From IMG/VR virus record IMGVR_UViG_3300025934_000014, positions 32,001-96,000 of that record: a DNA stretch of 64,000 nt; one strand, written 5' to 3'. Positions within the stretch are counted from its first letter, which is position 1. Each line of letters begins with the position of its first letter. Source of the DNA: a virus (lineage: Duplodnaviria > Caudoviricetes). This document shows positions 1-64,000 of this stretch, one piece after another. The notes beneath the pieces were generated by a model that ran no database searches, was not told the origin of the DNA, and was given only the letters and a program-made list of their open reading frames with translations. The position numbers and the translations under genes were made by a program.

Positions 1-95
1 GATGGTGGAGGCGACGGTGGCGGTGCATACGGCGCTGGACACGACTGCGCCGGTGCTGGTGCGGCTGGTCTTCTCGGTGGACACGGAGCGATGAC

Positions 96-422
96 ATGGC
101 AGGGCAGCTACGCAGGAACGACATTGGCTCCATCATCCGCGTGCGCGTGCGCGAGGAAGGCTTGCCGTTCAACGCGGCAGCGGCGACGACGAAAACGCTC
201 AAGCTGCAAAAGCCGAGTGGCAGCGTGGTCGCCCGGCCAGCGGAGTTTGAAACCAACGGCACCGACGGCGTGTTCACCTACACCACCGTGAAGGATGACC
301 TCAACGAGTCGGGTCCGTGGTCGGGGCAAATCTTCATGGAGTTCCCGACCGGCCAGTGGCACACCGATGCGTTCAACTTCCATGTGGGCGAGAACCTTGA
401 GCTAGTGGTCACGGTACCGTGA
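96..422 (+). CDS. BppU-like Ig-fold virion protein (108 aa)
   Basis: Pattern D-x-G...QKPSG...GTDGVFTYTT..DDLNESGPWSGQ resembles BppU N-terminal domains; stop overlaps next GTG (GTGA 419-422). Confidence 0.55.
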   Translation: MAGQLRRNDIGSIIRVRVREEGLPFNAAAATTKTLKLQKPSGSVVARPAEFETNGTDGVFTYTTVKDDLNESGPWSGQIFMEFPTGQWHTDAFNFHVGENLELVVTVP

Positions 423-3400
423 GCGCCGCGCCTGCGCCCCAGCGGGACGCCGTGCCCGGCTTGCAGGCACTGGATCGTCTGCCCACGACCTCGACGGCCT
501 CGATTCCGCTGGCGGTGCGAGCCGCCGACGTGTTCAAGGCAGCGGTGACGCCGCTGAAGGTACCGCTCAACCGCAAGACCACCCAGAACGTGGTACAGCC
601 CGTGCGGCTCGACACGCTGGAGCCGACACGAGAACTGCTGCCCGTGGCCGGGTTGTCGGCGTACGTCGTGAAGCCTCGGCGCGATCCGCCGGACGTGGCG
701 CACGTGGTGATGCGGAGCGGACGCGACCGCTGGGTCATTCAGGAGGGGCACACACGACTGGGCGCGGCCGTCCTGCGCGGCGATGAGACGCTCCCGGCGC
801 GGGTGTGGGAGTTCGAGCAGGCGGACACCGGCGACCTCGTGCCGGTGCTCCGAGGGCTGCACCGGCGCGGCGTCCAGTTGACGCTGCGGGACGCGAAGCC
901 CGGTCTGCATCCCGACTGGCAACTGGGCGAGACGGGGCTGACGCGGCAGATCACGTTCCCGAACCTCCGGGCGTGCGCGACGTTCATCTCGTCGCTGATG
1001 GACGCGGCGAACGACGCGAATCACCACCCCGACGTGCAGAACGACAACTGCGACGTGACGGTCACGTTCATCACCCACGCGACCGGGACCGTGACGGCGA
1101 AGGACTACGCCGGGGCTGAGGAGGCCGACCGGCTCGCAGGCGAAGCCCTGACGGTGCTCTCGGGCGATGACCTCGCGGTGCTGCTGCTCGACTGGCATGA
1201 GGAGTTGCCGAACGGGCGGGACAATGGTAGTATAGACCTCGGCGGTCCCGGCAGCGGAAACTTCGGGCATGCCGGACGGCCCGGCGAAGTGGGTGGGTCG
1301 GCGGATGGTGGCGGCGGCGGCGGAGACACAGTCAGCACGGTTCCTCTGCGCGAGCCGACGCCGCACGAATTCATCGAGGCGCGGAACAAGTCCTCGCGGA
1401 TGGCGTTCCTGTCACCCTTGACCCCGGACGATCTGAAGGGCCAGAAGCTGTACCTGTCGAAGGACGGGACGGTCGGCGGGGCCATGACGCCGGGCGGGGA
1501 CATGGGGAACCTGTTCAACAACGACGGGCCGTCCGGCGCGGCACGCGAAGTGTTGCTCCAGATGATCGCGGATGGGGGCACGACGGCCGACGCGTACGAC
1601 GGGTATCTGCCGTTGCTGTACACCCAGTTCGGGTTGCACGAAACCGGACGCATGGCGTTCAACCCGGAGTACGCGCCGAAGGATTGGAACTACGAGAAGG
1701 ACGATCATCCGGACGTGATCTTCCTCGCACTGGATCAGCACGCCCAGTCGGTCGATGAGATCCGGGAGCGACTGGCGGACGAGTTCCTGTGGCAGACGCC
1801 GAATGAACCGGGAGATAACTACTATGACGACTACGACCAAGGGAAACGAGACGCCACCGCCATCGCCAGCAAGCACGCCATCATCCGACGAAAAGACGCT
1901 GCCGCCAAGCGCACAGAGTCCGGAGGAAAGACGTTTCTTAGCGAAGCTGGAGCGGCTCAAGGGAGCCGACTGGGTCGCGAAGCATGGCGGGTTGGCGCTG
2001 CGGGAGGCGCGAGCACTGGGCGAGATTTAACCTACCGGGACAGGCTCGCACTGCTACTGGGCGACCTTCCCGGTCACGAGTTCCACGGCAACCAGTGGAC
2101 GGATGCGTACCCGGCCGCGTCACGCGACTACCGCATCGAGCCGGTCAAGGGCGACAAGCGTGCCTGCTGCGATCCCGGCGGCGTCAAGACGAAGCTGACC
2201 AAGCCGGAGCAGGGCGCGATTGGCGAGGCCATCGTCGCGGAGTACCTCACCCAGCAGGAGAAGGACCGCGTCTACGCGTCCAACGTCGGGCAACCCAACT
2301 TCCCCATCGACCTCGTCTCGATCAACGACGACGGCAGCGGCGAGGTCATCGAGGTCAAGGCTGGGAGCGCCGGAAACACCACTGGCGCACAGCAGTGGCG
2401 GCTGACCATCGGAGAGCCGGGCAAGGCCGAGAAGGCCATGCTGGCGGATATGTCCGAGGCGGACAAGGCTCGCTGGAACGACAGCAAGGAAGAACAGATT
2501 CTCGTCCGCAAGGAACGGGCGACGAAGCAAATCTCCAAGAACATCGGTCGCCCGGTCAAGGGGCGCACGCTGACGGTGATTCTCAACCCCGACACGCATC
2601 GCGCCGACGTGTACGAGTTCGACGGCTTCCACCAGCGCATCGGCTGGAACAGCGAGGAAGCGAAGGCTGGCTACCGGGGCACGTTCACGTACCGCCAGAA
2701 GCCAGCGGCGCAGCGGAAGGCGGAAGCGACCATCGCCGCACGCCAGTGGTTCGTGCTGTCAGCCGACAAGCCGGACACGTGGACATTCGTGCCGCCGCCC
2801 GGCCTTAACGTACCGCCCGAGGTCGTCGCGGAAGTGCAGCGCGACATCGAGCGCGAGGCGCGACGGTACGAAGCCTCGCTCACCCAGATGTTCCTGAAGA
2901 AATCGGAGACGCATCTCGGGGATGTGCCGGGCCACGAGTTTCACGGGAACCAGTACAGCGAGGGCACGACGGCGCACGCGCCGGGCAAGTCGGTCCAGTT
3001 GCCCGGTCGGTACGACAAGACGAAGGTCGAGAAGCACTCGATCATTGTCACGTCGAAGCACGGCTACATCGCCGCGACGAAGTCGTCCTCGGATCCGGAC
3101 TACTACTGGGTGAACCACATCCGGGTGGACAGCAAGGCCCGAGGCAAGGGTGAGGGCACGGCGCTGTACATCGCGGCGCTCAAGGAAGCGCAGAAGCGCG
3201 GCGGCAAGGGCATCCTGAACGGCGTCCTGCCGGGCCGTGACATCTCCGACGACGCCAAGCGCGTCTGGGCGTCCCTCACGCGCAAGGGACTGACGGAGCC
3301 GATTACGGCGCACGTTCAGAGCGAGGGCAAGGACATCGCGTTCGAGTCTGTCGTGCTCGTGCGATCTGAGCCGAAGGCCACGCACGCATCGACCGCGTGG

Positions 3401-6400
3401 CATCTCGGGGACGTGCCCGGTCATGACTTCCACGGGAATCAGTGGACGCATGAAGGTGGACGCGGCACGCCGCACGGGGCCAAGAAATCGACCAGCGCGG
3501 ATGGCTCCACGGTCGAGAGTTGGTACGACCGGAAATCCCGGTCGTGGATCACGCAGAAGAAGTCGGGCGGCACCGAGGTGGACTCGGAATACAACGGCAC
3601 CAAGGAGGGCATGAACGTCAGTCACGCCACGATGGTGGCGTCGGCGGAGCCTGCGTCGGCGGAGACAGTCACGGACATCCCCGCCGGTGAGAAAGGCGAA
3701 TGCTTCCGCAACGCGGCGCGGTTCGTCCGTCAGCGCGATGGCTACGTGCTTGTCCACGGCAAGGTGACGAACGGCGAGGGGCAGACGTTCGATCACGCGT
3801 GGGCCGAGTCGGCTACGACGGTCGCGGACCCGACCACCGGCGTGGAGATGAACAAGGGCCGGTGGTATGGACTGGTGAAAGCCAAGCCCGAGGCGAAGTA
3901 CACCGCCGAGCACTCGGCCATCAACATGCTGCGAACCCGCAACCACGGGCCGTGGACGGACACGGAGGTCGGTTCGCGCAAGCTGGCGCTCTCCGCGCTG
4001 TATCTCGACTGGGATGAAGGCTCGCATCCGCGTGACGAGAGCGGTCGCTTCGCGGCCGGGTCGGTGTCCGAGTCGATGGCCGCGTTCAAGGCGAAGTATC
4101 CCGAGGTCGCGTCTCGCTACGCACAGCACAGTGGGACAGAGCGCGGCAGCATCGAGGCGCACACGCGCGAGGTGGGCGACACATGGGCGCAGCAACTGAC
4201 GCCCGAGGAGATGTCTGGCATTTCCGCACGGTTCGGGTCCGACGTGGGCAAGCTGATGGCGGCAGCGATTCCGCTGCACGACATCGGGAAGGCCGACGCG
4301 ATTCGCGAGGGCGGGTCACAGCACGAGCACACGATTCCGATTCTGCAACGCGTGCTCCGGCGCGAAGGCTTCGGCGCTCGTGATGTGGCGCTCGCGACCG
4401 AACTGCTGAACCACGACATGATCGGGCCGCTGCTGCGTGCGCATGAGGGCATGCGAGCGACGTACACACCAGAGCAAGTCGCCGCCAAACTGGAAGCGAA
4501 GGCCGAAGCGGTCGGCATGAGTGCGTCCGACTTCGCGACTCTCCAGATGGCGTTCTTCCAAGCGGACGCCTCGTCGTATCCCTTCGTCGCCCGGCAGATG
4601 ACCCGCGAGAAGTCCGGGCGGCACACGTTCGCCGGGTCGAAGGTGCTCGCGCCGATTCACGCGCTGGTGTCGCGGACGATTCGTCTGTCCATCGATCTGG
4701 GCGATCTGCCCGGCCATGAATTCCACGGCAACCAATGGACCGACGGGTCCGGCGTCAGCGGTCGCGAGTTCGCTGGCAACGAGGGCTACGAGTGGCACGA
4801 GCGCCCAGAGATGGAGACGTATGCCCGGAGCTTGCCGCCGCAGGACGTGGAGGCGGTTGGTAATTACGCGGGGTTCTCCTACGCCGATGTGAATCAACTC
4901 CTGCGCGGCACGTTCCAGCCCGACATCGTCAACGAGTTCGTGCGTCCCGCCACGCCCGAGGAGATCGAAGCGTACAAGCCGTCGATGATGTTCCGAAGTG
5001 GTGGCGCGAAGGACTACGAGCCGGACGATCCGACGAACAAGGTGGCTGACGGGCGCATTATTCGTAATGCGTTCACGGTCGATCCTGCCACGGGTGAGAA
5101 AGTCTTTTACAGCATCCAGCGTGCGGTCCCCGATCAGGCACGCATCCGGAATCTGGAAGACATGACGCGGACGATCAACACGATGATTCGTGAGCGAGGG
5201 TACGTTCTTCCAGAGGCGATCACGGTCAATCGTGCGGCCTACGTGCCCGGCCTGTCCTACGACGATCTGAAGGCGATGGAGGGCGGCGTCATGGAGGAGA
5301 AGGGCTTCACCTCCACGATGCTGGGCAATCCCGGCAATCGGCTGGACAGCTACGTGATGGGTGGCAAGTCCGAGAGCCTCTACAAGAGGTACGCGGACAA
5401 GGAAGGCTCGCACGCGATCTACACACGGCAGGACGAGGTCGGTGCGCCGATGCGCATCAAGATCGTTTTGCCTGCTGGCACCAAGGTCGCTCCGGTCGAA
5501 TCGCTGCGGCGGATCGATTACGAGTACCCGAAGATCCAAGACCCGGCGGTGTTCGACCATCCGGAGTGGTTAACGAAGGATGACGGCACGCCGAATGGCC
5601 TGACGGCCAGCGACTACACGAAGACGGACTACACCGCGAAGCCGACCATCAAGACGAATCGGCTGCATGAGACGAACCAACGCAGCGAGGCCGAGATTCT
5701 ACTGGGCAGCGGAGCGCAGTTCCGCGTCGTCAATGTGCAGCGCGGCCCCCGACGCATCACGTCCTCCGATCCGCAGATGAAGGCGCTGGACGTGATCGAC
5801 GTGACGCTGGAATACATCGGCGGCGGCAGCAGCGAGGGGACGCAGAAGAAAGACCTGAGTAGCAAAGTGGAACGCTGTTCCACTTTGCCCTCGCTCGATC
5901 TCGGTGGCCCCGGCAGCGGCAACTTTGGACACGCCGGTCGCCCCGGCGAGATCGGTGGATCGGCCAGCGAGGAATCGAATGCGTCGGCATTCATTCAGCG
6001 CGACACCTTACCGGCCGATGCCGAGGCGCTGGCGACGATTGAAGGCGCTGGTCCGGAGCGGCGGAAGTGGGTCGAGCGGCTGGTGGCCTCACGGAAGGCC
6101 GATGCCGCACTGTACGACGCAGAGGAGGCGCACAAGGCGTCGATCAAACTGGTCGAGCAGCGGTACGGAACGTGGGAGAGCTTGCTGACTCCGTCCGCCA
6201 GCGATGAAGAACTCGGACGACGCGCGGAGGCGCTGGAGGCCAGACGGCGAGCCGACCCGGACTTCCGGGCCACGCTCGACGTGATGGTGGCCGCGTACGA
6301 CGCGAAGGTGGCGGCGGAGAAGGCGTGGAAGGAGCAAGAGTCTCCGATGCGCGTGGAAGTGATCACGAACCTCTCGCACGCCGTGGCAAAGGACATGGGC

Positions 6401-7165
6401 GTCGATCCGTCGATCATTCACGTCGTGGACAAGGAGCCTCGGGCGTTCACGGTGGGCACGAAGGAATTCCGCGAGGGTGGGCACTACGACACGATCACCA
6501 ATCAGATCGAAATCAATGCCCGGAACCTCCCATACGGGGACGTGCCATCAGTTCAAGGCATCGCGGCGCACGAAGCCTCCCATGCGATCTATAACCGGTT
6601 CAAGGACGAACTGAAAGCCGAGGACGAGCGATACAAGGTGCTGTCCGGGCATTACAACGACGAGAAGGGCACGGACTGGTTCTATGAGCGGTTCGACCAG
6701 CCGCACCGGTTCGGGGAGACGACGGTGAAGCCGGGGATGCGCGAACAACTGGCGCGAGAGTTCCCGGCGTCGGCCGTGTGGGCCAACCTTCACGACGGGA
6801 AGATGTTCACGGGCCTCTCGGACAAGATCATCAAGGAGAACGGGCACAGCGCCTACGCGAAGTCGTACTGGACGCCTGACGCCGTGCGCGTGCGGGGGCA
6901 CGGGACGTACGACACGGCGATCAACGAAACCGTGGCCGAGGTCACGCGCTGGCTCGTCGCACCCAAGTCGTGGAATGAAGAACCGGCCAAAGCGTCGGTG
7001 GCCGATGGCAAGATTCGTCTGCAATCGACGGGACTCGGTCCCAAGTCTGCGTGGGTCGCGCTCACCAAGGGCATGCACGCGTGGTACAAAGACCTCCGAA
7101 CCAAAGAGACGGCGGAGTCGGACGCGTACTGGGCGAAGCGCAGGAAAGAGCAGGCGCAGTCATGA
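419..7165 (+). CDS. Polyvalent effector polyprotein 1 (2248 aa): ParB/Srx, pterin-4a-carbinolamine dehydratase, GNAT, PD-(D/E)xK nuclease, GNAT, papain-like, HD, VIP2-like ART, zincin
   Basis: EGHTR (~590-815); NHHPD..THATG..TAKD (~905-1140); DAYDGYLPLLYTQFG..YAP.DW (~1350-1735); GEAIVAEYL..PIDLV..IEVK (~2200-2700); RVDSKARGKGEGTALY (~3040-3290); GECF..HG..HAW..DPT (~3695-3960); LHDIGK..H..HD..AD (~4150-4590); Y..VNQLLRG..NR..GFTST..EAEILL (~4850-5820); HEASH..SAYA..NETVAE (~6350-6960). Modules are separated by repeated tags. Confidence 0.85.
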   Translation: MSAAPAPQRDAVPGLQALDRLPTTSTASIPLAVRAADVFKAAVTPLKVPLNRKTTQNVVQPVRLDTLEPTRELLPVAGLSAYVVKPRRDPPDVAHVVMRSGRDRWVIQEGHTRLGAAVLRGDETLPARVWEFEQADTGDLVPVLRGLHRRGVQLTLRDAKPGLHPDWQLGETGLTRQITFPNLRACATFISSLMDAANDANHHPDVQNDNCDVTVTFITHATGTVTAKDYAGAEEADRLAGEALTVLSGDDLAVLLLDWHEELPNGRDNGSIDLGGPGSGNFGHAGRPGEVGGSADGGGGGGDTVSTVPLREPTPHEFIEARNKSSRMAFLSPLTPDDLKGQKLYLSKDGTVGGAMTPGGDMGNLFNNDGPSGAAREVLLQMIADGGTTADAYDGYLPLLYTQFGLHETGRMAFNPEYAPKDWNYEKDDHPDVIFLALDQHAQSVDEIRERLADEFLWQTPNEPGDNYYDDYDQGKRDATAIASKHAIIRRKDAAAKRTESGGKTFLSEAGAAQGSRLGREAWRVGAAGGASTGRDLTYRDRLALLLGDLPGHEFHGNQWTDAYPAASRDYRIEPVKGDKRACCDPGGVKTKLTKPEQGAIGEAIVAEYLTQQEKDRVYASNVGQPNFPIDLVSINDDGSGEVIEVKAGSAGNTTGAQQWRLTIGEPGKAEKAMLADMSEADKARWNDSKEEQILVRKERATKQISKNIGRPVKGRTLTVILNPDTHRADVYEFDGFHQRIGWNSEEAKAGYRGTFTYRQKPAAQRKAEATIAARQWFVLSADKPDTWTFVPPPGLNVPPEVVAEVQRDIEREARRYEASLTQMFLKKSETHLGDVPGHEFHGNQYSEGTTAHAPGKSVQLPGRYDKTKVEKHSIIVTSKHGYIAATKSSSDPDYYWVNHIRVDSKARGKGEGTALYIAALKEAQKRGGKGILNGVLPGRDISDDAKRVWASLTRKGLTEPITAHVQSEGKDIAFESVVLVRSEPKATHASTAWHLGDVPGHDFHGNQWTHEGGRGTPHGAKKSTSADGSTVESWYDRKSRSWITQKKSGGTEVDSEYNGTKEGMNVSHATMVASAEPASAETVTDIPAGEKGECFRNAARFVRQRDGYVLVHGKVTNGEGQTFDHAWAESATTVADPTTGVEMNKGRWYGLVKAKPEAKYTAEHSAINMLRTRNHGPWTDTEVGSRKLALSALYLDWDEGSHPRDESGRFAAGSVSESMAAFKAKYPEVASRYAQHSGTERGSIEAHTREVGDTWAQQLTPEEMSGISARFGSDVGKLMAAAIPLHDIGKADAIREGGSQHEHTIPILQRVLRREGFGARDVALATELLNHDMIGPLLRAHEGMRATYTPEQVAAKLEAKAEAVGMSASDFATLQMAFFQADASSYPFVARQMTREKSGRHTFAGSKVLAPIHALVSRTIRLSIDLGDLPGHEFHGNQWTDGSGVSGREFAGNEGYEWHERPEMETYARSLPPQDVEAVGNYAGFSYADVNQLLRGTFQPDIVNEFVRPATPEEIEAYKPSMMFRSGGAKDYEPDDPTNKVADGRIIRNAFTVDPATGEKVFYSIQRAVPDQARIRNLEDMTRTINTMIRERGYVLPEAITVNRAAYVPGLSYDDLKAMEGGVMEEKGFTSTMLGNPGNRLDSYVMGGKSESLYKRYADKEGSHAIYTRQDEVGAPMRIKIVLPAGTKVAPVESLRRIDYEYPKIQDPAVFDHPEWLTKDDGTPNGLTASDYTKTDYTAKPTIKTNRLHETNQRSEAEILLGSGAQFRVVNVQRGPRRITSSDPQMKALDVIDVTLEYIGGGSSEGTQKKDLSSKVERCSTLPSLDLGGPGSGNFGHAGRPGEIGGSASEESNASAFIQRDTLPADAEALATIEGAGPERRKWVERLVASRKADAALYDAEEAHKASIKLVEQRYGTWESLLTPSASDEELGRRAEALEARRRADPDFRATLDVMVAAYDAKVAAEKAWKEQESPMRVEVITNLSHAVAKDMGVDPSIIHVVDKEPRAFTVGTKEFREGGHYDTITNQIEINARNLPYGDVPSVQGIAAHEASHAIYNRFKDELKAEDERYKVLSGHYNDEKGTDWFYERFDQPHRFGETTVKPGMREQLAREFPASAVWANLHDGKMFTGLSDKIIKENGHSAYAKSYWTPDAVRVRGHGTYDTAINETVAEVTRWLVAPKSWNEEPAKASVADGKIRLQSTGLGPKSAWVALTKGMHAWYKDLRTKETAESDAYWAKRRKEQAQS
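1205..1233 (+). promoter_or_regulatory. sigma70-like promoter inside polyprotein 1
   Basis: TTGCCG-17 nt-TAGTAT with TG at the extended -10 position; locally AT-rich in GC-rich coding DNA. Confidence 0.45.
1824..2030 (+). CDS. Nested out-of-frame small protein (68 aa), candidate partner/inhibitor of the adjacent GNAT
   Basis: GGAG 1811-1814, ATG 1824, TAA 2028-2030; protein-like C-terminus ERRFLAKLERLKGADWVAKHGGLALREARALGEI lies over a low-complexity linker of the host frame. Confidence 0.55.
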   Translation: MTTTTKGNETPPPSPASTPSSDEKTLPPSAQSPEERRFLAKLERLKGADWVAKHGGLALREARALGEI

Positions 7166-8388
7166 CGCCCGAGTCCATCACCATCGACGGCCGCTCCGGC
7201 AGCGTCGTCTATCTCGATGCGAACTGGCACCCGGTGCCAGCGGCGCAGGCGACGATGGCGAAGGTTGTGTTCGATGACGGCGGCACTTCGTTCTTCACCG
7301 TAGCCGAGCCACCCGCGCCGGAGCCTGCGCCACCACCCGACCCGCATCACCTGACCTATCGCGAGAAGCTGGCGTACCTGCTGGGCGGCGCAGGCAGCGG
7401 CAACTTCGGGCACGCGGGGCGACCCGGCGAGGTCGGCGGATCGGCTGAGGGCGACAGCGACCCCATCGAGGCGAAGCACCGCGCGTTCGTCGCACTGGTC
7501 AAGAAGGGCGAGGACACCCAAGCCAGTCTGAACGTCATGCGTGACGGCATGAAGGACGCGTGGGAGGTCTGGCGCAAAGACATTACCGACCGCAAGAAGC
7601 CGCTGAAGCCCGATGGCGCTGCTGCGAAGAAGCTCGACTCGTACAAAAAGGTCAAGGAACTGGAGGCGACCTTCCACGCGGCGTACGACAAGGCGATCAC
7701 GGAGAGCAGCGAGATCAACCGACAAGCACGCGAGATGCTGAAGGTGCCCGTTGGGGACCGGTCGGCGCTGACGTTCGCGACTGCGCCGGAGGTGCAGGGG
7801 GTGCTGGCGGTTGGAGCGAACCGGGCGCTCGCCGTGTTTCGCCAGTTCGACGGGTCGGGCGCATTCACGGCGCACAAGTATCCCATCGAGATGCTGGAGA
7901 AGTTCCGTGTGGTCGTGGGCGAGACGACGCCGATCACGGAGAACGGCGACGGCACGTTTTCCATTCCCTCGACCTTGCGTGTGGGCAAGGCGGCAGGGGG
8001 GCGTGCGTCCGCGACGGTCGGCGGCATCATGATCGCGGGTGGTCGCGATCTGGATGCGTCGATCTGGCACGAGGTCGCGCACCACGTCGAGATGAACAAG
8101 CCGTCGGTGTTGAAAGCGGCCATCGAGTTGCGGGACAAGCTGGCGAAGCAGCCTCGTGAGGTCTATTCGCTGAAGACCGTCAGTCCCTCACTTGATGAGC
8201 ACGAGGTCGCGCTGCGTGGCAACTTCCCGGACCCATACTCGGCCAAGCTCTACCCGAACGACATTGCGACGGAGATCATCTCGACCGGCGTGGAGGCGTA
8301 CATCAAAGACCCTGTCGGGTTCGCGCGAGATCGCCCGGAGCATTTCAAACTCATCTTCGACGTGATGCACGGGAAGTACCACTCATGA
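7162..8388 (+). CDS. Polyvalent protein 2: IDGR N-terminal domain, tags D+A, zincin metallopeptidase
   Basis: ATGA overlap at 7162; HEVAHHVE (~8068), PYSAKLY..ATEIISTGVE. Confidence 0.8.
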   Translation: MTPESITIDGRSGSVVYLDANWHPVPAAQATMAKVVFDDGGTSFFTVAEPPAPEPAPPPDPHHLTYREKLAYLLGGAGSGNFGHAGRPGEVGGSAEGDSDPIEAKHRAFVALVKKGEDTQASLNVMRDGMKDAWEVWRKDITDRKKPLKPDGAAAKKLDSYKKVKELEATFHAAYDKAITESSEINRQAREMLKVPVGDRSALTFATAPEVQGVLAVGANRALAVFRQFDGSGAFTAHKYPIEMLEKFRVVVGETTPITENGDGTFSIPSTLRVGKAAGGRASATVGGIMIAGGRDLDASIWHEVAHHVEMNKPSVLKAAIELRDKLAKQPREVYSLKTVSPSLDEHEVALRGNFPDPYSAKLYPNDIATEIISTGVEAYIKDPVGFARDRPEHFKLIFDVMHGKYHS

Positions 8389-8615
8389 TCACCATCAAGC
8401 TCCCCTCCGGCGAACTCGCGAAGGTCGAGGACGGTATCTGGTCGGTGCCGGAGAACAACACGCTCGCGGAGTTACTAAACCGACCGTCGATGCAGCCGCC
8501 GGACAACGGGTACTACGCACCCAGTGAGGACGCACGCGCGGCCGAGCATGTCCTGAAGGTCTGGGGCGGCACGTGGGTGTCGCCCACGCCGCGCTGGCCG
8601 AAGAAGGTGTACTGA
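8385..8615 (+). CDS. Small protein (76 aa), candidate partner of upstream peptidase
   Basis: ATGA overlap upstream and TGATG overlap downstream; carries no tag. Confidence 0.65.
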   Translation: MITIKLPSGELAKVEDGIWSVPENNTLAELLNRPSMQPPDNGYYAPSEDARAAEHVLKVWGGTWVSPTPRWPKKVY

Positions 8616-10672
8616 TGCCTGCCCCGCCGCACGCGGATCGCTTCACGTGGCACGAGTTCACGATTGTCAAGCCGAAGCCGAAGACGCTGTCGTATCGCGA
8701 GAAGCTCGCGCTCCTGCTGGGCGATGTCGAAGGCCACCCGTTCCGGGGGAACCAGTGGACCGACGGCGAAGGCGGCGGCAGTGACCGCACGGAGTCGCCC
8801 CGATTCAAGGCGTGGTTCAAAGAGTCGAAGGTAGTCGATGACTCCGGCGAGCCGCTGGTCGTCTATCACGGCACGACACACGACATCGAGGCGTTCAAGA
8901 AGGCCGGGGACGAGGGACTGAATCCCGAGTCGGACTGGGGCGCTGGCGTGTACTTCACCAGTGAACCCGAGGACGCGGGGGAGAACTATGCAGGCGAAGG
9001 GCCGGACCTGACGGCTCGCATCGAGAACGAAGTGGATCGCCTGCAAGGAGAGAACGAGGATCTGTCCCGCGAGGAGGCGCTGGCGCAGGCACGCAAAGCA
9101 CTGGCTGGCAAGTCCGTCGCGATCTACCCGGCGTACGTGTCGATGCAGAAGCCGTTCATCGTGGGCCAGACCAACGGCACCTCACCGCAGGCGGAGACGT
9201 GGCTGACCTCCGAGCCGGTCTATGACGACCCCGAGGATCCTGACAGCGACATCATTGACGAGCAGGGCACGTTGCCAGACTTCATGAAGGCGCTGCGGGA
9301 CGAGGCCAGTCGCCACGATGGCGGCGACAAGGCCGTCGATGAATTCCAGACACGCGTCATGGACAGCCACGGCAGCGAGATCAAGGCGTCCGATCTCGTC
9401 AAGGCATGGAACGACACCGAGGAAACCAGCTACATCACGGACGACGAGGGCAGGCTGACGGGCAAGGAAGTGTTCCGGGCGGCGCTGGAACGGGCCGGGT
9501 TCGATGGCGTCATCGACCGCGAGGTGGATACGAAGTTCGGGTCGCAGCGGCGTCTCGGCCAGTCGATGAAGGGGATGAACCCGGACACGACGCACTTCGT
9601 GGTCTTCACGCCGACGCAGATCAAGAGCGCCACGGGTAACACGACGTTCGACCCCGCGAACCCGAAGATCACCATGTCGGCGCACGGCCGACGCTTCGTG
9701 TTACTGGGCGGGGCCGGGAGCGGAAACTTCGGACACGCCGGTCGGCCGGGCGAGGTAGGTGGCTCTGGCGAGGGTGAGGAATTCCCCACTCGTGCCTCTG
9801 GAAAGAACGCAGCGCAAGTCCGGGATGCGATGCTGAATCACGCACGCGAGAGTGCTGGGCTGAAGCGGTCGGCCGCTGCATGGCTCGACCCCGAGACGAC
9901 GAGTTCACTGCCGGTGCGTGGCGCGGTGAAGAACGCCATCGTGACGAAGATCACAGCCGCGCTTGCAGACCATCCCGCGTTCGCGAGCATGGAACCTCGG
10001 CCTCCGATGAATCTGGACCCTGTCTCGGAGTGGGTGAAATCCAAAGTCAATTTGTGGGCGGACACATCAGGGGATAGCGATGTCGATGCCGCGAAGATGC
10101 AGTTGGCTGTGGCGCGAGAATTAGGGCTGACCAACGCAGAGACGGACCATCTCCAGCGGAACATCAAAGCCGCGCACGGCGGACCCGTCACATTGAAAGG
10201 GAAAGAAGAAGAACAGCTTCGCGCTTTCGTGCGAGCCGAATACGACGCCACGCAGGCATGGTTCAAGGAGCAGGGCATCACGCACGTCTCGGTGTTCCGT
10301 GGAGTAAGTGACGACGACGACGAACTGGGGTACGGGTTCGAGACAGTGACGATGCAACCGGCGTCCTCGTGGTCAACGGACCTCCAGACCGCGTGGGAGT
10401 TCTCGCAGAACGGATCGAAGCCGAAGGTGCTCACAGCACGGGTGCCGGTCGCGAAGGTCTTGAGCACGTGCGTGACGGGACGCGGCTGCTTGGCCGAGCA
10501 GGAGGTGATTCTGCTGGGCACGCCGACGAAGGTTCGCGTCTACGGAGCCGACGACGAATGGAGCAAGATCGAGAAGAAAGTCGCGAAGGATGTAGGACTA
10601 CCAGCCCCAGTGGACACGACTGGGATTGCACCGGGCATGAGTTGGGACGACGTAAAGAAGTCGTTTGAATGA
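8615..10672 (+). CDS. Polyvalent protein 3: ART-PolyVal-like ART plus R-S-E (DraT-like) ART
   Basis: FKAWF..KVVD..GEPLVVYHGT..GVYFT..GFDGVI..VVF.PTQIKSA (~8790-9680); VFRG..SSWST..AEQEVILLG (~10040-10545). Confidence 0.85.
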   Translation: MPAPPHADRFTWHEFTIVKPKPKTLSYREKLALLLGDVEGHPFRGNQWTDGEGGGSDRTESPRFKAWFKESKVVDDSGEPLVVYHGTTHDIEAFKKAGDEGLNPESDWGAGVYFTSEPEDAGENYAGEGPDLTARIENEVDRLQGENEDLSREEALAQARKALAGKSVAIYPAYVSMQKPFIVGQTNGTSPQAETWLTSEPVYDDPEDPDSDIIDEQGTLPDFMKALRDEASRHDGGDKAVDEFQTRVMDSHGSEIKASDLVKAWNDTEETSYITDDEGRLTGKEVFRAALERAGFDGVIDREVDTKFGSQRRLGQSMKGMNPDTTHFVVFTPTQIKSATGNTTFDPANPKITMSAHGRRFVLLGGAGSGNFGHAGRPGEVGGSGEGEEFPTRASGKNAAQVRDAMLNHARESAGLKRSAAAWLDPETTSSLPVRGAVKNAIVTKITAALADHPAFASMEPRPPMNLDPVSEWVKSKVNLWADTSGDSDVDAAKMQLAVARELGLTNAETDHLQRNIKAAHGGPVTLKGKEEEQLRAFVRAEYDATQAWFKEQGITHVSVFRGVSDDDDELGYGFETVTMQPASSWSTDLQTAWEFSQNGSKPKVLTARVPVAKVLSTCVTGRGCLAEQEVILLGTPTKVRVYGADDEWSKIEKKVAKDVGLPAPVDTTGIAPGMSWDDVKKSFE

Positions 10673-13600
10673 TGAACATCGACGCCAAACTCTCGAACGC
10701 CGACTGGCCCAAGCGCACGCCCGACCGCTTCCCTGCCCGTCGTGTGCATCTGGGCGGAGCCGGGTCCGGTAACTTCGGGCACGCGGGTCGGCCGGGTGAG
10801 ATTGGCGGATCCGCCGAGGGCGATGGCGAGGGCAGCTACAGCAAGAAAAGCGTCAAGGGCAAGAACATCGTCCGGGTGGACGATGAAGCGAACGATGCCG
10901 TCGTGTCGAACGTGCTGGGGCTGCACTCCGAAGCGGCCGTGCGTGACTTGGCCGAGTCGATGGTGCAGTACGCCGATCAGGAGAAGTTCGCGGTCACGAT
11001 CATGACCGAGGGCGGCGGTCCCGACGAGGAGGAACTCCGCGAGAGCTATGACGAGTACGTCGAGCAGTCGCGCCGGGAAGCCCGGAACGACTGGGTGGCC
11101 GAGCGTCGAGATCGCGCGGCCGAGATCGACACGCTCTGGGAGTCGATGAAGGCCGAGGCCGAGGAGGCCCGGCGCACGGGTCCGTATGGTGATACGCGCG
11201 AGATCCCGACGCTGCCGCTAGGCGAAGGCGAAGCCTTCCAGCCGGGCGACACGGCCGAGAAGATCGAGTACGAGGATCTCGTGGAGGGGCTGGATCCGTC
11301 GGCCCCGTGGTCCGAGGACGAGAAGGCCATCCTGCGCGAGCGCCTGATGCAGACGGGTGGTCCCGTGCAGAAGTCCATCAACCAGATGCGCAGCGAGTGG
11401 GACGAGGGCGTCGGGCAGGACTTTGAACCCAACGACTCCTTTCACGAGTGGAGCGCGGAGCAAGACGACAGCAATTACAGCGGCGAAGAAGTAGTGCGCA
11501 TCAAGTTTGCCGGATCCGCTGGCACGCAGATTACCCGCGAGTTCAAGCGCGATGGGAACGGCGAACTGGTCGTGGATCACAGCTACTTCCAAGCGGGGAA
11601 CACGGGCGGTGGCCTCGCGAAGGATCTCCTACGTGCGAGCTTTGACGAGTACGAGCGCATGGGCGTGGACAAGGTCACGGTCCACGCGAACATCGACGTG
11701 GGTGGCTACGCGTGGGCGAAGTTCGGCTTCAAGGTCGATGACGACGAGCACGGCGGACCTGATGTCGATAGCCTGATCGCTCGTGCCGAGCGCCGGGGCA
11801 TGATCACGCACGAGGAGCGGCTTCAGTTAGAGGACATTGCCACCGAGACGGACGGCGAGGACACGCAACTCTGGGCGATTGCGGATGCGACGAGCGAGGG
11901 CAAGAAGATCGGGTCGGCCGTGTTGCTGGGCAGCGACTGGTACGGACAAATCCGCCTCAAGGACAAGGAGGCGATGAACCGGTTGCACAAGTATCTCTCG
12001 GCATCGAAACCCGAGAAGGCGCTCCCTAAGAAACCCGCGCCAGCGCCAGTGCCAGTGACTGGAAAGCCTGAAGACAAACTCGCGGCGAAAGCAGGGGCGC
12101 TCACGGCGGAGCGTCGTCGGCTGATTGATACTGCGCGTGGCACGGCGGCTGAGGACGCGCGGTTGCGCGAGATCGATACCGAACTTCGGCGGCTGCAACG
12201 CGAGGCCCAGCGCGTCGTGCGTCCGTCGAACCAGAAAGCGAAGGAGACGGTCGCACAACGCGAACGACGCAAGCGTGAACGCGCCGACGTGCTGGCCGAG
12301 CAGAAAGAGCGGAACGCGAATCGGAAGCGACTGGGATTATCACCCATCAACTTTGCCGATGACCCGCCGACGCCCCCAACCGATCCGCCGACGCCTGATG
12401 CGCCGAGGCCGGGCAGTCGCGAGATGTTTTACGAGGAAGCCGACGGCACGCGTGCCGACCGCGACCTGTGGCGCGATCTGCTGGGCGAGGACTTCCCTGA
12501 CGACCTTCCACCGAAGCCGACCTCGCTGTACCGCGACAAGCTCCGGTCGATGCAACTGGAGTGGGACGAGGGCGAGCATCCGCGTGACGCACGCGGCCAG
12601 TTCGAGGACTCACACTCGCCGGGTGAGGCGCTGCATTCCCTGCTGGACGGCCACAAGACCAACATCGATCCACATCACGTCCGGGCGCTGCTGAAGAAGG
12701 CGCTCAAGCAGGGACTGGACGCGGATCTCACCGATCTGCACGTCAACGGGCATCTCATCTTCGGCGGCAACGGACTGGGCATCGCGCGAGCGGACATGCC
12801 GCAGATTCCGCCCGAGCATCGCGAGCCGTTCCTCCAGTCACTGCGGGACGCTGGCGTCACGGTGACGCGGGAGATGGTGAACCCGCTGACGCTCGCGCCC
12901 TCACAGAAAGAAATCTCCGCACGCCGCGCCGCCGAGAAGCTGGACAAACTCGAAACCAAGGGCAAGCCGTTCAAGCCGGTCTTGGTGTCACAGGGGAACC
13001 GCGTGCTCGACGGGCATCACCACTGGGCCGCAGCCGCCGCGCTGGCGCTGGAGCACCCAGAGATGAAGGTGCCGATCTATCGCATCAAGCTGCCGACGCG
13101 CCGGGCGCTGGCGAAGATGCACACGTACGACAAGACGCACGGCATTGAGCGCGTGGCGTTGTCGGCCATCGAGAGCGACGAGGTGACGGCGCATGAACAA
13201 GTGCTCCTGCTCGACTGGGACGAGAGCCTGCACCCACGCGCCGACGACGGCGAGTTCACCGATGGCTCCGGCGGCGGGAGCAATGCGTCTCCGTACGCGG
13301 TGTCGGAGGATGCACCTAGAGGCGGCGAAGGCCAGCAGGCGCTGTTCGAGTACCAGCCCGAGGCCGGGAGCGAAACCGCGCTGAAGATCGAAGCATCGAA
13401 GGGAATCGCGGCCATTGAGAAGCTCCTGCCAGACGCGATTGACGATGCGGACTATAAGGTCGCGGTCAAGTCGTGGGACGAACTGGACTCCGACGATCAG
13501 AACTCGGCCGAGGAGTCCTACATTGACGACATCATCAATGACAGCGGCCCGTCAGAGGCCGGGCAGGAAGCCTCCGACGCATACGTGAGCGAGCACCTCA

Positions 13601-14967
13601 ACGAGTCTGATATTCACGAGAAGATGATCGAGGACGGGTTCGCGGAAGACTTCGTGGGGCTGGACGAGCGGCGCGACCTTGATCCGAACGCGTACGGCGA
13701 TGCGTACGGCGATGCGAAGGAGGCGCTGACCAATAAGTTGCGGGACAGCGATGGCGCGATGGAAGCCTACTCGGACGCGTCTCGCGAGTACGCGCAGAAC
13801 GACTGGAATGAATTGAGTTCCAGTGAGCAGTTCGATTACGCCAAGGACCACGGCTTCGCGACCGGAGCCAACCTGCGGCCGGGCGCACCGGACACGTGGG
13901 TGTGGGACAGCGACCGCGAGGAGGACGAACCCGAGAGCGAGGACTACCTCCGCACACGGGTCATCGCGAATGAACTGGTGACGGAGCGCACCACTGCGCT
14001 CATGAAAGAGCGCGGCCTCCCCACGGAGCCGGGTACCCCGACACCGGAATTCATCAGTCAGCAGTTGTGGGACGCATGGAAAAGCGACTCCCAGTCCTCA
14101 CTGGGGTACGCGATGCAGATCGCCGTGTCAGAGGAACTGGGCACGCATTCGACGCCCTCGATCACGTCGGCCGAGCGCGAGGCCGCAGAGAAGGCGATGA
14201 TCGACACGTTCACGACGAAAGCGGAACGGCAGGCGATGAGTCCCGAGGCGCTGGGGATCATCAAGGAGATCGACAAGCTCCCCGCCGACCAGCGCACGGA
14301 CGCCCTCAATCGGGCCATTGAGGCGCAGCAGGCTGGCAAGGGAGCCATCCTCAAACTGGCGAAGGATCGCGTGAAAGCCTACGTACGCGGCCAGTGGGAG
14401 ACGACCCAGTTCCTGCTGCATCAGGCCGACACGTTGCGTGTGCCGGTGTATCGCGCCATCGTGCGCCCCCGCGACGAACTCGATCAGACGCGTCACGTGG
14501 ATCTGGAAGCCGGAACGAAGCTCCCGGATTATCAACTCCGGCAGAATGCGGCAGCGTCGGCCACGACGAAGCGTCAGGTCGCCAACGAGTGGAACGGCGT
14601 CAGTGTGCGCCTCGATCCGAACAAGTCGCAGCGGGTGGTCCTGCGCTTCGACGCGCCGCGCACGGCGGTCTTCTCGCTGCCGGTGTACGGGCAGAATGTC
14701 TACAACGAGTCCGAGGTCGTGCTGATGGGCACGAAGGGCTTGAAGTGGGACGCGTGGCTCAAGGAAGGTCCGGAGTTCAAGGAGCAGCGGATCGACATGG
14801 CTCGCTTCAAGGTGGAGATCGAGATGGACGAAACGCCGAAGCCGCCGCCGCCCCCGGCGAAGAAGGGTCCAGTGATTGACCTCCTGAAGGATCAGGAGAA
14901 GCACTGGCTGCACCCGGACCACTACAAGTTCAAGACGCGGAAGCCGAAGAAGCCCGAGGCGAAGTGA
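10669..14967 (+). CDS. Polyvalent protein 4 (1432 aa): GNAT, ParB/Srx, acidic region, R-S-E ART
   Basis: GGGLAK..ANIDVGGYAWAKFGF (~11520-12000); RADMPQI..PSQKEI..VLDGHHHWAA (~12720-13140); VYRA..ASATT..NESEVVLMG (~14060-14760), paralogous to the second ART of 8615-10672. Confidence 0.85.
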   Translation: MMNIDAKLSNADWPKRTPDRFPARRVHLGGAGSGNFGHAGRPGEIGGSAEGDGEGSYSKKSVKGKNIVRVDDEANDAVVSNVLGLHSEAAVRDLAESMVQYADQEKFAVTIMTEGGGPDEEELRESYDEYVEQSRREARNDWVAERRDRAAEIDTLWESMKAEAEEARRTGPYGDTREIPTLPLGEGEAFQPGDTAEKIEYEDLVEGLDPSAPWSEDEKAILRERLMQTGGPVQKSINQMRSEWDEGVGQDFEPNDSFHEWSAEQDDSNYSGEEVVRIKFAGSAGTQITREFKRDGNGELVVDHSYFQAGNTGGGLAKDLLRASFDEYERMGVDKVTVHANIDVGGYAWAKFGFKVDDDEHGGPDVDSLIARAERRGMITHEERLQLEDIATETDGEDTQLWAIADATSEGKKIGSAVLLGSDWYGQIRLKDKEAMNRLHKYLSASKPEKALPKKPAPAPVPVTGKPEDKLAAKAGALTAERRRLIDTARGTAAEDARLREIDTELRRLQREAQRVVRPSNQKAKETVAQRERRKRERADVLAEQKERNANRKRLGLSPINFADDPPTPPTDPPTPDAPRPGSREMFYEEADGTRADRDLWRDLLGEDFPDDLPPKPTSLYRDKLRSMQLEWDEGEHPRDARGQFEDSHSPGEALHSLLDGHKTNIDPHHVRALLKKALKQGLDADLTDLHVNGHLIFGGNGLGIARADMPQIPPEHREPFLQSLRDAGVTVTREMVNPLTLAPSQKEISARRAAEKLDKLETKGKPFKPVLVSQGNRVLDGHHHWAAAAALALEHPEMKVPIYRIKLPTRRALAKMHTYDKTHGIERVALSAIESDEVTAHEQVLLLDWDESLHPRADDGEFTDGSGGGSNASPYAVSEDAPRGGEGQQALFEYQPEAGSETALKIEASKGIAAIEKLLPDAIDDADYKVAVKSWDELDSDDQNSAEESYIDDIINDSGPSEAGQEASDAYVSEHLNESDIHEKMIEDGFAEDFVGLDERRDLDPNAYGDAYGDAKEALTNKLRDSDGAMEAYSDASREYAQNDWNELSSSEQFDYAKDHGFATGANLRPGAPDTWVWDSDREEDEPESEDYLRTRVIANELVTERTTALMKERGLPTEPGTPTPEFISQQLWDAWKSDSQSSLGYAMQIAVSEELGTHSTPSITSAEREAAEKAMIDTFTTKAERQAMSPEALGIIKEIDKLPADQRTDALNRAIEAQQAGKGAILKLAKDRVKAYVRGQWETTQFLLHQADTLRVPVYRAIVRPRDELDQTRHVDLEAGTKLPDYQLRQNAAASATTKRQVANEWNGVSVRLDPNKSQRVVLRFDAPRTAVFSLPVYGQNVYNESEVVLMGTKGLKWDAWLKEGPEFKEQRIDMARFKVEIEMDETPKPPPPPAKKGPVIDLLKDQEKHWLHPDHYKFKTRKPKKPEAK

Positions 14968-16241
14968 TGCCCAGTCTCCAGCGCGACCAGATCGACGGCC
15001 GGTGGGCCACCATCGCGTACCTCCACGACGACGCACTGGTGGACCCCGACCGCGCGACGACGGCGATTGCGAAGTTCGACAACGGCGAGGTCATCCTGCT
15101 CGCGGTCACGCAGGAGCGGTCGCTGGCGCTCCCCGTGGGCGAGGTGATTACCATGCCGTTCGCGGACTACGAAGACTTCGCGGACTGCGTCGAGAAGAAT
15201 CAGGACAAGGACGACCCGAAGGCGTTCTGCGGCTGGCTGAAGCATCGCATCGAAGGGTCGGACCCGCCGCCGGTGGACCTGAGTTACCGGGACAAGCTCG
15301 CCCTGACACTGGCGGTCGCGAACTATGATAGTATAGATGCACGTCACCTTGAGTGGGACGAGGGGCAACACCCGCGTGCGGATGACGGGAAGTTCAGCGA
15401 AGGAGACGGCAGCAATGGCGGACACGCCGACGGACAACCGCAAGGATCGGGAACTGACGGAGGAGGAGGAAGATCGGTATCCGCCCCCGCCGCCAAAACG
15501 CACGCCCGTCCCGGAGCCGACCCCGCCGCCACGCGCGTAGCGGACAGCTACAACGAGCAGCACGGACTCCCGCCGGTCGATCACAGCACCTACGCAGAGG
15601 TTGACCAGCCGCGTGCGCGGAGCATTGCCGACGCGTACGACGCGCTGCCGGTCAACGACCAAGACAACCCCAAGGTCAAGGAAGCCTACGCCGCGCTGAG
15701 CACGGAGATTCAACAGCAGTGGGACCACATCGTCGCCAGCGGCATGACGTTGGAGCCGTGGACACAAGAGGGTCAGCCCTATCAGACCTCGACCGAGATG
15801 GTCGCGGACGTGAAGAACAACAAGCACATGTACTTCTACACGGGTGGCGAGCCGCACCCGTTGATCGGGGCGAAGTCGAAGGACAAGTCCGGGCTGTCCC
15901 TGAACGAGAAGTTCCGCGCCGTCCATGACTACTTCGGTCACGCCGCAGGCGGGTACGGCTTCGGGCCGCGTGGCGAGGAGAACGCGTGGCGCTCGCACTC
16001 GCAGATGCTGACGATGCCAGCGCGGCGTGCGTTGACGACGGAGACGCGCGGCCAGAATTCGTGGGTCAACTTCGGACGCCAGAACTACGAGGCCGACGGC
16101 ACGCACAAGAACCTGCCGCCCGGCGAGCGCCCGTTCGCCGCGCAGAAGGTGGCGCTCCTGCCGGACGAGTATGTGCTGATGCCCGGTGAGCAGCCGAAGT
16201 CGCTGTCGGCGTATCGCCAGCGGCTGCTGGGGGTCATGTGA
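14964..16241 (+). CDS. Polyvalent protein 5: IDGR domain, PFADY..DCV..C mini-domain, tags D+C, HDxxGH putative metalloenzyme
   Basis: FRAVHDYFGH..FGPRGEENAW..TETRGQNSWVNFG (~15915-16080); GTGA overlap. Confidence 0.75.
   Translation: MMPSLQRDQIDGRWATIAYLHDDALVDPDRATTAIAKFDNGEVILLAVTQERSLALPVGEVITMPFADYEDFADCVEKNQDKDDPKAFCGWLKHRIEGSDPPPVDLSYRDKLALTLAVANYDSIDARHLEWDEGQHPRADDGKFSEGDGSNGGHADGQPQGSGTDGGGGRSVSAPAAKTHARPGADPAATRVADSYNEQHGLPPVDHSTYAEVDQPRARSIADAYDALPVNDQDNPKVKEAYAALSTEIQQQWDHIVASGMTLEPWTQEGQPYQTSTEMVADVKNNKHMYFYTGGEPHPLIGAKSKDKSGLSLNEKFRAVHDYFGHAAGGYGFGPRGEENAWRSHSQMLTMPARRALTTETRGQNSWVNFGRQNYEADGTHKNLPPGERPFAAQKVALLPDEYVLMPGEQPKSLSAYRQRLLGVM
15415..15540 (+). CDS. Nested out-of-frame small acidic/Pro-rich peptide (41 aa)
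   Basis: AGGAG 15401-15405, ATG 15415, TAG 15538-15540; TG-a-TAGTAT extended -10 at 15326-15334 upstream. Confidence 0.4.
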   Translation: MADTPTDNRKDRELTEEEEDRYPPPPPKRTPVPEPTPPPRA

Positions 16242-16894
16242 TCGCCTACCGCGAGAAGCTCGCCGTGCTCGCGCTGGGAGATGTCGAAGGGCATCCCTTT
16301 CGCGGCAACCAGTGGACGGATGGCGAGGGCGGCGGCACCGATGGCGAGCACTGGGCGTGGGGCGACACGGGGACCAAGAGCGCCATCCGCATATACACGC
16401 AGGGCAACGCCCGGTACATGAACGAACTGCTGCGCGTGACGGCGAAACGGGCGCGAGGAGAGACGGTCACGGGGCGGTTCAGTACTGGCCCGTACGCGAA
16501 AGCAGTTCCCGACGCCGATGCGGTACGGCTACTCGATGCGCACATGCGAAAGAATCCATTTCCCGAGGACACGACGCTCACGCGCACGGTGTCCAACTTC
16601 GTCGTGAAGGGATTGGATGTTGGGGATGTGTACCAAGACGACGGCTACGCGTCCACCACGTCAGACGCAGGCATGCTCGATCAGATCCGCGCCGACATCG
16701 GCGTGAGCATGCCGTCCTACCAGACGAAGCTGACCGTGCTGGCCCCCAAGGGGCTGGGGCGCATCGACGTGAACAAGGAGATCGGCACGGACCACGAATA
16801 CTCCCATCAGCACGAAGTCATCCTGCCGCGTGGCCTCCGGTACAAGGTCGTCAGCAAGGGTCCGAACGAAATGACCGTACAGGTGCTCCAGTGA
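16238..16894 (+). CDS. Tagged VIP2/C3-like ADP-ribosyltransferase
   Basis: Tags D+B, then IYT..MNELLR..LTR..GYASTT..HQHEVILPRG (R-STT-QxE). Confidence 0.85.
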   Translation: MIAYREKLAVLALGDVEGHPFRGNQWTDGEGGGTDGEHWAWGDTGTKSAIRIYTQGNARYMNELLRVTAKRARGETVTGRFSTGPYAKAVPDADAVRLLDAHMRKNPFPEDTTLTRTVSNFVVKGLDVGDVYQDDGYASTTSDAGMLDQIRADIGVSMPSYQTKLTVLAPKGLGRIDVNKEIGTDHEYSHQHEVILPRGLRYKVVSKGPNEMTVQVLQ

Positions 16895-19302
16895 GAGACG
16901 CCCACGCCGACCGATTCGCGTTGAAGGCTGGTGACTTCGTCATCGTCTCCAAGGCGAAGAAGGCGCTGAGCGCGGACCCGTTCCTCCTCGGGGATACCGA
17001 GGGGCATCCGTTTCGCGGGAACCAGTACACCAACGCGGGTGAACACGTCGAGGTCGAGGGCCGGTCGATCAAGGTCACGCACAGTGCTCGCGCTCGACGC
17101 GCTGGCGACGTGCTCGTGCCCGTGGACATGGCGAAGTTCGATGCCGCATGGAAGCAGGACACCGGCTTCCACATCGACCCGTCAGGCACCGGCGCGATTC
17201 ACGGGCGGCTGGAGCGCATTGCGGACTTCCTGAAGACCTCGCCGCAGATGGACGCCGCCGAGGTCAACGTCGATGCCGATGGCCGCGTCGGCTTCACGAA
17301 CGGGCGTCACCGCATGGCCTACCTGCGCGACAAGGGCGTGACGCGGGTGCCGGTGTCGATGACGAAGGAGTCGCGAGCGAACGCGAAGAAGCATGGGCTG
17401 ATCGCCGCCGAGCGCACGGACCTCCGTGGGCTGTTCCAGTTGTACAGCGATGACCAGCCGCGCGATGAGCAGGGCCGGTTCGCGGAGACGGGTTCGTCGC
17501 CGTACGCGGCCGAGCCGCGCGTGTTCAATACCGACGATGACCTGATCTCGGAACGGAACTGGGGCAAGGACCAGTGGGTCTGGAAGGACAAGAAAACCGG
17601 CAAGGGGTCCGGGATGCTGCTGACCGGCGAACCGATCCCGCGTGCGCAGCTACCGACGGAGTTGTACCACGTCACGACGAACGCGCCAGCGGTCGAGGCC
17701 AGCGGCGTGCTCTTGGGTCAGCGATCCGATGCCGGGCTTGGCGGCGGGCAGGCTGACGGCGTGTCGTTCACCTCGTCCAAAGAGGACGCACGGGTCATCC
17801 AGCGCGAACTGGTGCGCAGCGTGAAGATCGCCCGAGGCGACGACGACGGCATGGACGCTATCGCGCAGTACGCGCGTGAGGACGAGAAGGAGGCGGGACT
17901 GCCGCCGGGCACGCTCGACCACGCCGTGGAGTTCGCCCGGAGCGGCTGGGATGCGGGAGCGCAGTCGCGCACGGCCACCTTCACGGACGGGGCGTATCAC
18001 GACGACATTCCGCTGCCGAAGGACGAGCAGGCCCGGTTGCGTCGGAGCAGCACGAAGGATGCGTTGAACGCGTACCTTCAGATTCGCGGCCACCATGACG
18101 ACACGCATCCGATCCTGAAGAACCCGATCCTGTTTGGCCGTCAAGAGAAGCTCGCGAAGATCGACCCCGACTCGATCAAGACACTGACGATCCCGACGAA
18201 GAACATCCCGGCCAAGGCGCTGGTCACAACCGGGTCCGACAAGTTCCTGCATGAGGTCCGGGCGTACGCGGACGTACCGGCCGGTGGTGCGACTGCGACG
18301 AAGCTGTACCGGGACAAGCTCGTGTCGATTATCAATCTGCCCGACATCAGTGACGTGTCGTTCCCGTCGATGGTCGGGGCGATCCCGTCGAAGCCACCCA
18401 AGCGGAAACGGACGCGCACGCTCTACAAGGGCGTGAGCCTGAGCCGACGGCCGATGAAGTTCGAGGCCAAGGTGCTGTCGCTGACGGAGATCCCCCGGCG
18501 ACTCGACGCGTGCCGCGACACGCTGCTGGGTTGTGACGAGGACCGCTGGCGCGACACGCTGCACGATCTCGCCGCGTACGGCGCGAGCGAAGTGCTGATG
18601 GAACTGGTGCGGCAGGGCGCACCGGCGCGGCTGGGCACGCGCGAGATCCCGGTCGATGTGGACGGCATCTGCGCGGCGGTGCTGGCTGACCGGGCACGGG
18701 CGCTCACCAGCCTGCGCGAGGACTACGAGGCGCGGCTCCGGCGGCGACGGATCGGGGCCGACCGGCGCGAGGCGCTCACCCGGTCGTTCACGGATCGGCG
18801 CTCGCCGTCGCTGCTGAAGCGGTTCGCCAGCCGGGCGACCAACGAAGCGTTCGCGCTGGGTCGCTCGACGGCGATGCAGGCGCTCCGGCGCTCGCGCATC
18901 CCGCTGGAGTTTGAACTGGCCTACCGGGACGAGAACGGCAAGTTCATCAGCAAGGCCGAGGCCGTGGCCGGGGGCGAGGCCATCGTGGACGCGGTCATCC
19001 AGACGGCGGTCATGGACACGGGCACGTGCGATGAGTGCGCTGAGGTCGATGGCGAGTCGATGGAACTGGGCAGCGACCGGCAGGAGGAACTGCGCCCACC
19101 CTACGTGAAGTGCCTCGGCGGGGATGCCTGCCGGTGCGTCCAGATCGCGCTCCTCTCCGACGGCAGCGAAATCGACGTGGACGAAATTGACGAGGACACG
19201 CTGGGCGACCACGAGAGCGACAAGCCGAGTAAGCCGAGCACGAAGGCCGCGCCCGAGGCCGACACGGCCGATACCGGCGACGAGAGTGATAGCGAGGATT
19301 GA
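16891..19302 (+). CDS. Polyvalent protein with C-terminal MuF (Mu gpF/SPP1 gp7-like) domain; also ParB/Srx and possible ART-like domain
   Basis: GTG start at 16891 (GTGA overlap); FTNGRHRMAYLRDKG; LYHVTT..GVSFT..E; C-terminal NEAFALGR..AVMDTGTCDEC..DG..PP..C.GG..CRC; lies just before the protease. Confidence 0.8.
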   Translation: MRDAHADRFALKAGDFVIVSKAKKALSADPFLLGDTEGHPFRGNQYTNAGEHVEVEGRSIKVTHSARARRAGDVLVPVDMAKFDAAWKQDTGFHIDPSGTGAIHGRLERIADFLKTSPQMDAAEVNVDADGRVGFTNGRHRMAYLRDKGVTRVPVSMTKESRANAKKHGLIAAERTDLRGLFQLYSDDQPRDEQGRFAETGSSPYAAEPRVFNTDDDLISERNWGKDQWVWKDKKTGKGSGMLLTGEPIPRAQLPTELYHVTTNAPAVEASGVLLGQRSDAGLGGGQADGVSFTSSKEDARVIQRELVRSVKIARGDDDGMDAIAQYAREDEKEAGLPPGTLDHAVEFARSGWDAGAQSRTATFTDGAYHDDIPLPKDEQARLRRSSTKDALNAYLQIRGHHDDTHPILKNPILFGRQEKLAKIDPDSIKTLTIPTKNIPAKALVTTGSDKFLHEVRAYADVPAGGATATKLYRDKLVSIINLPDISDVSFPSMVGAIPSKPPKRKRTRTLYKGVSLSRRPMKFEAKVLSLTEIPRRLDACRDTLLGCDEDRWRDTLHDLAAYGASEVLMELVRQGAPARLGTREIPVDVDGICAAVLADRARALTSLREDYEARLRRRRIGADRREALTRSFTDRRSPSLLKRFASRATNEAFALGRSTAMQALRRSRIPLEFELAYRDENGKFISKAEAVAGGEAIVDAVIQTAVMDTGTCDECAEVDGESMELGSDRQEELRPPYVKCLGGDACRCVQIALLSDGSEIDVDEIDEDTLGDHESDKPSKPSTKAAPEADTADTGDESDSED

Positions 19303-19646
19303 TGCCGACGGCGACGACCCATCACGGTACCGTGAAAACTCTGCTCCTGATTCTGGCGAAGGTGCTGGGGGCGGACGCGGCCGAGGAGCGACCCCCGGCG
19401 ACCGAGAAGCTCGTGGATCGGCTCGACGTGACCGTGGACGCGTACTGCCCGTGCGGCTCGACGCATCTGCATCACCTCACGCTCGTGTCTACGTCGGAGT
19501 GCGCCCGGTGCAGCCGGACGCTGGCGATTCGCTCGATCCAGTACGTGCGGTCGAACTTCGGGACGATCCCGCAGGCACAGGTGTCGGTCGGCTACGTGTT
19601 CACGCCGGATTCGCTGCGGCGTCGGCGGACCACCGGGGTGCATTGA
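19302..19646 (+). CDS. Small Zn-ribbon protein
   Basis: CPCG...CARC; TGATG coupling. Confidence 0.6.
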   Translation: MPTATTHHGTVKTLLLILAKVLGADAAEERPPATEKLVDRLDVTVDAYCPCGSTHLHHLTLVSTSECARCSRTLAIRSIQYVRSNFGTIPQAQVSVGYVFTPDSLRRRRTTGVH

Positions 19647-19936
19647 GTGGACTGCGGACGCATCTGTCAATGGGACAGCCCGGCGGTTCGGCTGGAGCAG
19701 CGGACGGGCATCTGGCACTGGCACTTCAGGTGCCGGAAATGCCTCCGGATAATATCGTTCACGTCCGCGTACGCCCCGAGTTCGCGGAGCGGGTCCAATA
19801 GATTCAACAACTTACAGGAACGTGTTGCGCCTCAGCCCGAAGCAATCGCAAAGTATGGGGGTTTGGCGGCGGCATCACCCCACCGCTAGTCCCATGTTTT
19901 CATCTTGACTTTGTCGGACAACCTTGCGGTGTTCCA

Positions 19937-21805
19937 ATGGCTGATCTGACGCGCGTCATCCTCTCGACTCCCTCCCTGCTGAGCGCGATCACGCTGAGCG
20001 GCACGGGCAAGCGCAGTTGGATCCAACTCGCGCGTACGGGTTCCTTCACGTCCAGTCGCTACGGCAAGTTCAGCATCACCAAGGACGACCTGTCCTCGAT
20101 GCTGCACAACTTCAAGACCATCACGCCGAAGAACCCGACCGAACTGCCGATTGATTGGGACCACCTCTCGATGGACCCCAAGAAGCCGGGCGACGGGGCG
20201 GCAGCGGCGTGGATGAAGAACCTTGAACTGCGTGACGACGGCGACACGCTCTGGGCCGAGGTCGAGTGGACGCCGAAGGGCATGGACGCGGTCGAGAACA
20301 AGGAGTACCGGTTCATCAGCCCGTCGTTCGTGAAGAACCACACGCACAAGGACGGGTCGAAGATCGGCACGACGTTGCTGGCGGCGGCGATCACGAATCA
20401 TCCGTTCCTTGAAGGGATGACGGCGCTGTCGCTCTACTCGTGCAAGGAAGTGCCGTTCATGGACTTCACCAAGACGGGGACGCTCGATGTGTCCGCGCAC
20501 GAACTGGTGAACCTGTCCACGACGGAAGGCACCAAGGCCGGGATGCGCGTCATGATCGCGCCGGGCAACGCCCGGACGCAGGACGAGATCGGCGCGACAT
20601 TCGAGATTGCCGAAGTGGTCGGGGAAGGGGACGACGCCTTCGTGTCCGTGAAGGATGCGAACGGCATGATCCACAAGTGGTTCCGCGCGACGGAACTGCT
20701 GCCTGCCAGTGCGACACCCGCCAACCCTCAGCATCCGGGCCTGACGCCGGGCGCAGCGCCGACCGTGCCGGTGCCGGGCCTGCCGGGACCGGGGGTGCCG
20801 GGGATCCCCGGTGCGCCGGGCGTGGTGCCGCCACAGGCTCCTATCGCGGCGCTGCCGGGCCAGCAGGGTGTTGCGCCCAACACAGCGGCGGTGGTGAATC
20901 CGACCAACCCGAATACGCCGGTGACGGATCCAGCGGCTCCCGTGACCCCGCAGGTACCGAATCCGGTCGGGGCCAAGCTGGAACAGAAAGCCGCTGGCTC
21001 GCAGGAGAAGGACGGCGCGGACGGCAAGGGCGGCAATCCCTTCGCGAAGGGCGAGGGCGACAAGAAGCCCGACGTGAGCGCGAAGGTCGATAAGGGTGCC
21101 GACGGCGAAGCCACGGTCGTCACCAAATCCGGGACCGACGGCGACGAGTCAAAAGTCGCCGCTGTCGTCAACAACCTGCCGCTTCCAGACGAGTTGAAGC
21201 AAGCCATCGCGGCTGCGTTGGCTGCGGCTGCGGCCAACCCACAGCAGAAGGGAATGCACATGAAGTTCATGCTGAAGAACGACGCCGGTGGCGAGGTGGA
21301 AGTCAGCCTCGAACAGTTGGAAGCCGCTGGCGTCAAGATCGTCAAGGACGGCGAGACGGTCATCCCGAAGGCGGACCTGACCAACTTGCAGTCGCAGGTG
21401 GTGTCGCTGTCTTCACGGCTCGATCAGACCGAGAAGGAAAAGTCCACGGCGGCGATGACGGTCGAACTGAACCGGCTGTCGCAGGGCGCGTTCATCACGA
21501 AGCCCGAGCGCGACTGGGCCGAGAAGATGTGGAAGGACACCGTGGACCTCTCCGGGTTCCGCGAGTGGGCCGCGACCAAGACCACGCCCGTTATCTCGCT
21601 GAACAAGGAGCACGGCTCCGGCGGCAAGGCCGAAGGCGATGCGAAGACCAACGGCGAGCAGGCCGAGGAGAAGCTGATCGAACTGTCGCGGAAGATCGCG
21701 AAGGACGAAGGCATCTCGCTGCGGGACGCGACGATCAAGGCGGGAACGCAGTTGGCGGGTGACGCCGAAGCGTACCGCGAGCGGTTCGCCTCGGCGGACG
21801 CGTAA
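19937..21805 (+). CDS. Mu gpI-like prohead protease fused to scaffold
   Basis: WIQLARTG..PIDWDH..AAAW..LWAEVEWT..EYRFISPSF..AAITNHPFL, then Pro-rich linker and coiled-coil C-terminus. Confidence 0.9.
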   Translation: MADLTRVILSTPSLLSAITLSGTGKRSWIQLARTGSFTSSRYGKFSITKDDLSSMLHNFKTITPKNPTELPIDWDHLSMDPKKPGDGAAAAWMKNLELRDDGDTLWAEVEWTPKGMDAVENKEYRFISPSFVKNHTHKDGSKIGTTLLAAAITNHPFLEGMTALSLYSCKEVPFMDFTKTGTLDVSAHELVNLSTTEGTKAGMRVMIAPGNARTQDEIGATFEIAEVVGEGDDAFVSVKDANGMIHKWFRATELLPASATPANPQHPGLTPGAAPTVPVPGLPGPGVPGIPGAPGVVPPQAPIAALPGQQGVAPNTAAVVNPTNPNTPVTDPAAPVTPQVPNPVGAKLEQKAAGSQEKDGADGKGGNPFAKGEGDKKPDVSAKVDKGADGEATVVTKSGTDGDESKVAAVVNNLPLPDELKQAIAAALAAAAANPQQKGMHMKFMLKNDAGGEVEVSLEQLEAAGVKIVKDGETVIPKADLTNLQSQVVSLSSRLDQTEKEKSTAAMTVELNRLSQGAFITKPERDWAEKMWKDTVDLSGFREWAATKTTPVISLNKEHGSGGKAEGDAKTNGEQAEEKLIELSRKIAKDEGISLRDATIKAGTQLAGDAEAYRERFASADA

Positions 21806-21915
21806 TCACGATCCACTCGTGTAGGGGCCGCATCCACGGTCCCGAACCACCTCACTGCCCGTGAGGTGCCGGAGAGGGATCTCCGGATCGCGAGTGACAA
21901 GGGCTGCACGGGATT

Positions 21916-21974
21916 GGGCCTCCCTGCCTGCACGCGACCAGTGGTGTCGTGGCGGTAGTGGAGGCCCGTTTTTT
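21916..21974 (+). terminator. Long hairpin plus T-run (intrinsic terminator/attenuator-like)
   Basis: GGGCCTCC 21916-21923 pairs with GGAGGCCC 21960-21967, inner pairing continues, followed by TTTTTT 21969-21974. Confidence 0.6.
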
Positions 21975-22032
21975 GTGGCCCGACCTTTTTGACTTTGGCA
22001 GGAACAGCGTTACCAGAGGAGCGGAGACGAGC

Positions 22033-22428
22033 ATGCGCATTCATATGCCCGGCATGGACATGACGCTGGAATCAGCGGCGGACCTGTCCACCCATCAGTA
22101 CAAGTTCGTGATTGGAGCGGCAGCAGTCGCGGGTGGTCAGCAGGCGCGTGTCAACGTGTCCGGCGCGAATGGCCGCTCCATCGGCATCCTCCAGAACAAG
22201 CCGTCGGCGGCGGGACTGGGGGCGGTCGTCCGCGTGAGCGGCCGGTCGAAGCTCCAGACCGACACCAGCGCCATCCTCGTCGGCTCGCCGCTCAAGGCGG
22301 GTCCGGCTGGTGAAGGCTCGCTGGCAGCGGCGGACAAGGACAAGGTCGGCGCGATTGCGATGGAAGCCAATGGTGGCGCGGCCATCATCATCGACTCGCT
22401 GATCATGCAGTACGACCTCGCGGTCTAA
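22033..22428 (+). CDS. Capsid cement/decoration protein (DUF2190-like)
   Basis: AADL..QYKFV..IGILQNKP..G..AVVRVSG.SK; GGAG RBS; sits between scaffold and capsid. Confidence 0.75.
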   Translation: MRIHMPGMDMTLESAADLSTHQYKFVIGAAAVAGGQQARVNVSGANGRSIGILQNKPSAAGLGAVVRVSGRSKLQTDTSAILVGSPLKAGPAGEGSLAAADKDKVGAIAMEANGGAAIIIDSLIMQYDLAV

Positions 22429-22540
22429 CGCGAGGTGTTCGACATCGTTGGGACAGCGGACGCGCGACCGCACGCTGAGTGCCGGAGGCACCGTGTCGCG
22501 GGGGTCACTGTCATGAACCGTTTGAGCAAGGGCGACATCA

Positions 22541-23467
22541 ATGCCGCTGATCACATCCGTTAAATTCGACCAACTGCTGACGAACATCTCGTTGCAGTTT
22601 GCCGCAGCGCCCGAAGGCTATCTGGCCGACGAAGTGCTGCCGCCGGTCCCGGTCGCCAAGGAGTCAGCGGCGTACTGGGTCTACGACAAGAGCCGCATGG
22701 ACGCGCCGGACTCCAAGCGTGCGCCACGCAGCCAGTACAACCGGATCGACTGGAACGTCACCACGGACACCTACTTGGCCGAACAGTACGGCCTTGAAGG
22801 GGAGATTGACGACGAGGAGCGCAAGAACGCCGCTTCGCCGCTCGACCTCGACGTGGATACGACCGAGATCGTGACGGACATGGTCCTGAACAACCGCGAG
22901 AAGCGGGTGGCGGACCTTGTGCTGAACCCGGCAATCATCACGAACAACATCACGCTGACCGGTGGCGATCAGTGGAGCGATGCCGCGAACAGCGACCCGC
23001 TCGATGATGCGAAGAATGCGCGGACCACGATCTACACCGGCGCACCGGGGTACGGCCCGAACACGATGCTCATGGGCTACCTCGTGTTCGAGGCGCTGAA
23101 GATCCATCCCGACATCAAGGAGATCGTCAAGTACACCGAACGGGCGATCATCACGCGCCAGATTCTGGCGGCGGTGTTCGAGGTGGACGAAGTCCTCGTC
23201 GGCAAGGTGATTCGCCGCGTGTCCAAGGAAGGCGCGGTCGATGCCTTCGCGGACGTGTGGGGCAAGGACGTGCTCCTGTTCTACAAGGAGAGCCGCCCCT
23301 CGCTCAAGCGTGCGTCGTTCGGCTACCAGATGCGGACGAGCGATCTGCGCGTCTTCCGGTATCGGGAGGACAAGCGGGATACCGACGTGATCCGGGTCAG
23401 CGAGAAGCAGGACGAGAAGATCGTCAGCGCCGCGCTGGCGTACTTGATCAAGGGCGCGGTTGCGTAG
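22541..23467 (+). CDS. Major capsid protein (lambda E-like family)
   Basis: DQLLTNIS..YLADEVLP.VPV..Y..YD..E.RVADLV..WSD..SDP; size and position fit. Confidence 0.85.
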   Translation: MPLITSVKFDQLLTNISLQFAAAPEGYLADEVLPPVPVAKESAAYWVYDKSRMDAPDSKRAPRSQYNRIDWNVTTDTYLAEQYGLEGEIDDEERKNAASPLDLDVDTTEIVTDMVLNNREKRVADLVLNPAIITNNITLTGGDQWSDAANSDPLDDAKNARTTIYTGAPGYGPNTMLMGYLVFEALKIHPDIKEIVKYTERAIITRQILAAVFEVDEVLVGKVIRRVSKEGAVDAFADVWGKDVLLFYKESRPSLKRASFGYQMRTSDLRVFRYREDKRDTDVIRVSEKQDEKIVSAALAYLIKGAVA

Positions 23468-23510
23468 GTGATTCGGGCGCGGGTTTCGGCTCGCGCCCAG
23501 TCAACGCCTC

Positions 23511-23972
23511 ATGCCCTACGCCACCCTCGATGACGTGCAGCGGAGGATGCCGCAGTTCCAACTGACGGCGACCTCCAAGCCTGCCGCCGATTCGGCGCAA
23601 GTGTTTCTCGATGACACACACGCGCAGTTCGACGCGGCGATGGAGAACCTTGGCTACAAGATTCCCATTACCGGCGCACGGTCACTGGCGCAATCGAAAG
23701 AGATCGTCAGTCAGGGGGCGATCTGCAAGATTCTCTACGCGCGTGCGGCAGCGGTCGGCACCGAGGTCACAATGCAGAGCGCCGACCGCGCCTGCAAGCA
23801 GTACGAGAACGCGCTGAAATTATTGGCGGACCCGAACAGTCCGATTGAATTCACGGACGCGGAACGCACGGACGACATGGTGCCGAAGCCCGGTGGTGCC
23901 CCGATGGGCCTCATCTTCGATGACTGCGGCAACCGCATCGAGCCGCGCGTGACGATGAACATGAAGTTCTGA
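23511..23972 (+). CDS. Head-tail connector (Mu gp36-like)
   Basis: MPYAT.DDV N-terminus; follows capsid gene. Confidence 0.7.
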   Translation: MPYATLDDVQRRMPQFQLTATSKPAADSAQVFLDDTHAQFDAAMENLGYKIPITGARSLAQSKEIVSQGAICKILYARAAAVGTEVTMQSADRACKQYENALKLLADPNSPIEFTDAERTDDMVPKPGGAPMGLIFDDCGNRIEPRVTMNMKF

Positions 23973-23973
23973 G

Positions 23974-24513
23974 ATGCCGAACCAGCCTCAAGGCATCCTG
24001 AGTTTCACCGTCATCGGTGACGAAGCCGTCAAGGCGGGGATGGCCGCGCTGTTGGCGTCGGTGCAGGATCTGACGCCGTTCTGGCGTGACGTGTTCGCGC
24101 CGAAGTACTTCGGGATGGTGCAGGACTTGTTCGCCACCAGCGGCACGCCGCGTGGCGAGGGCGGACGGTTCATTGGTGGACCGTGGGCCAAGCTGTCTCC
24201 GAGGTATCGCATCTGGAAGACGGCGAACTATCCGGGGTTGCCGATCCTCACGCGCGAGGGTCGGCTGCGGAACTCGCTGGCGTGGAACGGATCGAACGTC
24301 GGACCCGAAGGCATCTTTGAAGCCCACCCGATGTTTGCGGTGGCTGGCACCTCGGTGCCCTACGGCAAGTTTCACCAGTGGGGCACGAGCAAGATGCCTG
24401 CGCGGCCGTTTCTGCCGCCGCCGGATCCAGCGGTGTTCGCGCCGTTGCTCCACGCGTGGCTCGTGAAAGCGCACGACACAGGATCGGCGTCCGCGCCGTC
24501 GGCAGGGTCATGA
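23974..24513 (+). CDS. Virion morphogenesis / tail completion protein (Mu gpG-like)
   Basis: IL..EGRLRNSL..GTSVPYG.FHQWGT.KMPARPFL. Confidence 0.85.
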   Translation: MPNQPQGILSFTVIGDEAVKAGMAALLASVQDLTPFWRDVFAPKYFGMVQDLFATSGTPRGEGGRFIGGPWAKLSPRYRIWKTANYPGLPILTREGRLRNSLAWNGSNVGPEGIFEAHPMFAVAGTSVPYGKFHQWGTSKMPARPFLPPPDPAVFAPLLHAWLVKAHDTGSASAPSAGS

Positions 24514-24516
24514 CGG

Positions 24517-24987
24517 ATGTTTCACGTTACGCAGGCCAAGCGAAAGTTGCGCGACCGGTTGCAGGCCGAGTTGCCGGGGCGACTGGCCGAAGCCGACATG
24601 GCGGCTGGCGACGGCATCGTGACGCCGCCGCCGTACGAGATCCACACGACGGACAAGGCGGACCTCGGCGGCTTGCCGTCGCTCGAACTGATCGTGACGG
24701 ACTCGTCCCCGCAAGTGAATTCGTACTCGCGGGTGATGCGGCATCGCGTGGTGATCGGCGTGTCGATTGGCGGCGACACCGAGGAAACCATCTCGATCCA
24801 GTTGGAACGCTACCTGTGGTGCCTGCGAGCCATCGCGCGGGATTCGCATCTGACGCCCATCGAGGGCACCGGGCCACTCGACACAGGGGGCGAGCAGTAC
24901 ACGCCGCTGCAAAAGCGTCCGGAAACCGTCGAGACTCCGTTTGTGAAGGGCGGGTTCTTGGAAGTCTTCATCACCACGGTGGAGTAG
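24517..24987 (+). CDS. Putative tail terminator
   Basis: Size and position before tail tube gene. Confidence 0.5.
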   Translation: MFHVTQAKRKLRDRLQAELPGRLAEADMAAGDGIVTPPPYEIHTTDKADLGGLPSLELIVTDSSPQVNSYSRVMRHRVVIGVSIGGDTEETISIQLERYLWCLRAIARDSHLTPIEGTGPLDTGGEQYTPLQKRPETVETPFVKGGFLEVFITTVE

Positions 24988-25020
24988 TGGCACCGACCAG
25001 TTTCGTCTGAGGAGTAACGA

Positions 25021-26043
25021 ATGGCCCAGAATCCAGCAAACATACACATCGGTGCCGCGAGAATCTTTCTCGGTGTGACGCCGCCTGCGACGGGCAACCC
25101 GCCGCAGCTACTGGTTCACAACGACGGCACGCCCTTGTCCGGCGTTGAGGTCGGCTACACGCAGGACGCGGCGACGTTCACCTACAAGCAGAACAAGCAA
25201 GAGGTGGTCGCGGAGCAGTCGTTGAACCCGGTCGATGTCTTCGTGGTCAGCGAAGAAATCCAGATCGAGTTCACGGCGATGGAGCACGTCTACACCACGC
25301 TGAAGGCCGCGTTCGACAACGTCGGATCGGACGACGATGCCGCTCGCATGCTGTTCTGGGGTGGCGACGGTGGCAACCTGATCAGCGTGCAGACGCAGTG
25401 CGTGGCGCTGACCTCGCGCATCCGCACGTCGCCCAAGAAGTTCGAGGTGCTGTGTCTCTATCGCGTGTACAACGTGGAAGGTGTCGCCATCCCGTACAAC
25501 CGGACGGGTGAGGCCATCTACAAGATCACGCTCAAGGGACTCGTGGACGCCAAGCGCACGGCGGGGGATCGCTTGTTCCAGTGGTTCCGCGAGAAGGCTG
25601 CTCCGCTGGCGACGGGCGCGGTGGCCGGAGCACCGGGTTCGTGGTATCCGACCGGATCGAGCGTGCCGATGACTCAGTCGGAAATGGGCGGCGTCCAGCC
25701 GGTCGATGCGACCGGGTTGATCGTGACGGCGCACTGGACGGTCGGGCAGTACGTGACGCTCGACAACGGCTCGAAGGTCTACTGGAACGAGTCGGCGTGG
25801 GTGCCGGGGATCGTTCCGGCGACGTACCCGATGACCAAGGCGACCCAAGTTCCCGGTGCGGCAGGCACGTGGTCGCCCACGGGCGGCACGATCCCGATGC
25901 ACCTGTCGGACATGGGGACCATTACGCCGGTTCCGGCGTCGGCGTGGGTCGAAGGCTCGTTCATGACGTTGGGCGATTCGTCCAAGTGCTACTGGAACAA
26001 CGCGGTCTGGGTGCAGGGAGTCGCACCCGCTGCGCTCGTGTAG
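25021..26043 (+). CDS. Major tail tube protein with two C-terminal Trp-rich repeats
   Basis: GAGGAG RBS; NIHIGAA..VGYT.D..F.Y..EQ; two ~70 aa repeats G.W.PTG..P..W..G...TL..S..YWN..W..G. Confidence 0.8.
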   Translation: MAQNPANIHIGAARIFLGVTPPATGNPPQLLVHNDGTPLSGVEVGYTQDAATFTYKQNKQEVVAEQSLNPVDVFVVSEEIQIEFTAMEHVYTTLKAAFDNVGSDDDAARMLFWGGDGGNLISVQTQCVALTSRIRTSPKKFEVLCLYRVYNVEGVAIPYNRTGEAIYKITLKGLVDAKRTAGDRLFQWFREKAAPLATGAVAGAPGSWYPTGSSVPMTQSEMGGVQPVDATGLIVTAHWTVGQYVTLDNGSKVYWNESAWVPGIVPATYPMTKATQVPGAAGTWSPTGGTIPMHLSDMGTITPVPASAWVEGSFMTLGDSSKCYWNNAVWVQGVAPAALV

Positions 26044-26168
26044 ATCGGTTCGTGGCGGGAGACGCTTTCCGGGCGGTTGGCGTCTCCTGCCTTCTTCACT
26101 GGTCCTGAGCAGACCGACTCTCATCGGTCATTCCGGGTGACGCGGCCCCGGATAAAGGAGCCTTCCTC

Positions 26169-26612
26169 GTGGGCATCACCAATAAACAACGCGGCGGTCA
26201 ACTGCTCCCCGGCCTCGGGCCGTGGGTGGATGTGCCGTTCAACGCGGCGAACTTCTTGGGCGCTGGTGGCATGACGTGGGCAGTCACGGCGGCTCCGTAC
26301 ATCAACCGCTACTGCCGTATCGGGAATCTTGTTGTCTGGAATCTCTGGGTCGCCGCGAATTCGACGCTGGGCGGCACGGCAGGGAATCAGGTGACGTTGC
26401 TGGCTCCGACGCCGGGGAAAGTCGCGCGGTATGCGGAAGTTCACGCGCAGCTTGGGGTGCAAGCCCCGGCGGAATTAGGACTCGGCAAACTGGCCCCGTC
26501 GAGTGCGGGAGTGGGCGGACAGGTCGGACTGAATCGCGTGCCGCTCGCCAATTTCACGTTGGGATCGCTGCAAGTGCAATTCACGATCATGTACGAGTAC
26601 GGCGACACGTAG
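26169..26612 (+). CDS. MGITxKQRG-family beta-rich virion accessory protein 1
   Basis: AAGGAG RBS; NRYCRIGN..W..Y motif typical of fibre-tip domains. Confidence 0.7.
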   Translation: MGITNKQRGGQLLPGLGPWVDVPFNAANFLGAGGMTWAVTAAPYINRYCRIGNLVVWNLWVAANSTLGGTAGNQVTLLAPTPGKVARYAEVHAQLGVQAPAELGLGKLAPSSAGVGGQVGLNRVPLANFTLGSLQVQFTIMYEYGDT

Positions 26613-26618
26613 GGCCAC

Positions 26619-27044
26619 ATGGGTATTACCAATAAGCAGCGCGGCGGACAGCTACTGCCCGGACTGGGCCTCTGGACGGATGTGCCGTTCGACCCGGCGA
26701 ACTTCTACGCCAGCGGCGCAATGACGTGGGCGCTGACGCCGCCGCTGATCACGAACCGGTACTGTCGGATCGGGAACGCCATCATCTGGAACTTCTATGC
26801 AGGGACGACCACGATTGGCGGCACGCCGGGGTTGAACCTGTTCCTGAAGTGCCCGACCGGGATGTCCAAGTACGCGATGGGCACCGGCCTCACGCTCAAC
26901 GGTGCGCCGGTCGTGCCGTTGATGGTCAAGGGGAACGCGGGGAATCCCGGTGTCATCGGCCTCGGGCTGATCTCGAACGCGGCCTTTGTGGTCGGCGCGG
27001 CCCAAGTGCAGTTCAGCATCACGTACGAGTACGGCAACCCGTAG
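26619..27044 (+). CDS. MGITxKQRG-family protein 2 (paralog of 26169)
   Basis: Same N-terminus MGITNKQRGGQLLPGLG, NRYCRIGN, and QF.I.YEYG end. Confidence 0.75.
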   Translation: MGITNKQRGGQLLPGLGLWTDVPFDPANFYASGAMTWALTPPLITNRYCRIGNAIIWNFYAGTTTIGGTPGLNLFLKCPTGMSKYAMGTGLTLNGAPVVPLMVKGNAGNPGVIGLGLISNAAFVVGAAQVQFSITYEYGNP

Positions 27045-27057
27045 AGGAGCATCGACA

Positions 27058-27417
27058 ATGGGCATCACCAGCAAGCAGCGCGGTCGGCACCTGTTCCCCG
27101 AGGGGATCTCTGGTGCGGCGATCCGCTACACGGCCGATGGGCCGTTGCAGCAACTCTCCGGCGTCCACTCGCTCGCGAAGACCAGCGTGGGTGCGTTCAC
27201 GGTGGCCGCGCCGCAAGCGGACAACCTGCGCCTCACCGTGGTGAACCGCACCGCGTTCGCGCACGTGTTGACGGCGACGGGCTTGATCGATGACGGCACG
27301 GCGGCGGCGTCGAAGAACACCGCGACGTTCGCGGCCTTCCCCGGTGCGAGCATCGAGCTTGTCTCCGGCGGCGGGAAGTGGAACGCTCTCAGCAAGAACG
27401 CGGTCACGGTCGCGTAG
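27058..27417 (+). CDS. MGITxKQRG-family protein 3 (different body)
   Basis: GAGGAG RBS, ATG 27058, MGITSKQRGRHLFP. Confidence 0.7.
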   Translation: MGITSKQRGRHLFPEGISGAAIRYTADGPLQQLSGVHSLAKTSVGAFTVAAPQADNLRLTVVNRTAFAHVLTATGLIDDGTAAASKNTATFAAFPGASIELVSGGGKWNALSKNAVTVA

Positions 27418-27419
27418 TC

Positions 27420-27617
27420 ATGTACGTGCCGCGTATCGGAGACTTGGTGACGGTGCGCGGCCCGATCATCGGCGGCACGTACCGAGTGCGTCCGGCAGTG
27501 GTCACGGCAGCGGCTGGCGACATCGTCACGGCGAAGGTGGGGCACGGGTCGGAGGTCTACGTCGGCCTCCCGAAGTGGGTGCGCGGCGTGACGCCAGTCG
27601 GCTGGACCCGGTCATAA
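27420..27617 (+). CDS. Small SH3/KOW-like hypothetical protein
   Basis: PRIGDLV..RPAVVT pattern; starts 2 nt after previous stop. Confidence 0.5.
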   Translation: MYVPRIGDLVTVRGPIIGGTYRVRPAVVTAAAGDIVTAKVGHGSEVYVGLPKWVRGVTPVGWTRS

Positions 27618-27738
27618 GAGGCAGGGTGCGCTGGCTTCAGCGTGCTGCGCGATGGGCGTGGCGCGTGCTCGCGGCGCTCGTGGGCGGGAACTGAACGACC
27701 CGACTGGTATATCCAGCCGGGTCGTTGTGCGTACGGCG

Positions 27739-28194
27739 CTACTTGGGTTCGGGCGTGGTCCCCGGCAGCGTGCCGCTGGTTGGCGGTGGCGTGGTCGGCA
27801 GCGTGTTGTCGGGCACGAGGATCAGCCCCTGACACGCGAGCCATTTCACGACGAACTTCATGCCGGGGTGAATCACGCCACCGGGCAGCGTGTTGTCGAT
27901 CTCGCCGCCGCTACCGGGCAGCGTGTTGTCCGGCTTCGTCGGGTCGAACGGGAATACCGGCAGTGTGCCGATGGATCCCGGAGGGCCGACCGGCAGACCG
28001 TTGTCGGGACGCACCGGGCGTCCACCGCCGAAGCCCGGATCGACCGGACTCCATCCACCGCCCGGTCGGCCGTAACCGGGGTCTACGGGTCCACCGGGCA
28101 GCGCGTTGCCGGGGTACACGGGCGCACTGGGCAACCCGTTGTCGATGTCCACACCCTGCGGGGTGATGAACGTGATAATCGCGAGTCGTGACAT
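27739..28194 (-). CDS. Pro/Gly-rich protein with [PI]DN[GT]LP repeats
   Basis: AAGGAG RBS; about 6 copies of xDNxLP/PGNALP. Confidence 0.75.
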   Translation of the reverse strand: MSRLAIITFITPQGVDIDNGLPSAPVYPGNALPGGPVDPGYGRPGGGWSPVDPGFGGGRPVRPDNGLPVGPPGSIGTLPVFPFDPTKPDNTLPGSGGEIDNTLPGGVIHPGMKFVVKWLACQGLILVPDNTLPTTPPPTSGTLPGTTPEPK

Positions 28195-28243
28195 GGTCTT
28201 TGGATCTCCTTAAAACAAAAACAGCGAAGGGTTGGTGCGGGGT

Positions 28244-28405
28244 TCAGCGGAGGTGCAGGTTGCCGGTCAGGACCAGAATCAACAGAATCACGATGACCAA
28301 TCCGAGCAACCCGCCGTACTGCGGACCACCCCAGTTGGACCGGTACCCGTAGCCGCCGCCGCCGAGCAGAATCAGCACGATCAGGATGATCAACAGCGTG
28401 GTCAT
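28244..28405 (-). CDS. DUF3309-like small membrane protein (53 aa; missing from ORF track)
   Basis: Manual translation MTTLLIILIVLILLGGGGYGYRSNWGGPQYGGLLGLVIVILLILVLTGNLHLR; AAGGA RBS. Confidence 0.8.
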   Translation of the reverse strand: MTTLLIILIVLILLGGGGYGYRSNWGGPQYGGLLGLVIVILLILVLTGNLHLR

Positions 28406-28661
28406 GATGGTGTCCTTACGTGGGCCACGGAATCATCGAGGCGGTCAGAAACGCCAACCCCGCTGCCACCAGACGCGGATGGTACGGTTGGGTCTGTGGT
28501 GAAAGTGGAAACGTGGCGAGGACGAAACACACCAGCGCGAAGACGAGCAGGATCAGTCGAAGTACTGCCACTGGACCCTCCAACCCTGCACGCTAACACC
28601 ACGCGGCCGACTTTGCACGATAACCGCCGCTCGTGACAAGCACAGCTACAATCTCGGCTTC

Positions 28662-29276
28662 GTGGCCTACATCTTTCGCGGGGGTGTCCCGCTCGCGGTG
28701 CCGGTCGGGTACGCGACCGACCCGGCGCACGTGACCTTAGTGGCGCACCTGACCCGCCTGACGCGCTACGCCGATGCGGTCGCGTTCCTTGAAGCGCATC
28801 CCACTGACGGGTACCTCGCGGCCGACGTGCTGAACGGGGCGCTCTGGGCGAAGCGGTACCTGAACGCGTCGGCCCGGTTCTCGGCCGGACCTCCGAAGGA
28901 CCGGGCGCTGGCGCTCCGAGGCTGGCGTGCGCTCATGCACGTGCTGAATGGCACTCGCCCAAAAGTCGGGCGGCACCGGGAGCCGCCGCTGACGGCGGAA
29001 GCACTGGGGAGGGCAGCGGCCTCGGTCGCCCGGTGGCGGTCGGCGGTGGACGCGCTGTGGGGGCAGGAACGGGCCACGCTCGTCGCCCTGCTGCTTCAGA
29101 AGGCCGAGGGGCACTTCCGGGTATCGGTCGGCCATCGACGCGCCCTGAAGGCGCTGGCGCGGCGGAAGGGGCTGCGGAAGCGGGACGTGGTCCTGACGCT
29201 GGCCTCGTGGGATACCGGGCTGGCGCTCCGCCGGTTGCGGATGGCGACCTCGGTGGCGGACCTCGTCTACGCCTGA
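28662..29276 (+). CDS. Basic hypothetical protein
   Basis: 204 aa ORF filling the gap; TACAAT just upstream. Confidence 0.5.
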   Translation: MAYIFRGGVPLAVPVGYATDPAHVTLVAHLTRLTRYADAVAFLEAHPTDGYLAADVLNGALWAKRYLNASARFSAGPPKDRALALRGWRALMHVLNGTRPKVGRHREPPLTAEALGRAAASVARWRSAVDALWGQERATLVALLLQKAEGHFRVSVGHRRALKALARRKGLRKRDVVLTLASWDTGLALRRLRMATSVADLVYA

Positions 29277-29333
29277 CACCGGAAAGCCCGAGGCGCGTTT
29301 CCGGTTGCACCCGCCCGGCTGAGAATCCCCGCC

Positions 29334-29858
29334 ATGTCTACACTCATGAATCCTCGCGCGATGCGCGAACGTCACGTTGTCGAAATCGACATGGGTCAGG
29401 GCCAGCACGTGCTCGCGCGGCGCGAGGACATGACGGTCATGGTCTTTGAAGGCCGCATCCCGATGCCGCTGCTGGTCGCGGTCCAGAAGATGATCGAGAT
29501 GCCGGGCGCGTCCCCCACCGAACGCCTCGCCGCGCTGGGCGAAGCGCACTCCCGTGAACTGGTCGATGTCGTGCGCGAGCATGCGATCAAGGTCGTCCTC
29601 CAGCCGGTGCTCGTGGCCGAAGACGACGGCAATCCCGATCACCTTCCGGTCGGTTTACTCACGCTCCCCCAACTCATTCAAATCTGGAGCGAGACTGCCG
29701 TTGTGCCGTTGATGACGGCGCAGACGGCGGCGGACTTTCGTGCAGGCGCACGCACCCCTGATGCTCCTGTGCTTCCAGATGGGGAAGCAGTACAACCAGC
29801 CGCCAAGCCGGTGGTGGTTCCAATCCGACCCGACATCGACGAATTCGTCCGCCTCTGA
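29334..29858 (+). CDS. Tail assembly chaperone (gpG-like)
   Basis: Lies before tape measure; overlaps a second-frame ORF. Confidence 0.75.
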   Translation: MSTLMNPRAMRERHVVEIDMGQGQHVLARREDMTVMVFEGRIPMPLLVAVQKMIEMPGASPTERLAALGEAHSRELVDVVREHAIKVVLQPVLVAEDDGNPDHLPVGLLTLPQLIQIWSETAVVPLMTAQTAADFRAGARTPDAPVLPDGEAVQPAAKPVVVPIRPDIDEFVRL

Positions 29859-29991
29859 ACGGGCGATGGCGTTCGACTTCGACGCCGCGTGCATGTCACT
29901 GGGACTCGACGCGGAGTTGAAGGCGCGTGAAGCCTACGACGAACAACATACCGGGACGAAGGTGACTCGACGCCGCTTCGGCGTGGGGTAA
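29737..29991 (+). CDS. Frameshifted chaperone extension (gpT-like)
   Basis: +1 frame opens at TTT CGT (29736-29741); Y..PPS...AFDFDAAC motif. Confidence 0.65.
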   Translation, partial: FVQAHAPLMLLCFQMGKQYNQPPSRWWFQSDPTSTNSSASERAMAFDFDAACMSLGLDAELKAREAYDEQHTGTKVTRRRFGVG

Positions 29992-30003
29992 GGGTGTGCG
30001 CTG

Positions 30004-33000
30004 ATGGCCGACAACGACGTACTCATCAAAATCGCAGCGGATGTCGCCAGTGCCGTCAAGGCACTGGAGGGCATGGTCGAGAAACTCGACGCGACCAACA
30101 AAGCGATTGCGGCGATTGGTGATACGTCCAGCAAGGCGAAGAAGGACTCCGAGTCGCTGAGCACGTTCTTCGGCGTGCAGATGGCGAAGTCGTTCGACGC
30201 GGCGAAGGAAGCGGCGCTGGGGTTGGTCGAGAAGATTCCCGACATGGTGGGCCACGTCGCGGAACTGGGCGACTCACTCCTCGCCATGAGCCAGCGCACC
30301 GGCGTCTCCGTCGAAGGGCTGTCCGGGTTGCGGTTCGTCGCGTCACAGGCTGGCGTGTCGTTTGAGTTGCTGGGCCGCACGGTTCAGCAGATGGGGAAGG
30401 AGATCGGAGAAGGCGGGACCAACACCGTCAACGCGATTGAAGGACTGGGCCTCTCGTTCGAGGCGTTGAAGGCGCAGTCCCCCGAGCAGCAGTTCCTCGC
30501 CATCATGGACAAGCTGCACGGCATCACCGACGCGTCCGAGCGCACGCGCAAGGGCGTCGAGTTGCTGGGGCCGAAGTTCAAGATGATGTCGAACCTCGCG
30601 ACGGAGGACATCGGCAAGTTGATGGAGGAGGCCAAGAAACTCGGCCTCGTCATGTCGGAGGATACGGCACGCGCCGCCGACCGGTACGGCGACTCCCTCG
30701 ACCGCATCAACAAGATGATGGAGGCGACCCGAAACGAGATCGGGGCGTCCCTTCTCGGCCCCCTGTCAGACTTCCTCGACCTCGCGCCACAAGTCAGCGG
30801 CGCATTGCTGGTAATCGGAGACGCTGTCCTCGATGTTGGGAAGGCCGCAGGCAAGGTCTTCATCAATATGCTCCCGCAAATTGTGGACAAGCTGGGAGGC
30901 TGGAAGAAGGCGTCCGAACTCGTCAAGACGGAAACCATCGCGCTCGTCACCAAACTCTGGACACAGGTCGCGGCCACGACGGCCTTGAGCGCGGTGCAGA
31001 CCGAAGCGACGGTCGCCACGAAAGCGTGGGCGGTCATACAAGGGATCGCGGCGGTCGCGACGGCAGGCGTGACGGCGGCGGTCAGGGCACTGACGGCTGC
31101 GATGCTGGCGAACCCGGTCCTCGCCATCATCGCCGGGCTGATTGCGCTGGGTGCTGCGCTCTGGGCGTTGAAGTCGCACTACAAGGGCGTCGAGGAGGAG
31201 GCTGCGAAATCTGCCAAGACCCAGATGGACGCGGGAAAGAGCGTCGTCCAGATCGAGGCCGAACTGATCCAGAAGGAGAAGGAGTATCAGGCGGCGCTGA
31301 CCAGAGGCGAGGTAGTACTCGCGGCGCGGCTCGACTCGGAGATCAAGGGCGTCAAGAGCAGCGAGGACTACAAGAAGGCCATCGAGGACTACAACACCGC
31401 CATCGAGGCTGGTTTAGCGCCGGGGGCCAATCAGGCGCAGGTCACGGCGTTCCTCGCGGAGAAGCAGGCGGAAGCCACACTCGAACTCCACAAGGGCGCG
31501 GATGCTCAGGCCGAGATTATCAAGCAGTCCGAGCACTTCAGGGACGCGCAGGACGAAGGCGCGAAAGCGTTAGAAGGCTTCTCGTACGAAACGCAGGAGC
31601 AAATCAAGTGGTTGCTCCTCGACGCCGATGCCACCAATGCCGTGGTCGCTGGCATCACCGGCATGACGGAAGCGCAAGTCCAGTCCGTCCGCACGCTCAT
31701 GGCTGCGCGTGCCGAGGCTGCGGCCTTCGACGCGAAGATCGCCGCACAGCGCGAGTCGATGGGGTTGACGGGCACGAGCGCCGCGCTGGCGAATGCCAAG
31801 GCCGAGCACGATGCGGCCATCCAAGCGATCAATGACAACAAGGCGTGGAAAGATGACGCCGCCAGAAACGAAGCCATTCGGCAAGCGGATGTCACGGCCC
31901 AAGTCAAACGCGCCGAGATCCTGACGAACTCTGCGCGTACCGCCGCGCAGTCGCGCATTCAACTCGCCGCCGATGCAGAGATCGCCGCCGTCAATGCGTC
32001 CAAGAAGGGACTCGACGCGCAACTGGCGATCATCGAGATCCGCAGGAATGCCGAGATCGCTGCTGCCAATGCCTCGGGCGATGCGGTCGGGGCCGCGATC
32101 AAGAAGCAGGAGGCCAACGCCAAGGCGCAACAGCAATCGGAGGCGGCGATCCGCGAGGAGCGGAAGAAGTCCGCCGAGGACGATCTGCGGCAACAGGCCG
32201 CGCAGCAGCAGGCGCTGATTGCCATTCGGTTAGAGGGCAACGAGAAAGAGATGGCCTTGATCAAGGCCAAGGAGGACGAGGACGAGCGCATCGCACGCGA
32301 CACCATCACCGATGCCACGTCGCTGGCCGACAAGCTGACGCTAATTCACACGGACGCCGCGAACCAGCGCGTCCTCGTGACCGAGAAGGCCGCGAAGCAG
32401 GAGCGAGAGGCGGCAGCGGAAGCCGTTCGCCAGCAGAACGAGTACGAAATCAAAACGACGAAGGTCGGCATCGATCAGATCGCCGCGCTCCGGGAAATCG
32501 AGTTAGAGCGCCGACTTGAACAGGCGCGGAAAAGCGGCGAAGACGAACAGCAGGTACGGCTGCGGTTTGAAGCGGAAACTGCCCGACTGATTGCCGAAGG
32601 CGACGACGTTACCTACACGGGTCGGCAGAAGAAGGCCACGGCGGCGCGAAACGCCTACATCAAGGCCAACAACGATCAGAACGTCTCGGACAAAGAACGG
32701 CTCCGGTTACTGCTTGCGGCTCTTGAGGCGGAAGCGCAAGCGAGGGGCGTCGTTGCCAGAAAGACCAGTGAGTACCACGCCGCAGAAATCCTTGCAGCGG
32801 CCGTCGCCCTCGACAACATCAAGAAGCAAACCGATGCGACCTATGAACAAGTCGAAGCCGCGCAGGATCTCCTCGACCTCAAATTACAGGAGGCGCAAGT
32901 AGACGAGGAGGCCCGGCGCAAACTCGCCATCGCGCAGTCGCAAGCCAAAGAAGCGCGAATGCGTGCGCACGGCGCGACTCCGAAAGAGATTGCCGACGAG

Positions 33001-35271
33001 CGCGGCAGGCGCGTCGGCGTCCGTGGCTACCAGACGAAGGAAGAAGCCACGCAGGCGGTCGCGGACGCCGAGCAAGCCCTCAAGGATCTTGGCAAGGACG
33101 CGTCGAAAGCCTCGCGGGATGCTGCGGAGAAGACTGTCAAGGATGCGAAGGAGGCGGCTGGACAGACCGTTACCACATGGGGCGAGGCCACGTCGTCCAT
33201 CGCGGCGTCGTTCGAGCAGATGGCGAACATCGGCGGGAAATCGTTCGGGGGTATTTCCAAGGCGGTGGGCGGTGTCTTCTCCCAGATGGACTTCGCCAGT
33301 AAGAACTTGGGTGGCCTATTCGGCAAAGACGCGGTCACGGGCAAGGACAAGACGCTGTTCGGCTTGCCCGGCATGGACTCCATCGGTGGAGGGAAGCTCG
33401 CCAAGGGCATGGGTGCGGCGGCGCAAGTGGCGGGTGGCGTGCAAGCCTTCATGGCCGGGACCGACAAGCGCGGAGCCGGGCAGCGTGCGCTGGGCGGCGC
33501 GATGGCGGGTGCCCAGATCGGATCGATTGCGGGTCCGTGGGGCACGGCCATCGGTGCAGGAGTGGGCGCGATTGTCGGGGCGCTCCGGAAGCCCGGTTGG
33601 GTCAAGGCGGCGAAGGATGTCGGCCGCGACTTCGGCACCGAGATCACCGACGAACTAGCGAAAGAGGTCGAGAAGTCCGCGAAGGAGAAATTCAAGGGCG
33701 ACCGGGGCGCAGGCGCACTGTTCAACCTCGACGCGATCATTGGCGAGGCGGGTGGGCTGAAGTCCGGCAACATCGACAAGTTCACGGGCAAGCTGCGCGA
33801 CGTGTTCTCGATGGTGGAGACGGGCAAGTTCTCCGCCGAGCAGGGTCGCGAGACGCTGGAGAAGAACTTCGGCGCGTTCGCGGACTACATCATCAAGAGC
33901 AACAAGGTCGCCTCCAAGAGTTTCCAAGAACTCCTCACGCTGAACGCCAACTCCGCTGCGAAGTCCGAGGAGATCGTCGGGTTCGTCAGCAGCCAGAACC
34001 AGCGGCTCGCGGCTGGCCTCTCCGGATTGTTTGCGCCGCTGTCGAAACAGATTGGCGACATGACGGATGCGCGGAAGGCGCTCTCCGACGCGCAAGCCTC
34101 TGGGAAAGAGATCGACGCCGACTCGCGGATGGTGCTTCAGCAGATGGCTGGAGACATCAAGGGCGCTGGCGAGCAGATGCAGCGGTTCGAGCGCCTGACG
34201 CTCGCCGGGTTCAACGCGGCCGTCGCGGCGGGTGTGCCGTACCTCGACGCGCTCGACCAGATGGGTCCGGCGCTCGACCAGTTGAGCGATGCGAACACCA
34301 AGCTGGGACGCGAGGGCGGCGCGGCGATCAACGAACTCCTCGGCATCCGTGAACTCGCGAAGACCTACCCGGAACTGGTCGCCTCGGCGTCGTCGCTGAA
34401 CGAAGTCACGATGGCGATGTCGAACATCGGCGCGTTGAACGTCGATACGATGGCCGACCTTCAGGCGCAGGGTGAGGAGACGTTCGGCAAGCTGGTCGAG
34501 GCTGGGTTCACCGAGACGCAGGCGCTTCAGCAGATGAAGGGCTATCTGGAGAACGTGCGGCAGGCGCACAAAGACCTCGGGTTGCCCATTGACGAGAACA
34601 CGCAACTCCTGATCAATCAGGCCGAGCAGACCGGCGTCCTGAAGAAGGAGTCGATGTCCACCAACGAGGTGATGATGGAGGGCTTCAGCGCCATCATCAA
34701 AGCCTTGGGCGGCGACATCCCGGCTGCGTTCACGAAGTTCAAAGATGCGGCAGCGGTGGCTGCGCAGGCGACGACGAAGTCCGTCGATCACGTCGAGGCC
34801 GCGATCAACGGCGTGGATTCCGCGCTGTCGGATACCGACTGGAGCGGCTGGTCACAGGAAGCTGTGGACGCGGCGACGGACGCGCAGGCCGCTGTCGATG
34901 CGGTGTCATTCGGTAGCTCGCCCGGTGGTATCAAGGAAATCCCGCTCAAGCTCGCCCAGTCGATGCAGGCGTTCCGCGACTGGCAGAAGGTCAGCGTCGG
35001 CGCGGCCGGTGCGGTGCGCGATGCGATTGACGCGTCCATCGGATCGACCGACGGCATCGCCTACGCCGGACAAATGAGCGGGGACGCGGCGATAGCTGCC
35101 GCTGCGGAGGCGAAGGCGCAGCAGGACATGATCTCCCTGAACGTCGCGATCAGCACCATTGACACGCAGGGGATGGAAGAAGCCGTCGAGAAGAAGATGC
35201 TCCCGGCGATCTCGAAGATTCTCCGCAAGGGCGGACGCAACCTGAGCGACATTCAGGGAGTGCTGCGCTGA
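30004..35271 (+). CDS. Tape measure protein (1755 aa)
   Basis: Ala-rich helical protein; MSQRTGVSVEGLS; hydrophobic Gly-rich segments; position. Confidence 0.92.
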   Translation: MADNDVLIKIAADVASAVKALEGMVEKLDATNKAIAAIGDTSSKAKKDSESLSTFFGVQMAKSFDAAKEAALGLVEKIPDMVGHVAELGDSLLAMSQRTGVSVEGLSGLRFVASQAGVSFELLGRTVQQMGKEIGEGGTNTVNAIEGLGLSFEALKAQSPEQQFLAIMDKLHGITDASERTRKGVELLGPKFKMMSNLATEDIGKLMEEAKKLGLVMSEDTARAADRYGDSLDRINKMMEATRNEIGASLLGPLSDFLDLAPQVSGALLVIGDAVLDVGKAAGKVFINMLPQIVDKLGGWKKASELVKTETIALVTKLWTQVAATTALSAVQTEATVATKAWAVIQGIAAVATAGVTAAVRALTAAMLANPVLAIIAGLIALGAALWALKSHYKGVEEEAAKSAKTQMDAGKSVVQIEAELIQKEKEYQAALTRGEVVLAARLDSEIKGVKSSEDYKKAIEDYNTAIEAGLAPGANQAQVTAFLAEKQAEATLELHKGADAQAEIIKQSEHFRDAQDEGAKALEGFSYETQEQIKWLLLDADATNAVVAGITGMTEAQVQSVRTLMAARAEAAAFDAKIAAQRESMGLTGTSAALANAKAEHDAAIQAINDNKAWKDDAARNEAIRQADVTAQVKRAEILTNSARTAAQSRIQLAADAEIAAVNASKKGLDAQLAIIEIRRNAEIAAANASGDAVGAAIKKQEANAKAQQQSEAAIREERKKSAEDDLRQQAAQQQALIAIRLEGNEKEMALIKAKEDEDERIARDTITDATSLADKLTLIHTDAANQRVLVTEKAAKQEREAAAEAVRQQNEYEIKTTKVGIDQIAALREIELERRLEQARKSGEDEQQVRLRFEAETARLIAEGDDVTYTGRQKKATAARNAYIKANNDQNVSDKERLRLLLAALEAEAQARGVVARKTSEYHAAEILAAAVALDNIKKQTDATYEQVEAAQDLLDLKLQEAQVDEEARRKLAIAQSQAKEARMRAHGATPKEIADERGRRVGVRGYQTKEEATQAVADAEQALKDLGKDASKASRDAAEKTVKDAKEAAGQTVTTWGEATSSIAASFEQMANIGGKSFGGISKAVGGVFSQMDFASKNLGGLFGKDAVTGKDKTLFGLPGMDSIGGGKLAKGMGAAAQVAGGVQAFMAGTDKRGAGQRALGGAMAGAQIGSIAGPWGTAIGAGVGAIVGALRKPGWVKAAKDVGRDFGTEITDELAKEVEKSAKEKFKGDRGAGALFNLDAIIGEAGGLKSGNIDKFTGKLRDVFSMVETGKFSAEQGRETLEKNFGAFADYIIKSNKVASKSFQELLTLNANSAAKSEEIVGFVSSQNQRLAAGLSGLFAPLSKQIGDMTDARKALSDAQASGKEIDADSRMVLQQMAGDIKGAGEQMQRFERLTLAGFNAAVAAGVPYLDALDQMGPALDQLSDANTKLGREGGAAINELLGIRELAKTYPELVASASSLNEVTMAMSNIGALNVDTMADLQAQGEETFGKLVEAGFTETQALQQMKGYLENVRQAHKDLGLPIDENTQLLINQAEQTGVLKKESMSTNEVMMEGFSAIIKALGGDIPAAFTKFKDAAAVAAQATTKSVDHVEAAINGVDSALSDTDWSGWSQEAVDAATDAQAAVDAVSFGSSPGGIKEIPLKLAQSMQAFRDWQKVSVGAAGAVRDAIDASIGSTDGIAYAGQMSGDAAIAAAAEAKAQQDMISLNVAISTIDTQGMEEAVEKKMLPAISKILRKGGRNLSDIQGVLR

Positions 35272-36083
35272 TGTCTACATTTCTGTATACGAGGCCGACG
35301 GATCGGTTCGACGGGTCCACGACCGCGTTGGGCACGTTCTCCGTCAGTGCAGGCACGGAAGACCCGGCCTACAAGGCCGTGAACCTCGTGAACGGGCGAC
35401 CCGAGCAACCCGCGAAGCTGCTGGAGCGCAGTAACTGCGCGTGGCTGTGCGACCTCGCCATCGCCCAGCACATGGGGATCGTCGGCATCATCAACCACAA
35501 TTTCGACCCCGGCCTGAAGGTGTATCTCTCCGGCAATGCGACGGACAACTGGACCTCGCCCAGTTACTCGTTCCCCTTCACGGTGCCGGAGCGTCGGCTC
35601 GACCGCTTCACGACGAACCTCTGGATTGTGGTGAACAAGACGTTCCGCTACTGGCGGCTGACGGTGATCGGGCAGGCGAACAGTGCGCCGATCTCGGTTG
35701 GGGAGTGGGCGCTCTATCACACCGCTCGCGACCTCGGCGTGCGCAACATCAAGTGGGGATCGACTCGCGCGTGGCATAAGCCGTCGATTGTCCACGAGAC
35801 GGAGATGGGCGTGCGCCGGGCCTACACCATCGGCACGACGTTTCGCTCGCTCGATGTCGAAGTGCAGCCCACTGACACCGGCGTGCGCGATGTGGACGAC
35901 TGGTTCCGTGCGGCGGACGGCAACGTGCGGCCGTTTCTCGTGGTGGCGAACAAGGACGACTTCGATGCCGAAGTCCTGATGGCGACGTTCACCGACGCCG
36001 ACCAGCCGTACAAGCGCGAGGTGCGGAACTACAACACCGCGACCATCATGCTGCGCGAACTGTCGCCCGGACTGTATCCCTAA
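35271..36083 (+). CDS. Distal tail-like protein
   Basis: Follows tape measure (TGATG); FRYWRL..I.VGE motif. Confidence 0.6.
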   Translation: MSTFLYTRPTDRFDGSTTALGTFSVSAGTEDPAYKAVNLVNGRPEQPAKLLERSNCAWLCDLAIAQHMGIVGIINHNFDPGLKVYLSGNATDNWTSPSYSFPFTVPERRLDRFTTNLWIVVNKTFRYWRLTVIGQANSAPISVGEWALYHTARDLGVRNIKWGSTRAWHKPSIVHETEMGVRRAYTIGTTFRSLDVEVQPTDTGVRDVDDWFRAADGNVRPFLVVANKDDFDAEVLMATFTDADQPYKREVRNYNTATIMLRELSPGLYP

Positions 36084-36092
36084 GAGGCCGCG

Positions 36093-38732
36093 ATGTCCCT
36101 GCTGTTCCTCGAATCGTTCGATAGCTACACCGCCGATCCCGGCGGCGGCATCCCGCTGAAGTGGACGCACGGAGCCGGGTGGGTCGCGCCGGAGTACGGG
36201 CGGCACGGACAGGGCATGCGCGGGACCGCCGGGGTCGTGCTGCCGACCGTCGCGCACAACCGCGTCATCATGGGCACGGCTGTTCGCTCCGCGACCAACG
36301 CGTTCAGCGCGACCGGGTTCGCGTGGATTGCCGACAAGGGATCGAAAATCTTTGAAGTGGTGATGTGGCCGGACGGCACCCTCGCGGCGTGGGCGCTGGG
36401 CGGCGGCACGGGCGTGATTCAGAGCAGCCCCGGCTTGTTGGCCGTGCTGGCGTGGTACTTCATCGAGATACAGGCGGACATCCTCCAGCGCGATGCCGGA
36501 GGCGGTCAGGTCTTTTACGACATCCGCAACGTGCGCATCTGGGTGGACGGGTCGCGCGTGATCGACGTGCCCGGTACGGCGTGCTCGACCAGTGCGCGGA
36601 GTCCGCTGGGTGGCGTGCCCTCGCCGTATGGCTGGAACGAGGCCGGAGTCGGCACCGATACGAACTACGTGTTCGATGACGTGTACGTGCTTGACGGCGT
36701 GGACGCGGCTCCGGGCTGGATCGCTGGCGACCCGCGTCACTTCGACCATCCGACCGGCGACGTGCAGTTGCGCCCGTACTATCCGGCGGCTCCCGGCGAC
36801 CTCACGCAGTGGACGCCATTTCCATTCGGCTTCGCTAACTGGCAGACCGTGAGCGAGCATCCGCCCGATGGCGATGCCTCGCGCAACAGCGCAACGGCGC
36901 TCAACCTCGCGGACCTGTTTGCGCTCGATCCGGTGGATACGAACAACGGCCTGATGGCCGTGCAGCAAGTCACGATGGCTCGCCGGAGCGAACAGAACTT
37001 CGGCTCGATCCGGTCGCTGTCGAAGTACAACGGCGCAGTCGTGCAGGGACCGGAGCATATCCTGCCGTCCTCGTATCTCTACTTCCGCGACCTCTATCCG
37101 TTTGCGCCGGATGGCAGCGTCTGGACGGACGAGAAGATCAACGCGTGGCAACTGGGCTACATCAACACGGTGCCCACGAAGCTCCTGAGTCCGCCCGTGA
37201 GCCTGACGGTCAATCAAGTCGCCGGGTCGGCAGGCACGTCGCAGTTGGCGCTCGCGTGGCAGAACGACAACGCCGGTGATGCGATCAATGTCTATCGCTA
37301 CTCGGTGGCGACCGACTGGGTCTTCCTGACGACGCTCCCGGCCGGGACGACAGCGCACACCGACTCCGGGCTGGAGGAGAACACCACCTACACGTACACG
37401 CTGCGGCACACGCGCATGGGTGCGGAGTCCGGGAACTCGAATTTTGCCGCGAACACCACATTGCAGGGGCTGCGTCCGCCGTTCAACCTGACCGTGAGTC
37501 CTGTCGCCGGGCAGACCTCACAGTTGCGTCTCGACTGGACGAACGTCAACAACAGCGACCTCCTCGACGTGTACCGAGACGGCGCGTACGTCGGGCAGCT
37601 TCCGGCCGGGTACACCGCGTGGGTCGATACCGGCCTCGCCATCGGGACGACGTACACCTACTTCCTGCGGCACTGGCGTGATGGCGTGGAGTCCACGAAT
37701 TCCAACGTCGCGTCGAACACGACGCTGGGTCCGCCTGCGCCGCCGTTCAACGTCTCGGCGCAGATCGCGTCCGATTCGTCGCTGCTGGCGACATGGGCGA
37801 ATGCCGATGTGGCGACGACCGAGATCGTGGTCAACGGGGCGTACTGGACAACGGTCGGTGAAGGTGTCACGTCGTATCTGATCAGCGGCTTGCAGCGAGC
37901 CACTGATTACAGCATCCAGTTGCGCCACAGCAAGCTGGGGCTGTACTCCGCCTACTCCGCGCCGGTCGGTGGCCGTCCGCGCGTCGTCGCCAACGGCGGC
38001 AACATCCGCGACGAGGGCGGGTTCCGGTATCACTTCGGGACAGACGACTTCGTCTTCAGCGTGATCGCGGGTGGCGCGATCTCCTATCGCGGCTTCTCGC
38101 AGGGCGGCAACGGCGGTCAAGGCATGCCGACTGGCGGCTTGGACGACGAAGGTGATCCGCACGGCTGGACGGGCGGCGGCGGCGGGGCTGGCGGGAATTA
38201 CTTCGCCGCGAACGACAGCATCGAGCCGGGCGGCAACGGCGTGACGGGCGTGGACTACCCGGTGCAAGTCGGGTCGCCGCGCAACAACGGCTGGACGACG
38301 TATCGGAGCGAAGTGGCTCCGGCGTCGAACTACGGCGGACCCGGCAATCCTCCGCAGCCGGGCGTGGACGATCCGGGCTGGGGCGGCTTCGGTGCGTCGA
38401 ACAACCACTACCCCGGTGGCCTTGGTGGACGGCAAGGCCAAGGCAACAGTTGCGGCGGCGGCGGCGGCGCTGGCGCGGGTGGTCCCGGTGAATCCCAGAT
38501 CGCAGGCCCGGCCTCGGAGAATCCGGGTGCGCTCGCCAATATCGGCGGCTCCGGTGGCCCCGGCGTGTTCATGCCGATCTTCGGCACGGTCTGCACCGGC
38601 GGACGCGGTGGCCGTGGCCCCGGCAGCGGCCAGAACGCCACGCAGTGGGGCGACGGCGGCGCTGGCGGTGGTGATGGGCAGGGCGGAGGCGTCGGCTTCC
38701 AAGGCGGCTTCGTGGCGTGGTATCCGCTGTGA
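36093..38732 (+). CDS. Tail protein with FN3 repeats and Gly-rich C-terminus
   Basis: Three L.W..YR..DSGL..TTYTY.LRH repeats; GGxGG tail. Confidence 0.8.
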   Translation: MSLLFLESFDSYTADPGGGIPLKWTHGAGWVAPEYGRHGQGMRGTAGVVLPTVAHNRVIMGTAVRSATNAFSATGFAWIADKGSKIFEVVMWPDGTLAAWALGGGTGVIQSSPGLLAVLAWYFIEIQADILQRDAGGGQVFYDIRNVRIWVDGSRVIDVPGTACSTSARSPLGGVPSPYGWNEAGVGTDTNYVFDDVYVLDGVDAAPGWIAGDPRHFDHPTGDVQLRPYYPAAPGDLTQWTPFPFGFANWQTVSEHPPDGDASRNSATALNLADLFALDPVDTNNGLMAVQQVTMARRSEQNFGSIRSLSKYNGAVVQGPEHILPSSYLYFRDLYPFAPDGSVWTDEKINAWQLGYINTVPTKLLSPPVSLTVNQVAGSAGTSQLALAWQNDNAGDAINVYRYSVATDWVFLTTLPAGTTAHTDSGLEENTTYTYTLRHTRMGAESGNSNFAANTTLQGLRPPFNLTVSPVAGQTSQLRLDWTNVNNSDLLDVYRDGAYVGQLPAGYTAWVDTGLAIGTTYTYFLRHWRDGVESTNSNVASNTTLGPPAPPFNVSAQIASDSSLLATWANADVATTEIVVNGAYWTTVGEGVTSYLISGLQRATDYSIQLRHSKLGLYSAYSAPVGGRPRVVANGGNIRDEGGFRYHFGTDDFVFSVIAGGAISYRGFSQGGNGGQGMPTGGLDDEGDPHGWTGGGGGAGGNYFAANDSIEPGGNGVTGVDYPVQVGSPRNNGWTTYRSEVAPASNYGGPGNPPQPGVDDPGWGGFGASNNHYPGGLGGRQGQGNSCGGGGGAGAGGPGESQIAGPASENPGALANIGGSGGPGVFMPIFGTVCTGGRGGRGPGSGQNATQWGDGGAGGGDGQGGGVGFQGGFVAWYPL

Positions 38733-41368
38733 GCATGACGCCTGCACGGATGGGGGTGCTCCGGCTCAATGCCGGACGCCTCAATCTGCTGCAACCGCCC
38801 AGCGAGGTACTGGTCACACAGACGCTCGCGGAAGTCAGCGTTCAGCTACCCGGCGACCAGCGGGTCACGCAACTCGATGCCGAGGCCATGTTCGGGCAGC
38901 GGCCGTTGCCCGAGTTCGATGTCAGCCTGTCGGCCGGGAATCTGGCGCTGACGTGGGTGGAGTTCACGGATGCAATGGGCAACATGCACCCGTGGAGCAC
39001 GATGCCGCTGGTGGACCCAGCGACCTACCACGGCGGCTATAAGGAGCCGCGCGTCCTCACGTGGCCGACCATCTCGCGCGTGCTCTCAGGGCCGCAGGGT
39101 GAGCACACGGGCGTGCAGTTCGGCATCGAGATGTCCGACACCGACCGTGGCCTGCGAGCGTTGCTGGCGAATCCACAGACGCGCTACTTCCTGAACCGGC
39201 CGATGGTCATCCGCATGATCGATGACCGCTCGCGGCGGCAGCAGGGACCGCCCCGCACGATCATGCGCGGCCTCGTGGCAGATTACGGGCCGCGTCCGAA
39301 TCTTGGCTTCACCCTCGGCGGCGAGGATCTCATCACGCGCCAGTTCATGTCGCCCATCGCGGCGCTGTCGCAAGTGCCGAAGCGACTGGTGACCGCCGCC
39401 GACTTCCCGGCGTGCCCGATAGACAGTCTCGGGAAGCCGGTGCCGATCTGGTACGGGCAGGCGAGTGACGCACAGATCAAGACGCGCACGATTCCCCAGT
39501 ACTCCAACGTCGTGAACATTGGCGCGGACGTGTTCTGGAACGGCGAGATCACGCCGAACCCGCCGGGGTCCGCCACGTACGAATACATCTACACGGTGTG
39601 CCCCGGCGATTACCAAGGCGACAACATCTCGCCGCAAACAGCCGACCCGGCGTACGACAACGACCATCGGTACGAGTTCGCGCGGTCACACATTACGGTG
39701 ACGGGCGCACCGAGCGCGACGGAGTACCTCCCCGGCGTGCGCTACGTGCAGTTGTACTGGGCCAATATGTCCGAGGGGGCGCGTGGAGGGTGGTTCCCTC
39801 CGCCCTACGACGTGAACAACGCACGGCCACGCATTTACGGTCGGACGCCGGGCGGCGTGCCCGGCCTGCTGTCGCACTACTCGCATGAGACGGCGATGAA
39901 CTACTTCATCGACCACATGCAGACGCCAGCGCCGTCAGTGCCGCCACCCTTCACCACCGCGCCGTTACCGGACCTTGAAGTGGTCGAGGATCTCGGCAAG
40001 GGCGAAGTGCCGGTGCTGTTTGTCGGGCCGCGCGATCTCGGGACGCCGGAGGCCGCAGACTGGTGGGACGAGTACCTCGTGTGCGGCCACGCGATCAAGT
40101 CCATCGAAGGCTGGTACTTCGGCGGGATGCGCGAACTGGATGCCACCGAGGGTGCTGATTACCTGATTCCCGGCAAGCCTGCGTACACCGCGAAGTTCGG
40201 CAGTGCCACGTATCGAGACATCAACGGGCATCGCTACACGCTGGTGTATGCGCGTGGGGACAAGTCTCAACAGATCAAAGAGAACCCCAAGCGGTTCACG
40301 CTCAACATCATCGGTATCGAAACGGTCGGGGACGGCACCGGCACACCGATTGTCAAGCTGCTGGAGATTTACCTGCACGCGCTCCAGAACTGGATTCTCG
40401 GGAACTGGCAGACCGGCCCGTGGTTGCCGTCGCCGCGCTTCCCCGATAGTGGCCCGTTCGCGCCGCCAGAGGAGGAGTTGTCGCACATTGACGAACCGAG
40501 TTTCGCCAAGGCGCAGACGGTGTCGGAGACGCGGATGCCGGTGTCCGGCACGCACCCGGTCGCTGGCTACATCGGGGCGGGGACCATCGGGGGCGACGGT
40601 TCCTTCGTGTCGATCAGCGATCTGATTCAGTGGTTCAACCAGTCATGCGACGTGGAGTCAGGTTACAACCGCAAGTGCCAGTTCTTTGTGGACATGCTCG
40701 ATGAAACGCGGTTCGATGACGTGCTCCCAGAGATCACGGACTTTGAGCACGTCATCAAGGACAGCTTCGACGTGGTCGAAGACCTGACGGCGCACTTCAA
40801 TGTGGTGCCATTCCGCTACGGACGTGACCTGACGTTGACGCAGGATGTGAATCCGCCGACCGATGGTTCGACGCCGGTACAGCAACCGGAATGGACCGAG
40901 GAGATCGCGCAGGACTTGCCGTCGCAGTCAGCGGCGCAGTACGGGATGGTCCTGACGATGGGACCGCTGGAGTTGCACTTTGTGAAGGACGCCGCTGTCG
41001 CGCGAGACATTGCGACCCGGCGGTTGCGACGGCATCGCGATCCGCCTCGGAACATCCGGCTGAAGGTGCCGCTGGAAGGGTTCGACTACGAACTGGCCGA
41101 TCTGAAATGCGTGACGACGTTCCAAGGCATTGGCGCGACCGGCTGGGCGAAGGAGCCGTTCCGCATCATGAAGCACGACGCGGACCCGAACGACATCTCG
41201 GTCGAGATCGAAGGACTCGATCTGTCGTACCTGTTCACGTCGGCGCGACGACGCGCGAACGGTGAACCCGACACGATCACGTTGTTCGACAAGCGTCGTG
41301 GCCGTCCCATCGTGGTGCTGCCCGTGCCCGTGCCGGGTCTGCGGCGCATCGACTTAGAAGACGAGTAG
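38729..41368 (+). CDS. Tail tip/baseplate hub-like protein
   Basis: ~880 aa; GKPVPIWYG; position in tail module. Confidence 0.6.
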   Translation: MSMTPARMGVLRLNAGRLNLLQPPSEVLVTQTLAEVSVQLPGDQRVTQLDAEAMFGQRPLPEFDVSLSAGNLALTWVEFTDAMGNMHPWSTMPLVDPATYHGGYKEPRVLTWPTISRVLSGPQGEHTGVQFGIEMSDTDRGLRALLANPQTRYFLNRPMVIRMIDDRSRRQQGPPRTIMRGLVADYGPRPNLGFTLGGEDLITRQFMSPIAALSQVPKRLVTAADFPACPIDSLGKPVPIWYGQASDAQIKTRTIPQYSNVVNIGADVFWNGEITPNPPGSATYEYIYTVCPGDYQGDNISPQTADPAYDNDHRYEFARSHITVTGAPSATEYLPGVRYVQLYWANMSEGARGGWFPPPYDVNNARPRIYGRTPGGVPGLLSHYSHETAMNYFIDHMQTPAPSVPPPFTTAPLPDLEVVEDLGKGEVPVLFVGPRDLGTPEAADWWDEYLVCGHAIKSIEGWYFGGMRELDATEGADYLIPGKPAYTAKFGSATYRDINGHRYTLVYARGDKSQQIKENPKRFTLNIIGIETVGDGTGTPIVKLLEIYLHALQNWILGNWQTGPWLPSPRFPDSGPFAPPEEELSHIDEPSFAKAQTVSETRMPVSGTHPVAGYIGAGTIGGDGSFVSISDLIQWFNQSCDVESGYNRKCQFFVDMLDETRFDDVLPEITDFEHVIKDSFDVVEDLTAHFNVVPFRYGRDLTLTQDVNPPTDGSTPVQQPEWTEEIAQDLPSQSAAQYGMVLTMGPLELHFVKDAAVARDIATRRLRRHRDPPRNIRLKVPLEGFDYELADLKCVTTFQGIGATGWAKEPFRIMKHDADPNDISVEIEGLDLSYLFTSARRRANGEPDTITLFDKRRGRPIVVLPVPVPGLRRIDLEDE

Positions 41369-41375
41369 GAACCTT

Positions 41376-42908
41376 ATGGCCGACCCGCTTGACCGCACGT
41401 GGTACGACACGCTCATTGACGACGACGGGTCCGGGAACACCGGCACCGTCTGGAACAAGAGGGAAGTCGATGGGCTGATGGATACCGTGGACCGGGCGCT
41501 CGTGCCTGTGGTCGTCACGGCCGATCCTCGACTGGCAGATGCCCGGACGCCGGTTCCGCACGCGGCCACGCATGCGCCGGGCGGTAGCGACCCGATGCCT
41601 GCGCCTGCGCCTGCGCCGCCGTCGGCGCACCATGTCAGTCACGACACTGGCGGATCCGACGCGCTCCAAGCGGTACGAGCGGAGATTATCAACAGCGGCT
41701 ATCTCCCCATCGACCGCATTCAGGACAACAGCCTTGCGCTCGCCAAGCTCCCGGACATCGCCGCGTCGATGTTGCTGGGCCGTCGCGCGCTGGACGCAGG
41801 CGACCCGGAGCCAATTGCTCTCGGTGCGAACCTCGTGATGAGCGGCCAGACGCTGAGCGCCACGATTCCCGGCGGTGGCACCGGCGCGGTGCCTTACAAC
41901 TTCAGCACGATCATCACGCCGCCGCCGACTTCCGGGCTGGTACGCTTCAACAACGCCGACTACGCGCTGGTCACAAAGGTCTGGATCCACGCGGTCACGA
42001 GCGATGCGCACGACATCTTCTGGTCGCTGCTGCTCGCACACGCGGGGTCCACCCTACTGGTGCAGAACGCCGTCGATCACACGCGCTACGGCCAGTTCGT
42101 GACGACGGGTGAACCGGTGGACTTCACCACGTACGTCGAGTTCCCGGTCGCGCACGTGAAGCACGGCACCGTGCTCGCGAATAACGAAGCCTCGCTGGTG
42201 CTCCTGACGCCGGGCGCTCCGCAGGCGCAGGCCGCTGGCAGCACGACGCACGTGCAGTTCAACGATGGTGGCGTCTTCGCTGGCGATCCGGGCCTCGCCT
42301 TCGACAAGACGGCGAAGGGGCTGTCGATTGGCGTGACCCCGGCGCTGACGGGGCATCTCCGTCTGCCGAACACCAGCACGATGTCCTTCCGCAACAACGG
42401 CAACACCGGTGACATCCCGATCTTGCAACTGTGGTCGGATGACCGGACCTACCTCGGGTCAGTATCAGACAAGGGCGTCGTCATCCGGTCGGGTGTTGCC
42501 GTGGCCTTCACGGATGGGGGCGGGACGATTGGGGCGGCGTTCGACGCTGTAACCAAACTGTTCACGATGACTCGTCCGGCGAACAAGCTGGGCGCGTGGG
42601 CGTGGAATGGCACGACGGTGGACTTCAACATCGCGTCGGGGGTGGCGTTCGAGGTCGGCGTCGGCAACAACTGGGGACCGATGATTTTCTCCAACCCACC
42701 GCCGACTGGCGTCGAGTACGTGTTCACGCTCTACCTGAACTTCGCGGCGGCTGGCCTCTCGGTGGCCTTCCCGGCGAATGTCACATGGGATGACGACGTG
42801 GTGCCGACGATGCCGGGCGCGGGACGCACGCTGATCCTCGGGTTCTCGACCATCAACGGCGGCGGTCGTTATCGTGGGTACATCGGTGGCCGGAACCACG
42901 CGACGTAA
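41376..42908 (+). CDS. Tail fibre-like protein
   Basis: DPRLADAR, HAATH..GGSD repeats, VQFNDGG.FAG motif. Confidence 0.7.
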   Translation: MADPLDRTWYDTLIDDDGSGNTGTVWNKREVDGLMDTVDRALVPVVVTADPRLADARTPVPHAATHAPGGSDPMPAPAPAPPSAHHVSHDTGGSDALQAVRAEIINSGYLPIDRIQDNSLALAKLPDIAASMLLGRRALDAGDPEPIALGANLVMSGQTLSATIPGGGTGAVPYNFSTIITPPPTSGLVRFNNADYALVTKVWIHAVTSDAHDIFWSLLLAHAGSTLLVQNAVDHTRYGQFVTTGEPVDFTTYVEFPVAHVKHGTVLANNEASLVLLTPGAPQAQAAGSTTHVQFNDGGVFAGDPGLAFDKTAKGLSIGVTPALTGHLRLPNTSTMSFRNNGNTGDIPILQLWSDDRTYLGSVSDKGVVIRSGVAVAFTDGGGTIGAAFDAVTKLFTMTRPANKLGAWAWNGTTVDFNIASGVAFEVGVGNNWGPMIFSNPPPTGVEYVFTLYLNFAAAGLSVAFPANVTWDDDVVPTMPGAGRTLILGFSTINGGGRYRGYIGGRNHAT

Positions 42909-42911
42909 ACC

Positions 42912-45020
42912 ATGTCGCTGCTGCACCCGCGCTTCTTCATCAAGAACTGGCAGTATCTGCCGCCGACCGGTCTGGGTGCGGCCCAGATCGCGGTGCTGCC
43001 TGCTGGTACGTCCTCGATTCGCCTGACATGGACGAACCGACGGCCGGAGTACTACACCAACATCTGGTTCAGCAACGGGCAGTACATCAACTTCGTGGGT
43101 CCGGGCGTTACGACGTACGACGTGATCGGGCTGGCTCCGAATACCAGCTACAGCTTCTACGTGACCCACAGCGACGGACAGGGTCGCTACCTATCAAAGC
43201 CGTCGAACATCGCCTCGGCGGCAACACAGATTGCTTTCAATCCGCCGACCAGCGTGACGGCGACCCAGCGCGGCGATCTCCCGGCTGGCACGTCCACGAT
43301 TCGCCTGACGTGGGCGAACGCGCAGGCGGGTGATCCGATTGAGGTGTTTCGCGACGAAGCCTACGTCGGGCTGCTGGGGCCGGGGACAACGGCGTGGGAT
43401 GACACCGGCCTCGCGCCGAGCAGCACGCATTCGTACTTCCTGCGGCACTACCGCTCGACGGCCAGTGGTGCGTACGACACGCCGAACTCCAATCGGACCA
43501 GCGCCTCGACGCAGGAGAAATTCGATGCCCCGTACGGCCTGACGATCAGCAACGTCCTCTCCTATCCGGCTGGTACGTCGCAGTTGGCGCTGAACTGGGG
43601 TAATGCTCAAGCTGGCGATCAGATTCAGATTTACCGCTACCAGAATTCGTGGAATTACCTGACGACGGTTCCGGCGGGGACCACGTCCTACGTGGACAGC
43701 GGCCTCGCGCCGGGTACGTATTACTACTACTACCTCGTTCACATCAGGAACGGTTACACGTCGGGATTGATTCAGGCTGGACCCGTCTCGACGCACGCAC
43801 CGATGCCGTCGCCGGTGAACGCCTTTGTCTCGAATGTCGGCCCGTCCTCGATGAATCTGAACTGGACGAACGGGTCCGGCTCAGACACCGTCCGTGTGTG
43901 GATCTCCGTCGCTGGTGGTGGCTTCACGCCGTACGACTACGGTGCAGGGACGGCGGGACTGGCGTTCACGGGCCTCTCGGCTGGCACCAGCTACACGTTT
44001 GCCGTGCGGCATGTCCGTTACGGCACGGAGTCCACCGATCCGCCCGGTCAGTCGAACTGGGTCGGCACGACGACGCCGTTCCCGGCTCCGGCCGCGCCGT
44101 ACAACCTGCAAGTCGGCGTGCCGCACGATCAGGCACTGATCGTGTACTGGGCGAACGGTGACGGCGGGGCGCAGACCGAGGTGTACCTCAATGGTGGCGG
44201 TGTTGCGACGGTTGGACCGGGCGTCACGCAGTACCAGATTAACGGCCTGACGCGCTGTACGAACTACACGATTCAGTTGCGTGCCCTGAAGAACGGTGTG
44301 TACTCCGGCTTCGTCAGCATCGTCGGGCGACCGCGCATGTACGTTTCCGGCGGCTACGCGCAGAACGACGGGGCGACCGAGTATCACTGGTACTATCAAG
44401 GCGAGTTCGACATCACGCTGCAAGTCCCCGGACAGATCAACTACTCCGGCTTCGGGGCCGGTGGGTACGGTGGGCAGGGCAGTCCCGATGACGGCGTGTC
44501 GAATACAGGTGGCGGCGGCGGTGGCAGCGGCGGCGCGTTTCTCCAGTACGACAACGTCGAACCGAATGGCACCTACCACGTGGTCACGGGGTGGCTGGGT
44601 TACGCGGGTGCGACCACCTACCGCGACGACATCGCCTTCAACGGTGGCTGGGGCGAGTGGGGACTCAACGAGCGCGGCGGCAACGGCAGCTATTCTGGCG
44701 GCGGCGCGGGGAGCGCCTATCCGCAGTACGGCGGCGGCGCAGGGTTTCCCGGTGGGCCGAATAACAGTTGCGGTGGCGGTGGCGGTGGTGGCGCACGTGG
44801 CGGCGGTGCCAGTTCGCAAAGCGGTGTCGGTGCGCCGGGCGGCGGCGGCTTCGGGTTGCCGATCTTTGGCAATGTTGGGTTCGGTGGACAAGGTGGCCGT
44901 GGTCCGGGGTCCGGGGCGAATGCGACCTACTGGGGGTCCGCTGGTGCGGGTGGTGGCCCTGATGGCGGCGGCGGCGGCGGGGCGACGAACGGTGGCTTTA
45001 TGGTGTGGTTCCCGATTTAA
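42912..45020 (+). CDS. FN3-repeat/Gly-rich tail protein, paralog of the C-terminal half of 36093
   Basis: Five FN3-like repeats; shared NSCGGGGG..PIFG..GG.GGRGPGSG.NAT.WG..GGF..W.P end. Confidence 0.8.
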   Translation: MSLLHPRFFIKNWQYLPPTGLGAAQIAVLPAGTSSIRLTWTNRRPEYYTNIWFSNGQYINFVGPGVTTYDVIGLAPNTSYSFYVTHSDGQGRYLSKPSNIASAATQIAFNPPTSVTATQRGDLPAGTSTIRLTWANAQAGDPIEVFRDEAYVGLLGPGTTAWDDTGLAPSSTHSYFLRHYRSTASGAYDTPNSNRTSASTQEKFDAPYGLTISNVLSYPAGTSQLALNWGNAQAGDQIQIYRYQNSWNYLTTVPAGTTSYVDSGLAPGTYYYYYLVHIRNGYTSGLIQAGPVSTHAPMPSPVNAFVSNVGPSSMNLNWTNGSGSDTVRVWISVAGGGFTPYDYGAGTAGLAFTGLSAGTSYTFAVRHVRYGTESTDPPGQSNWVGTTTPFPAPAAPYNLQVGVPHDQALIVYWANGDGGAQTEVYLNGGGVATVGPGVTQYQINGLTRCTNYTIQLRALKNGVYSGFVSIVGRPRMYVSGGYAQNDGATEYHWYYQGEFDITLQVPGQINYSGFGAGGYGGQGSPDDGVSNTGGGGGGSGGAFLQYDNVEPNGTYHVVTGWLGYAGATTYRDDIAFNGGWGEWGLNERGGNGSYSGGGAGSAYPQYGGGAGFPGGPNNSCGGGGGGGARGGGASSQSGVGAPGGGGFGLPIFGNVGFGGQGGRGPGSGANATYWGSAGAGGGPDGGGGGGATNGGFMVWFPI

Positions 45021-45026
45021 GGAGCG

Positions 45027-45452
45027 ATGACGATGCCGATAGTGATGGCCGGAAAACAGTTCAACGCGTGGGATGTGAAGTCACTGGCTGGCGATCTCGC
45101 GGGTCGCTTGCGCGAAGCCGCGTACGCCTGCGCGGTCCTTCAGGCGCAGTTGAAGTCATGGGCGGATGCGGATCTGGTCGCGCTGGGCCTGAAACAGGAC
45201 GAGATCAACGCGCTCAAGGGGTTCTTCATCAGCGACGTGCAGCACGTGCAGGCGGCGCTCGCGGCCTCGCCGTGGCTCAAGGACATCGTCGGCCTCGGCG
45301 TCTACGGGTACCCGACGACGGTGATGCCGCCGATCACGCCGGTGATGCAGCCGGGACTCCAGATAGTGCCTACGTCGGTGGCGGCGCAGGTACCGCAGGA
45401 GCCACCCGTCGAAGCGCCGTCGCCCTCCGCTGAGGAGCATCGCACGCAGTGA
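45027..45452 (+). CDS. Hypothetical protein
   Basis: AAGGAG RBS; 141 aa. Confidence 0.65.
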   Translation: MTMPIVMAGKQFNAWDVKSLAGDLAGRLREAAYACAVLQAQLKSWADADLVALGLKQDEINALKGFFISDVQHVQAALAASPWLKDIVGLGVYGYPTTVMPPITPVMQPGLQIVPTSVAAQVPQEPPVEAPSPSAEEHRTQ

Positions 45453-45736
45453 CCCTGCGGGAAGCGGTGACGGCTCGCGTGCCGCGTGTGCGCCACGCGC
45501 GATGGGCCGACCCGTTGACGTACTATCGCCTGCCGCTGCTGCCGGGGCTGGTCGCCGGAGACTGGGTCGAGTTATATGACGACCGGCAGCAACTGGCGAT
45601 GGGTGTGAAGCCGGGCACGGCGCGGTTGCTGATCAGCGTGGCCGGAATGAACGGTGGCTTTGTGCCCTACTGGGGACCGGTGTCACCATTCGAGCAGGAC
45701 CGGGCGAACTTCGCCCGAACGTACATAGACTTCTGA
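45449..45736 (+). CDS. Hypothetical protein
   Basis: GTGA overlap. Confidence 0.55.
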   Translation: MTLREAVTARVPRVRHARWADPLTYYRLPLLPGLVAGDWVELYDDRQQLAMGVKPGTARLLISVAGMNGGFVPYWGPVSPFEQDRANFARTYIDF

Positions 45737-45746
45737 AGGACCGACG

Positions 45747-46190
45747 ATGCACACGATGCAGAAGGAAGTGATACCGGGGCTGGCGACCCGCACGTGGACG
45801 CTGGTGGGCTACGACGTACGGCTGGCGAATTATGGGAGCATGTTCCCGCAGACGCCGCCGTTCCCGCCGGGGGTGCCGCCGCCGCCGGGGATGGACATGC
45901 CGCAGATGCAGATCCGCCTGAAGGTGGAGACGGCGTTCGCGGGGTTCCCGGAGATGACGTTTCTCGACTGGTGGTCGATCTTTGTCATCGGCGCACAGGC
46001 CGCACTGCGGATGCAGGAGATCGCCGGGCCGATTCTCGCGGCGGCGATGGCGCACGTGACGACGCCGGAGGACGCGATCACCGCCTACAAGGTGGCGACG
46101 ACCAAGGCAGCGTACGCCTTCTGTCAGGACGCCCTCGTGCCGCCGTTGCAGCGCATTCCCGACGACGCGGTGTTGACGGGCGAGCCATAA
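45747..46190 (+). CDS. Hypothetical protein
   Basis: AAGGA RBS. Confidence 0.6.
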   Translation: MHTMQKEVIPGLATRTWTLVGYDVRLANYGSMFPQTPPFPPGVPPPPGMDMPQMQIRLKVETAFAGFPEMTFLDWWSIFVIGAQAALRMQEIAGPILAAAMAHVTTPEDAITAYKVATTKAAYAFCQDALVPPLQRIPDDAVLTGEP

Positions 46191-46224
46191 TCCATTCGAC
46201 TGTGTGACGACGGAGGAGACGACG

Positions 46225-46473
46225 ATGCCCCTGACGACGATGAGTGTGTTGCCCGATCTGGGAGATCGCCGGTTTGGAAGTCTGGCGCTGGGTTACGACA
46301 AGATCATGCAGATCAGGGTGGAGCACAGTGCGCTTGCCGCGCTCGCCGCTGCCGCGTGCGAATGCGAAGTCGAAGACCTGACGATCCTCAAGATCCAGCA
46401 AGTCACGGCCGCGCTCGCGAGCGCAAAGAATGCCGCGACGGACGCCGCTGGTGTTGATGGCTCCACGATGTGA
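46225..46473 (+). CDS. Hypothetical protein
   Basis: GGAGACGACGATG start motif. Confidence 0.6.
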   Translation: MPLTTMSVLPDLGDRRFGSLALGYDKIMQIRVEHSALAALAAAACECEVEDLTILKIQQVTAALASAKNAATDAAGVDGSTM

Positions 46474-46490
46474 CCAGTAGTTCTCCGGTG

Positions 46491-46519
46491 TAGACATTAT
46501 CAATCGCCTGTGCCACGCT
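46491..46519 (+). promoter_or_regulatory. Promoter directly upstream of GGY-NN array 1
   Basis: TAGACA-17 nt-CACGCT with TG extended -10; predicted start site falls in the first pentamers. Confidence 0.5.
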
Positions 46520-46750
46520 GGCGAGCCGGGGCCGGGTAAGGATAGGCGGGGCACGGTTTGCTTCGGTCTGGTGGGGTTAGGTGAGGCCGGGCATGGCGAG
46601 GCATGGCTTGGTTTGGCGAGGCAGGGCTTGACATGGTGCGGTGAGGCAGGGTTGGGTTGTGTCGGGCACGGTAGGTGTCGGGTCGGGCACGGTTGGGTCC
46701 GGCGAGGCATGGTGTGGCCGGGTTCGGTTCGGCCGGGTAGGGTACGGTTT
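46520..46750 (+). ncRNA. GGY-NN pentamer array 1 (46 units), candidate guide RNA
   Basis: Manual parse: 31 units, 1 extra nt, 15 units; 40/46 begin exactly with GGC/GGT; last two bases vary freely. Confidence 0.8.
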
Positions 46751-46782
46751 TCTATTACGACGACGAAGGCGGAGACGACGGA

Positions 46783-47397
46783 ATGACAACAGCAACAGCA
46801 ATTGGGCCAGTCACGAACGGTGCGCTGGCGACTCTCAAGTTTGAACTCCCATACGTGGCGAGCGTGAGACTGGTCGGCGTGGCCGACATCCTGTTCCACC
46901 GGTGGAACGTGGAAGGGGTTGCATCGAAGGCGCTCGCGAAGAAGGGATCGGCAGCGAAGAAGACCGACGACATCGAGAGCTATGTCTATCGCAACGACGC
47001 CGAGGAAATCTGCATCCCCGGTGAGTACGTGCGGCAGGCGATCATCAACGCGGCGAAGTACCGTCCGGACCCGCGCAGCCCTCGCAAGTCTGCGATGGAC
47101 CTGTTCAAGGCAGGCGTCGTCTCACTCACGGACCTCGCCTCGACGGGCGTCACGAAGTGGGACTTTGAAGACAAGCGGCGCGTGCAGGTTCAGCGTGCAG
47201 GTATCACGCGTGTGCGTCCGGCGCTGAAGCAGGGGTGGGCGATTCAGGTCGAACTGCTGGTGAATCTGCCGGAGTACATCGCGCCTGCGGATCTGCTTGA
47301 AGTGATCGTCAACGCGGGTCGCCTGATCGGACTGGGCGACTTCCGGCCGACGTACGGTCGGTTCTCAGTCGTCAGTTTCGAGTGCCTTCAGGGCTGA
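46783..47397 (+). CDS. Solo Cas7/RAMP-like RNA-binding protein (204 aa)
   Basis: VRLVGVADILFH (beta1), ICIPGEYVRQAI (RAMP IPGxx helix), RVRP, GW..QVEL, C-terminal Gly loop AGRLIGLGDFRPTYGRFSV. Confidence 0.75.
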   Translation: MTTATAIGPVTNGALATLKFELPYVASVRLVGVADILFHRWNVEGVASKALAKKGSAAKKTDDIESYVYRNDAEEICIPGEYVRQAIINAAKYRPDPRSPRKSAMDLFKAGVVSLTDLASTGVTKWDFEDKRRVQVQRAGITRVRPALKQGWAIQVELLVNLPEYIAPADLLEVIVNAGRLIGLGDFRPTYGRFSVVSFECLQG

Positions 47398-48015
47398 GTG
47401 CGGTGGGCCTTGGTCGGGTTTGGCGGGGCGAGGCATGGTTTGGCTCGCTCTGGTCAGGCTGGGCAAGGCGAGGCGAGGTCGGGTGAGATACGGCTTGGTG
47501 CGGCCTGCCTTGGCGAGGTCGGGCGTGGCGAGGTCCGGTGGGGTTGTGTCTGTCCGGGTGTGGCGAGGCGTGGCGTGGCACGGTCAGGCACGGTGAGGCA
47601 CGGTCTGGCTGGGCGAGGTTAGGCGAGGCCGGGCGCGGTTCGGTATGGCGCGGCAGGCTCTACGGCGCGGTGCTTCAGGCACGGCGCGGCAGGTTCTGCC
47701 GTGAGGTCTGGTTGGGCGGGGTTCGGCGTGGCGAGGCTGGCTACGGCCCGGTCAGGCGCGGTGCGGTTTGGTCAGGCATTGGCGCGGCACGGCAAGGTCA
47801 GGTTAGGTCGGGTTTGGCGAGGCATGGCTGGGGCGTGGCAGGGCGTGGCATTGGCGAGGCGTGATGTTGGTCGGGCTTGGTGAGGCAAGGTCCGGTTTGC
47901 CAAGGTCAGGCGTCGGTCGGGTTTGGTAGTGTCAGGCTAGGCAAGGCAGCGGCTTGGCGCGGCGCGGCTCGCTACGGCGTGGATTGGTTTGCCCCGGCGC
48001 GGTATGGCGTGGTCT
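47392..48015 (+). ncRNA. GGY-NN pentamer array 2 (~120 units), candidate guide RNA(s)
   Basis: Unbroken 5-nt phase 47392-47656 (53 units), then several 1-2 nt phase slips; ends at the next promoter's -35 box. Confidence 0.8.
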
Positions 48016-48043
48016 TGACATCGCCGTCGATTGGCATTACCAT
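48015..48043 (+). promoter_or_regulatory. Early promoter
   Basis: TTGACA-17-TACCAT. Confidence 0.8.
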
Positions 48044-48081
48044 TGGACGGTAAGGTCAATTCGGAGACGACGGAGGCGACG

Positions 48082-48324
48082 ATGAACGCAGAGATTCCTA
48101 CCCCTGAACAGGTCGCAGCGGATGCACGACAGGTCGTGCTCGCGGATGTCTATACCGGGCTTCGCATGGGCGGCTACACCTTCATTAGCGCATTGAAGGC
48201 GTTGCGCATCCTCGGCCTCTCGCTGGCCGAAGCGAAGGCCGTCGCGGACCAGTGCGATGCCCAGCGCGTGGCGATGCAGCAGTTGGCCGTGCTCGAACAC
48301 TTCCAGTCTGCGGTGGCGCATTGA
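48082..48324 (+). CDS. Hypothetical protein (possible ribosomal L7/L12-like helix pair)
   Basis: ISALKALR..GLSLAEAKAVAD; GGAGGCGACGATG start. Confidence 0.55.
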   Translation: MNAEIPTPEQVAADARQVVLADVYTGLRMGGYTFISALKALRILGLSLAEAKAVADQCDAQRVAMQQLAVLEHFQSAVAH

Positions 48325-48325
48325 G

Positions 48326-48550
48326 ATGGGCTTCTCCCTGCGCCAAGCCTTGGGTCCGCTCGTCGCGGACGCGCTGAAGCCGCAACACAATTGCCCGACG
48401 GGCAAGACGCCGCTGCCGACAAAGGCTGCGGCCGACCGGGAACTGCGTCGGATCAACGCGACCCTGCATATGAAGATGCACCGGTTCCGCTGTGGCTACT
48501 GCGACCAGTACCACCTCGGGCACGCGCGAGGGCGCAAAGGGGACCGATAA
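48326..48550 (+). CDS. Small Zn-finger protein
   Basis: C.TGK...A...RCGYCDQYHL. Confidence 0.65.
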   Translation: MGFSLRQALGPLVADALKPQHNCPTGKTPLPTKAAADRELRRINATLHMKMHRFRCGYCDQYHLGHARGRKGDR

Positions 48551-48582
48551 CTGGCCCTATGAGCGCCGTCATCAGATGGGGC

Positions 48583-48611
48583 TTGACTTCAGGGAACAGT
48601 GCGATTACCAT
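48583..48611 (+). promoter_or_regulatory. Early promoter
   Basis: TTGACT-17-TACCAT. Confidence 0.8.
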
Positions 48612-48681
48612 TAGAGGGTAGTTGATTGGACAGGTCGCCTGACGGGCGGCTAAGACGAGAACCGGATAAGAGGAGACGACG

Positions 48682-50244
48682 ATGGTCAAGAAAGCGGCGG
48701 CGGAGACGGCGGCAGCGGTGCCCTCCACGAGCGATTCCCAGATGGTGCAGTCCTTCAAGGCGGCACGTCGGGTATCGACTCCCATCATTGCAATCGAAAC
48801 GCCCGATGCGGCGGCGACGATCACCGCGCTGCGCAAGGCGCTGCCGGATTCCAAAACGCCGATCCTCTCGTGGGATTGCGCGAAGGGACTCTACGGGATG
48901 AACGATCCCGGCAAGACGGCGTTCGCGGTCCTCGGCGTGGATCCCGCGATGACGGTCAACGCGACCGAAACGCTCCTCGCGTGCGAACGCCTGCCGGAGT
49001 TGTCGGTGGTGTTCTTCCACAACTTCCAGCGCCAGATCAACGAGACGCCGACGATGCAGGCGCTGTGGAACCTGCGCGACCAGTTCAAGATGAACAAGCG
49101 CACGGTCGTCCTCCTCGGCCCGACGTTTCAGCTTCCGGCGGAACTGGCCGGTGACGTGATCACGCTGGACGAGCCGTTGCCGACGCGCGACGAACTCGGC
49201 GCGATTCTCGACCAGCAGCATAAGAACGCCGCGCTGGCGGTACCCGAAGACGAGACGCGCACGGCCGCGCTCGATGCCATCGTCGGACTTCCCGCCTACA
49301 CGGCCGAACAGGTCACGGCGATGGCGCTGACGAAGGACGGCATCAACGTCGGCAAGTGCTGGGAGCGCAAGATCAAGGCGATCCAGAACACCGATGGGCT
49401 GCGCGTGTGGTCGGCGCGTCCGGGCGAAACGACGCTCGATGAACTGCGCGGGATCGATAACGTGGTCGAGTTCTTCCGCCGCCTGATTGCGGCCGACGCG
49501 TTCGGCGCGATTGTGTTCATTGACGAAATGGACAAGGCGCTCGCCGGAGGCATGAGCGAACACACGGGCGACAGCGGCGTGAGCAAGGATCAGGTCGGCA
49601 CGCTCCTCAGCTACATCGAAGACACCGGCTCGCTGGGCGTGATGCTCGCGGGTGTCGCTGGCACGGGCAAGACGCAGTTGGTGAAGGCGGCAGGCGCGGA
49701 GAGCGGCAAGCCGGTCATCATCCTCGACCTCGGCGGCATGAAGGGCGGCGTGGTCGGAGAGAGCGAGCGCCATATTCGCGCCGCGCTGAAGGTCGTCACG
49801 GCCACCGCCGAGGGCCGCGTCCTGTTCGTCGGCACCGCGAACCGCACGACGCTGTTCACGCCGGAGATGAACCGCCGGTTCCCGGACCAGTTCTTTTACG
49901 ACACGCCGGACGACGCCGGGCGCAAGGCCATCTGGCCCGTCTACATCGCGAAGAACGGCCTCACGTCGTCGCAGGCCGCGATTCCCGCCGGGTTCGATGC
50001 CGGGTGGACCGGAGCCGAGATCAAGCGTGCGTGCGAACGGGCGGCGCTGTTCGGCACCACGGTGGTGGAGGCGGCACGGTTCATCATCCCGCAGTCCATC
50101 AGCGGCAAGAAGGTCATCGACGGCTTGCGCCGCGAGGCCGCAGGGCGCTTCCTCTCGGCCAGCCAGCCGGGCCTCTACGAACTGCCGGAGGCTCCGGCCG
50201 TTCCCCAAGTGGTCGTGGCGAACCGCTCCATCGAGGTGAACTAG
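48682..50244 (+). CDS. Ycf46-like AAA+ ATPase with rearranged motif order
   Basis: FIDEMDKA..GDSG precedes GVAGTGKT..LDLG..VGESE..TAN..PE..RRF. Confidence 0.85.
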   Translation: MVKKAAAETAAAVPSTSDSQMVQSFKAARRVSTPIIAIETPDAAATITALRKALPDSKTPILSWDCAKGLYGMNDPGKTAFAVLGVDPAMTVNATETLLACERLPELSVVFFHNFQRQINETPTMQALWNLRDQFKMNKRTVVLLGPTFQLPAELAGDVITLDEPLPTRDELGAILDQQHKNAALAVPEDETRTAALDAIVGLPAYTAEQVTAMALTKDGINVGKCWERKIKAIQNTDGLRVWSARPGETTLDELRGIDNVVEFFRRLIAADAFGAIVFIDEMDKALAGGMSEHTGDSGVSKDQVGTLLSYIEDTGSLGVMLAGVAGTGKTQLVKAAGAESGKPVIILDLGGMKGGVVGESERHIRAALKVVTATAEGRVLFVGTANRTTLFTPEMNRRFPDQFFYDTPDDAGRKAIWPVYIAKNGLTSSQAAIPAGFDAGWTGAEIKRACERAALFGTTVVEAARFIIPQSISGKKVIDGLRREAAGRFLSASQPGLYELPEAPAVPQVVVANRSIEVN

Positions 50245-50246
50245 CG

Positions 50247-50717
50247 ATGGCGGCGACGACGATGGTCTGGACGGACTACGCGATTCTGGAGCCGTCCAAG
50301 CCGACCTACGACAAGCACGGGAAGCCGGTGCGCTGGAAGGTGCAACGGAACGAGGAGGGGACGTGGCGCTGCCACTGCCCCGCCTACATCTTCAGCAAGG
50401 GCGTGAAGACGTGCAAACACATCCGCCGGTGCATCGATCAGCAAGTCAAGGAGCAGACCATCGCCACGCCGGTCGCGGTCGCTCCGGCGAAGTCGCCGCA
50501 CCGCATCGAGGCGGAGAAGGTGTTCGACGCGATGTGCGCAGCAGCCACCCAGAAGGCGCACGTGAACGTCAAGGCGCAGATCGGTGCCTCGGGCGGGGCG
50601 GCGATGGTGGACGTGCTGATGGCACGACTGGCGACGTGGATGCCGCCAGCAGCGGTGACGGTGACGACTGAGACGACGGTGGTCGGCGTGCGCCGGATCA
50701 CATTTGACGAAGATTAA
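50247..50717 (+). CDS. SWIM Zn-finger protein
   Basis: WRCHCPAY..CKHI. Confidence 0.7.
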   Translation: MAATTMVWTDYAILEPSKPTYDKHGKPVRWKVQRNEEGTWRCHCPAYIFSKGVKTCKHIRRCIDQQVKEQTIATPVAVAPAKSPHRIEAEKVFDAMCAAATQKAHVNVKAQIGASGGAAMVDVLMARLATWMPPAAVTVTTETTVVGVRRITFDED

Positions 50718-51135
50718 TCGCATCTGGTCGAAGGTCGAGAAGACCGATGCGTGCTGGCTTTGGACTGGTGGCAAGGCCGGTGGCGGTTCACCCGGCGAGT
50801 ACGGGCAGACGTTCTACCAAGGTCGCCCGATGCTGGCGCACGTTGCCATTGATTTGATCGTCAACGGCCCGTTACCGGAGGGGATGGAGCGTCACCACGA
50901 ATGCCAGAACAAGCTGTGCGTTCGGCCAGCGGCGGGTCACGTCGTCAGGGTGACGAAGGCTGAACACCGACGATTGACGGCACTGGAGAAGACAACGTGC
51001 GTGCATGGGCATCCGTACACGCCGGGCAATGTGTGGGTGGCTCCGAACGGACGACGCCGCTGTCGCATTTGCCTAAATCTGAAAGAGCGTTCACGCGAGT
51101 GGCGCAGGAAACACAGAAAAACAATCAATCGATAA
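50704..51135 (+). CDS. HNH endonuclease
   Basis: WSKV..CWLWTG..YG..AH..HH.C.NKLCVRP..H; C..GHPY..RRCRIC. Confidence 0.85.
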   Translation: MTKINRIWSKVEKTDACWLWTGGKAGGGSPGEYGQTFYQGRPMLAHVAIDLIVNGPLPEGMERHHECQNKLCVRPAAGHVVRVTKAEHRRLTALEKTTCVHGHPYTPGNVWVAPNGRRRCRICLNLKERSREWRRKHRKTINR

Positions 51136-51149
51136 GCGAGGGTAACGAC

Positions 51150-51560
51150 GTGTTGAACAAGGTGATGTTGATCGGGAATCTCGGGCGCGATGCCGAACTG
51201 AAGTACACGCCGGGCGGCGAGGCCGTGGCCTCCGTGTCGCTGGCGACCAACAGCGTGTGGTTCGATAAGAACAACCAGAAGCAGGAGCGGGTCGAGTGGC
51301 ACCGCGTGATCATCTGGGGGAAGATGGCCGAGTCGCTCGCCCAGTATCTGGTGAAGGGCAAGCAGATTTACGTCGAGGGCAATCTCCAGACGCGCGAGTG
51401 GACCGACAAAGACAACGTCAAGCGGTACACGACCGAGGTCCGGTCCTACCAGATCAAGCTCCTCGGCGGCATGGGCAAGGGCGGCGGCGTGCCGCACCCG
51501 GCGGATACCGAGGGCGGATCGAACGACCAGCCGGTGGACGATTCGGACATCCCGTTCTGA
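51150..51560 (+). CDS. ssb: Single-stranded DNA-binding protein
   Basis: LNKVMLIGNLGRD..EWHRV..KGKQIYVEG.LQTR; acidic DDSDIPF end. Confidence 0.95.
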   Translation: MLNKVMLIGNLGRDAELKYTPGGEAVASVSLATNSVWFDKNNQKQERVEWHRVIIWGKMAESLAQYLVKGKQIYVEGNLQTREWTDKDNVKRYTTEVRSYQIKLLGGMGKGGGVPHPADTEGGSNDQPVDDSDIPF

Positions 51561-51579
51561 TGATGTTACCATTGGCGTC

Positions 51580-52056
51580 ATGCGGATCGACCTGACGCCG
51601 GTGGGACCACGCGAGTGCGGACCCTGTAGTCTCTGCTGCAAGGTCATGGCGATCAAGGAACTGGCGAAACCAGCGAATGTCTGGTGCGGCCATGCGAAGA
51701 AGGGCCGGGGCTGCGACACGTACGCAACCCGGCCCGACTCGTGTCGCGGGTTCTCGTGCCTCTGGCTGGCCTCGACCATTGCGCCGCTGGCGCTGCGGCC
51801 GGACAAGATTCACGGCGTGCTGGTGTCCACGCCGGACGGGCACCACATCGTGCTGCACGAGGATCCCGGTTATCCGGGGGTCGCGCACGCGGCGGCGCGG
51901 GACATCCTGACGAAGTGGATTGCCGACGGGACGCGCTACTACGTGGTGGCCTGCGGGACGACGCGGCGGTTCTATGGCAATCACCAGTTGTTGCCCGTCG
52001 CGACCGCGATGATGAACGAGGTGGCCGAGGACGTGCCACCCTTCACGGTACCGTGA
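51580..52056 (+). CDS. Cys-cluster (CxxCxxCC, YkgJ-like) protein
   Basis: RECGPCSLCCK..WC.H..GC..Y..RP..C..F.CLW. Confidence 0.7.
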   Translation: MRIDLTPVGPRECGPCSLCCKVMAIKELAKPANVWCGHAKKGRGCDTYATRPDSCRGFSCLWLASTIAPLALRPDKIHGVLVSTPDGHHIVLHEDPGYPGVAHAAARDILTKWIADGTRYYVVACGTTRRFYGNHQLLPVATAMMNEVAEDVPPFTVP

Positions 52057-52074
52057 AGAACGGAGACGACGACG

Positions 52075-52320
52075 ATGATTGACCAGCCGATGTTTTTCGA
52101 CCCGTCCGGGCACCCGAAGCCCCGGAAGCATGGCCCCAAGGTGTACAAGGACGGGCCGAAGCCGACGGGCGCGGCGCGGCTCCAGCAACAGGTGAACGCG
52201 CTGCTCCAGAAGGCGTCCCGGTTGGAGCGCAAGCGCGATGCGGACGAGGCGTATGCGCGTGACCTCGGGGCTGTGCTCAAGGTGTTCGTGGCTTCGCACC
52301 CGCGCGTGAGCGAACCGTGA
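52075..52320 (+). CDS. Hypothetical protein
   Basis: GGAGACGACGACGATG start. Confidence 0.6.
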   Translation: MIDQPMFFDPSGHPKPRKHGPKVYKDGPKPTGAARLQQQVNALLQKASRLERKRDADEAYARDLGAVLKVFVASHPRVSEP

Positions 52321-52730
52321 CCGTGCTGATGCCGACGCACTCCTGCTTTGACGACAGCCTGTCTTACATCTCCGATGCCGTACTGGAGAACAAGGCTGAG
52401 GCTATCGAGCATTTACGACTGGTGCATGGCATCTGCCTCGCGGCCGAGGGGCCGGAGAAGGATCGCCCGTTCGCCCACGCATGGATCGAGCAGGACCGGC
52501 GCGTGGTGATTCAGGCCGCGCTCCTCGATGGCGAGAAGATTTGGTTCGGCTGTCTGCGCAAGGAGTTCTACCAGAAGATGCGCGTGCAAGTCTCGACCGT
52601 CTACACCGTCGAGGAAGCCGTGCAGAAGAACTGGGAGTTCGGCACCTACGGCCCGTGGGACACGGCGTACCGTGCGCTCTGCGCTCACGGGTCGCGCGTG
52701 GTGTTCCGGGCGGAGGAGCCACCCGCATGA
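52317..52730 (+). CDS. Papain/transglutaminase-like small protein
   Basis: CF..LVHG..HAW.E..Y...Y..GPW, the same pattern as polyprotein 1 module ~3695-3960. Confidence 0.6.
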   Translation: MTVLMPTHSCFDDSLSYISDAVLENKAEAIEHLRLVHGICLAAEGPEKDRPFAHAWIEQDRRVVIQAALLDGEKIWFGCLRKEFYQKMRVQVSTVYTVEEAVQKNWEFGTYGPWDTAYRALCAHGSRVVFRAEEPPA

Positions 52731-52963
52731 AGACGTTCCTGCGCTACTGGGTCGGGATGCTGCTGCTGTCGGCGCTGCTGGTGCCGATGATGCTCGCGGT
52801 CTGGGGCGTGTCGGCCGTGATCGATCACTTCACGAAGAATCTCGTCGTCGGCTTCGCCGCGCTGTTCGTCGTGACGAGCCTGCTGGTTGCCGGGTGGATG
52901 ACCGCGCTGTTCTCCTCGCGCGGCAAGTGGGTCGTCACCGCCCTTGGCCGGTGGATGCAGTGA
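52727..52963 (+). CDS. Small membrane protein
   Basis: Two hydrophobic segments; ATGA overlap. Confidence 0.6.
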   Translation: MKTFLRYWVGMLLLSALLVPMMLAVWGVSAVIDHFTKNLVVGFAALFVVTSLLVAGWMTALFSSRGKWVVTALGRWMQ

Positions 52964-53118
52964 TCGAGCGATTGATGGTTGGCGCGGTCGGCGTGTGTCT
53001 CGGAGCGGCGTTCGCGCTGCATCCGATGACGCGACCGATCCTGACGGATCCCCGCGCCACGGTGCGGGTGCTGGTGGCAGTCGCGGTGCTCTTTCTGATC
53101 GCCGCGCTGTTGATGTGA
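52960..53118 (+). CDS. Small membrane protein
   Basis: Hydrophobic; GTGA overlap. Confidence 0.5.
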   Translation: MIERLMVGAVGVCLGAAFALHPMTRPILTDPRATVRVLVAVAVLFLIAALLM

Positions 53119-53133
53119 ACGAAGGGAGAACAG

Positions 53134-53430
53134 ATGGCCGCAGTGAAGCGACGGAGCATCGTAGAGTTCGAGAAGTGGCTCGACAAAGAGATCGCACAGG
53201 TTGAGACTTCGCTCGTGAGTCTGAACGCCGAGGCCACGGAACTGGCCCGGCAGCGAGCCGAGTACGACGTGCAACTGGCAACCCTCAAGAGCGTGAAGGT
53301 GAAGCTCGCGCCGGTGTCGGCCGAGGACGAGAACGGGTTCACCGGAATCCCGTCGCCGTTCACGGAGGACGGACAGCCGCCCACCGAGCCGAACCTGTTC
53401 GACACGGACGCGGAAGTAGTCCAGCAGTAA
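53134..53430 (+). CDS. Coiled-coil hypothetical protein
   Basis: GGGAG RBS; heptad pattern. Confidence 0.6.
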   Translation: MAAVKRRSIVEFEKWLDKEIAQVETSLVSLNAEATELARQRAEYDVQLATLKSVKVKLAPVSAEDENGFTGIPSPFTEDGQPPTEPNLFDTDAEVVQQ

Positions 53431-53431
53431 G

Positions 53432-53620
53432 GTGGTCGTGACGATGACGGTTCACTGTCGCTCTTGTAACCACCAGTGGGAAGTCGTCATGCCGTTGCCG
53501 ATGCCATTGGATCAGGCGTCACAGATCATGGTGAACACCGTGCAAGTCGGGTGTCCGAACTGCGGAGCGAATGGCCCGGACGTACTGGTTGGCCCAGCGC
53601 GTCCACGGGATAAGGAATGA
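53432..53620 (+). CDS. Zn-ribbon protein
   Basis: CRSC.H.W...CPNCG. Confidence 0.6.
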   Translation: MVVTMTVHCRSCNHQWEVVMPLPMPLDQASQIMVNTVQVGCPNCGANGPDVLVGPARPRDKE

Positions 53621-53853
53621 CGTGTTGGCTCGCGTGGTGGCATCGGCGGAAACGCCAGATCGATCACGAGACGGTGTGGCTGGCGCTGCGCCACGCGGCC
53701 GACTGTCGGCATCCCACGGACTCCGAGGCAGCGGTGCTGCTCGCCCTGCGTGGGTGGGCGACGTTCATCCAGCAGCCCGGTCAGGACCATTGGCGGTGCG
53801 CGTGCGCGGAGGCTGACGAAAAAGCAGTCATCGCGCAGCAGCCGCCCACGTGA
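53617..53853 (+). CDS. Hypothetical protein
   Basis: ATGA overlap; AAGGA RBS. Confidence 0.5.
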   Translation: MTCWLAWWHRRKRQIDHETVWLALRHAADCRHPTDSEAAVLLALRGWATFIQQPGQDHWRCACAEADEKAVIAQQPPT

Positions 53854-54029
53854 CCATCCCGCCGAAAGTCACTGTACCCTCGTGTCGCGAGGGGGAAGTT
53901 CGGGGTCGGCGGGGCGGAGGTGTTGCCCTCGGACTTTCTATCCCGTAGCGGAGCCAGCATGTGGCGACACCAAGCGAACGGATACGAGATGCTGGCATGT
54001 CTGATGTGAGGTGGGGCGCATCGGGCACC

Positions 54030-54059
54030 TTGACTTTGATCCCGCGATGGGATTATCAT
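54030..54059 (+). promoter_or_regulatory. Early promoter
   Basis: TTGACT-18-TATCAT. Confidence 0.7.
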
Positions 54060-54217
54060 TGGACCTATGGCTGAGACGACGACGGCGACGACGACCCCCG
54101 CGAAGAAGCATACCGAGCGCGACTGCGACGAATCCTGTGCCTGCTGTCCGCAGTGCTACGTGGCCCGAGGCATCGACATCTGCGACCGCCTGTGCGAGCA
54201 CGCGGAGGAGGACGACG

Positions 54218-54322
54218 ATGCGTAAGAAGATCGACTGGCTGGGCGTCCTGTTCTTTGTCTGGATTGCCGTGATGTTCGGGGCGATCTTCGCGCTCAACGC
54301 GACGGAAGGGTGGCGGCGATGA
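54218..54322 (+). CDS. 34-aa membrane peptide
   Basis: GGAGGAGGACGACGATG start; single TM segment. Confidence 0.55.
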   Translation: MRKKIDWLGVLFFVWIAVMFGAIFALNATEGWRR

Positions 54323-56139
54323 ACACTCCGGATCCCGGCCAACACATTCAACTCATTCAAACCCCGACGGGCCTGATGAACGTCATCCGCCCGGTGGCCG
54401 AGCGGCTGCTGGCCGAGGGCGTGATCAGCGGCGAGATGGGCAACCTGCACGCGGCCGATGCGGCGACGGTGAAGGCCGCGATGATCGGCGGCGCGGCGGT
54501 TTGCGACTTCTGTTCGTCGCCCGGTGCGACCCACGCGTTCCCGGTCCCGGACTTTGAGATGCCGCACGGCATCGGCACCAGTCAGGGTGGCTGGGCCGCG
54601 TGCGACGAGTGCCACGCACTGGTGCTCGCGAAGCGGAAGAAGGATCTACTGGCGCGTGCGCTGGGCGGGATGTCGTTCCCGAAGTTCTCCAAGCACGCCA
54701 TCGGAGAACTGCACGACAAGTTCTGGCAGGCGCTGGAGTTCACGGAGAGCACGCTGGCGCTCGCGTCCCGCCTGCGGGAGTTCGCGGACGACAAGCTCCC
54801 GGCCGACGTGCTGCCCTACGCTGGCACGTCCCTCGCGACGATGGGGCCATTGGTCACGACGCGTGCGAAGCGGCTCCAGACGCTGATGGGTGTCACCGGG
54901 CTGTCGGCGTCCGAGATCGAATCGTTCATCAATGCCGAGGACATGACGGCGATGCCGCCGGAGGTGCTGGTCAAGCTCGCGGCATGGGTGCGCCGCGTCG
55001 GTAAGCTGGACTCGCAGACGTTCGGCAACATGCTGCTGGGTGTCCATAAGCCAGCGACACAGGACCAGACGCCGCACTGGCAGCAAGCCCTCGATGCGAA
55101 GTTTGAAGCAGCGGTGCTGCTGAAGAAGTTGATGAGCAGCGATCAGCACGAGGAGTACTTTCCGGACGCCGTGGACCTGAACGATCAGGCGGCGGTGAAG
55201 CGGATGATGAAGCTCGCGGAGGCGCGGAAGTCCCTGCGACATCTTGGGTTCGATCAGGACTTGCGGTTGCTGCCGGTCGCACAGGCGTACAGCTTCAACG
55301 GCGAGACGGCGGCGGCGATCCAAGAGGCCGCAGTGGGCATCCCGCACGACGCGCCGCTGTCGTCCGTCGAGACACCGAACACCGGATGCGGCTGGTTCTG
55401 GTTCAGCGACCCGCTGGCGGTCGCGGCGAGTCCGGCGGCATCGGACCATACCAACGCGCTGCTGTGGGCGTGGACGAACGTGAAGGGCACGGACGCGTCT
55501 GGCACCGAGACGCTGAACAGTGCGGCGCTGATGTTCTCGGCCTACGTGCGCGACACGAAGGGCCGGGATTCCCACAAGCTCCTGCCCTCGACGCGGTGGT
55601 ACTGGCCGCTGTCGATGTCTTTCCACGAGATGCTGGGGCTGAACACCAAAAGCTGGCGGCAGACCTACGGGCCGGGCACACCGCTGCATGGCGACCCGAA
55701 CATCATCAGCGAGGAGGCGACGATCAAGGTGATTGCCGACCTGAGCCTGTTCTTCGTGATGGCGTGCCTCTGGTTCCGGCAGACGGTGCCGGGCCAGCCG
55801 AAGAAGAAGGTGGACCCGGTGCTCACGCAGTCGGAGGGCCACGTCGAGCGCCACGCACGCAAGCGGATGCAACGGGAGTTCAAACTCCCCGACAAGCCGA
55901 CCGTGACCGTGGTCGCGCTCCGCAAGGCCGTGCGCGTGGCGGTCGAGCCGACCGAGGGCGCAGCGGCGAGTAGCTCGCGGCAGTATCACGTGCGGTGGAT
56001 CGTGAAGGGCCATCCGCGCATGCAGGCGTGCGGACCCGGCCGCGCAGATCGCAAGTTGATCTGGATCGAGTCGCATCCTGCGGGTCCAGAAGACAAGCCA
56101 CTTCGTACGAAGACGACCGTGTTCGCGGTCGTGCGATAG
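54319..56139 (+). CDS. Large hypothetical protein, N-terminal Zn site and C-terminal VxGHxRxQxxGPG motif
   Basis: CDFC..WAACDECH; WIVKGHPRMQACGPGR..KLIWI..H..GP. Confidence 0.7.
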   Translation: MNTPDPGQHIQLIQTPTGLMNVIRPVAERLLAEGVISGEMGNLHAADAATVKAAMIGGAAVCDFCSSPGATHAFPVPDFEMPHGIGTSQGGWAACDECHALVLAKRKKDLLARALGGMSFPKFSKHAIGELHDKFWQALEFTESTLALASRLREFADDKLPADVLPYAGTSLATMGPLVTTRAKRLQTLMGVTGLSASEIESFINAEDMTAMPPEVLVKLAAWVRRVGKLDSQTFGNMLLGVHKPATQDQTPHWQQALDAKFEAAVLLKKLMSSDQHEEYFPDAVDLNDQAAVKRMMKLAEARKSLRHLGFDQDLRLLPVAQAYSFNGETAAAIQEAAVGIPHDAPLSSVETPNTGCGWFWFSDPLAVAASPAASDHTNALLWAWTNVKGTDASGTETLNSAALMFSAYVRDTKGRDSHKLLPSTRWYWPLSMSFHEMLGLNTKSWRQTYGPGTPLHGDPNIISEEATIKVIADLSLFFVMACLWFRQTVPGQPKKKVDPVLTQSEGHVERHARKRMQREFKLPDKPTVTVVALRKAVRVAVEPTEGAAASSSRQYHVRWIVKGHPRMQACGPGRADRKLIWIESHPAGPEDKPLRTKTTVFAVVR

Positions 56140-56148
56140 GAGACGACG

Positions 56149-56322
56149 ATGACACGCGAAGATCGCGCACGCAAGATCGAGCAGTTGCTGAAAGCCTCCC
56201 AAGCCAGAGGGCAGGGGCCACACGGTCGCACGATTCACGCGGTGATGGCGCAGGTTCACGCCCTCATGCAGACGCGGCGGCTGATTGTGATCCCGAGAGT
56301 GCAGCAGGACGCGCAGCGATGA
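56149..56322 (+). CDS. Small hypothetical protein
   Basis: GGAGACGACGATG start; 57 aa. Confidence 0.55.
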   Translation: MTREDRARKIEQLLKASQARGQGPHGRTIHAVMAQVHALMQTRRLIVIPRVQQDAQR

Positions 56323-56990
56323 CGACGCATCGCGAGCAGTGCGAGAAGGACTACGCGGAGTTCATGGAGCGCATCGCGAGCCACACCGTGACCGTCCTGC
56401 GCGACGACGGGCTGTATCGGCATCTGCGCTGCCGGGCGCACGGCTACGCCTACTCGTTTGACATCGTCACGTGGCCCGGCTACCTCGCGTACGTCGGAGA
56501 CATGGGCAGCTTCGTGTTCTCGCGGTTGCCGGATATGTTTGAGTTCTTTCGCGAGAAAGAGTCGCCGCTGGTGGACCGCCAGTATTTCGCGGAGAAGGCG
56601 GTCGCGGCCGACAAGCACGACGGCATCCGAAAGTTCAGCGAGGAGCGGTTCAAGGTTGTCGTCAAGGAAGACTTCGCGACATTCACCGATGGGTGGACGG
56701 ACGAGGAGCGTGCAGAGTTGTGGTCCGAGGTCGAGGACCGCGTGCTGGTGTTCCTCGATGAAGGGTACTCGTCGGTGATGCGAGCCGCGCTCGACCTGAC
56801 AGCTACGCACGAGGGGCGGACCCTGCCGGTGTTCCCTGAACTGTGGGACACGTCGATGGAGGAGTACACGCCGCGCTTCTGGTGGTGCTGTTACGCCATC
56901 CCGTGGGCGGTCGCGCGGTACGACGGGTTGAAGGACATCGAGTCCGGCAAGCGTCGGCCGGACTTTCCGGGCGCGGCCACCCGCGCATGA
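56319..56990 (+). CDS. Conserved phage hypothetical protein
   Basis: DDGLYRHL..FDIVTWPG.L..GDMG.FVF.R..DMFEFFR. Confidence 0.7.
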   Translation: MTTHREQCEKDYAEFMERIASHTVTVLRDDGLYRHLRCRAHGYAYSFDIVTWPGYLAYVGDMGSFVFSRLPDMFEFFREKESPLVDRQYFAEKAVAADKHDGIRKFSEERFKVVVKEDFATFTDGWTDEERAELWSEVEDRVLVFLDEGYSSVMRAALDLTATHEGRTLPVFPELWDTSMEEYTPRFWWCCYAIPWAVARYDGLKDIESGKRRPDFPGAATRA

Positions 56991-58147
56991 CCACGTGGCG
57001 GTATGACTCCCTGTCGAGTGATGCCGTCTACGTCGTCACGCTGGCGGACAACGGGCTACTGGGGTGCGAGTGCAAAGGCTGGCTGCTGGCCCGGCGCGGG
57101 ATGCCGCACTGGTGCTCGCACACCCGCGACGTGGTCGAGCGGCACGGCCTCGTAGTCGAGGAGCGCGGGGACTACGTATTCGCCATGCAAAAGAAAGGGT
57201 TGACTTCCGGGAACATCGCCATTATCATTAGAGGCGTTGGGGCGATGCGCCCCGAGGAGGCGGTGACGGTGGCGACGGCGGCGACGACGATGGGACAACT
57301 GGACGCGATGAAAGCCAGCGCGATGGTGGAAGGCAAGTTCGGCCACCTGTTCGACGCCGAGGGCTTCATGGTTCCCGCGAAATTCGACGCGGCGTTCGGC
57401 ACGGGCGAGTGGACGATGGACGAGAAACTCGACGGCCATCGCTGCTTGATCACCAAAGCCGACGGCGCGATCACGACGACGCTCCGCTCGATTCCCTCCC
57501 TGCCCTCCCAGATTCTCGACGCAATGGCGACGATGCCGGACGGCGTGTATGACGGCGAACTCCTCGTGCCCGATGGCATCTCGACCGACGTGCCGAACCT
57601 TGCCCTGCGCGGCGAACTGGTGTTCGCGATGTTCGACCTCGTGGAAGTGATGGGTGAGTCGGTGATTCACCTCGCGCTCAAGGACCGCCGGGCGCTCCTG
57701 CTGGTCGCAGGCCAGCACGCGCAGAACGAGTCGGTGGTTGTAGTTGCCCAGCAAGCTCCGTCATGGGACGGCGTCAAGGCCATCTGGGCGAACGGTGGCG
57801 AGGGTGTCATTCTCAAGAGGCTGTCCAGCAAGTACCGCCCCGGCCACCGGTCGGCGGACTGGCTCAAGGTGAAGCGATTGGAACAGCACACCGTGACCGT
57901 GACCGGCTTTGAGACGGGATCGTTCGGGCCGACGGCCGTGGTGCTCGTGCGGTTCGATGACGGCACGAAGGGCCGCTGCAAAAACCGGAACAGCGAACTG
58001 CTGGCCGCGACGGCCGCGAACCCGGCCGCGTTCATTGGGCGGCGGCTGGTGGTCGAGTGCCAGCAGCGCGTGCGCGGGAGCAACAAGCCCCGGCACCCGA
58101 TGATGAAGGCGTTTGAAACAGATCATCTGGCCGGAGAGGCCGAATAG
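56987..58147 (+). CDS. ATP-dependent DNA ligase (with N-terminal SWIM-like region; likely alternative start 57290)
   Basis: EKLDGHR, DGEL, FDL, EGVILK, YRPG.RS..WLKVK. Confidence 0.9.
   Translation: MTTWRYDSLSSDAVYVVTLADNGLLGCECKGWLLARRGMPHWCSHTRDVVERHGLVVEERGDYVFAMQKKGLTSGNIAIIIRGVGAMRPEEAVTVATAATTMGQLDAMKASAMVEGKFGHLFDAEGFMVPAKFDAAFGTGEWTMDEKLDGHRCLITKADGAITTTLRSIPSLPSQILDAMATMPDGVYDGELLVPDGISTDVPNLALRGELVFAMFDLVEVMGESVIHLALKDRRALLLVAGQHAQNESVVVVAQQAPSWDGVKAIWANGGEGVILKRLSSKYRPGHRSADWLKVKRLEQHTVTVTGFETGSFGPTAVVLVRFDDGTKGRCKNRNSELLAATAANPAAFIGRRLVVECQQRVRGSNKPRHPMMKAFETDHLAGEAE
57200..57228 (+). promoter_or_regulatory. Early promoter (internal, before ligase domain)
   Basis: TTGACT-17-TATCAT. 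Confidence 0.7.
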
Positions 58148-58156
58148 GAGACGACG

Positions 58157-58492
58157 ATGGGTGTCAGGATTCTGCGGGACCAAGAGGCCGACGTGGCGGT
58201 GCTGTATTGCTCGACCTCCGACTGGGCCTTCGGGCCGGTGGTCGGTGAGAAGCACGAGCGCGAGGCCGACGAGCGGCTCCAGTCGTTTCTGGAGTGGCAC
58301 GCAGGCGACGTGCGGCTTCTGTCGGAGGCGGACCTGTCCGCCGCGTGGCAGGCGTGGCAGGCGCAGGAGCTTGACCAGTACGCGAAGGAGCGGCTGGCCG
58401 GGCTGGAGAAGGACGAGTACAACGGTGCCCTGCTGGACACCGAGGTTGAGGAACTGGCGGCGCTCCGGGCGCGGTTTCTCACGGTACCGTGA
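58157..58492 (+). CDS. Hypothetical protein
   Basis: GGAGACGACGATG start; LYCSTSDWAFGP. Confidence 0.7.
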   Translation: MGVRILRDQEADVAVLYCSTSDWAFGPVVGEKHEREADERLQSFLEWHAGDVRLLSEADLSAAWQAWQAQELDQYAKERLAGLEKDEYNGALLDTEVEELAALRARFLTVP

Positions 58493-58607
58493 ACGTCCTG
58501 CGCGACGTGCTGACGTTTCTGTTCGTGACCCTGCCCGGCTTGTGGCGGCGGTGGCAGTGGGACCGGCAGGGCGATCAGAAGCTCGCAGAGCGGCTCCGGA
58601 GGGACGC

Positions 58608-59093
58608 ATGACCTCGCCCCTCCCCACGGAAGCGGGATTGCTCCGCGTGGCGCTGGCGCTGGCGATGGGCACCTTCAAGGAGGCGTGCGACACCGCGACG
58701 GCGTTCCTCGTGGCCCGGCAGTCTCGCGAGGAGGCGCTGGATGGGTTCGAGGGCGTCGTGACCGCACGGGTCGCGGAGATTAACGCACTGGTCGAGCAGG
58801 CGGACGAGTCCGCCCGGCGCAGAGACGAGGACACGATGACGGTGTATGTCGGCACGCGGATGGACACGGACAACGAGGGCAAGGTCACAGTGCTCGCGGT
58901 GAGCACGGCGCGGCTGGTGGTGATCGAGGCCATCAAGGCCGACATCGACAAGGACATCTCCGACAACCCGGACGATGACGCGGTCGAGTCCCTCGCAATA
59001 CTGGACGAGCCATTCGACCCGGCGGTGGGCGACTGGTCGGCGCACGGTGGCCTCACGGTCTGGCAGATCGCTGAGTGCAAGGTGATTGAGTAG
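58608..59093 (+). CDS. Hypothetical acidic protein
   Basis: GGAGG RBS, ATG 58608. Confidence 0.55.
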   Translation: MTSPLPTEAGLLRVALALAMGTFKEACDTATAFLVARQSREEALDGFEGVVTARVAEINALVEQADESARRRDEDTMTVYVGTRMDTDNEGKVTVLAVSTARLVVIEAIKADIDKDISDNPDDDAVESLAILDEPFDPAVGDWSAHGGLTVWQIAECKVIE

Positions 59094-59102
59094 GAGACGA
59101 CG

Positions 59103-59564
59103 ATGAAGATGAACGACGTGAGTCTGGTCGAGGAGTGCTTTACGCACGTGGACCCAGATACCGGAGCGCAAACGACATGGGCCGCAGGGGCGCTCTACAC
59201 GTTCTGCGTGGCGAACCCGGACAAGGTATCCATTGGCACGGTGCCGGTGGACGAGGAGCACGCGCGGTTTTGCTTTACGCATCGCGGCGTCGAGGCGAAC
59301 CGGTTTGCGATCTTCGTGCAGCATCCCGAGTTCCTGAAGAAGCCGATCCTGTTCGTGCTGATGCCGGACGGCCAGCATCTCCTGATCGACGGGACGCATC
59401 GCTACGTCTGCCTGTTTGCGCTCAAGATCCCGGAGGCGCGAGCCTACGTGGTGCCCTACGAGGTCGCGAAGCCGTTCATCATCGAGGACATCCCGCAGAC
59501 CAGCGTCGAGGAGGTGATGGCTCCGTCGCACATCGCCACGCTGCGAGCACTGGGCCTGATGTGA
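59103..59564 (+). CDS. ParB/Srx-like protein
   Basis: PILFV..LLIDGTHR. Confidence 0.7.
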   Translation: MKMNDVSLVEECFTHVDPDTGAQTTWAAGALYTFCVANPDKVSIGTVPVDEEHARFCFTHRGVEANRFAIFVQHPEFLKKPILFVLMPDGQHLLIDGTHRYVCLFALKIPEARAYVVPYEVAKPFIIEDIPQTSVEEVMAPSHIATLRALGLM

Positions 59565-59815
59565 CGTTCCTCCTGCCCCCGCACGAGCGGATCCAGCGAG
59601 CGGTGGCGTTCTGGCAACGCATCGAGCAGAAGGCGCTCACCGGCGCACCGCTCGATCAGGTGGACGCCGACGAGATCGCGCTCTTACAGATCGGCGGCAT
59701 CGACGTGGAGTCGCAGACGATGCTGCTGGCGGATAATTCTGGACTGCTGGCCTTGCTATTAGGGGACGATAGTATTACCATTGATGTAGATTCAGGGAGC
59801 GCGACGAAGCACTAA
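59561..59815 (+). CDS. Hypothetical protein
   Basis: GTGA overlap. Confidence 0.45.
   Translation: MTFLLPPHERIQRAVAFWQRIEQKALTGAPLDQVDADEIALLQIGGIDVESQTMLLADNSGLLALLLGDDSITIDVDSGSATKH
59753..59781 (+). promoter_or_regulatory. Early promoter
   Basis: TTGCTA-17-TACCAT. Confidence 0.65.
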
Positions 59816-59843
59816 GCTCCTGACGACGGAGGCGACGACGACG

Positions 59844-60395
59844 ATGAAGCGCAAGAAGCAGAAGAAGATCGACTGGTCACAGGTGCCGTGGACGGAATTC
59901 GAGCCGTGCCAGATTCCGATGGATGGCTTGAACGCGTACGACAAGCCAGAGGCGATCTTCCGCAACTCCCGGTATCAGGTGACGGTGTATGTGCGCGAGC
60001 CGCGCGATGTCGAGCACTCGGTCTTCGGCGTCATTGCGCATCTGTCGTTCAAGGTGCATGACAAGCAGCCGCACCACGACTGGCGCGACATGCAGCGCAT
60101 CAAGAACGAAATCTGCGGCCCCGAGTTCGACGCGGTCGAAATCTTCCCGGCCGAATCGAAGTTGGTAGACAGCGCCAACCAGTACCACTTGTTCGTGTTC
60201 CAGACCTACAAGCTGCCCTTCGGCTTCCAGACGCGACTGGTCGGGGACGGCAACTGGCAGAGCAGCGTGCAGCGGCCATTTCCGCCCGGTGAGCGCCCGG
60301 CGGATTGTCTCTCAGCGGATCAATATCAGGCGGCGGTCGATGACGCGGTCGCACGCATGAAAGCCGGTCGGTCCACCGACCTTTCACAGGAGTAG
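59844..60395 (+). CDS. Conserved phage protein
   Basis: HLS..HDWRDMQRIKNE..G....AVEIFP.ES.LVD.AN.YHL. Confidence 0.75.
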   Translation: MKRKKQKKIDWSQVPWTEFEPCQIPMDGLNAYDKPEAIFRNSRYQVTVYVREPRDVEHSVFGVIAHLSFKVHDKQPHHDWRDMQRIKNEICGPEFDAVEIFPAESKLVDSANQYHLFVFQTYKLPFGFQTRLVGDGNWQSSVQRPFPPGERPADCLSADQYQAAVDDAVARMKAGRSTDLSQE

Positions 60396-60397
60396 TG

Positions 60398-60676
60398 ATG
60401 TTCAAGAGCAATGGTCTGATTCGGCGGCTGGCACTGGTCGGTGCGCAGCCACGCGTAGCGGAACTGACACGCGAGATTGACGAGCGCGTGGCCGAGCGTG
60501 CGGCGATTGTCGAGACGTTCCCGGAGTTGGCGATGTTTCCCAAGCCGGAGCGCAAGATCCGCAAGGTGCGGAAGGATCGCGGCAAGCGCCGCACGATGAC
60601 GCCGGAGCAGCGAGCGGCGGTGTCGAAGCGGATGAAGGCGCACTGGAACCGGAAGCGTCGGGAGGCCAGCCTGTGA
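60398..60676 (+). CDS. Basic putative DNA-binding protein
   Basis: KRRTMTPEQRAAVSKRMKAHW. Confidence 0.65.
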   Translation: MFKSNGLIRRLALVGAQPRVAELTREIDERVAERAAIVETFPELAMFPKPERKIRKVRKDRGKRRTMTPEQRAAVSKRMKAHWNRKRREASL

Positions 60677-61596
60677 GAGCCGGACGCAAGCGTTGGTACG
60701 ATGGCGTTTTGGACATTCCCGAGGCGGAGTCGGGGCCAGTCAGCATCGTGCATCGGATCGAACCCGCCGGGACCACGATACGGTCAGGCAACATGCGCAC
60801 GGCGATCTTCGGCCAGCGTGCGGAGGAGATTCACTACGAGGAGCCGACGCGCTGGCACACGCTCAGTGAGGAAGGCTTCGGCGTGTGGATGACCGACCTT
60901 CCCATCGAGCAGCGGCAGATGGACGAGTTGATTCAGAACAAAGCCTCCGGCCGTGTGCTGGTCGGGGGACTGGGCGTCGGCTACGCGGCGGTGGCGCTGG
61001 CGCACCGGCCACGCGTCAAGCAGATCGTGGTGGTCGAGCGGAGTCAGGACATTATCAATCTGGTCTGGGAGTCCACGCTGGCGAAGGTGCCGGACCCGTC
61101 GAAGCTCACCATCGTCAACGCCGACCTGTTCGACTACCTGAAGGCGCGTGAGTCGTTCTTCACGTGGGGGCTGTTCGACATCTGGCAGGGCGACGGTGAG
61201 ACGACGTTTCACACCACGGTCGTGCCGCTGCGCAAACTGGCCGATGGCATGGTCCGCACGGTCGAGTGCTGGAACGAAGACATCATGCGAGCGCAGTTGT
61301 TCCAAGGCATGGAGTCGCGCCTGTTGTGGCTCGACCATCCGCAGGCGAAGCAGATCGTCGGGTGCGACCTCGACGTGCTCGCCACGGACAACGAGTCCAT
61401 CTACATCCAGTGGGCTGTGCCCTTCTGGCGCTGGTATCGCGAGAACAAAGCGTGGCTCACCGGCGACGAGATCGCGCACACGATGCGGCGCTACGTCACG
61501 TGCTACGGTCGGCCGGAGTTGCAGGATGGCCTGACGTGGCTGAAGTCGATGGCTCCGACGAAGCGGAAGCGGACGAGCGCCGCGCTGGCAACCTAG
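60673..61596 (+). CDS. SAM-dependent methyltransferase (spermidine synthase-like fold)
   Basis: WMTD..E..GRVLVGGLGVG..VVE..I.NAD.F..FDIW. Confidence 0.75.
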   Translation: MRAGRKRWYDGVLDIPEAESGPVSIVHRIEPAGTTIRSGNMRTAIFGQRAEEIHYEEPTRWHTLSEEGFGVWMTDLPIEQRQMDELIQNKASGRVLVGGLGVGYAAVALAHRPRVKQIVVVERSQDIINLVWESTLAKVPDPSKLTIVNADLFDYLKARESFFTWGLFDIWQGDGETTFHTTVVPLRKLADGMVRTVECWNEDIMRAQLFQGMESRLLWLDHPQAKQIVGCDLDVLATDNESIYIQWAVPFWRWYRENKAWLTGDEIAHTMRRYVTCYGRPELQDGLTWLKSMAPTKRKRTSAALAT

Positions 61597-62808
61597 ATGA
61601 CCTTCCTGCCTCGCGACTACCAAGCGGACGCCATCGCCCGTAGCGTCCACTTCCTGACGCACGGCAAGCCCGACGCCGGGGGCGGACTCGTCGTCCTGCC
61701 CACCGGCGCGGGGAAGTCGATTGTCATTGCAGGAGTCGTGCAGGCGCTCGACGGGCCGTGCCTGATCTTTCAGCCGACGAAAGAGATCCTCGAACAGAAC
61801 GCCAACAAGCTCCTCGCGTACGGCTACGACCCGAAGGTCTACTCGGCGTCGATGGGCACGCGGGAGATCGGCAACATCACGCTCGCGACCATCGGCAGCG
61901 TGAAGGACAACCCCGGCCTGTTCGACCACGTGCCGTACGTCATCGTGGACGAAGCGCACCTCGTGAACGCGAAGGCCGGGATGTACCAGCAGTTCATCGA
62001 GGCAATGGGTGCGGTGCGCGTGCTGGGTCTGACGGCCACGCCGTTCCGGCTGCACACCGACGGCTATGGCGGCTCGCAGTTGAAATTCCTCACGCGCACG
62101 CGGCCTCGCGTGTTCGGAGAAGTGGTGGCGTACGCACAAGTCAACGATCTGGTCGAGGCCGGGTATCTGGTGAAGCCGGAGTATCAGATCGTCTCCGGCT
62201 TCAAGGCCACCGAACTGAAGCTGAACACCACGGGCGCGGACTACACCGACGAGTCGATCAAGCGATACTTCAATCGCATCGGGTTCAACGACCGCGTGCG
62301 GCGCGTGGTCGAGCGGCTCCTCGCGGTCGGCCGGAAGAACGCGCTGGTGTTCACGCGGTTCGTGGAGGATGCCGAGCGGCTGGCGCAGGCGGTGCCCGGT
62401 ACGGCGGTCGTCACCTCCGACACGAAGCCGAAGCTGCGAGCGGCGACCATCGCGGCGTTCCGCGCTGGCGAGATCAAGGTCGTGGCGAACGTCGGCGTGC
62501 TGGGCATCGGCTTCGACTACCCGGAACTGGAGACGGTGGTGCTGGCGCGGCCGACCATCTCACTGGCGCTCTACTACCAGCAAGTCGGACGACTCCTGCG
62601 ACCGCACCCGGCGAAGACCTCCGCGTGGGTGGTGGATATGGTCGATCAGGTCGGCCAGTTCGGGCGCATCGAGGATCTGTGGCTCCAGCCCTCCGGCACC
62701 TCGCGCTACGGGGCGCTCTGGGAGATGGTGTCGAAGTCCAACGGGGCGACCAAGGTGCTCACAAATAAATACTTCGGAGACGGCAAATTTAAGCGCCGAC
62801 GCCCTTGA
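61597..62808 (+). CDS. SF2 DEAH helicase (RadD/YejH-like)
   Basis: PRDYQ, PTGAGKS, DEAH, GLTATP, GFDYP, QQVGRLLR. Confidence 0.92.
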   Translation: MTFLPRDYQADAIARSVHFLTHGKPDAGGGLVVLPTGAGKSIVIAGVVQALDGPCLIFQPTKEILEQNANKLLAYGYDPKVYSASMGTREIGNITLATIGSVKDNPGLFDHVPYVIVDEAHLVNAKAGMYQQFIEAMGAVRVLGLTATPFRLHTDGYGGSQLKFLTRTRPRVFGEVVAYAQVNDLVEAGYLVKPEYQIVSGFKATELKLNTTGADYTDESIKRYFNRIGFNDRVRRVVERLLAVGRKNALVFTRFVEDAERLAQAVPGTAVVTSDTKPKLRAATIAAFRAGEIKVVANVGVLGIGFDYPELETVVLARPTISLALYYQQVGRLLRPHPAKTSAWVVDMVDQVGQFGRIEDLWLQPSGTSRYGALWEMVSKSNGATKVLTNKYFGDGKFKRRRP

Positions 62809-62833
62809 CACGCGGGAACAATGGGATTACCAT
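62805..62833 (+). promoter_or_regulatory. Early promoter
   Basis: TTGACA-17-TACCAT. Confidence 0.8.
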
Positions 62834-62975
62834 TAGGTTGTCAGTTGGCGGTGGGGTTCCTACCAGAGGCCAGTGACTCCAACGGAGAGGCGGCAGGGCG
62901 ACCGCCAGCACGGGTGCCGCAACGGTGCCCAGTTCGGCGGCGGTGACGACGGCAACTTTTTAGGAGACGACGACG

Positions 62976-63770
62976 ATGGCTTCGATGCGGTCCCTGCAAA
63001 ATCTCGACATCAATCTCGGGCTGTTCGGTTTCCCGGTCAAGGTCTACAAGGCCATCAACGACCCGGCCGAGGGCGTGAGCTTTCGACAGGTGCATGGCGC
63101 GTGCGGCACGCCGATCAATCTGGTGAAGCGGTGCCAGACGTGCAAGGTGGACGTACAGCAGGCCGACCTCGTGAAGGGCTACGAGGCCACGCCCGGCAAC
63201 TTCCTGACGTTCACCGAGGACGAGATCAAGGCGCTGCGCCCGGAACGTCTCGGCGTCGTGCAAGTCGATGGCTACGTCGGTGAGGACGCGGTCGGAGACA
63301 GCTACTACGACGGCTCCGTCTACTACCTGTCGCCCGGCGGCAAGGACCACACGACGTTCGTCACCTTCCGTGACGCACTGGGCGACCGGATGGCGGTCGG
63401 CAAGGTGGTCATGTATGGCCGCGAGCGCGTCGTGGTGATTCGCTCGACGGGTAAGCTCCTCGCGATGCACTTCCTGCGCAACCATGCGGACATCCGGAAC
63501 ATCGTGGACGTGCCGCAGTACGCCGCCGTGCCGGAGCAGGCGAACGCCCAGCATCTGGGTCTGATGACGCAACTGATGGACGCCCAGCGCGTCAACTTCG
63601 ATGACGTGGTACTGGAGTCGGACAGCTACGCCGACGCCGTGCGTGCCCTGATCCAGAGCCGCGTGGAGGGTTCCCCTGCGCCGGTACCAGCAGCGGTGGC
63701 CCCGCAGGCTGGGACGGTGGATCTGATGGCGATGCTTCAGGCTTCGCTGGCCGCGACCAAGGCGGCATAG
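62976..63770 (+). CDS. ku: Ku DNA end-binding protein
   Basis: GL..FPVKVYKA..F.QVH..C..PI..LVKGYE..YYL.P..GRE..VDLMAMLQASL. Confidence 0.92.
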   Translation: MASMRSLQNLDINLGLFGFPVKVYKAINDPAEGVSFRQVHGACGTPINLVKRCQTCKVDVQQADLVKGYEATPGNFLTFTEDEIKALRPERLGVVQVDGYVGEDAVGDSYYDGSVYYLSPGGKDHTTFVTFRDALGDRMAVGKVVMYGRERVVVIRSTGKLLAMHFLRNHADIRNIVDVPQYAAVPEQANAQHLGLMTQLMDAQRVNFDDVVLESDSYADAVRALIQSRVEGSPAPVPAAVAPQAGTVDLMAMLQASLAATKAA

Positions 63771-63777
63771 GAGACAC

Positions 63778-64000
63778 ATGCCCTCACTCACGATTCTGAT
63801 TCCGAAGCCGGGCACCGAGGCCGCACGGGTGATCGATGCCGGGTCCGGCATCGTCGCCCAGCACGCGGACGGCGACGAGGTCGAGGTCTATTACGAAGGC
63901 AACCGGCTGGGCGCGTCGAACCTGCGCAAGTTCGGAGATCGCGTGCTCTCGGCGGCGGGTCGGCTCGTGCAGAGTTACCCGACCATCGCACGCGGCACCT
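63778..64000 (+). CDS. Hypothetical protein (partial)
   Basis: GGAG RBS, ATG 63778, open to window end. Confidence 0.5.
   Translation, partial: MPSLTILIPKPGTEAARVIDAGSGIVAQHADGDEVEVYYEGNRLGASNLRKFGDRVLSAAGRLVQSYPTIARGT

What the first reader, a model, noticed from the sequence alone, without database searches (positions are those of the whole stretch)
419..19302. 19-kb MuF-linked arsenal of about 20 effector domains built as tag-separated polyproteins
Seen: seven large genes plus one small gene, all coupled by ATGA/GTGA/TGATG overlaps, directly upstream of the prohead protease. Nearly every enzyme module is preceded by tag A (x5), B (x7) or C (x5), conserved at peptide level with synonymous DNA divergence. 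Established: MuF fusions and phage polyvalent proteins carry ART, GNAT, zincin, ParB and REase domains thought to be injected with the DNA. Inference: here only the last gene has MuF, and the tags replace it as a general loading/ejection address, making a modular plug-in system for host takeover or anti-defence.
Basis: partly seen in the sequence, partly recalled or inferred. Interest (0 to 1): 0.88.

Follow-up and report, generated by a model that had tools for sequence, protein, structure and literature searches.

The report
Tag-punctuated phage head-cargo polyproteins
A 122-kb uncultured phage devotes about 19 kb between its portal and its capsid protease to chains of enzymes, each headed by one of three short conserved peptides; these peptides recur in thousands of phage proteins and most likely mark where the capsid protease cuts packaged enzymes apart.

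Summary
Seven coupled genes plus two small ones (419-19646) encode about 24 modules, with tags A x5, B x7 and C x5 exactly as counted. The system is larger than reported: outside the window, the Mu-like portal carries tag C and the next gene carries tag B.

The proteins are phage polyvalent proteins, a known kind. About half the modules have HMM support: ARTs, GNAT, a pterin dehydratase-like domain, HD, a NERD-like nuclease, a ParB/PFIN-like domain and a divergent MuF.

I found no description of the tags in Pfam, NCBIfam, PHROGs or the papers I could read. They are widespread: at least 1991 (A), 245 (B) and 31 (C) protein clusters, often fused to MuF, portal or head-protease domains.

- A and B swap at orthologous junctions.
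- AlphaFold2 gives low confidence for tags A and C.
- The residue just before a tag is constant within a phage and differs between phages. It is Leu with a Mu-like protease and Lys with XkdF-like proteases; other phages use Asn, Glu, Phe, Ala or Arg.

My best reading is that the head protease cuts just before each tag. Whether the tag also addresses cargo to the head is open, and no cleavage or packaging has been measured. This scan has noted similar tags in at least eight other genomes.

The parts
419..7165 (+). g1, a 2248-aa polyprotein of about 9 modules: a possible ParB-like N-terminus (by eye only, no HMM hit), Pterin_4a-like, a domain like one fused to Microbacterium-phage MuF-type minor capsid proteins and annotated acetyltransferase in Streptomyces phages, NERD/PD-(D/E)xK-like nuclease, GNAT, a Cys/His module, HD, ART, and an HExxH module
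7162..8388 (+). g2: a 48-aa N-terminal beta domain, a YREKL helix, tag A, then an HExxH (zincin-like) module
8385..8615 (+). small 76-aa gene without a tag and with no family match
8615..10672 (+). g3: leader, tag B, ART-PolyVal (PF18760, E 2.3e-19), tag A, DRAT-like ART
10669..14967 (+). g4, 1432 aa: tag A, a GNAT-like module, a basic coiled region, tag C, a domain matching phrog_2859 (read by eye as ParB-like), tag C, an acidic region and an ART-like module
14964..16241 (+). g5: N-terminal beta domain, a Cys mini-domain, a YRDKL helix, tag C, then a confident 230-aa domain with no fold match found
16238..16894 (+). g6: a 13-aa YREKL leader, tag B, ADP-ribosyltransferase
16891..19302 (+). g7: leader, tag B, a PFIN/ParB-like module, degenerate tag C, an unknown module, and a divergent MuF domain at the C-terminus
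19299..19646 (+). g8, a small 115-aa gene without a tag
19937..21805 (+). Mu-like prohead protease fused to scaffold; the C-terminus ends ...AYRERFASADA
22541..23467 (+). major head protein (family phrog_1005, assigned through its ortholog)
1238..1300 (+). tag A copy 1 (L-GGxGSGNFGHAGRPGExGGS)
5900..5962 (+). tag A copy 2; the orthologous junction in relative L004 carries tag B
7381..7443 (+). tag A copy 3; AlphaFold2 confidence below 50 (pLDDT)
9704..9766 (+). tag A copy 4; relatives L002 and L004 carry tag B at this junction
10750..10812 (+). tag A copy 5
2057..2101 (+). tag B copy 1 (L-GDxxGHxFxGNQ[WY]T)
2915..2959 (+). tag B copy 2; relative L002 has a different module after this tag
3404..3448 (+). 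tag B copy 3
4697..4741 (+). tag B copy 4
8717..8761 (+). tag B copy 5
16274..16318 (+). tag B copy 6
16987..17031 (+). tag B copy 7
4004..4051 (+). tag C copy 1 (L-[DE]WDExxHPRxxxGxF)
12556..12603 (+). tag C copy 2
13210..13257 (+). tag C copy 3; in relative L002 the gene ends at this point
15348..15395 (+). tag C copy 4; AlphaFold2 confidence 27-36 (pLDDT)
17434..17481 (+). tag C copy 5, degenerate; it heads a cassette that relative L003 lacks

Best explanation
This is a head-module cargo system of phage polyvalent proteins.

Shown:
- About 24 modules, many of them host-modifying enzymes, are encoded as translationally coupled polyproteins between the portal and the prohead protease.
- Each module is headed by one of three conserved peptides that AlphaFold2 leaves at low confidence.
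- The tags are interchangeable at orthologous junctions and are widespread in phages.
- The residue just before the tag is fixed within a phage and tracks the phage's prohead-protease family.

Inferred:
- The polyproteins enter the procapsid through their MuF or portal parts, or through lineage-specific leaders that resemble the scaffold C-terminus.
- The prohead protease then cuts after the P3-x-P1 residues (hydrophobic-x-Leu in this phage), just before each tag.
- This frees enzyme-sized modules that keep the tag and its glycine-rich linker as a new N-terminal handle, and the modules leave the capsid with the DNA.

What the conserved handle binds is unknown. Candidates are the prime side of the protease site, DNA, or the exit channel.
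For: Head context:
- Mu-type portal (PF06074, 124 bits) and Mu-like protease (PF10123, 105.7 bits) flank the array.
- The g7 C-terminus is a divergent MuF. Of 86 homologs, 38 hit PF04233 and 23 are portal fusions.
- The same layout, portal then a 20-30 kb tag array then the major head protein, occurs in independent contigs.

The tags are linear motifs rather than parts of folds:
- They precede unrelated folds.
- AlphaFold2 confidence (pLDDT) is below 50 at tags A and C while flanking domains are confident.
- Tags A and B swap at orthologous junctions.

Peptide-level selection: 110 synonymous against 23 non-synonymous codon differences.

Tags occur inside portal and MuF fusions, where an address is redundant.

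The residue before the tag:
- It is Leu in 18 of 19 tags in this genome.
- Across 198 proteins the commonest residue at that position accounts for 0.88 of tags within a protein, against 0.55 when shuffled (maximum 0.58 in 500 shuffles). Classes seen are [VI]xK, xxL, Rx[AL], xEF, hxE, hxN and xxR.
- It is Lys in 98 of 101 tags in the ten contigs with an XkdF-type S78_2 protease over the family cut-off, and Leu in 40 of 40 tags in contigs with Mu-like_Pro.
- Tag-headed genes far from the head module in G009 use the same Lys as its main array.

Natural N-terminal leaders before a tag are at least about 11 residues long and never zero, as in T4 capsid-targeting sequences.
Against: - No cleavage, packaging or ejection has been measured, and no cultured phage with these tags was found.
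- A protease site needs only a few residues, so cutting alone does not explain 15-20 conserved residues on the prime side.
- The link between the pre-tag residue and protease family rests on one Mu-like lineage and perhaps four or five S78_2 lineages. These are related contigs, not independent trials.
- Copies within a genome may share flanking residues partly by descent.
- Near-complete contigs G018 and G030 carry tag B but matched none of the four protease families tried on them: PF10123, PF04586, PF00574 and PF01343. Neither matched PF14550.
- The array also encodes HExxH modules and a Cys/His module, which could do the cutting instead.
Confidence: 0.55

Rival explanations
1. The tags are capsid-loading or ejection addresses. 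Each module needs its own tag to be loaded, held or threaded out, and cutting is not required. This overlaps the best explanation, since a tag could be both.
For: - Small single-domain genes with an N-terminal leader plus tag B lie far from the head genes in a complete 121-kb phage. A signal acting in trans would explain this.
- The tags are conserved well beyond what a cut site needs.
- T4 capsid-targeting sequences are a precedent (from my own knowledge; see also the papers listed).
Against: - Tags sit inside portal and MuF fusions that already reach the capsid.
- One address per polyprotein would be enough, yet every junction has a tag.
- The core tags are shared by contigs with two different protease families (Mu-like_Pro and S78_2), though the contigs with mapped head genes have the same portal (phrog_113) and major head (phrog_1005) families. 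The lineage-specific parts are the leader and the residues before the tag.
Confidence: 0.2
2. Processing is done by peptidases encoded in the array itself (the HExxH modules of g1 and g2, or the Cys/His module), or the tags cut themselves. The prohead protease is not involved.
For: - Iyer et al. 2017 predicted self-processing of polyvalent proteins by zincin-like metallopeptidase domains (PMC5512222).
- Both HExxH modules here follow a tag A.
Against: - Relatives of the g1 HExxH module appear in only 7 of about 70 tag-bearing loci, and no peptidase module is shared by all arrays at BLAST level.
- The HExxH modules have only weak HMM support and a poor model.
- The pre-tag residue follows the prohead-protease family.
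- No known self-cleaving motif matches the tags (my own comparison, by eye).
Confidence: 0.1
3. The tags act after delivery, in the host cell. They would be a shared peptide that binds a conserved host factor or DNA, or that places each enzyme.
For: - Conserved His, Arg, Asn, Gln and aromatic residues, and a GRP core in tag A, would suit nucleic-acid or partner binding.
- Conservation does not depend on capsid lineage.
Against: - The phages come from very different environments and hosts (MAG hits span Verrucomicrobiota, Acidobacteriota and Actinomycetota), so a shared host protein partner is unlikely.
- This does not explain the lineage-specific residues before the tag.
Confidence: 0.1
4. The tags are only flexible joints kept as recombination handles for shuffling cassettes, with no biochemical recognition.
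For: Cassettes are exchanged exactly at tags. Junction motifs in polymorphic toxins are a precedent (PMC3482391).
Against: - Recombination handles need DNA identity, but copies differ mostly at synonymous sites.
- Near-invariant residues persist across thousands of divergent clusters.
- Tags also head single-domain genes.
Confidence: 0.05

Closest known systems
Phage-type polyvalent proteins (Iyer, Burroughs, Anand, de Souza, Aravind 2017, PMC5512222)
   Same: Giant multi-enzyme proteins with ART-PolyVal, GNAT, ParB-like, HExxH and MuF parts, encoded among late/head genes and predicted to be packaged and injected.
   Different: The text of that paper has no mention of linkers or of conserved junction peptides. 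Here every module is headed by one of three interchangeable tags, with a lineage-specific residue in front.
MuF- and portal-fused effectors / MuF polymorphic toxins (Zhang 2012, PMC3482391; Jamet 2017, PMC5576092; Iyer 2022, PMC9503650)
   Same: Effector domains fused to MuF or portal so that they travel in the capsid. Here g7 carries MuF and the portal carries a tagged C-terminal module.
   Different: Classical MuF fusions have one C-terminal toxin and no tag. Microbacterium phage Caron gp4, for example, has none. Here most cargo is in polyproteins that lack MuF.
T4 internal proteins and Alt, with capsid-targeting sequences cut by the gp21 prohead protease (from my own knowledge; reviews listed)
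   Same: A short N-terminal leader, then a hydrophobic-x-P1 site, then cargo. Some cargo genes lie away from the head genes. Some lineages here even use hydrophobic-x-Glu before the tag.
   Different: T4 has no conserved peptide after the cut site and no polyproteins. Cutting is proven in T4 and not here.
Junction motifs of polymorphic toxins (VENN in CdiA, DPxGL in Rhs; from my own knowledge, background in PMC3482391)
   Same: A conserved short peptide marks the border where variable toxin cassettes are swapped, and in Rhs it is also the cut site.
   Different: Those are bacterial secretion systems with one junction per protein and unrelated sequence motifs.
Viral polyproteins cut by a virus-encoded protease (general knowledge)
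   Same: Many functional units are made as one chain and released at recurring sites matched to the virus's own protease.
   Different: Those are replication and structural proteins of RNA viruses, not capsid-borne accessory enzymes of a tailed phage.

Membership tests
Phage polyvalent proteins (Iyer et al. 2017) | Two or more unrelated effector or enzymatic domains in one polypeptide | tested here: met
   g1 holds Pterin_4a (5e-15), GNAT, NERD-like, HD and ART matches. g3 holds ART-PolyVal (2.3e-19) and a DRAT-like ART.
Phage polyvalent proteins (Iyer et al. 2017) | Encoded by a phage or conjugative element, among virion/late genes | tested here: met
   A single 122-kb virus contig. The array lies between the portal and the prohead protease and major head protein.
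Phage polyvalent proteins (Iyer et al. 2017) | Zincin-like metallopeptidase module | tested here: inconclusive
   HExxH motifs are present in g1 and g2. The best HMM E-value is 0.25 and the g2 model has a mean pLDDT of 51.
Phage polyvalent proteins (Iyer et al. 2017) | Packaged in the virion and delivered with the DNA | not testable with these tools
   Needs virion proteomics or infection assays.
MuF / SPP1 gp7 head morphogenesis family (PF04233, TIGR01641) | Direct profile match over the curated cut-off | tested here: inconclusive
   PF04233 scores 15.8 bits (cut-off 29.6, E 0.024) and TIGR01641 has E 0.066, both at the g7 C-terminus.
MuF / SPP1 gp7 head morphogenesis family (PF04233, TIGR01641) | Homology to recognised members, and a position in the head module | tested here: met
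   249 homologs were found. Of 86 scanned, 38 hit PF04233 (best 5e-8) and 23 are Portal_Mu fusions. The Cys motif is conserved.
Mu-like prohead protease I (PF10123) | Profile match over the cut-off, placed upstream of the major head protein | tested here: met
   105.7 bits against a cut-off of 25.2. The head protein lies downstream.
T4-type capsid-targeting-sequence cargo | An N-terminal leader ending in a protease site, removed in the prohead | not testable with these tools
   Leaders of 11-80 residues ending in a lineage-specific hydrophobic-x-P1 are seen. Their removal is unmeasured.
Junction motifs of polymorphic toxins (VENN/Rhs type) | A conserved peptide at the border of exchanged cassettes | tested here: met
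   Different downstream modules follow the same tag, and a cassette insertion/deletion starts at a tag. The tag sequences are unrelated to VENN or DPxGL, so this is an analogy, not membership.

The most novel reading that the evidence does not exclude
Tailed phages share an undescribed, sequence-readable cargo code with two parts. The first is a short site tuned to each phage's own prohead protease (Leu, Lys, Asn, Glu, Phe, Ala or Arg before the tag). The second is one of a few near-universal handle peptides that stay on the N-terminus of every released enzyme and serve in holding it or in its exit with the DNA. Lineage-specific leaders that copy the scaffold C-terminus would do the loading. 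If so, injected proteins could be predicted from sequence alone, and foreign cargo could be loaded into capsids by design.
Probability: 0.4. Interest if true: 0.88.

Novelty: new variant of a known kind. Interest (0 to 1): 0.76.

Why it matters
Which proteins a phage injects with its DNA is known for only a handful of model phages. It matters for host takeover and for counter-defence.

A peptide code that marks such cargo would make the injected arsenal of uncultured phages readable from sequence. It recurs in thousands of protein clusters and carries a residue matched to the phage's own protease.

It would also give a directly testable rule for prohead-protease specificity across families. 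It would explain how effector cassettes are exchanged between phages. And it would offer a handle for loading chosen proteins into capsids.

Tried and rejected
- **Domain libraries.** Pfam, NCBIfam and PHROGs scans of the tags alone and of the whole proteins found no family covering a tag.
- **Literature.** Full-text searches for motif strings and topic words found nothing. Iyer 2017, Iyer 2022 and Zhang 2012 do not describe the tags.
- **Cultured phages.** tblastn of the tags and of g1 gave only chance-level hits, plus one shared acetyltransferase-like domain. Microbacterium phage Caron's MuF-type minor capsid protein has no tag. This is a weak test for such short motifs.
- **Protease families in near-complete tag-B contigs.** PF04586, PF00574 and PF01343 gave no match, and PF10123 matched only the two close relatives. 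PF03420 matched nothing anywhere, controls included, so it says nothing.
- **Logan and JGI metagenome loci.** They could not be searched beyond 10 kb, so protease families for the Asn, Glu, Phe and Ala classes remain unknown.
- **An array-encoded processing peptidase shared by all arrays.** Rejected at BLAST level.
- **PDB sequence search.** Only the pterin dehydratase-like part matched. A weak alphavirus nsP2 hit (E 0.11) lies downstream of the Cys/His residues I picked out by eye, so I dropped it.
- **Fold searches for the confident g5 domain.** Foldseek found nothing at E <= 0.001, and VIA-align gave at most Z 4 for the whole 425-residue model, mostly on the small N-terminal domain. This is inconclusive and does not show a new fold.
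- **The g2 model.** It is too poor to test the zincin fold.
Full report
**What is there**

The window is bases 32001-96000 of a single 122,115-bp virus contig with 65% G+C. From 419 to 19646 there are nine + strand genes. Each starts on or just inside the stop codon of the one before, through an ATGA, GTGA or TGATG overlap.

- Tag A, L-GGxGSGNFGHAGRPGExGGS, five copies.
- Tag B, L-GDxxGHxFxGNQ[WY]T, seven copies.
- Tag C, L-[DE]WDExxHPRxxxGxF, five copies, one of them degenerate.

None occurs elsewhere in the window.

The copies are kept as peptides, not as DNA repeats. Tag A is 90% identical in protein and 77% in DNA, with 110 synonymous against 23 non-synonymous codon differences.

The system extends beyond the finding. 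Upstream of the window, the Mu-type portal (PF06074, 124 bits; phrog_113) has a low-complexity extension, then tag C, then a small C-terminal module. The next gene has tag B and then a domain that matches phrog_2859, the same family as the g4 module after its first tag C; I read both as ParB-like by eye.

Downstream lie a Mu-like protease fused to scaffold (PF10123, 105.7 bits) and the major head protein.

**The modules**

Cutting the proteins at the tags gives about 24 modules.

| Module | Gene | Support |
|---|---|---|
| Pterin_4a-like | g1 | 5e-15 |
| ART-PolyVal | g3 | 2.3e-19 |
| ADPrib_exo_Tox ART | g1, g6 | about 1e-7 each |
| DRAT-like ART | g3 | 0.003 |
| GNAT | g1 | 5.5e-4 |
| NERD/NOV_C nuclease-like | g1 | 0.002-0.006 |
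| HD | g1 | 0.005 |
| PFIN/ParB-like | g7 | 7e-6 |

The rest have no annotation.

The g7 C-terminus matches MuF profiles only weakly (PF04233 E 0.024; TIGR01641 E 0.066). It has 249 homologs among 1.84 billion representative proteins. Of 86 scanned, 38 hit PF04233 and 23 are fused to Mu-type portals. I therefore accept it as a divergent MuF.

'About 20 effector domains' is a fair module count, but enzyme identity is supported for only about half.

**The tags are widespread and, as far as I could find, undescribed**

Many of these proteins carry several copies.

Domains in the same proteins include ARTs, GNAT, Zeta-toxin-like kinases, NUDIX, 2H phosphoesterases, PI3K-like kinases, topoisomerase I and ParB. 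The proteins are repeatedly fused to MuF (PF04233), to portals of three families (PF06074, PF04860, PF06381) and to XkdF-type head protease (PF14550).

Counts in the nucleotide collections:
- In IMG/VR, 227 stretches in 67 loci carry tag B, with up to 18 tags in 20 kb.
- In 185,579 prokaryote genomes only 11 loci appeared, all on MAG contigs, most of them short. The tags therefore appear largely confined to phages and are rare in sequenced cell genomes.

No Pfam, NCBIfam or PHROG family covers a tag, and the key papers do not mention them. I found no cultured phage with them, though BLAST is weak for such short motifs.

**Head linkage**

- Where the same portal family is present (G008, G009, G011, G013, G014, G028), the tag array begins just downstream of the portal.
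- In the complete 121-kb contig G009 the portal and the major head protein are 28 kb apart with the array between them, as here.
- Other lineages have the array next to the large terminase.
- Linkage is not absolute. G009 has a second site, about 65 kb or more from its head genes. Small genes there, on both strands, each start with a 28-38-residue leader and tag B. Many lineages have such single-domain genes, often with an MSNPF...LL leader.

**What the tags are not**

They are not parts of the flanking folds.
- They precede unrelated folds.
- AlphaFold2 gives pLDDT 27-36 at tag C of g5 and below 50 at tag A of g2, while neighbouring domains are confident.
- At orthologous junctions with conserved flanks, this phage has tag A where relatives have tag B.

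Cassettes are exchanged at tags. Relatives have other modules after the same tag, and g7 holds an extra cassette (tag C + domain + YRDKL helix) that a 94%-identical relative lacks.

Hybrid forms (KGGxGSG...GHxFxGNQ) suggest that A and B are variants of one motif.

**The clue to mechanism**

The three residues before a tag are uniform within a protein and differ between phages.
- In this genome the residue before the tag is Leu in 18 of 19 cases, across all three tag types.
- Across 198 proteins with three or more tags, the commonest residue at that position within a protein accounts for 0.88 of tags. Shuffling gives 0.55, with a maximum of 0.58 in 500 shuffles. The position two further back is also enriched and is usually hydrophobic.
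- The classes are [VI]-x-K, x-x-L, R-x-[AL], x-E-F, hydrophobic-x-E, hydrophobic-x-N and x-x-R.
- Of 22 proteins with two or more tag types, 19 use the same residue before each type.
- The ten contigs with an XkdF-type S78_2 protease over the family cut-off have Lys before 98 of 101 tags. Contigs with the Mu-like protease have Leu before 40 of 40.
- The distant tag-headed genes of G009 use the same Lys as its main array.

An alternating P3/P1 pattern that is tuned per phage and follows the protease family is what a cut site looks like. From memory, Ala, Glu and Lys are known P1 residues of proteases of this clan: herpesvirus assemblin, T4 gp21 and HK97 gp4.

I therefore place the cut just before the tag, which leaves the tag on the new N-terminus.

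Caveats:
- The contigs are related.
- The Mu-like class is one lineage.
- Nothing has been measured.

**Loading**

Two points argue that the tag is not simply a replacement address.
- Tags inside portal and MuF fusions need no address.
- One tag per polyprotein would be enough for loading.

In this lineage a Y-R-[DE]-[KR]-L helix often precedes the tag. It also ends g5. It resembles the scaffold C-terminus...AYRERF....

In Lys-class lineages with a homologous head protein, the scaffold ends ...SNP[DE]LY.AY... and cargo leaders start MSNPF. This hints that lineage-specific leaders copy the scaffold's capsid-binding end. It rests on two lineages and short motifs, so it is only a lead.

g2 and g5 also share a confident 48-residue N-terminal beta domain.

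**Verdict**

- The kind of protein is known (polyvalent proteins; MuF and portal fusions).
- The tag system looks new to the literature I could reach, and it is general.
- Best reading, at 0.55: packaged polyproteins are cut by the prohead protease just before each tag. The function of the conserved handle remains open.

Earlier notes of this scan report similar tags in at least eight other genomes with similar readings. I treat those as leads, not evidence.

Noticed in passing
L001:11399-18256 (genome 24399-31256, just upstream of the window): Between the portal/tag-B gene and g1 lie a 1479-aa collagen-repeat protein (PF01391, 1e-54) and an 804-aa fn3 protein. Then come three small genes, the last of which ends at window 422. 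Fibre-like genes inside a head module are unusual and may be head fibres or decoration.
   Followed up: partly
window 7162-7305 and 14964-15107: g2 and g5 start with a homologous 48-residue beta domain (33% identity, pairwise E 1e-4; pLDDT 77-88 in g2). The g4 equivalents in close relatives begin with it too. Its fold matches only generic small beta-barrels (Z at most 4). It may be a loading or partner-binding domain.
   Followed up: partly
window 15141-15269 (g5 residues 60-102): A Cys-containing mini-domain (FADxxDCV...AFCGWL) also sits at or near the N-terminus of many homologs of the g7 MuF domain.
   Followed up: no
window 21760-21802 and the YR[DE][KR]L sites before tags (for example 2033, 7357, 8693, 16212, 16247, 18307): The scaffold C-terminus (AYRERF) resembles the helix before many tags. 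In Lys-class relatives the scaffold ends SNP[DE]LY.AY... and cargo leaders begin MSNPF. This may be mimicry of the scaffold's capsid-binding end.
   Followed up: partly
L042 (contig of G009, 7955-28041): A complete 121-kb relative has a second cluster of small, divergently oriented genes. Each has a 28-38-residue leader plus tag B and lies far from the head module, next to an HNH endonuclease gene.
   Followed up: partly
L036, L052, L055 (for example rows): Hybrid tags of the form KGGxGSG(2-5 residues)GHxFxGNQ join the first half of tag A to the second half of tag B. This suggests the two tags share an origin.
   Followed up: partly
window 15507-16190 (g5 residues 182-409): This domain is confidently modelled (pLDDT about 85-95) and conserved in at least 12 loci. 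It has an invariant HDxxGH motif and no fold match in the searches run. Its function is unknown.
   Followed up: partly

Follow-up and report, generated by a model that had tools for sequence, protein, structure and literature searches.

The stretch of DNA analysed here (the window, 64,000 nucleotides) belongs to the 122-kb genome record of an uncultured phage, and a megablast search with 25 kb against GenBank phages returned no match. Seven translationally coupled cargo genes, modelled from GC3 and from overlapping start and stop codons, lie upstream of the protease and capsid genes; these and all other features named below are on the plus strand. G1 (419..7165) encodes a 2248-aa polyvalent protein with a ParB-like N-terminus, PCD and GNAT domains and seven sequence tags, and is followed by G2 (7162..8388; 408-aa cargo protein), a coupled 76-aa ORF (8385-8615), G3 (8615..10672; 685-aa ART-PolyVal protein), G4 (10669..14967; 1432-aa cargo protein), G5 (14964..16241; 425-aa cargo protein), G6 (16238..16894; 218 aa, assigned to the ADP-ribosyltransferase exoenzyme family PF03496 on its database record) and G7 (16891..19302; 803 aa, with a C-terminal MuF-like domain). 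Downstream lie a Mu gpI-like protease-scaffold fusion of 622 aa (19937..21805; PF10123, E 4.6e-30) and a gpE-like major capsid protein (22541..23467; phrog_1005, E 9e-81).

ART-PolyVal and PCD exceed the Pfam cut-offs, and the matches to GNAT, ADP-ribosyltransferase exoenzyme and PFIN fall just below them, those to GNAT and the exoenzyme family in G1 included. A single 465-aa ParB-MuF protein of the related lineage L004 matches both ends of the array: its N-terminal half shares 60% identity with the ParB-like N-terminus of G1, and its C-terminal half shares 54% with the MuF-like domain of G7, which itself matches Phage_Mu_F weakly (E 0.03). The cargo array lies between what were the ParB-like half and the MuF-like half of a single ancestral protein. 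The genes show what characterizes polyvalent proteins: several unrelated effector domains per polypeptide, a position in the head module and a link to MuF. Judging by where the genes lie, by their link to MuF and by the presence of the ART-PolyVal family, the motif-bearing proteins of this clade are most likely packaged into the head.

The motif YR[DEQ][KR]L occurs eight times in the cargo genes, and no further copy is found in the six frames of the window. The copies are YRDRL at 2033..2047 (residue 539 of G1; LLGD and a tag of the GNQ type come next), YREKL at 7357..7371 (residue 66 of G2, ahead of a tag of the GNFGHAG type), YREKL at 8693..8707 (residue 27 of G3, followed by a GNQ-type tag), YRDKL at 12529..12543 (residue 621 of G4, ahead of a tag of the WDExxHPR type), YRDKL at 15285..15299 (residue 108 of G5, with a WDExxHPR-type tag 25 residues downstream), YRQRL at 16212..16226 (9 residues from the C-terminus of G5, with no tag after it), YREKL at 16247..16261 (residues 4-8 of G6, which starts M-I-A-Y-R, followed by a GNQ-type tag) and YRDKL at 18307..18321 (residue 473 of G7, where the MuF-like domain follows at once and there is no tag). 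A sequence-only reading of this DNA had reported at least one copy in each of seven large effector genes, eight in all, usually just upstream of another tag. The counts are borne out, since every cargo gene carries the motif and G5 carries it twice, and six of the eight copies stand 7-25 residues before a tag of the GHxFxGNQ, GNFGHAG or WDExxHPR type; the word large does not suit G6. Its further statement that there is roughly one copy per protein also holds, with P = 0.004 when copies are placed by protein length and P = 0.026 when they are placed by tag. In 5000 shuffles of six cargo reading frames, which hold seven of the eight copies (the one at 16247 is in another frame), the mean number of copies was 0.02 and the maximum 1. 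When the coding-like ORFs of the 122-kb record are considered (open frames of at least 80 codons with coding-like third-position GC), the sole further match is YRERF at 21773, in the ORF 19937-21805 and 10 residues before its end.

The codons of the copies vary and nucleotide identity among them is mostly below 70%, which indicates that they are not recent DNA repeats. A recombination repeat at the DNA level was considered and rejected on the same grounds, only two of 36 copy pairs exceeding 70% identity over 39 nt. Tyr, Arg and Leu are invariant across 15 module segments that were aligned without regard to the pattern, and in 24 pattern-selected copies from six lineages Leu recurs at position -2 and Ser or Thr at -1. 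The motif is the start of an amphipathic helix of about nine residues within otherwise unstructured linkers, with the consensus L-[ST]-Y-R-[DE]-[KR]-L-A-x-L-L; in the AF2 model of the G3 leader the motif stretch alone is helical. All 11 cargo-bearing lineages examined retain the motif, whereas the tag downstream of it varies, five types being represented; about 60% of the cargo ORFs in relatives have the motif (about 40% are without). A pattern scan of IMG/VR gave matches from this clade only. Neither the metagenome scan nor the P0099 contig, a small satellite-like element, added cargo arrays, and a tblastn search with the 51-aa leader yielded nothing of use among phage and plasmid records. 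Taken together, the sequence comparisons support a real, selected and cargo-specific short linear motif.

The relation between the helix and the tags deserves separate attention. The helix was found on 11 of 486 HPR tags (from the best 150 of 859 clusters), and the ten with identifiable contigs all belong to this clade; on GNQ tags outside the clade it was not found. The idea that the helix is a general part of the tags was rejected, because only 2% of the HPR tags outside the clade's proteins have it. The GNQ, GNFGHAG and HPR tags are a separate and far more widespread element, perhaps processing sites. On the other hand, the spacing from the helix to the start of the tag (LGD, LGG or LDW) is nearly fixed in 17 cases, and helix and tag could therefore be one functional unit. 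The same spacing speaks for the helix as an exosite for the clade's gpI-type head protease, which would direct or speed cleavage at the adjacent tag and so free the effector domains; the helix and the long-form protease are both clade-specific, and a similar motif ends the protease's own polypeptide. However, the helix is missing from ten of the window's 16 tags and from about half of those across the clade, and there are helices without a downstream tag (at the C-terminus of G5, in G002, and before the MuF-like domain in G7, L004 and L009). Moreover, clipping a 15-residue N-terminal peptide would be purposeless unless the peptide had an earlier role, and we know of no cleavage site for any gpI-type protease, which also counts against the proposal. 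We consider an exosite improbable. Extreme N-terminal starts of the form M-x-x-Y-R-[DE]-[KR]-[LI] are found in G6, L005 (6034), G003 (6199), P0137 and the MuF-like gene of L038, and the tagless copies at N- and C-termini agree better with targeting than with cleavage as the role of the motif.

The sequence-only reading had also proposed that the motif mimics the C-terminus of the scaffold, YRERF. The tail is correctly given, but the protein called scaffold is the C-terminal part of the 622-aa protease-scaffold fusion. Within the fusion, the invariant M442 (nt 21260) is an internal start candidate, with the ribosome-binding site AAGGGA lying 6 nt before it, and a start at this codon would likely yield a 181-aa scaffold like Mu gpZ. 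A small beta domain is inserted in the fusion, which also has a Pro-rich linker, and this long form of the protease is clade-specific; Foldseek of the model returned only KOW/SH3-like matches, all of them to that beta domain and none with E <=0.001. In Mu gpI/gpZ, too, there is a PF10123 protease domain and a nested scaffold of comparable size (183 aa in gpZ), and A-E-x-Y is conserved in both tails; the differences are the long form with its beta domain and linker and the Mu tail EAEYLKM, which is without R-E.

The tail YRERFASADA (21773..21802) lies in the last helix (607-618) of a conserved and confidently modelled C-terminal helical hairpin, and its Y613 is invariant in 45 homologs. Such a hairpin is the usual coat-binding element of a scaffold. 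[quoted passage not shown] Tyr, Arg (in 34 of the 45 tails), acidic +2 and hydrophobic +4 positions and Ala at +5 are common to tail and cargo, the second motif of G5 is about as far from its C-terminus as that of the scaffold (9 against 10 residues), and a profile built from the scaffold tails of relatives places five cargo copies in the top 15 of 54,000 genome positions. Nevertheless, the position +4 is never exchanged: it is Phe or Tyr in 42 of the 45 tails and Met or Gln in the other three, never Leu, whereas it is Leu or Ile in 24 of 24 cargo copies. Position +3 is mostly Gln in the tails but Lys or Arg in nearly every cargo copy, looser searches included. The N-terminal context differs as well, since the cargo motif stands at a helix start after L-[ST] and the tail in mid-helix after A-E-A. 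In the reverse direction, the cargo profile gives the tail 8-12 bits, level with several chance matches, while true copies score 17-35 bits. Overall, the resemblance is estimated at p about 0.001, or 0.01 after allowing for the other places where it could have been looked for.

The expected covariation of motif and tail among relatives is absent. Tails reading YQEQF (L007, L008), YQARF (the P0025 contig), YLEEM (L038) and YQDQY (L064) stand alongside cargo with YR[DE][KR]L, despite a capsid protein that is 65-99% identical across the relatives compared; relatives that keep the motif while the tail differs are what the proposal of mimicry had named as evidence against itself. The shared element is Y-R-[DE]-x-hydrophobic-A. 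A precedent for mimicry is CpmB of SaPI1, which competes with the scaffold of 80alpha (PMC5644958), and the likeness to that system consists in a C-terminal helical scaffold element and in the idea of a second protein competing for the capsid protein; in our case the likeness extends only to Y-R-acidic-x-hydrophobic, does not covary, and involves a cargo helix that is mostly not C-terminal. Scaffold tails and cargo copies are, judging by their conservation patterns, two separately conserved motifs. Mimicry of the tail by the cargo motif is weakly supported and we hold loading by way of the scaffold's pocket to be unlikely, and the likeness of the two may reflect a shared partner.

Where, then, did the helix come from? 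Sequence comparison traces it to the clade's ParB-MuF head protein, in which it is the native linker after the ParB-like domain. In this phage, effector modules amounting to about 19 kb have been inserted at the ParB-MuF junction, and copies of the helix have gone along with them. The spread of the motif could in part be a by-product of module insertion. The idea that the MuF-like domain must begin with this helix was rejected, as many homologs have other sequences before the domain. With such an origin, the helix could also be a passive structural linker or a remnant copied with each module, one that has no partner and merely caps or spaces adjacent domains; this would agree with the absence of the motif from some cargo proteins and with the other sequences that often precede the MuF-like domain. 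Yet the invariant Tyr, Arg and Leu, together with the acidic +2 and basic +3 positions, persist in more than 35 diverged copies, which exceeds the constraint usual for a spacer. In addition, copies at the extreme termini have no domain to cap, and the Pro/Gly/charged flanks are modelled as coil. A passive role is, in our opinion, distinctly unlikely.

The reading that we tentatively prefer, with a probability of roughly 0.45, is that of a clade-specific cargo-recruitment motif, in which the helix, lying in otherwise disordered linkers, docks the cargo on a component of the procapsid. As a self-contained docking motif it would recruit each separately translated cargo polypeptide to the assembling procapsid. 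Its partner would be clade-specific, and the candidates are the scaffold core, the inner surface of the capsid, the protease and the portal. It is doubtful whether one can go further and regard the helix as a portable capsid-loading address for Mu-like heads, docking at the capsid-protein site that the last scaffold helix uses, such that any domains inserted behind a copy would be packaged and injected.

Mullaney and Black reportedly described a capsid-targeting sequence on the internal proteins of T4 in 1996 (as cited in PMC9958956 and PMC8442874). This sequence, MKTYQEFIAE, is a clipped N-terminal signal (PMC8442874), and the cargo helix compares with it as follows: it is a short peptide common to otherwise unrelated proteins (here eight copies in seven proteins of different domain content, and 11 lineages), four to five of the copies are extreme N-terminal in the register M-x-x-Y-x-E-x-hydrophobic-A, and a likely processing site lies just downstream. 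In contrast to T4, most copies are internal or C-terminal and both targeting and cleavage are putative; furthermore, the head is Mu-like (gpI protease-scaffold, gpE-like capsid), and the sequence likeness may be a coincidence. The DarB protein of P1 has an N-terminal packaging signal (PMC9024508), and it is likewise a giant anti-defence polyvalent protein sent into the head by a short terminal signal, a role that is putative here; the difference is that one motif is common to many proteins of this clade, whereas the N-termini of the P1 Dar proteins have no consensus. With the polyvalent proteins (Iyer et al. 2017, PMC5512222) and the MuF polymorphic toxins (PMC5576092), the array shares multi-domain, MuF-linked effectors beside head genes, and ART-PolyVal is present; it differs in the C-terminal position of its MuF-like domain and in its division into seven coupled genes. 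Searching the text of both papers with terms for linkers, motifs and cleavage turned up neither the helix nor the tags.

To our knowledge, the way in which phages select the proteins that enter the head has been worked out in detail in only a handful of systems, T4 and P1 among them. Polyvalent proteins are presumed to be packaged, and we know of no loading signal described for them. This clade offers a candidate for such a signal, a helix of 8-12 residues that is found on cargo only, is independent of the widespread tags, occurs in N-terminal, internal and C-terminal positions and has an evolutionary origin that can be traced to the ParB-MuF linker. If the helix is not a loading signal, it still marks module boundaries and helps to parse giant proteins. 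If it is one, it would be directly testable with procapsid-like particles and could be used for loading foreign proteins. Should the portable capsid-loading address prove true, it would explain the 19-kb effector arsenals of the clade and would provide a designable cargo tag.

The IMG/VR virus record from which the window is taken (bases 32001-96000) comprises 122,115 bp with 65% GC, and no close relative was found among GenBank phages. Seven coupled cargo genes (G1-G7) and a 76-aa ORF occupy positions 419-19302, as delimited by GC3 frame plots and start/stop overlaps (ATGA, GTGA, TGATG). 3′ of this array are a 622-aa protease-scaffold fusion similar to Mu gpI (19937-21805; PF10123, E 4.6e-30; phrog_328), a gene coding for 159 aa, and the gene of a gpE-like major capsid protein (phrog_1005, E 9e-81). 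Of the domain matches in the cargo proteins, those to ART-PolyVal and pterin dehydratase pass the Pfam thresholds; those to GNAT, ADP-ribosyltransferase exoenzyme and PFIN narrowly miss them.

In the related contig L004 a single 465-aa ParB-MuF protein (L004 8125-9519) takes the place of the array. Its residues 12-150 match the N-terminus of G1 (window 419-874; 60% identity, E 1e-47), and residues 176-464 match the C-terminus of G7 (18328-19302; 54% identity, E 2e-88), which is also a weak Phage_Mu_F match. Because these two termini are the halves of one L004 protein, the 19-kb array arose by expansion within a ParB-MuF head protein, with approximately 19 kb of effector modules inserted at its linker helix. 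The arrangement agrees with the phage-type polyvalent proteins described by Iyer et al. (PMC5512222), whose packaging is presumed; text searches of that paper on linkers, motifs and cleavage found neither the helix nor the tags discussed below.

Some smaller features of the array are also recorded. The 76-aa ORF (8385-8615, starting MITIKLPSGE) is coupled to the 3′ end of G2; the related contig L038 (3838-4071) keeps both the C-terminal end of G2 (..IFDVMHGKY..) and the small ORF, and in L065 the same end is followed by a 77-aa ORF. G2 and its small ORF resemble a toxin with its immunity partner. A leader, DRF-x-W-x-EF-x-IVK-P-x-P, recurs at the N-termini of G3 (8630-8680), G7 (16906-16960) and one protein of contig L031, also named G001 (ORF 6902-8017), and is followed by the helix or a tag. 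Between G7 and the protease gene (19299-19889) one frame holds two small ORFs with just a stop codon (19644-19646) between them, across which GC3 remains high.

The window contains eight copies of YR[DEQ][KR]L, against a shuffle expectation of 0.02; every one of the seven cargo proteins carries one or more, and they lie where the sequence-only reading had placed them. Codon use differs among the copies, and the coding-like ORFs of the entire genome hold just one further strict match, YRERF, located in the tail of the scaffold. The roughly one-per-protein spread proposed earlier is indeed more even than chance, both for the presence of the motif in all seven proteins (P = 0.004, copies placed by length) and for six tag-linked copies in six different proteins (P = 0.026). 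The claim that the motif usually stands just upstream of a tag holds for six window copies, but not for those at the C-terminus of G5 and before the MuF-like domain of G7.

Across 24 copies from six lineages the consensus is L-[ST]-Y-R-[DE]-[KR]-L-A-x-L-L-[G/L]-D, and an alignment of 15 module segments shows no variation at Y, R and L. AF2 models of the aligned leaders show YREKLALLL as the sole helical stretch, the remainder being coil; the Ser/Thr that precedes Tyr, together with the acidic side chain at +2 (counted from Tyr), resembles a helix cap, and a single face would be made up of Y, L+4, L+7 and L+8. Of the 16 tags in the window, ten have no helix. Besides G5 and G7, tag-free helices are present in G002 and, ahead of the MuF-like domain, in L004 and L009, and the helix forms the first residues of G6, of proteins in the relatives L005 (6034) and G003 (6199), of P0137 and of the L038 MuF-like gene; occurring alone and at extreme N-termini, it acts as a self-contained short linear motif. 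At the G5/G6 junction (16212-16261) two copies in different frames start 35 nt from each other, G5 ending in ..AYRQRLLGVM and G6 beginning with MIAYREKLA, which gives the impression of a single module cut by the gene boundary.

Within the clade, where capsid proteins are 65-99% identical, YR[DE][KR]L is kept in every examined lineage with cargo, while the downstream tag type varies (GNQ, GNFGHAG, WDExxHPR, KYPxGKYPNE, YPPxAGE). About 40% of the relatives' cargo ORFs are without the motif. The tags are very widespread, unlike the clade-restricted helix. A helix plus HPR tag profile retrieved 859 clusters at E <= 0.001, and proteins with the WDExxHPRxxxGxF tag run up to 7334 aa, some with 20 copies; in the best 150 of these clusters just 11 of 486 HPR tags carry the helix, and the 10 with identifiable contigs are all on clade contigs. 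Outside the clade, KGD takes the place of the helix in front of GNQ tags, and a degenerate DNA pattern for helix plus LLGD matched only the clade in IMG/VR. In the parts of the polyvalent-protein and MuF literature searched by term (PMC5512222, PMC5576092), no description of the WDExxHPRxxxGxF tag was found.

Among 120 homologs of the protease-scaffold fusion, the C-terminal ends of the long forms share a conserved S-L-R-D-A..A-E-A-Y-R-E-x-F and those of the short forms differ from it; Y613 and the internal M442 are both invariant in 45 long forms. M442 (nt 21260), which has the ribosome-binding site AAGGGA 6 nt before it, is likely a separate start, which would yield a 181-aa scaffold like Mu gpZ (183 aa, ending EAEYLKMKQEQEK). 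AF2 predicts confident helices at 572-591, 595-605 and 607-618, the last of which covers YRERF and thus places it within the final helix of a hairpin. Scaffolds usually bind the coat through helical hairpins of this kind, as in P22. A small beta domain inserted after the protease domain (residues 200-256; window 20540-20710) is also confidently modelled; its fold matches are KOW/SH3-like only (NusG, Spt5), none at E <= 0.001. A short-form gpI protease was found in L066, the contig of P0099, in a small integrase/primase-bearing element without a MuF gene, possibly a phage satellite.

The sequence-only reading took the cargo motif for a mimic of this tail. The two have in common Y, R, an acidic +2, a hydrophobic +4 and an Ala at +5, and among the 15 positions (of 54,000) that score best under a tail profile from relatives, five are cargo copies. 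Conversely, the cargo profile gives the tail 8-12 bits, equal to several chance matches (true copies, 17-35 bits); +4 is F/Y in 42 of 45 tails and L in none, but L or I in cargo copies, and +3 is mostly Q in tails but K or R in cargo. The cargo motif is moreover unchanged in five lineages with tails YQEQF, YQARF, YLEEM or YQDQY, an outcome that the sequence-only reading had itself named as speaking against it, though the Y/acidic/hydrophobic skeleton persists. Overall the resemblance has an estimated p of ~0.001, or ~0.01 allowing for other possible search places, and strict mimicry seems unlikely.

Service as a protease exosite is similarly improbable, and a pure cleavage role is opposed by the terminal helix copies without tags; a passive linker is rated slightly lower still. 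The nearest precedents for a recruitment helix are the T4 capsid-targeting sequence MKTYQEFIAE (PMC8442874) and the P1 DarB signal (PMC9024508), and SaPI1 CpmB (PMC5644958) offers one for scaffold competition. The most likely role of the helix, with a probability of roughly 0.45, would be to recruit head cargo, as an element particular to this clade.

What the first reader, a model, noticed from the sequence alone, without database searches (positions are those of the whole stretch)
46491..48015. Solo Cas7/RAMP-like gene between two GGY-NN pentamer arrays: candidate RNA-guided system that is not CRISPR
Seen: a 204-aa gene (46783-47397) flanked by ~230 nt and ~620 nt of strictly 5-nt-periodic DNA in which positions 1-3 are GGC/GGT and positions 4-5 vary freely. 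Both arrays are on the gene's strand, a promoter sits just before array 1, and the window has no other cas genes or CRISPR repeats. Established: the IPGxx-helix and C-terminal G-x-G..R..GRF loop are RAMP/Cas7 hallmarks, and Cas7 polymerises on RNA with a fixed nucleotide step. Inference: one subunit binds each GGY while the NN dinucleotides carry information, spelling a gapped target (for example in a competing phage, or for transcriptional silencing). From memory, and unverified, this matches a recently reported phage system called VIPR, so it may be a new instance rather than wholly undescribed.
Basis: partly seen in the sequence, partly recalled or inferred. Interest (0 to 1): 0.96.

Follow-up and report, generated by a model that had tools for sequence, protein, structure and literature searches.

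The report
Mobile phage VIPR cassette targeting rivals
This is a genuine example of the recently published phage VIPR system (a small Cas7-like protein plus five-letter-repeat guide RNAs), and two of its guides decode to genes of rival phages, one of them the alternative version of the very DNA slot that the system itself occupies.

Summary
A 204-aa gene (46783-47397) lies between two same-strand GGY-NN arrays: 46520-46750 and 47402-48015, 167 units in all, 144 of them perfect. These are the only such arrays in the complete 122-kb phage genome.

The protein has a Csm3/Cas7-type RAMP fold (VIA-align Z 12). By sequence it matches only one solved structure, SUSP1 Vipr (profile E 5.6e-18), and it keeps the residues that read GGY. 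All 14 related viral loci carry the same arrays. The locus is therefore a member of the VIPR kind published in 2026, not something undescribed. This scan has also logged many VIPR loci on other DNA.

Features specific to this locus:
- It is a 1.75-kb stand-alone cassette with no vap gene, long tail-less arrays and no sigma-70-type promoter called before array 1.
- Sibling phages 98% identical in the flanks carry unrelated genes in the same slot.
- Decoded by the published 1-nt-skip rule, the first 15 units match the siblings' and cousins' allele at the cassette junction at 28/30. The phage's own linked allele scores 20/30, and shuffled guides reach at most 22.
- A second guide matches a rival phage's head-protease gene (10 perfect units, 26/32).
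- The cassette left end (immune allele plus array 1) is 100% identical in a different phage background.

Targets of the remaining guides are unknown. No RNA or binding data exist.

The parts
46225..46473 (+). Small late gene of unknown function. It is 82 aa from ATG 46225 (the ORF lister starts it at GTG 46204, 89 aa). From about codon 13 onward it is the 'immune' allele that belongs to the cassette. The site homologous to the guide-A target is 46261-46305.
   Evidence: No Pfam or PHROG family. Sibling alleles are 66-69% identical while neighbouring proteins are 94-100% identical. The own allele scores 20/30 against guide A.
46265..48010 (+). The swapped VIPR cassette (about 1.75 kb): the 3' part of the small gene, array 1, vipr and array 2.
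   Evidence: DNA identity to siblings L019/L020 is 98% up to 46264 and resumes at 48011/48028. In between, the siblings carry unrelated genes and no arrays. Contig L025, from another background, is 100% identical from about 46250 to its end at 46629.
46520..46750 (+). Array 1: 46 GGY-NN units with one 1-nt slip at 46675.
46520..46594 (+). Guide A: units 1-15 of array 1, decoding to E-G-R-K-Y-G-T-L-S-L-G-Y-D-R-I.
   Evidence: 28/30 NN matches, in frame with the skipped base on the wobble position, to L019:1402-1446, L020:1474-1518, L021:572-616 and L022:757-801. 3000 shuffled guides scored at most 22/30.
46783..47397 (+). vipr: a 204-aa stand-alone RAMP protein.
   Evidence: PDB 36pp SUSP1 Vipr is the only sequence hit (E 7.9e-8 for the single sequence, 5.6e-18 for the profile). 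PHROG 4652. Csm3-like fold. GGY-binding residues are conserved.
47402..47661 (+). Array 2a: about 52 in-phase units, including a run of 20 perfect units (47557-47656).
47636..47712 (+). Irregular, out-of-phase segment inside array 2 that folds into a long hairpin. It is a candidate separator or handle between sub-arrays.
   Evidence: Minimum free energy -39.5 kcal/mol, z -3.2, 1 of 200 shuffles folds as well. Function is inferred only.
47700..48015 (+). Array 2b: about 65 units in short runs separated by six 1-nt slips (47780, 47831, 47852, 47868, 47914, 47950).
47700..47779 (+). Guide B: a 16-unit run bounded by the hairpin segment and a 1-nt slip. Units 2-11 decode to L-W-G-S-V-E-W-T-P-H.
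   Evidence: The exact 9-unit seed has only two hits in the whole viral collection (L023 and L024, the same phage). Both lie in frame at the homologous site of a head-protease homolog. There are 10 consecutive perfect units and 26/32 overall.
20246..20293 (+). The phage's own head-maturation-protease gene at the site homologous to the guide-B target. It reads LWAEVEWTP, where the target reads LWGSVEWTP.
   Evidence: 18/32 overall, 15/18 in the seed region, in frame.
48015..48043 (+). Promoter-like site (TTGACA-17-TACCAT) at the right border. It lies in DNA shared with the siblings, so it is not part of the cassette.
   Evidence: It is the first of 10 same-type sites, all on the + strand and all downstream. 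Homology to L020 resumes at 48011.

Best explanation
The locus is a stand-alone VIPR system carried as a mobile 1.75-kb cassette in a 122-kb, 65% GC uncultured phage.

Proposed mechanism:
1. Both arrays are transcribed on the gene strand, probably by read-through of the late operon (inferred).
2. Vipr protomers bind one per GGY-NN unit and hide the GGY bases, using H39, E81, R145, D186, F187 and R188. This is inferred from homology to the SUSP1 structure.
3. The exposed NN dinucleotides pair with double-stranded DNA while skipping every third base. This is the published rule. Here two guides decode cleanly under it.
4. Binding silences the bound gene (published for type II VIPR, not tested here).

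Predicted targets:
- Guide A, the first 15 units of array 1, is aimed at the allele of a small late gene found in sibling and cousin phages that lack the cassette. The target starts exactly where their sequence departs from this phage's.
- The cassette brings its own diverged allele of that gene, which is not recognised. Weapon and immunity are therefore linked and move together.
- Guide B is aimed at a conserved motif of the head-maturation protease gene of a different phage. This phage's own protease differs there by two codons.
- The remaining guides, roughly ten or more, have unknown targets.
For: Family membership:
- Sequence.
- Fold.
- GGY-contact residues aligned to SUSP1 Vipr: with bioRxiv 10.64898/2026.04.26.720927.
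- Arrays flank the homolog on its own strand in 14 of 14 IMG/VR loci and in deposited phage DSL-LC04, and essentially nowhere else in those loci.
- No CRISPR array, Cas1 or Rfam family.

Cassette:
- Sharp homology breaks against the siblings.
- None of the window's neighbouring genes occurs in the 14 related vipr loci, and those loci share no adjacent accessory gene.
- An identical cassette left end (immune allele plus array 1) occurs in another genetic background.

Guide A:
- 28/30 in four contigs from four samples, representing two alleles.
- The two alleles differ from each other at wobble positions but keep the NN positions.
- One mismatch is TC against AGT, both serine.
- The own allele scores 20/30; the shuffled maximum is 22/30.

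Guide B.

No self-target scores above the shuffled null, as published for other VIPR systems.
Against: - There are no expression, processing, RNP or binding data for this locus.
- Only 2 of at least a dozen possible guides have a predicted target.
- Guide A's 3' end has no visible mark in the array, so guide boundaries are unknown.
- Guide B was selected because it resembles the phage's own protease, and at the DNA level 15/18 matches to the own genome are expected by chance. Its support rests on the external hits.
- No sigma-70-type promoter was found before array 1.
- The function of the guide-A target gene is unknown, so the benefit of silencing it cannot be stated.
- The clade lacks the 3' tail/pseudoknot that caps type II vrRNAs, so assembly or length control may differ.
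Confidence: 0.85

Rival explanations
1. RNA-guided homing or marker exclusion. Binding of the guide-A complex at the junction of the cassette-less allele stalls replication or transcription there. This promotes repair from the VIPR-carrying genome during co-infection. The cassette, with its linked immune allele, would then be copied into siblings, as homing endonucleases do in T-even phages.
For: - The guide-A target begins within about 3 nt of the homology break, the position a homing enzyme would recognise.
- The immune allele is part of the cassette.
- The cassette left end (about 380 nt) is 100% identical in a second background whose upstream DNA is diverged, which shows recent lateral transfer.
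Against: - The cassette encodes no nuclease.
- Published VIPR activity of this minimal kind is binding and silencing, not cutting.
- Lateral transfer by ordinary recombination between co-infecting phages explains without any drive.
- Guide B targets an unrelated phage, which fits plain competition.
Confidence: 0.1
2. The guides regulate the phage's own genes or host genes (temporal control or host takeover) and are not aimed at rival phages.
For: - The arrays sit at the boundary between the late and the promoter-rich regions.
- Most guides have no identified target.
Against: - No guide window matches the phage's own genome better than shuffled guides do (17/20 in both).
- Both decoded targets are phage genes for which the own allele is the poorer match.
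- The one bacterial hit (Mycobacterium, L018) lies off-frame in an ordinary lipoprotein gene and was judged to be chance.
Confidence: 0.04
3. The pentamer tracts are structural DNA with no guide role (two-tetrad G-quadruplex tracts, recombination hotspots or slippage repeats), and the RAMP protein does something unrelated.
For: - GG every 5 nt could form weak G-quadruplexes.
- The arrays lie at a recombination hotspot.
Against: - Slippage would make neighbouring units identical, yet NN uses all 16 dinucleotides.
- The arrays are always on the vipr strand and always adjacent to vipr, in unrelated phages.
- Two stretches decode in frame to real genes.
- The protein keeps the GGY-reading residues.
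Confidence: 0.01

Closest known systems
Type II VIPR of Escherichia phage SUSP1 and the Pseudomonas fulva prophage (bioRxiv 10.64898/2026.04.26.720920, .720927 and 10.64898/2026.10.15.759431; PDB 36pp)
   Same: - A homologous ~200-aa Vipr RAMP protein with the same GGY-contact residues.
- GGY-NN arrays on both sides of the gene, on its strand.
- Phage-borne, with no CRISPR array and no cas genes.
- Guides decode by the 1-nt-skip rule to coding sequences of rival mobile elements, with the skipped base on the wobble position.
- No self-targeting.
   Different: - Only 24% protein identity.
- No vap gene: SUSP1 has vap1 directly after vipr.
- SUSP1 has four discrete vrRNAs of 5-13 detected units, each with spacing and a 3' tail. 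Here there are two near-continuous arrays of 46 and about 120 units with no conserved tail.
- The target here is the alternative allele at the cassette's own locus in sibling phages, not a satellite or a prophage regulator.
VIPR 'staggered' vrRNA arrays and stand-alone vipr loci, mentioned in the discovery preprint (text and fig. S18 legend)
   Same: Continuous arrays in which neighbouring guides abut, with 1-nt offsets. A lone vipr gene without a partner gene.
   Different: The figure and the type table are not held, so I could not check whether this clade is one of the seven published types. Only guide B's ends coincide with phase breaks. Guide A's 3' end does not.
VIPR-null SUSP1-like phages with solo vrRNAs that target relatives' vipr genes (10.64898/2026.10.15.759431)
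   Same: Near-identical sibling phages differ at the VIPR locus. Guides discriminate between self and sibling alleles.
   Different: The direction is reversed. Here the VIPR-carrying phage targets the cassette-lacking siblings, at the junction of the slot, and the immune allele is physically part of the cassette.
CRISPR-Cas Cas7-family backbone subunits (Csm3, Cmr4, type I, IV and VII Cas7)
   Same: RRM core, G-loop and thumb. The best structural matches are 6ae2_B and 6s6b_I (Z 12.0), and the top 28 rows are all CRISPR RAMPs.
   Different: There is no sequence-level match to any CRISPR RAMP in the PDB. There are no CRISPR repeats, no Cas1 and no other cas genes. The RNA step is 5 nt, not 6 nt.
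Homing endonucleases and marker exclusion in T-even phages (from general knowledge, not searched here)
   Same: A selfish cassette that recognises the cassette-less allele at its own insertion site, while its own allele is immune.
   Different: There is no nuclease here, recognition would be RNA-guided, and no conversion has been shown. This is a resemblance in logic only.

Membership tests
VIPR system (Vipr + vrRNA) | Vipr protein: a small single-RRM RAMP homologous to the published Vipr family | tested here: met
   phmmer E 7.9e-8 and family-profile E 5.6e-18 to PDB 36pp 'SUSP1 Vipr protein'. The profile match covers nearly the full length, and 36pp is the only PDB sequence hit. tblastn reaches phiSUSP1 itself.
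VIPR system (Vipr + vrRNA) | Residues that read the GGY motif (SUSP1 H17, E71, R138, D177, W178, R179) | tested here: met
   They align to H39, E81, R145, D186, F187 (still aromatic) and R188. R145 is invariant, and D186 and R188 are nearly invariant, in the family alignments. K33, the skip-base contact, aligns to A52 next to K53/K54, which is inconclusive.
VIPR system (Vipr + vrRNA) | Tandem GGY-NN (YNNGG) pentamer repeats next to vipr, on its strand, with hypervariable NN | tested here: met
   167 units, 144 of them exact. All 16 NN dinucleotides are used. The arrays occur only at this locus in 122 kb. The same holds in 14 of 14 related loci.
VIPR system (Vipr + vrRNA) | No CRISPR array and no other cas genes; viral context | tested here: met
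   No Rfam family, no CRISPR-like tandem repeat and no Cas1. The record is a 122-kb virus genome with head, tail and replication genes.
VIPR system (Vipr + vrRNA) | Guides match natural targets by the 1-nt-skip rule (NN-x-NN), typically in coding DNA with x on the wobble position, and do not match self | tested here: met
   Guide A scores 28/30 in four contigs, in frame. Guide B has 10 perfect units and 26/32, in frame. The own genome scores no better than shuffled guides. This is in silico only, for two guides.
VIPR system (Vipr + vrRNA) | vrRNAs are expressed, co-purify with Vipr, and the complex binds and silences DNA | not testable with these tools
   This needs small-RNA sequencing, pull-down and reporter assays.
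Type II VIPR (SUSP1 / P. fulva) | A vap1 DNA-binding partner gene directly after vipr | tested here: not met
   The cassette boundaries leave room for vipr only. The 80-aa gene after array 2 is also present in VIPR-less siblings. No adjacent gene is shared among the related loci.
Type II VIPR (SUSP1 / P. fulva) | Discrete vrRNAs of 9-16 repeats, each capped by a conserved 3' tail or pseudoknot | tested here: not met
   The arrays are continuous and have no repeated non-pentamer element. The one hairpin segment occurs once.
CRISPR-Cas (class 1) effector module | A Cas7-fold RAMP together with a repeat-spacer array and other cas genes | tested here: not met
   The fold is met. The repeat-spacer array and Cas1 are absent, and vipr is the only RAMP copy in the genome.

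The most novel reading that the evidence does not exclude
The cassette may be an RNA-guided selfish element. Guide A recognises the cassette-less allele at the cassette's own insertion junction, while the linked immune allele protects carriers. Binding would then exclude or convert sibling genomes during co-infection, a nuclease-free, RNA-programmed analogue of intron/intein homing. The many other guides could be a catalogue of rival cassettes and rival phages.
Probability: 0.12. Interest if true: 0.85.

Novelty: new member of a known kind. Interest (0 to 1): 0.5.

Why it matters
VIPR itself is already described, so this locus does not reveal a new kind of system. Its value is that it is a clean natural experiment.

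- The same phage backbone exists with and without the cassette. This delimits a minimal functional unit: vipr plus arrays, with no partner gene.
- It shows what one guide is for: recognising the rival occupant of the same genomic slot.
- The recognised gene's immune allele is inherited with the weapon, and the cassette left end (immune allele plus array 1) turns up unchanged in another lineage.
- This makes the idea of linked weapon-plus-immunity cassettes, and possibly RNA-guided allele exclusion or homing, directly testable with short synthetic targets.

The clade is also large, with more than 7,000 homologs, nearly all unnamed. One deposited phage (DSL-LC04) has its vipr gene annotated as an HTH regulator, so annotation pipelines are missing these systems.

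Tried and rejected
1. Exact 10-unit gapped patterns from three clean stretches found no hit in the viral collection.
2. Seed-and-extend searches with decoded guide peptides found nothing in three cases. These were the 53-unit run and array 1 against viral contigs and the 20-unit perfect run against metagenomes.
3. The genome-collection scan gave one hit in Mycobacterium sp. M26, with 10 perfect units. I rejected it because:
   - the real gene there is a DUF3558 lipoprotein on the other strand;
   - the skipped base is not on the wobble position in that gene's frame;
   - the neighbourhood is ordinary chromosome;
   - a 9-unit seed hit is expected by chance in 596 Gb.
4. Cross-targeting between this phage and the 14 related vipr loci, in both directions, gave nothing above the shuffled null. 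A patchy 16-17/20 match in L007 and in the phage's own genome was not homologous.
5. I rejected an antisense match next to the protease site because it is out of frame and its quality is at chance level. I also rejected a 15/18 hit of array-1 units on L023.
6. The search for a vap gene found none.
7. Searches for hammerhead ribozymes or other RNA families in the arrays found none.
8. No sigma-70-type promoter was called before array 1.
9. No more siblings were found in IMG/VR through the flanking 147-aa protein. Two Logan contigs gave gene maps but no DNA.
10. The VIPR type (I-VII) could not be assigned, because the figures and supplementary tables are not held.

Full report
**Observation**

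The 204-aa ORF at 46783-47397 lies between two tracts with a 5-nt rhythm on the same strand.
- Lag-5 self-match is 0.56 and 0.51 in the tracts, against 0.26 for the whole window. Only 46526-46750 and 47401-48025 exceed 0.5.
- A register-aware parse gives 167 pentamers, of which 144 are exact GGY. C occurs 81 times and T 63 times at position 3, and all 16 dinucleotides occur at positions 4-5. Background GGY frequency is 0.055 per position.
- The arrays are not strictly periodic. About one unit in seven is degenerate. There are seven 1-nt slips. One out-of-phase segment (47662-47699) folds, with its flanks, into a long hairpin (-39.5 kcal/mol, z -3.2).
- No other such array exists on either strand of the window or of the whole 122,115-bp virus genome.

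**The protein**

- Pfam has nothing. PHROG 4652 (function unknown) matches at 3e-18.
- Against PDB sequences the only real hit is 36pp, 'SUSP1 Vipr protein'. The E-value is 7.9e-8 with the single sequence, and 5.6e-18 over nearly the full length with a 64-sequence family profile.
- An AlphaFold model (pLDDT 94.8) is most similar to Csm3 and Cmr subunits. Foldseek gives E about 1e-6. VIA-align gives Z 12.0, and its top 28 rows are all CRISPR RAMPs.
- The cryo-EM paper (10.64898/2026.04.26.720927) names the SUSP1 residues that hold G1, G2 and Y3. In a direct alignment with the phiSUSP1 gene they map as H17→H39, E71→E81, R138→R145, D177→D186, W178→F187 and R179→R188.
- The family is large: 7,328 hits in the 90% clusters and 1,156 representatives at 50% identity. 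Almost all are unnamed.

**Association with arrays**

All 14 IMG/VR loci that encode a 60-71% identical homolog have GGY-NN arrays beside it, on its strand. Elsewhere in about 10 kb per locus there is only one 6-unit chance run. The deposited phage DSL-LC04 (59% identity, gene annotated as an HTH regulator) has arrays too. None of the window's neighbouring genes recurs in those loci, and the loci share no adjacent accessory gene.

**What is known**

VIPR was published in 2026.
- Vipr protomers polymerise one per GGY-NN unit.
- The NN bases pair with double-stranded DNA while every third target base is skipped.
- Natural targets are rival mobile elements.
- Seven types exist, including stand-alone genes and 'staggered' arrays.

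This locus meets every sequence-level criterion of the kind. It is not type II, because it has no vap and no tailed, discrete vrRNAs. It has no CRISPR array, Cas1 or Rfam family.

**Targets: negative results**

- Sliding guides do not match the phage's own genome better than shuffled guides.
- Direct pattern scans and several seed-and-extend scans found nothing.
- One bacterial hit was rejected as chance.

**Targets: guide A**

The metagenome scan with decoded array 1 returned two contigs, L019 and L020.
- They are sibling phages. Flanking proteins are 94-100% identical. DNA is 98% identical up to window 46264 and again from 48011/48028.
- Between those points the siblings carry two unknown genes and no vipr or arrays.
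- Units 1-15 of array 1 match the siblings at 28/30 NN positions, in frame, starting at the homology break. The one mismatched unit is TC against AGT, both serine.
- More distant cousins (L021, L022) carry a third allele. It also scores 28/30, with different mismatches and different wobble bases.
- The phage's own allele scores 20/30. Shuffled guides reach at most 22/30 in 3,000 trials.
- A 588-nt contig from another sample (L025) has cousin-type sequence upstream. From about 46250 it is 100% identical to the window, through the immune allele and all of array 1 that it covers. The cassette therefore moves between lineages together with its immune allele.

**Targets: guide B**

- Comparing decoded guides with the phage's own six-frame proteome recovered guide A against its own allele. 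It also flagged the 16-unit run at 47700-47779 against the phage's head-maturation-protease gene.
- The exact 9-unit pattern of that guide has only two hits in the whole viral collection, and both are from one 67% GC phage. They lie in frame at the homologous site of a protease homolog (35% identity).
- There are 10 consecutive perfect units and 26/32 overall. The own allele differs by two codons.
- This guide is bounded by the hairpin segment and a 1-nt slip. Guide A's 3' end has no such mark.

**Transcription**

A recurrent promoter type, TTGACW-N17-ATTAYCAT, occurs 10 times, all on the + strand and all from 48015 onward. The first copy is at the right border, in DNA shared with the siblings. 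The arrays are therefore probably read through from the late operon, but this is an inference.

**Verdict**

This is a real VIPR locus and a new member of a published kind. This scan has also logged hundreds of VIPR-like notes on other DNA, one of them with the same weapon-beside-escape-allele layout. What is shown:
- the anatomy of the locus;
- family membership of the protein;
- the cassette boundaries;
- the lateral transfer;
- two in-silico targets.

What is inferred: expression, filament assembly, silencing, and any homing-like behaviour.

Noticed in passing
window 48015, 48583, 54030, 57200, 62805, 68556 (plus 69516, 70381, 82723 and 83008 in window numbering, beyond the window's end): A recurrent promoter-like motif, TTGACW-N16-18-(ATT)TAYCAT, often with GGGAACA in the spacer. 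There are 10 copies, all on the + strand and none on the - strand, and all lie in the replication/early half starting at the right border of the VIPR cassette.
   Followed up: partly
window 46206, 46759, 48066 and about 10 other gene starts in the genome: A leader motif, GACGACGGAGGNGACGACG, immediately before start codons. There are 32 overlapping + strand hits and 5 - strand hits, against 0.5 expected in shuffles. It is probably an extended ribosome-binding or leader element typical of this phage.
   Followed up: partly
genome ends (G000 1-127 and 121989-122115; outside the window): The last ~127 bases repeat the first ~127. This is the overlap expected from a circular k=127 assembly, so the genome is probably complete although IMG/VR labels it linear.
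   Followed up: partly
L016 (Phage DSL-LC04, OR003939.1) 2688-3594: A deposited, annotated phage has a 59% identical vipr homolog labelled 'helix-turn-helix transcriptional regulator', with unannotated GGY-NN arrays just upstream.
   Followed up: partly
L001 about 4905-4935, and the equivalent places in L003-L006: A conserved GC-rich hairpin (GGGCCGCG-loop-CGCGGCCC) lies between array 1 and the vipr start in several relatives. This phage lacks it. It may be an array-end handle or a processing site.
   Followed up: no
L019 1597-3822 and L020 1669-3727: The rival cassettes in the same slot hold two genes of about 290 aa with no Pfam or PHROG family. The pair is inverted and only 70-78% similar in patches between the two siblings, so the slot is a hotspot with at least three occupants.
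   Followed up: partly
window 42912-45020: A 702-aa protein just upstream has repeated fibronectin-type-III-like segments and a very glycine-rich C-terminal third. It is probably a tail fibre or decoration protein.
   Followed up: no

Follow-up and report, generated by a model that had tools for sequence, protein, structure and literature searches.

A long GGY/NN pentamer array upstream of a Cas7-like gene in an uncultured phage: a probable VIPR guide array with a match to an allele of sister phages

Does a tract of GGY/NN pentamers that ends shortly ahead of a gene for a small Cas7-like protein in an uncultured phage encode a guide RNA and, if so, against which DNA might it be directed? The stretch analyzed here, hereafter the window, comprises 64,000 nucleotides (positions 32,001 to 96,000 of IMG/VR record IMGVR_UViG_3300025934_000014, Caudoviricetes). 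A first-pass annotation, made from the letters alone, had described the tract as a constant GGY scaffold with information-bearing NN positions beside a Cas7-like gene, a description that coincides with the published vrRNA code of VIPR. As described for that system, the phage-borne Vipr proteins are small RAMP proteins related to Cas7, and vrRNAs consist of 9-16 GGY/NN pentamers in which the NN pairs recognize double-stranded DNA, with one base skipped per pair (bioRxiv 10.64898/2026.04.26.720920). One Vipr protomer is reported per RNA repeat (10.64898/2026.04.26.720927), and VIPR architectures, 'typically' of two genes, differ between types (10.64898/2026.04.26.720920). The solo vrRNAs of the SUSP1 family are described as targeting close relatives, with self-matches scoring lower (10.64898/2026.10.15.759431). 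Because the VIPR code appeared in April 2026, the kind of system is not itself new, and attention is given here to the composition of the arrays, the protein that accompanies them, and the DNA that they match.

Array 1 consists of 46 GGYNN pentamers on the plus strand (window 46520-46750), and a second, Viterbi (dynamic-programming) parse agrees with the assignment of its units, which were called with a purpose-built caller, Tandem Repeats Finder picking up array fragments only. Specifically, 31 units in one register are followed by an extra base, constituting a 1-nt slip at 46675, and then by 15 further units; the NN lists given for these two blocks in the first-pass annotation agree letter for letter with the sequence. 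GG is present in 41 of the 46 units, a pyrimidine occupies position 3 in 45, and the full GGY is intact in 40. Such regularity goes far beyond what chance would produce: in the 122,115-base genome the 15 longest strict period-5 GG runs of the plus strand, reaching 20 units, all fall within arrays 1 and 2, and away from these arrays such runs on the minus strand reach four units at most. Of the 16 possible dinucleotides, 15 occur at the NN positions, with an entropy of 3.63 of 4 bits, and identical neighbors number 4 of 45 against 3.2 expected from shuffling; the scarcity of identical neighbors, remarked upon at the outset, together with the high complexity of the NN string indicates that array 1 is not slippage-like. 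The NN positions were also correctly described as more AT-rich than the genome, having a G+C content of 50% vs 65% (binomial p = 0.003).

Array 1 ends in TTTT (46747-46750), 32 nt ahead of the ATG of the 204-aa open reading frame (46783), in keeping with the distance of about 30 nt first noted, and a search for a hairpin before the TTTT found none, so the end does not resemble an intrinsic terminator. The start of the array had been placed at a predicted transcription start, a placement that gained no support: a consensus scan upstream of array 1 revealed no sigma-70-like site on the plus strand, and no common motif was found upstream of the arrays in nine related loci. The predicted fold of the array 1 RNA is no better than that of shuffled sequences (z = -1.14; ViennaRNA, quadruplexes not scored) and the array RNA matches no Rfam family, hammerhead and other ribozymes included, both of which fit an unstructured guide tract. 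No CRISPR repeat-spacer array appears in the Tandem Repeats Finder output, nor was an Rfam CRISPR repeat family matched. BLASTN of the locus against GenBank phages returned a single, irrelevant match of 182 nt. Short contigs from two soil-metagenome runs are identical to array 1, one (X3) over the whole array and another (X2) over its first 110 nt. Within the arrays, some units replace GGY with TGTCG or TGTYG; such units occur in window 46660-46695, where they flank the 1-nt slip of array 1, at unit 31 of array 2, and in loci L001, L005, L006, and L007. They are roughly 15-30 units apart and could represent punctuation.

By sequence comparison, the 204-aa protein encoded downstream of array 1 is homologous to a characterized Vipr and is predicted to adopt the RAMP fold. 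As a single sequence it matches PDB 36pp_D, 'SUSP1 Vipr protein', with an E value of 7.9e-8, and a profile of 21 homologues matches the same entry at 4.5e-10 over residues 57-199; identity to SUSP1 Vipr is low and the alignment is confined to the C-terminal two thirds. In SUSP1 Vipr, G1, G2, and Y3 of the repeat are held by residues H17, R138, D177, W178, and R179 (bioRxiv 10.64898/2026.04.26.720927). R138 corresponds to R145 of the phage protein and D177/W178/R179 to D186/F187/R188, all four being invariant among the 21 homologues; Trp is replaced by Phe at F187, and the N-terminal third, where SUSP1 H17 sits, is unaligned. The glycine-rich loop GLGDFRPTYGRF is likewise invariant among the 21 homologues. 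An AlphaFold2 model of the protein was of moderate confidence (pLDDT 69), with the G-loop and parts of the thumb below 50, and when this model was compared with the PDB by Foldseek, every listed top match was a Csm3/Cas7 protein from type III-A or type VII complexes (E from 7.4e-6, probability 1.00, TM 0.42-0.50). The protein falls into no Pfam family and matches phrog_4652 (function unknown), and its family numbers 7328 homologues at E <= 0.001. By analogy with its characterized homologue, the protein, here termed Vipr, should coat GGY/NN RNA.

If the NN string is a guide, a matching DNA might be expected to exist, and such a match was found for the first 15 units of array 1 (Table 1). Decoded as codons, the NN pairs of units 0-14 read EGRKYGTLSLGYDRI, exactly a peptide of protein P0124. 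In the rival allele 93% of the NN bases match, vs 67% in the phage's own allele, which lies approximately 260 nt upstream of the array. The route to this match bears upon its interpretation. The first match, L047, emerged from 827 kb of relatives gathered through an AAA+ gene, and its score of 15 equals the null maximum of 15 and is thus within the shuffled range; the strong matches, L093, L094, and L095, were found in loci picked as homologues of this weak match, making the search partly guided. Homologues of the target gene were obtained by protein search, the DNA encoding P0124 (L093 and L094) came from a metagenome collection, and L095 encodes the related P0123. On the L093-L095 loci the strict score is 24; the highest score among 300 shuffles is 14, and the other skips yield 10-12. 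Similarly, when 15-unit windows of the array were compared with 275 kb of phage relatives, the score peaked at 28/30 at start unit 0, while 20 shuffles reached at most 22/30 and skips of 0, 2, and 3 reached 20-21/30. The gapped NN-n search that the first-pass annotation had proposed was thus rewarded, in sister phages, at a level that neither shuffled strings nor NN, NN-nn, and NN-nnn spacings approach.

Several details of the matched sites are informative. The lone missed unit in L093 and L094 is a Ser TCx/AGT switch, and the mismatched units of L047, whose site lies in a small open reading frame homologous to that of the window, are synonymous switches between Leu or Arg codon families. Comparison of L093 with L047 shows that four of the five differing units switch to the guide state, which weighs against the concern that the search was guided. 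The match falls off beyond unit 14, which suggests a guide of 15 units and a layout of 15 + 16 + 15 units for the array. The 122-kb genome contains no self-target: with a 1-nt skip its highest score is 12, the same as the shuffled mean. Pfam revealed nothing significant in the small target gene, and an IMG/VR search for its family returned the L047 contig alone. For the remainder of the array, about 1.3 Mb of local DNA contained no match to units 15-30 that scored higher than shuffles, and an exact 8-unit seed from this block (units 19-26) gave nine matches in IMG/VR, with flanks at random level. No target of units 31-45 was found in the same 1.3 Mb or with exact gapped seeds in IMG/VR, where the 9-unit seed of units 31-39 gave 0 matches and the 8-unit seed of units 33-40 gave 17 with flanks at random level.

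Table 1. Features of the VIPR locus in the window and matched sites in related phages (positions without a locus name are those of the window).
Feature	Position	Strand	Basis or remark
Small gene, 82 aa, own 'A' allele	46225..46473	+	7 homologous protein clusters; no Pfam
Own copy of guide-1 target site	46261-46304	+	20/30 NN bases, 7/15 units
Swapped cassette: allele-specific rest of small gene, array 1, vipr, array 2	46264..48028	+	identity break vs L093/L094
Array 1 units 0-14, candidate guide 1	46520..46594	+	28/30 NN match, 1-nt skip
Array 1 units 15-30, presumed second guide	46595..46674	+	same GGY scaffold
Array 1 units 31-45, presumed third guide	46676..46750	+	after 1-nt slip; ends GGTTT-T
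vipr gene, 204 aa, Cas7-like RAMP protein	46783..47397	+	PDB 36pp, Foldseek, phrog_4652
Array 2, 124 GGYNN units, several 1-nt slips	47392..48015	+	GGY intact 106/124; NN G+C 51%
Array 2 units 39-53, candidate guide	47587..47661	+	24/30 NN vs G003, G004
Array 2 units 62-84, putative guide(s) vs relatives' head protease/scaffold gene	47700..47815	+	G002, G005
Promoter-like site TTGACA, 17 nt, TACCAT	48015..48043	+	consensus match only, 10/12; cassette right edge
Guide-1 site in L093	1402-1445		28/30 NN bases, 14/15 perfect units
Guide-1 site in L094	1474-1517		28/30 NN bases, 14/15 perfect units
Guide-1 site in L095	572-615		28/30 NN bases, 13/15 perfect units
Guide-1 site in L047	6660-6703		25/30 NN bases, 11/15 perfect units

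The phages that carry the matched allele proved to be close sisters of the phage under study. Two stretches of the window, 44860-46264 and 48028-50799, align to L093 at 98% identity, the interval between them being unalignable; for L094 the identity is 98.2% on the left side and 96.4% on the right, where the alignment restarts at 48011. The proteins flanking the site in L093 and L094 are 92-100% identical to those of the window, while the small gene product is just 61% identical. Neither sister possesses vipr or arrays. Flanks of 96-98% identity around an unalignable interior define a swapped cassette, which unites the allele-specific rest of the small gene with array 1, vipr, and array 2. Homology to the sisters stops where the guide-1 target site begins, at its first codon; given that about 55 positions were possible in the allele-specific part, this coincidence is no more than suggestive.

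In place of the VIPR cassette, the sisters carry two other open reading frames, of 333 and 288 aa in L093 (1859-3770), in which Pfam revealed nothing significant; this rival cassette may be a competition or defense cassette. At the same site L047 also carries two open reading frames, of 405 and 326 aa (6936-9155), and the second rival open reading frame bears an RLDGQH motif. At the right edge of the VIPR cassette, the promoter-like site, a sigma-70-like sequence, is located at the end of array 2, where sister homology resumes, and overlaps the listed TTG start of a 97-aa open reading frame, the real start of which is probably an ATG near 48082. Elsewhere in the genome, the two ends of the 122-kb record are bridged by a region of the relative G004 (64478-72794), which aligns first to genome 3040-2 and then to 122115-116743, indicating that the record is circularly permuted or complete.

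The second array of the cassette begins at the vipr stop codon, on the opposite side of the gene from array 1, and also yields matches in relatives (G001-G005), all of which are without vipr. The clearer of these involves units 62-84, whose NN bases match the head protease/scaffold gene of G002 (15377-15444) at 36/46 and that of G005 at 33/46, compared with 29/46 for the phage's own allele (20246-20314); the soft score of 26 exceeds a shuffled maximum of 18. An exact gapped seed of units 65-74 gave 0 matches in IMG/VR. If this reading is right, a head protease/scaffold allele ELWGSVEWTPQAALQIATKQYRF, or a close variant of it, should be among sites with an NN match of at least 80%. Units 39-53 match G003 (12552-12595) and G004 (6572-6615, minus strand) at 24/30 vs 20/30 for the own allele (29046-29090), a borderline result given that shuffles reach 23/30. 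Separately, a 181-nt contig from a wastewater run labeled RNA-Seq is identical to window 47631-47809, within array 2, and contigs of the same run that cover vipr are mostly less than 90% alike. The run is probably DNA; the guide block 47631-47809 may occur in another phage, or the contig may be RNA. Among runs recorded as RNA, none was listed as containing the stretch.

Whether the association of vipr with pentamer arrays extends beyond this phage was assessed in 46 related loci, 14 from IMG/VR and 32 from bacterial and archaeal assemblies spanning many phyla. In 41 of the 46, a strict caller found GG pentamer arrays, 12 units long or more and on the same strand, adjoining vipr, and a second caller found shorter arrays in four of the other five. 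Clustering of the flanking open reading frames identified vipr as the sole gene common to all 46 loci, and homologues of the window's neighbors were absent from comparable positions but for an isolated HNH (L007) and SSB (L022); with no other gene conserved beside vipr, a conserved accessory (vap) gene is not indicated. The 61 distinct arrays, totaling 2907 units, have just nine NN 6-mers common to different loci (shuffled expectation 0.2), and no NN 6-mer is shared between the window arrays and the arrays of related loci (vipr gene masked). Identical arrays are restricted to identical loci (L001, L002, L010, and L012). GGY is thus kept while NN strings vary among relatives, and the invariance of NN among relatives, which the first-pass annotation had named as counting against its reading, was not seen. 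A faster rate of change at NN positions than at synonymous sites did not emerge; a gapped, unit-level alignment of arrays from pairs with 87-90% identical vipr was over-fitted and no conclusion as to rate was drawn from it.

The longest array by a wide margin among the loci examined occurs in L042, a contig assigned by binning to Bathyarchaeia: a longer vipr homologue (3001-3886) is followed there by a GG pentamer tract (3908-6577) that runs for about 531 units (2.7 kb). L056 comes from a phage whose only relationship is through the AAA+ gene (41% identity); its minus strand (4194-5316) bears three GG pentamer arrays, of 138, 26, and 30 units, and it probably carries another VIPR locus.

The same collection allowed the one-base-skip code to be examined across the Vipr clade, by scanning local DNA (382 kb, arrays masked) with the 61 arrays at skips of 0, 1, 2, and 3. 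Matches scoring at least 16 numbered two, 10, zero, and two for these skips, respectively, and those scoring at least 20 occur exclusively with the 1-nt skip. In the top five matches displayed, the skipped base is codon position 3. The guides of the top matches are those of the planctomycete-borne loci L019, L032, and L033, and they match conserved open reading frames upstream of vipr in other planctomycete loci, L024, L025, and L045. Together these data extend the 1-nt skip rule, first worked out for systems of E. coli and Pseudomonas, to a distant Vipr clade found in many phyla. As an individual case, the upstream array of the Phycisphaeraceae-binned L019 (2884-2978) matches L025 (1041-1081) at 13 of 14 units and L045 (1085-1122) at 12 of 13 units with the 1-nt skip, in a conserved open reading frame about 2 kb upstream of vipr. 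Guides of the relatives were also compared with the genome under study; the best score, 16, came from the GC-rich array of L011 (null maximum 13) and was treated as chance.

Taken together, the composition of array 1, the homology of the adjoining protein, and the match to the sister allele make it highly probable that array 1 serves a phage VIPR as its upstream vrRNA array, with guide 1 aimed at the 'B' allele of the small gene in sister phages. By extension from the published SUSP1 system, the plus strand of the arrays would be transcribed, copies of Vipr would line up on the RNA, one per pentamer, with GGY held and NN exposed, and the exposed NN pairs would read double-stranded DNA while skipping one target base per two. 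In genes, the skipped base would usually be the codon wobble base. Binding, as an R-loop or triplex, would then be expected, on the model of the SUSP1 work, to silence transcription of the target. Array 1 would carry about three guides of 15-16 units each, of which guide 1, comprising units 0-14, would be directed at the 'B' allele carried by those sisters that have a different cassette instead of VIPR. The phage's own 'A' allele is diverged at eight of 15 units and should therefore escape guide 1. Given that guide 1 matches the allele of near-identical rivals and that the own allele is diverged, the array is most likely a weapon of competition between closely related phages.

Other explanations of array 1 must be weighed against this one, and the most substantial is that the array is the 5' leader of the vipr mRNA, to which Vipr would bind and so throttle its own synthesis, the NN positions having no outside target. 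The lack of a terminator hairpin in the 32 nt between the array and the vipr start makes co-transcription plausible, Vipr should bind any GGY/NN RNA, and the upstream arrays of several relatives finish in GGTTT units similar to the last unit of array 1. A pure leader role would, however, leave unexplained the outside target that units 0-14 match at 28/30, and it is at odds with NN strings that vary by locus over a conserved GGY and with a 122-kb genome devoid of a DNA self-target. The suggestion of autoregulation made in the first-pass annotation fared no better, the self-target search having returned only the shuffled mean and neither a promoter nor a terminator structure having been found. 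As the sole function of the array, then, a leader is considered unlikely, while a leader role alongside guiding could exist.

Explanations that dispense with guide function altogether are less probable still. GG runs at 3-nt spacing can in principle form G-quadruplexes, and the GG-N3 periodicity might thus produce two-layer quadruplexes, or another DNA or RNA structure, acting as a regulatory or replication element. Quadruplexes require neither the pyrimidine at position 3 nor the location of all arrays on the gene strand, in 41 of 46 loci arrays accompany a Vipr homologue, a gene is matched by the NN pairs when these are spaced at 3 nt, and the RNA fold, computed by ViennaRNA without quadruplex scoring, is no better than that of shuffles; a purely structural element is, on balance, highly improbable. 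That array 1 is a short-period tandem repeat and nothing more, a neutral slippage microsatellite or decayed repeat without function, is hardly credible when set against the near-random frequency of identical neighbors, the NN entropy, a scaffold kept across 46 loci in many phyla, identical copies in independent soil contigs, and a target match far above shuffles.

Within the preferred reading of array 1 as a vrRNA array, a more specific proposal can be advanced with considerable reserve. The VIPR cassette (46264-48028) might be a selfish allele-exclusion element in which guide 1 shuts off the alternative allele in sister phages, and probably also the rival cassette transcribed behind it, during co-infection, and guides of array 2 act against head-morphogenesis genes of those relatives; this is possible but rather doubtful. 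If true, the resistant allele of the small gene would travel with the cassette, the target would start at the first codon past the recombination junction, and the element would represent an RNA-guided, nuclease-free counterpart of homing-endonuclease marker exclusion.

Comparison with known systems places the locus closest to the type II VIPR of Escherichia phage SUSP1. Shared with it are a RAMP homologue and phage-carried genes for GGY/NN pentamer RNA, located here on both sides of vipr; of the five GGY-contact residues of SUSP1 Vipr, four could be aligned, one of them with Phe in place of Trp. As in VIPR more generally, a natural target is matched with a 1-nt skip at 80% or more of NN bases, the skipped base is at the codon wobble position, the target resides in a competing mobile element, and the self match falls below the rival match. 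In contrast to the type II vrRNAs described, with their 9-16 pentamers, the tracts here are continuous (46 and 124 units) and have no spacer, conserved tail, or pseudoknot; because VIPR architectures vary by type, the missing 3' tail argues against type II, and not against VIPR. The locus also differs from those VIPR described with a vap gene, none being conserved beside vipr in the 46 loci, and from those described as aimed at a satellite or resident prophage, in that what is targeted is an allele of a sister phage nearly identical to this one, adjoining the cassette junction.

A further point of comparison is provided by the 'staggered' vrRNA arrays that appear in the legend of fig. S18 and are not among the sRNA-seq-confirmed architectures (10.64898/2026.04.26.720920). 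As far as that legend describes them, they resemble the present arrays in being tail-less, with guide running into guide, and the slips in the window arrays (at 46675 and at several places in array 2) could be the legend's '1 nt overlapping positions'. The window arrays may thus correspond to these 'staggered arrays'. In a limited literature search, a guide against the alternative allele of the gene at a cassette's own junction, in phages otherwise nearly identical, was not found in the available portions of the three VIPR papers or of 10.64898/2026.10.21.760802.

Beyond VIPR, the system resembles the backbone of Class 1 CRISPR-Cas (Cas7/Csm3) in its protein fold and, as described for VIPR, in that each RNA repeat is bound by one protomer and bases are flipped at regular intervals. 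It differs in having a 5-nt vs 6-nt period and a non-contiguous guide, and in the window there is no repeat-spacer array, no cas1 or cas2, and no other cas gene. A functional parallel can be drawn with T-even phages, in which homing endonucleases mediate 'marker exclusion': an optional cassette attacks relatives' allele by the insertion site and carries a resistant allele. Here too an optional cassette appears set against the allele of near-identical relatives, its own allele being presumably resistant; unlike marker exclusion, the agent would be an RNA-guided binder, no nuclease being evident. Long and tail-less, the arrays also show no processing signal by which individual guides would be set apart. 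What is new is a concrete target pair, rival vs own allele, for a VIPR guide in uncultured soil phages, a pair that constitutes a natural experiment in self/non-self discrimination and in the mismatch tolerance of VIPR.
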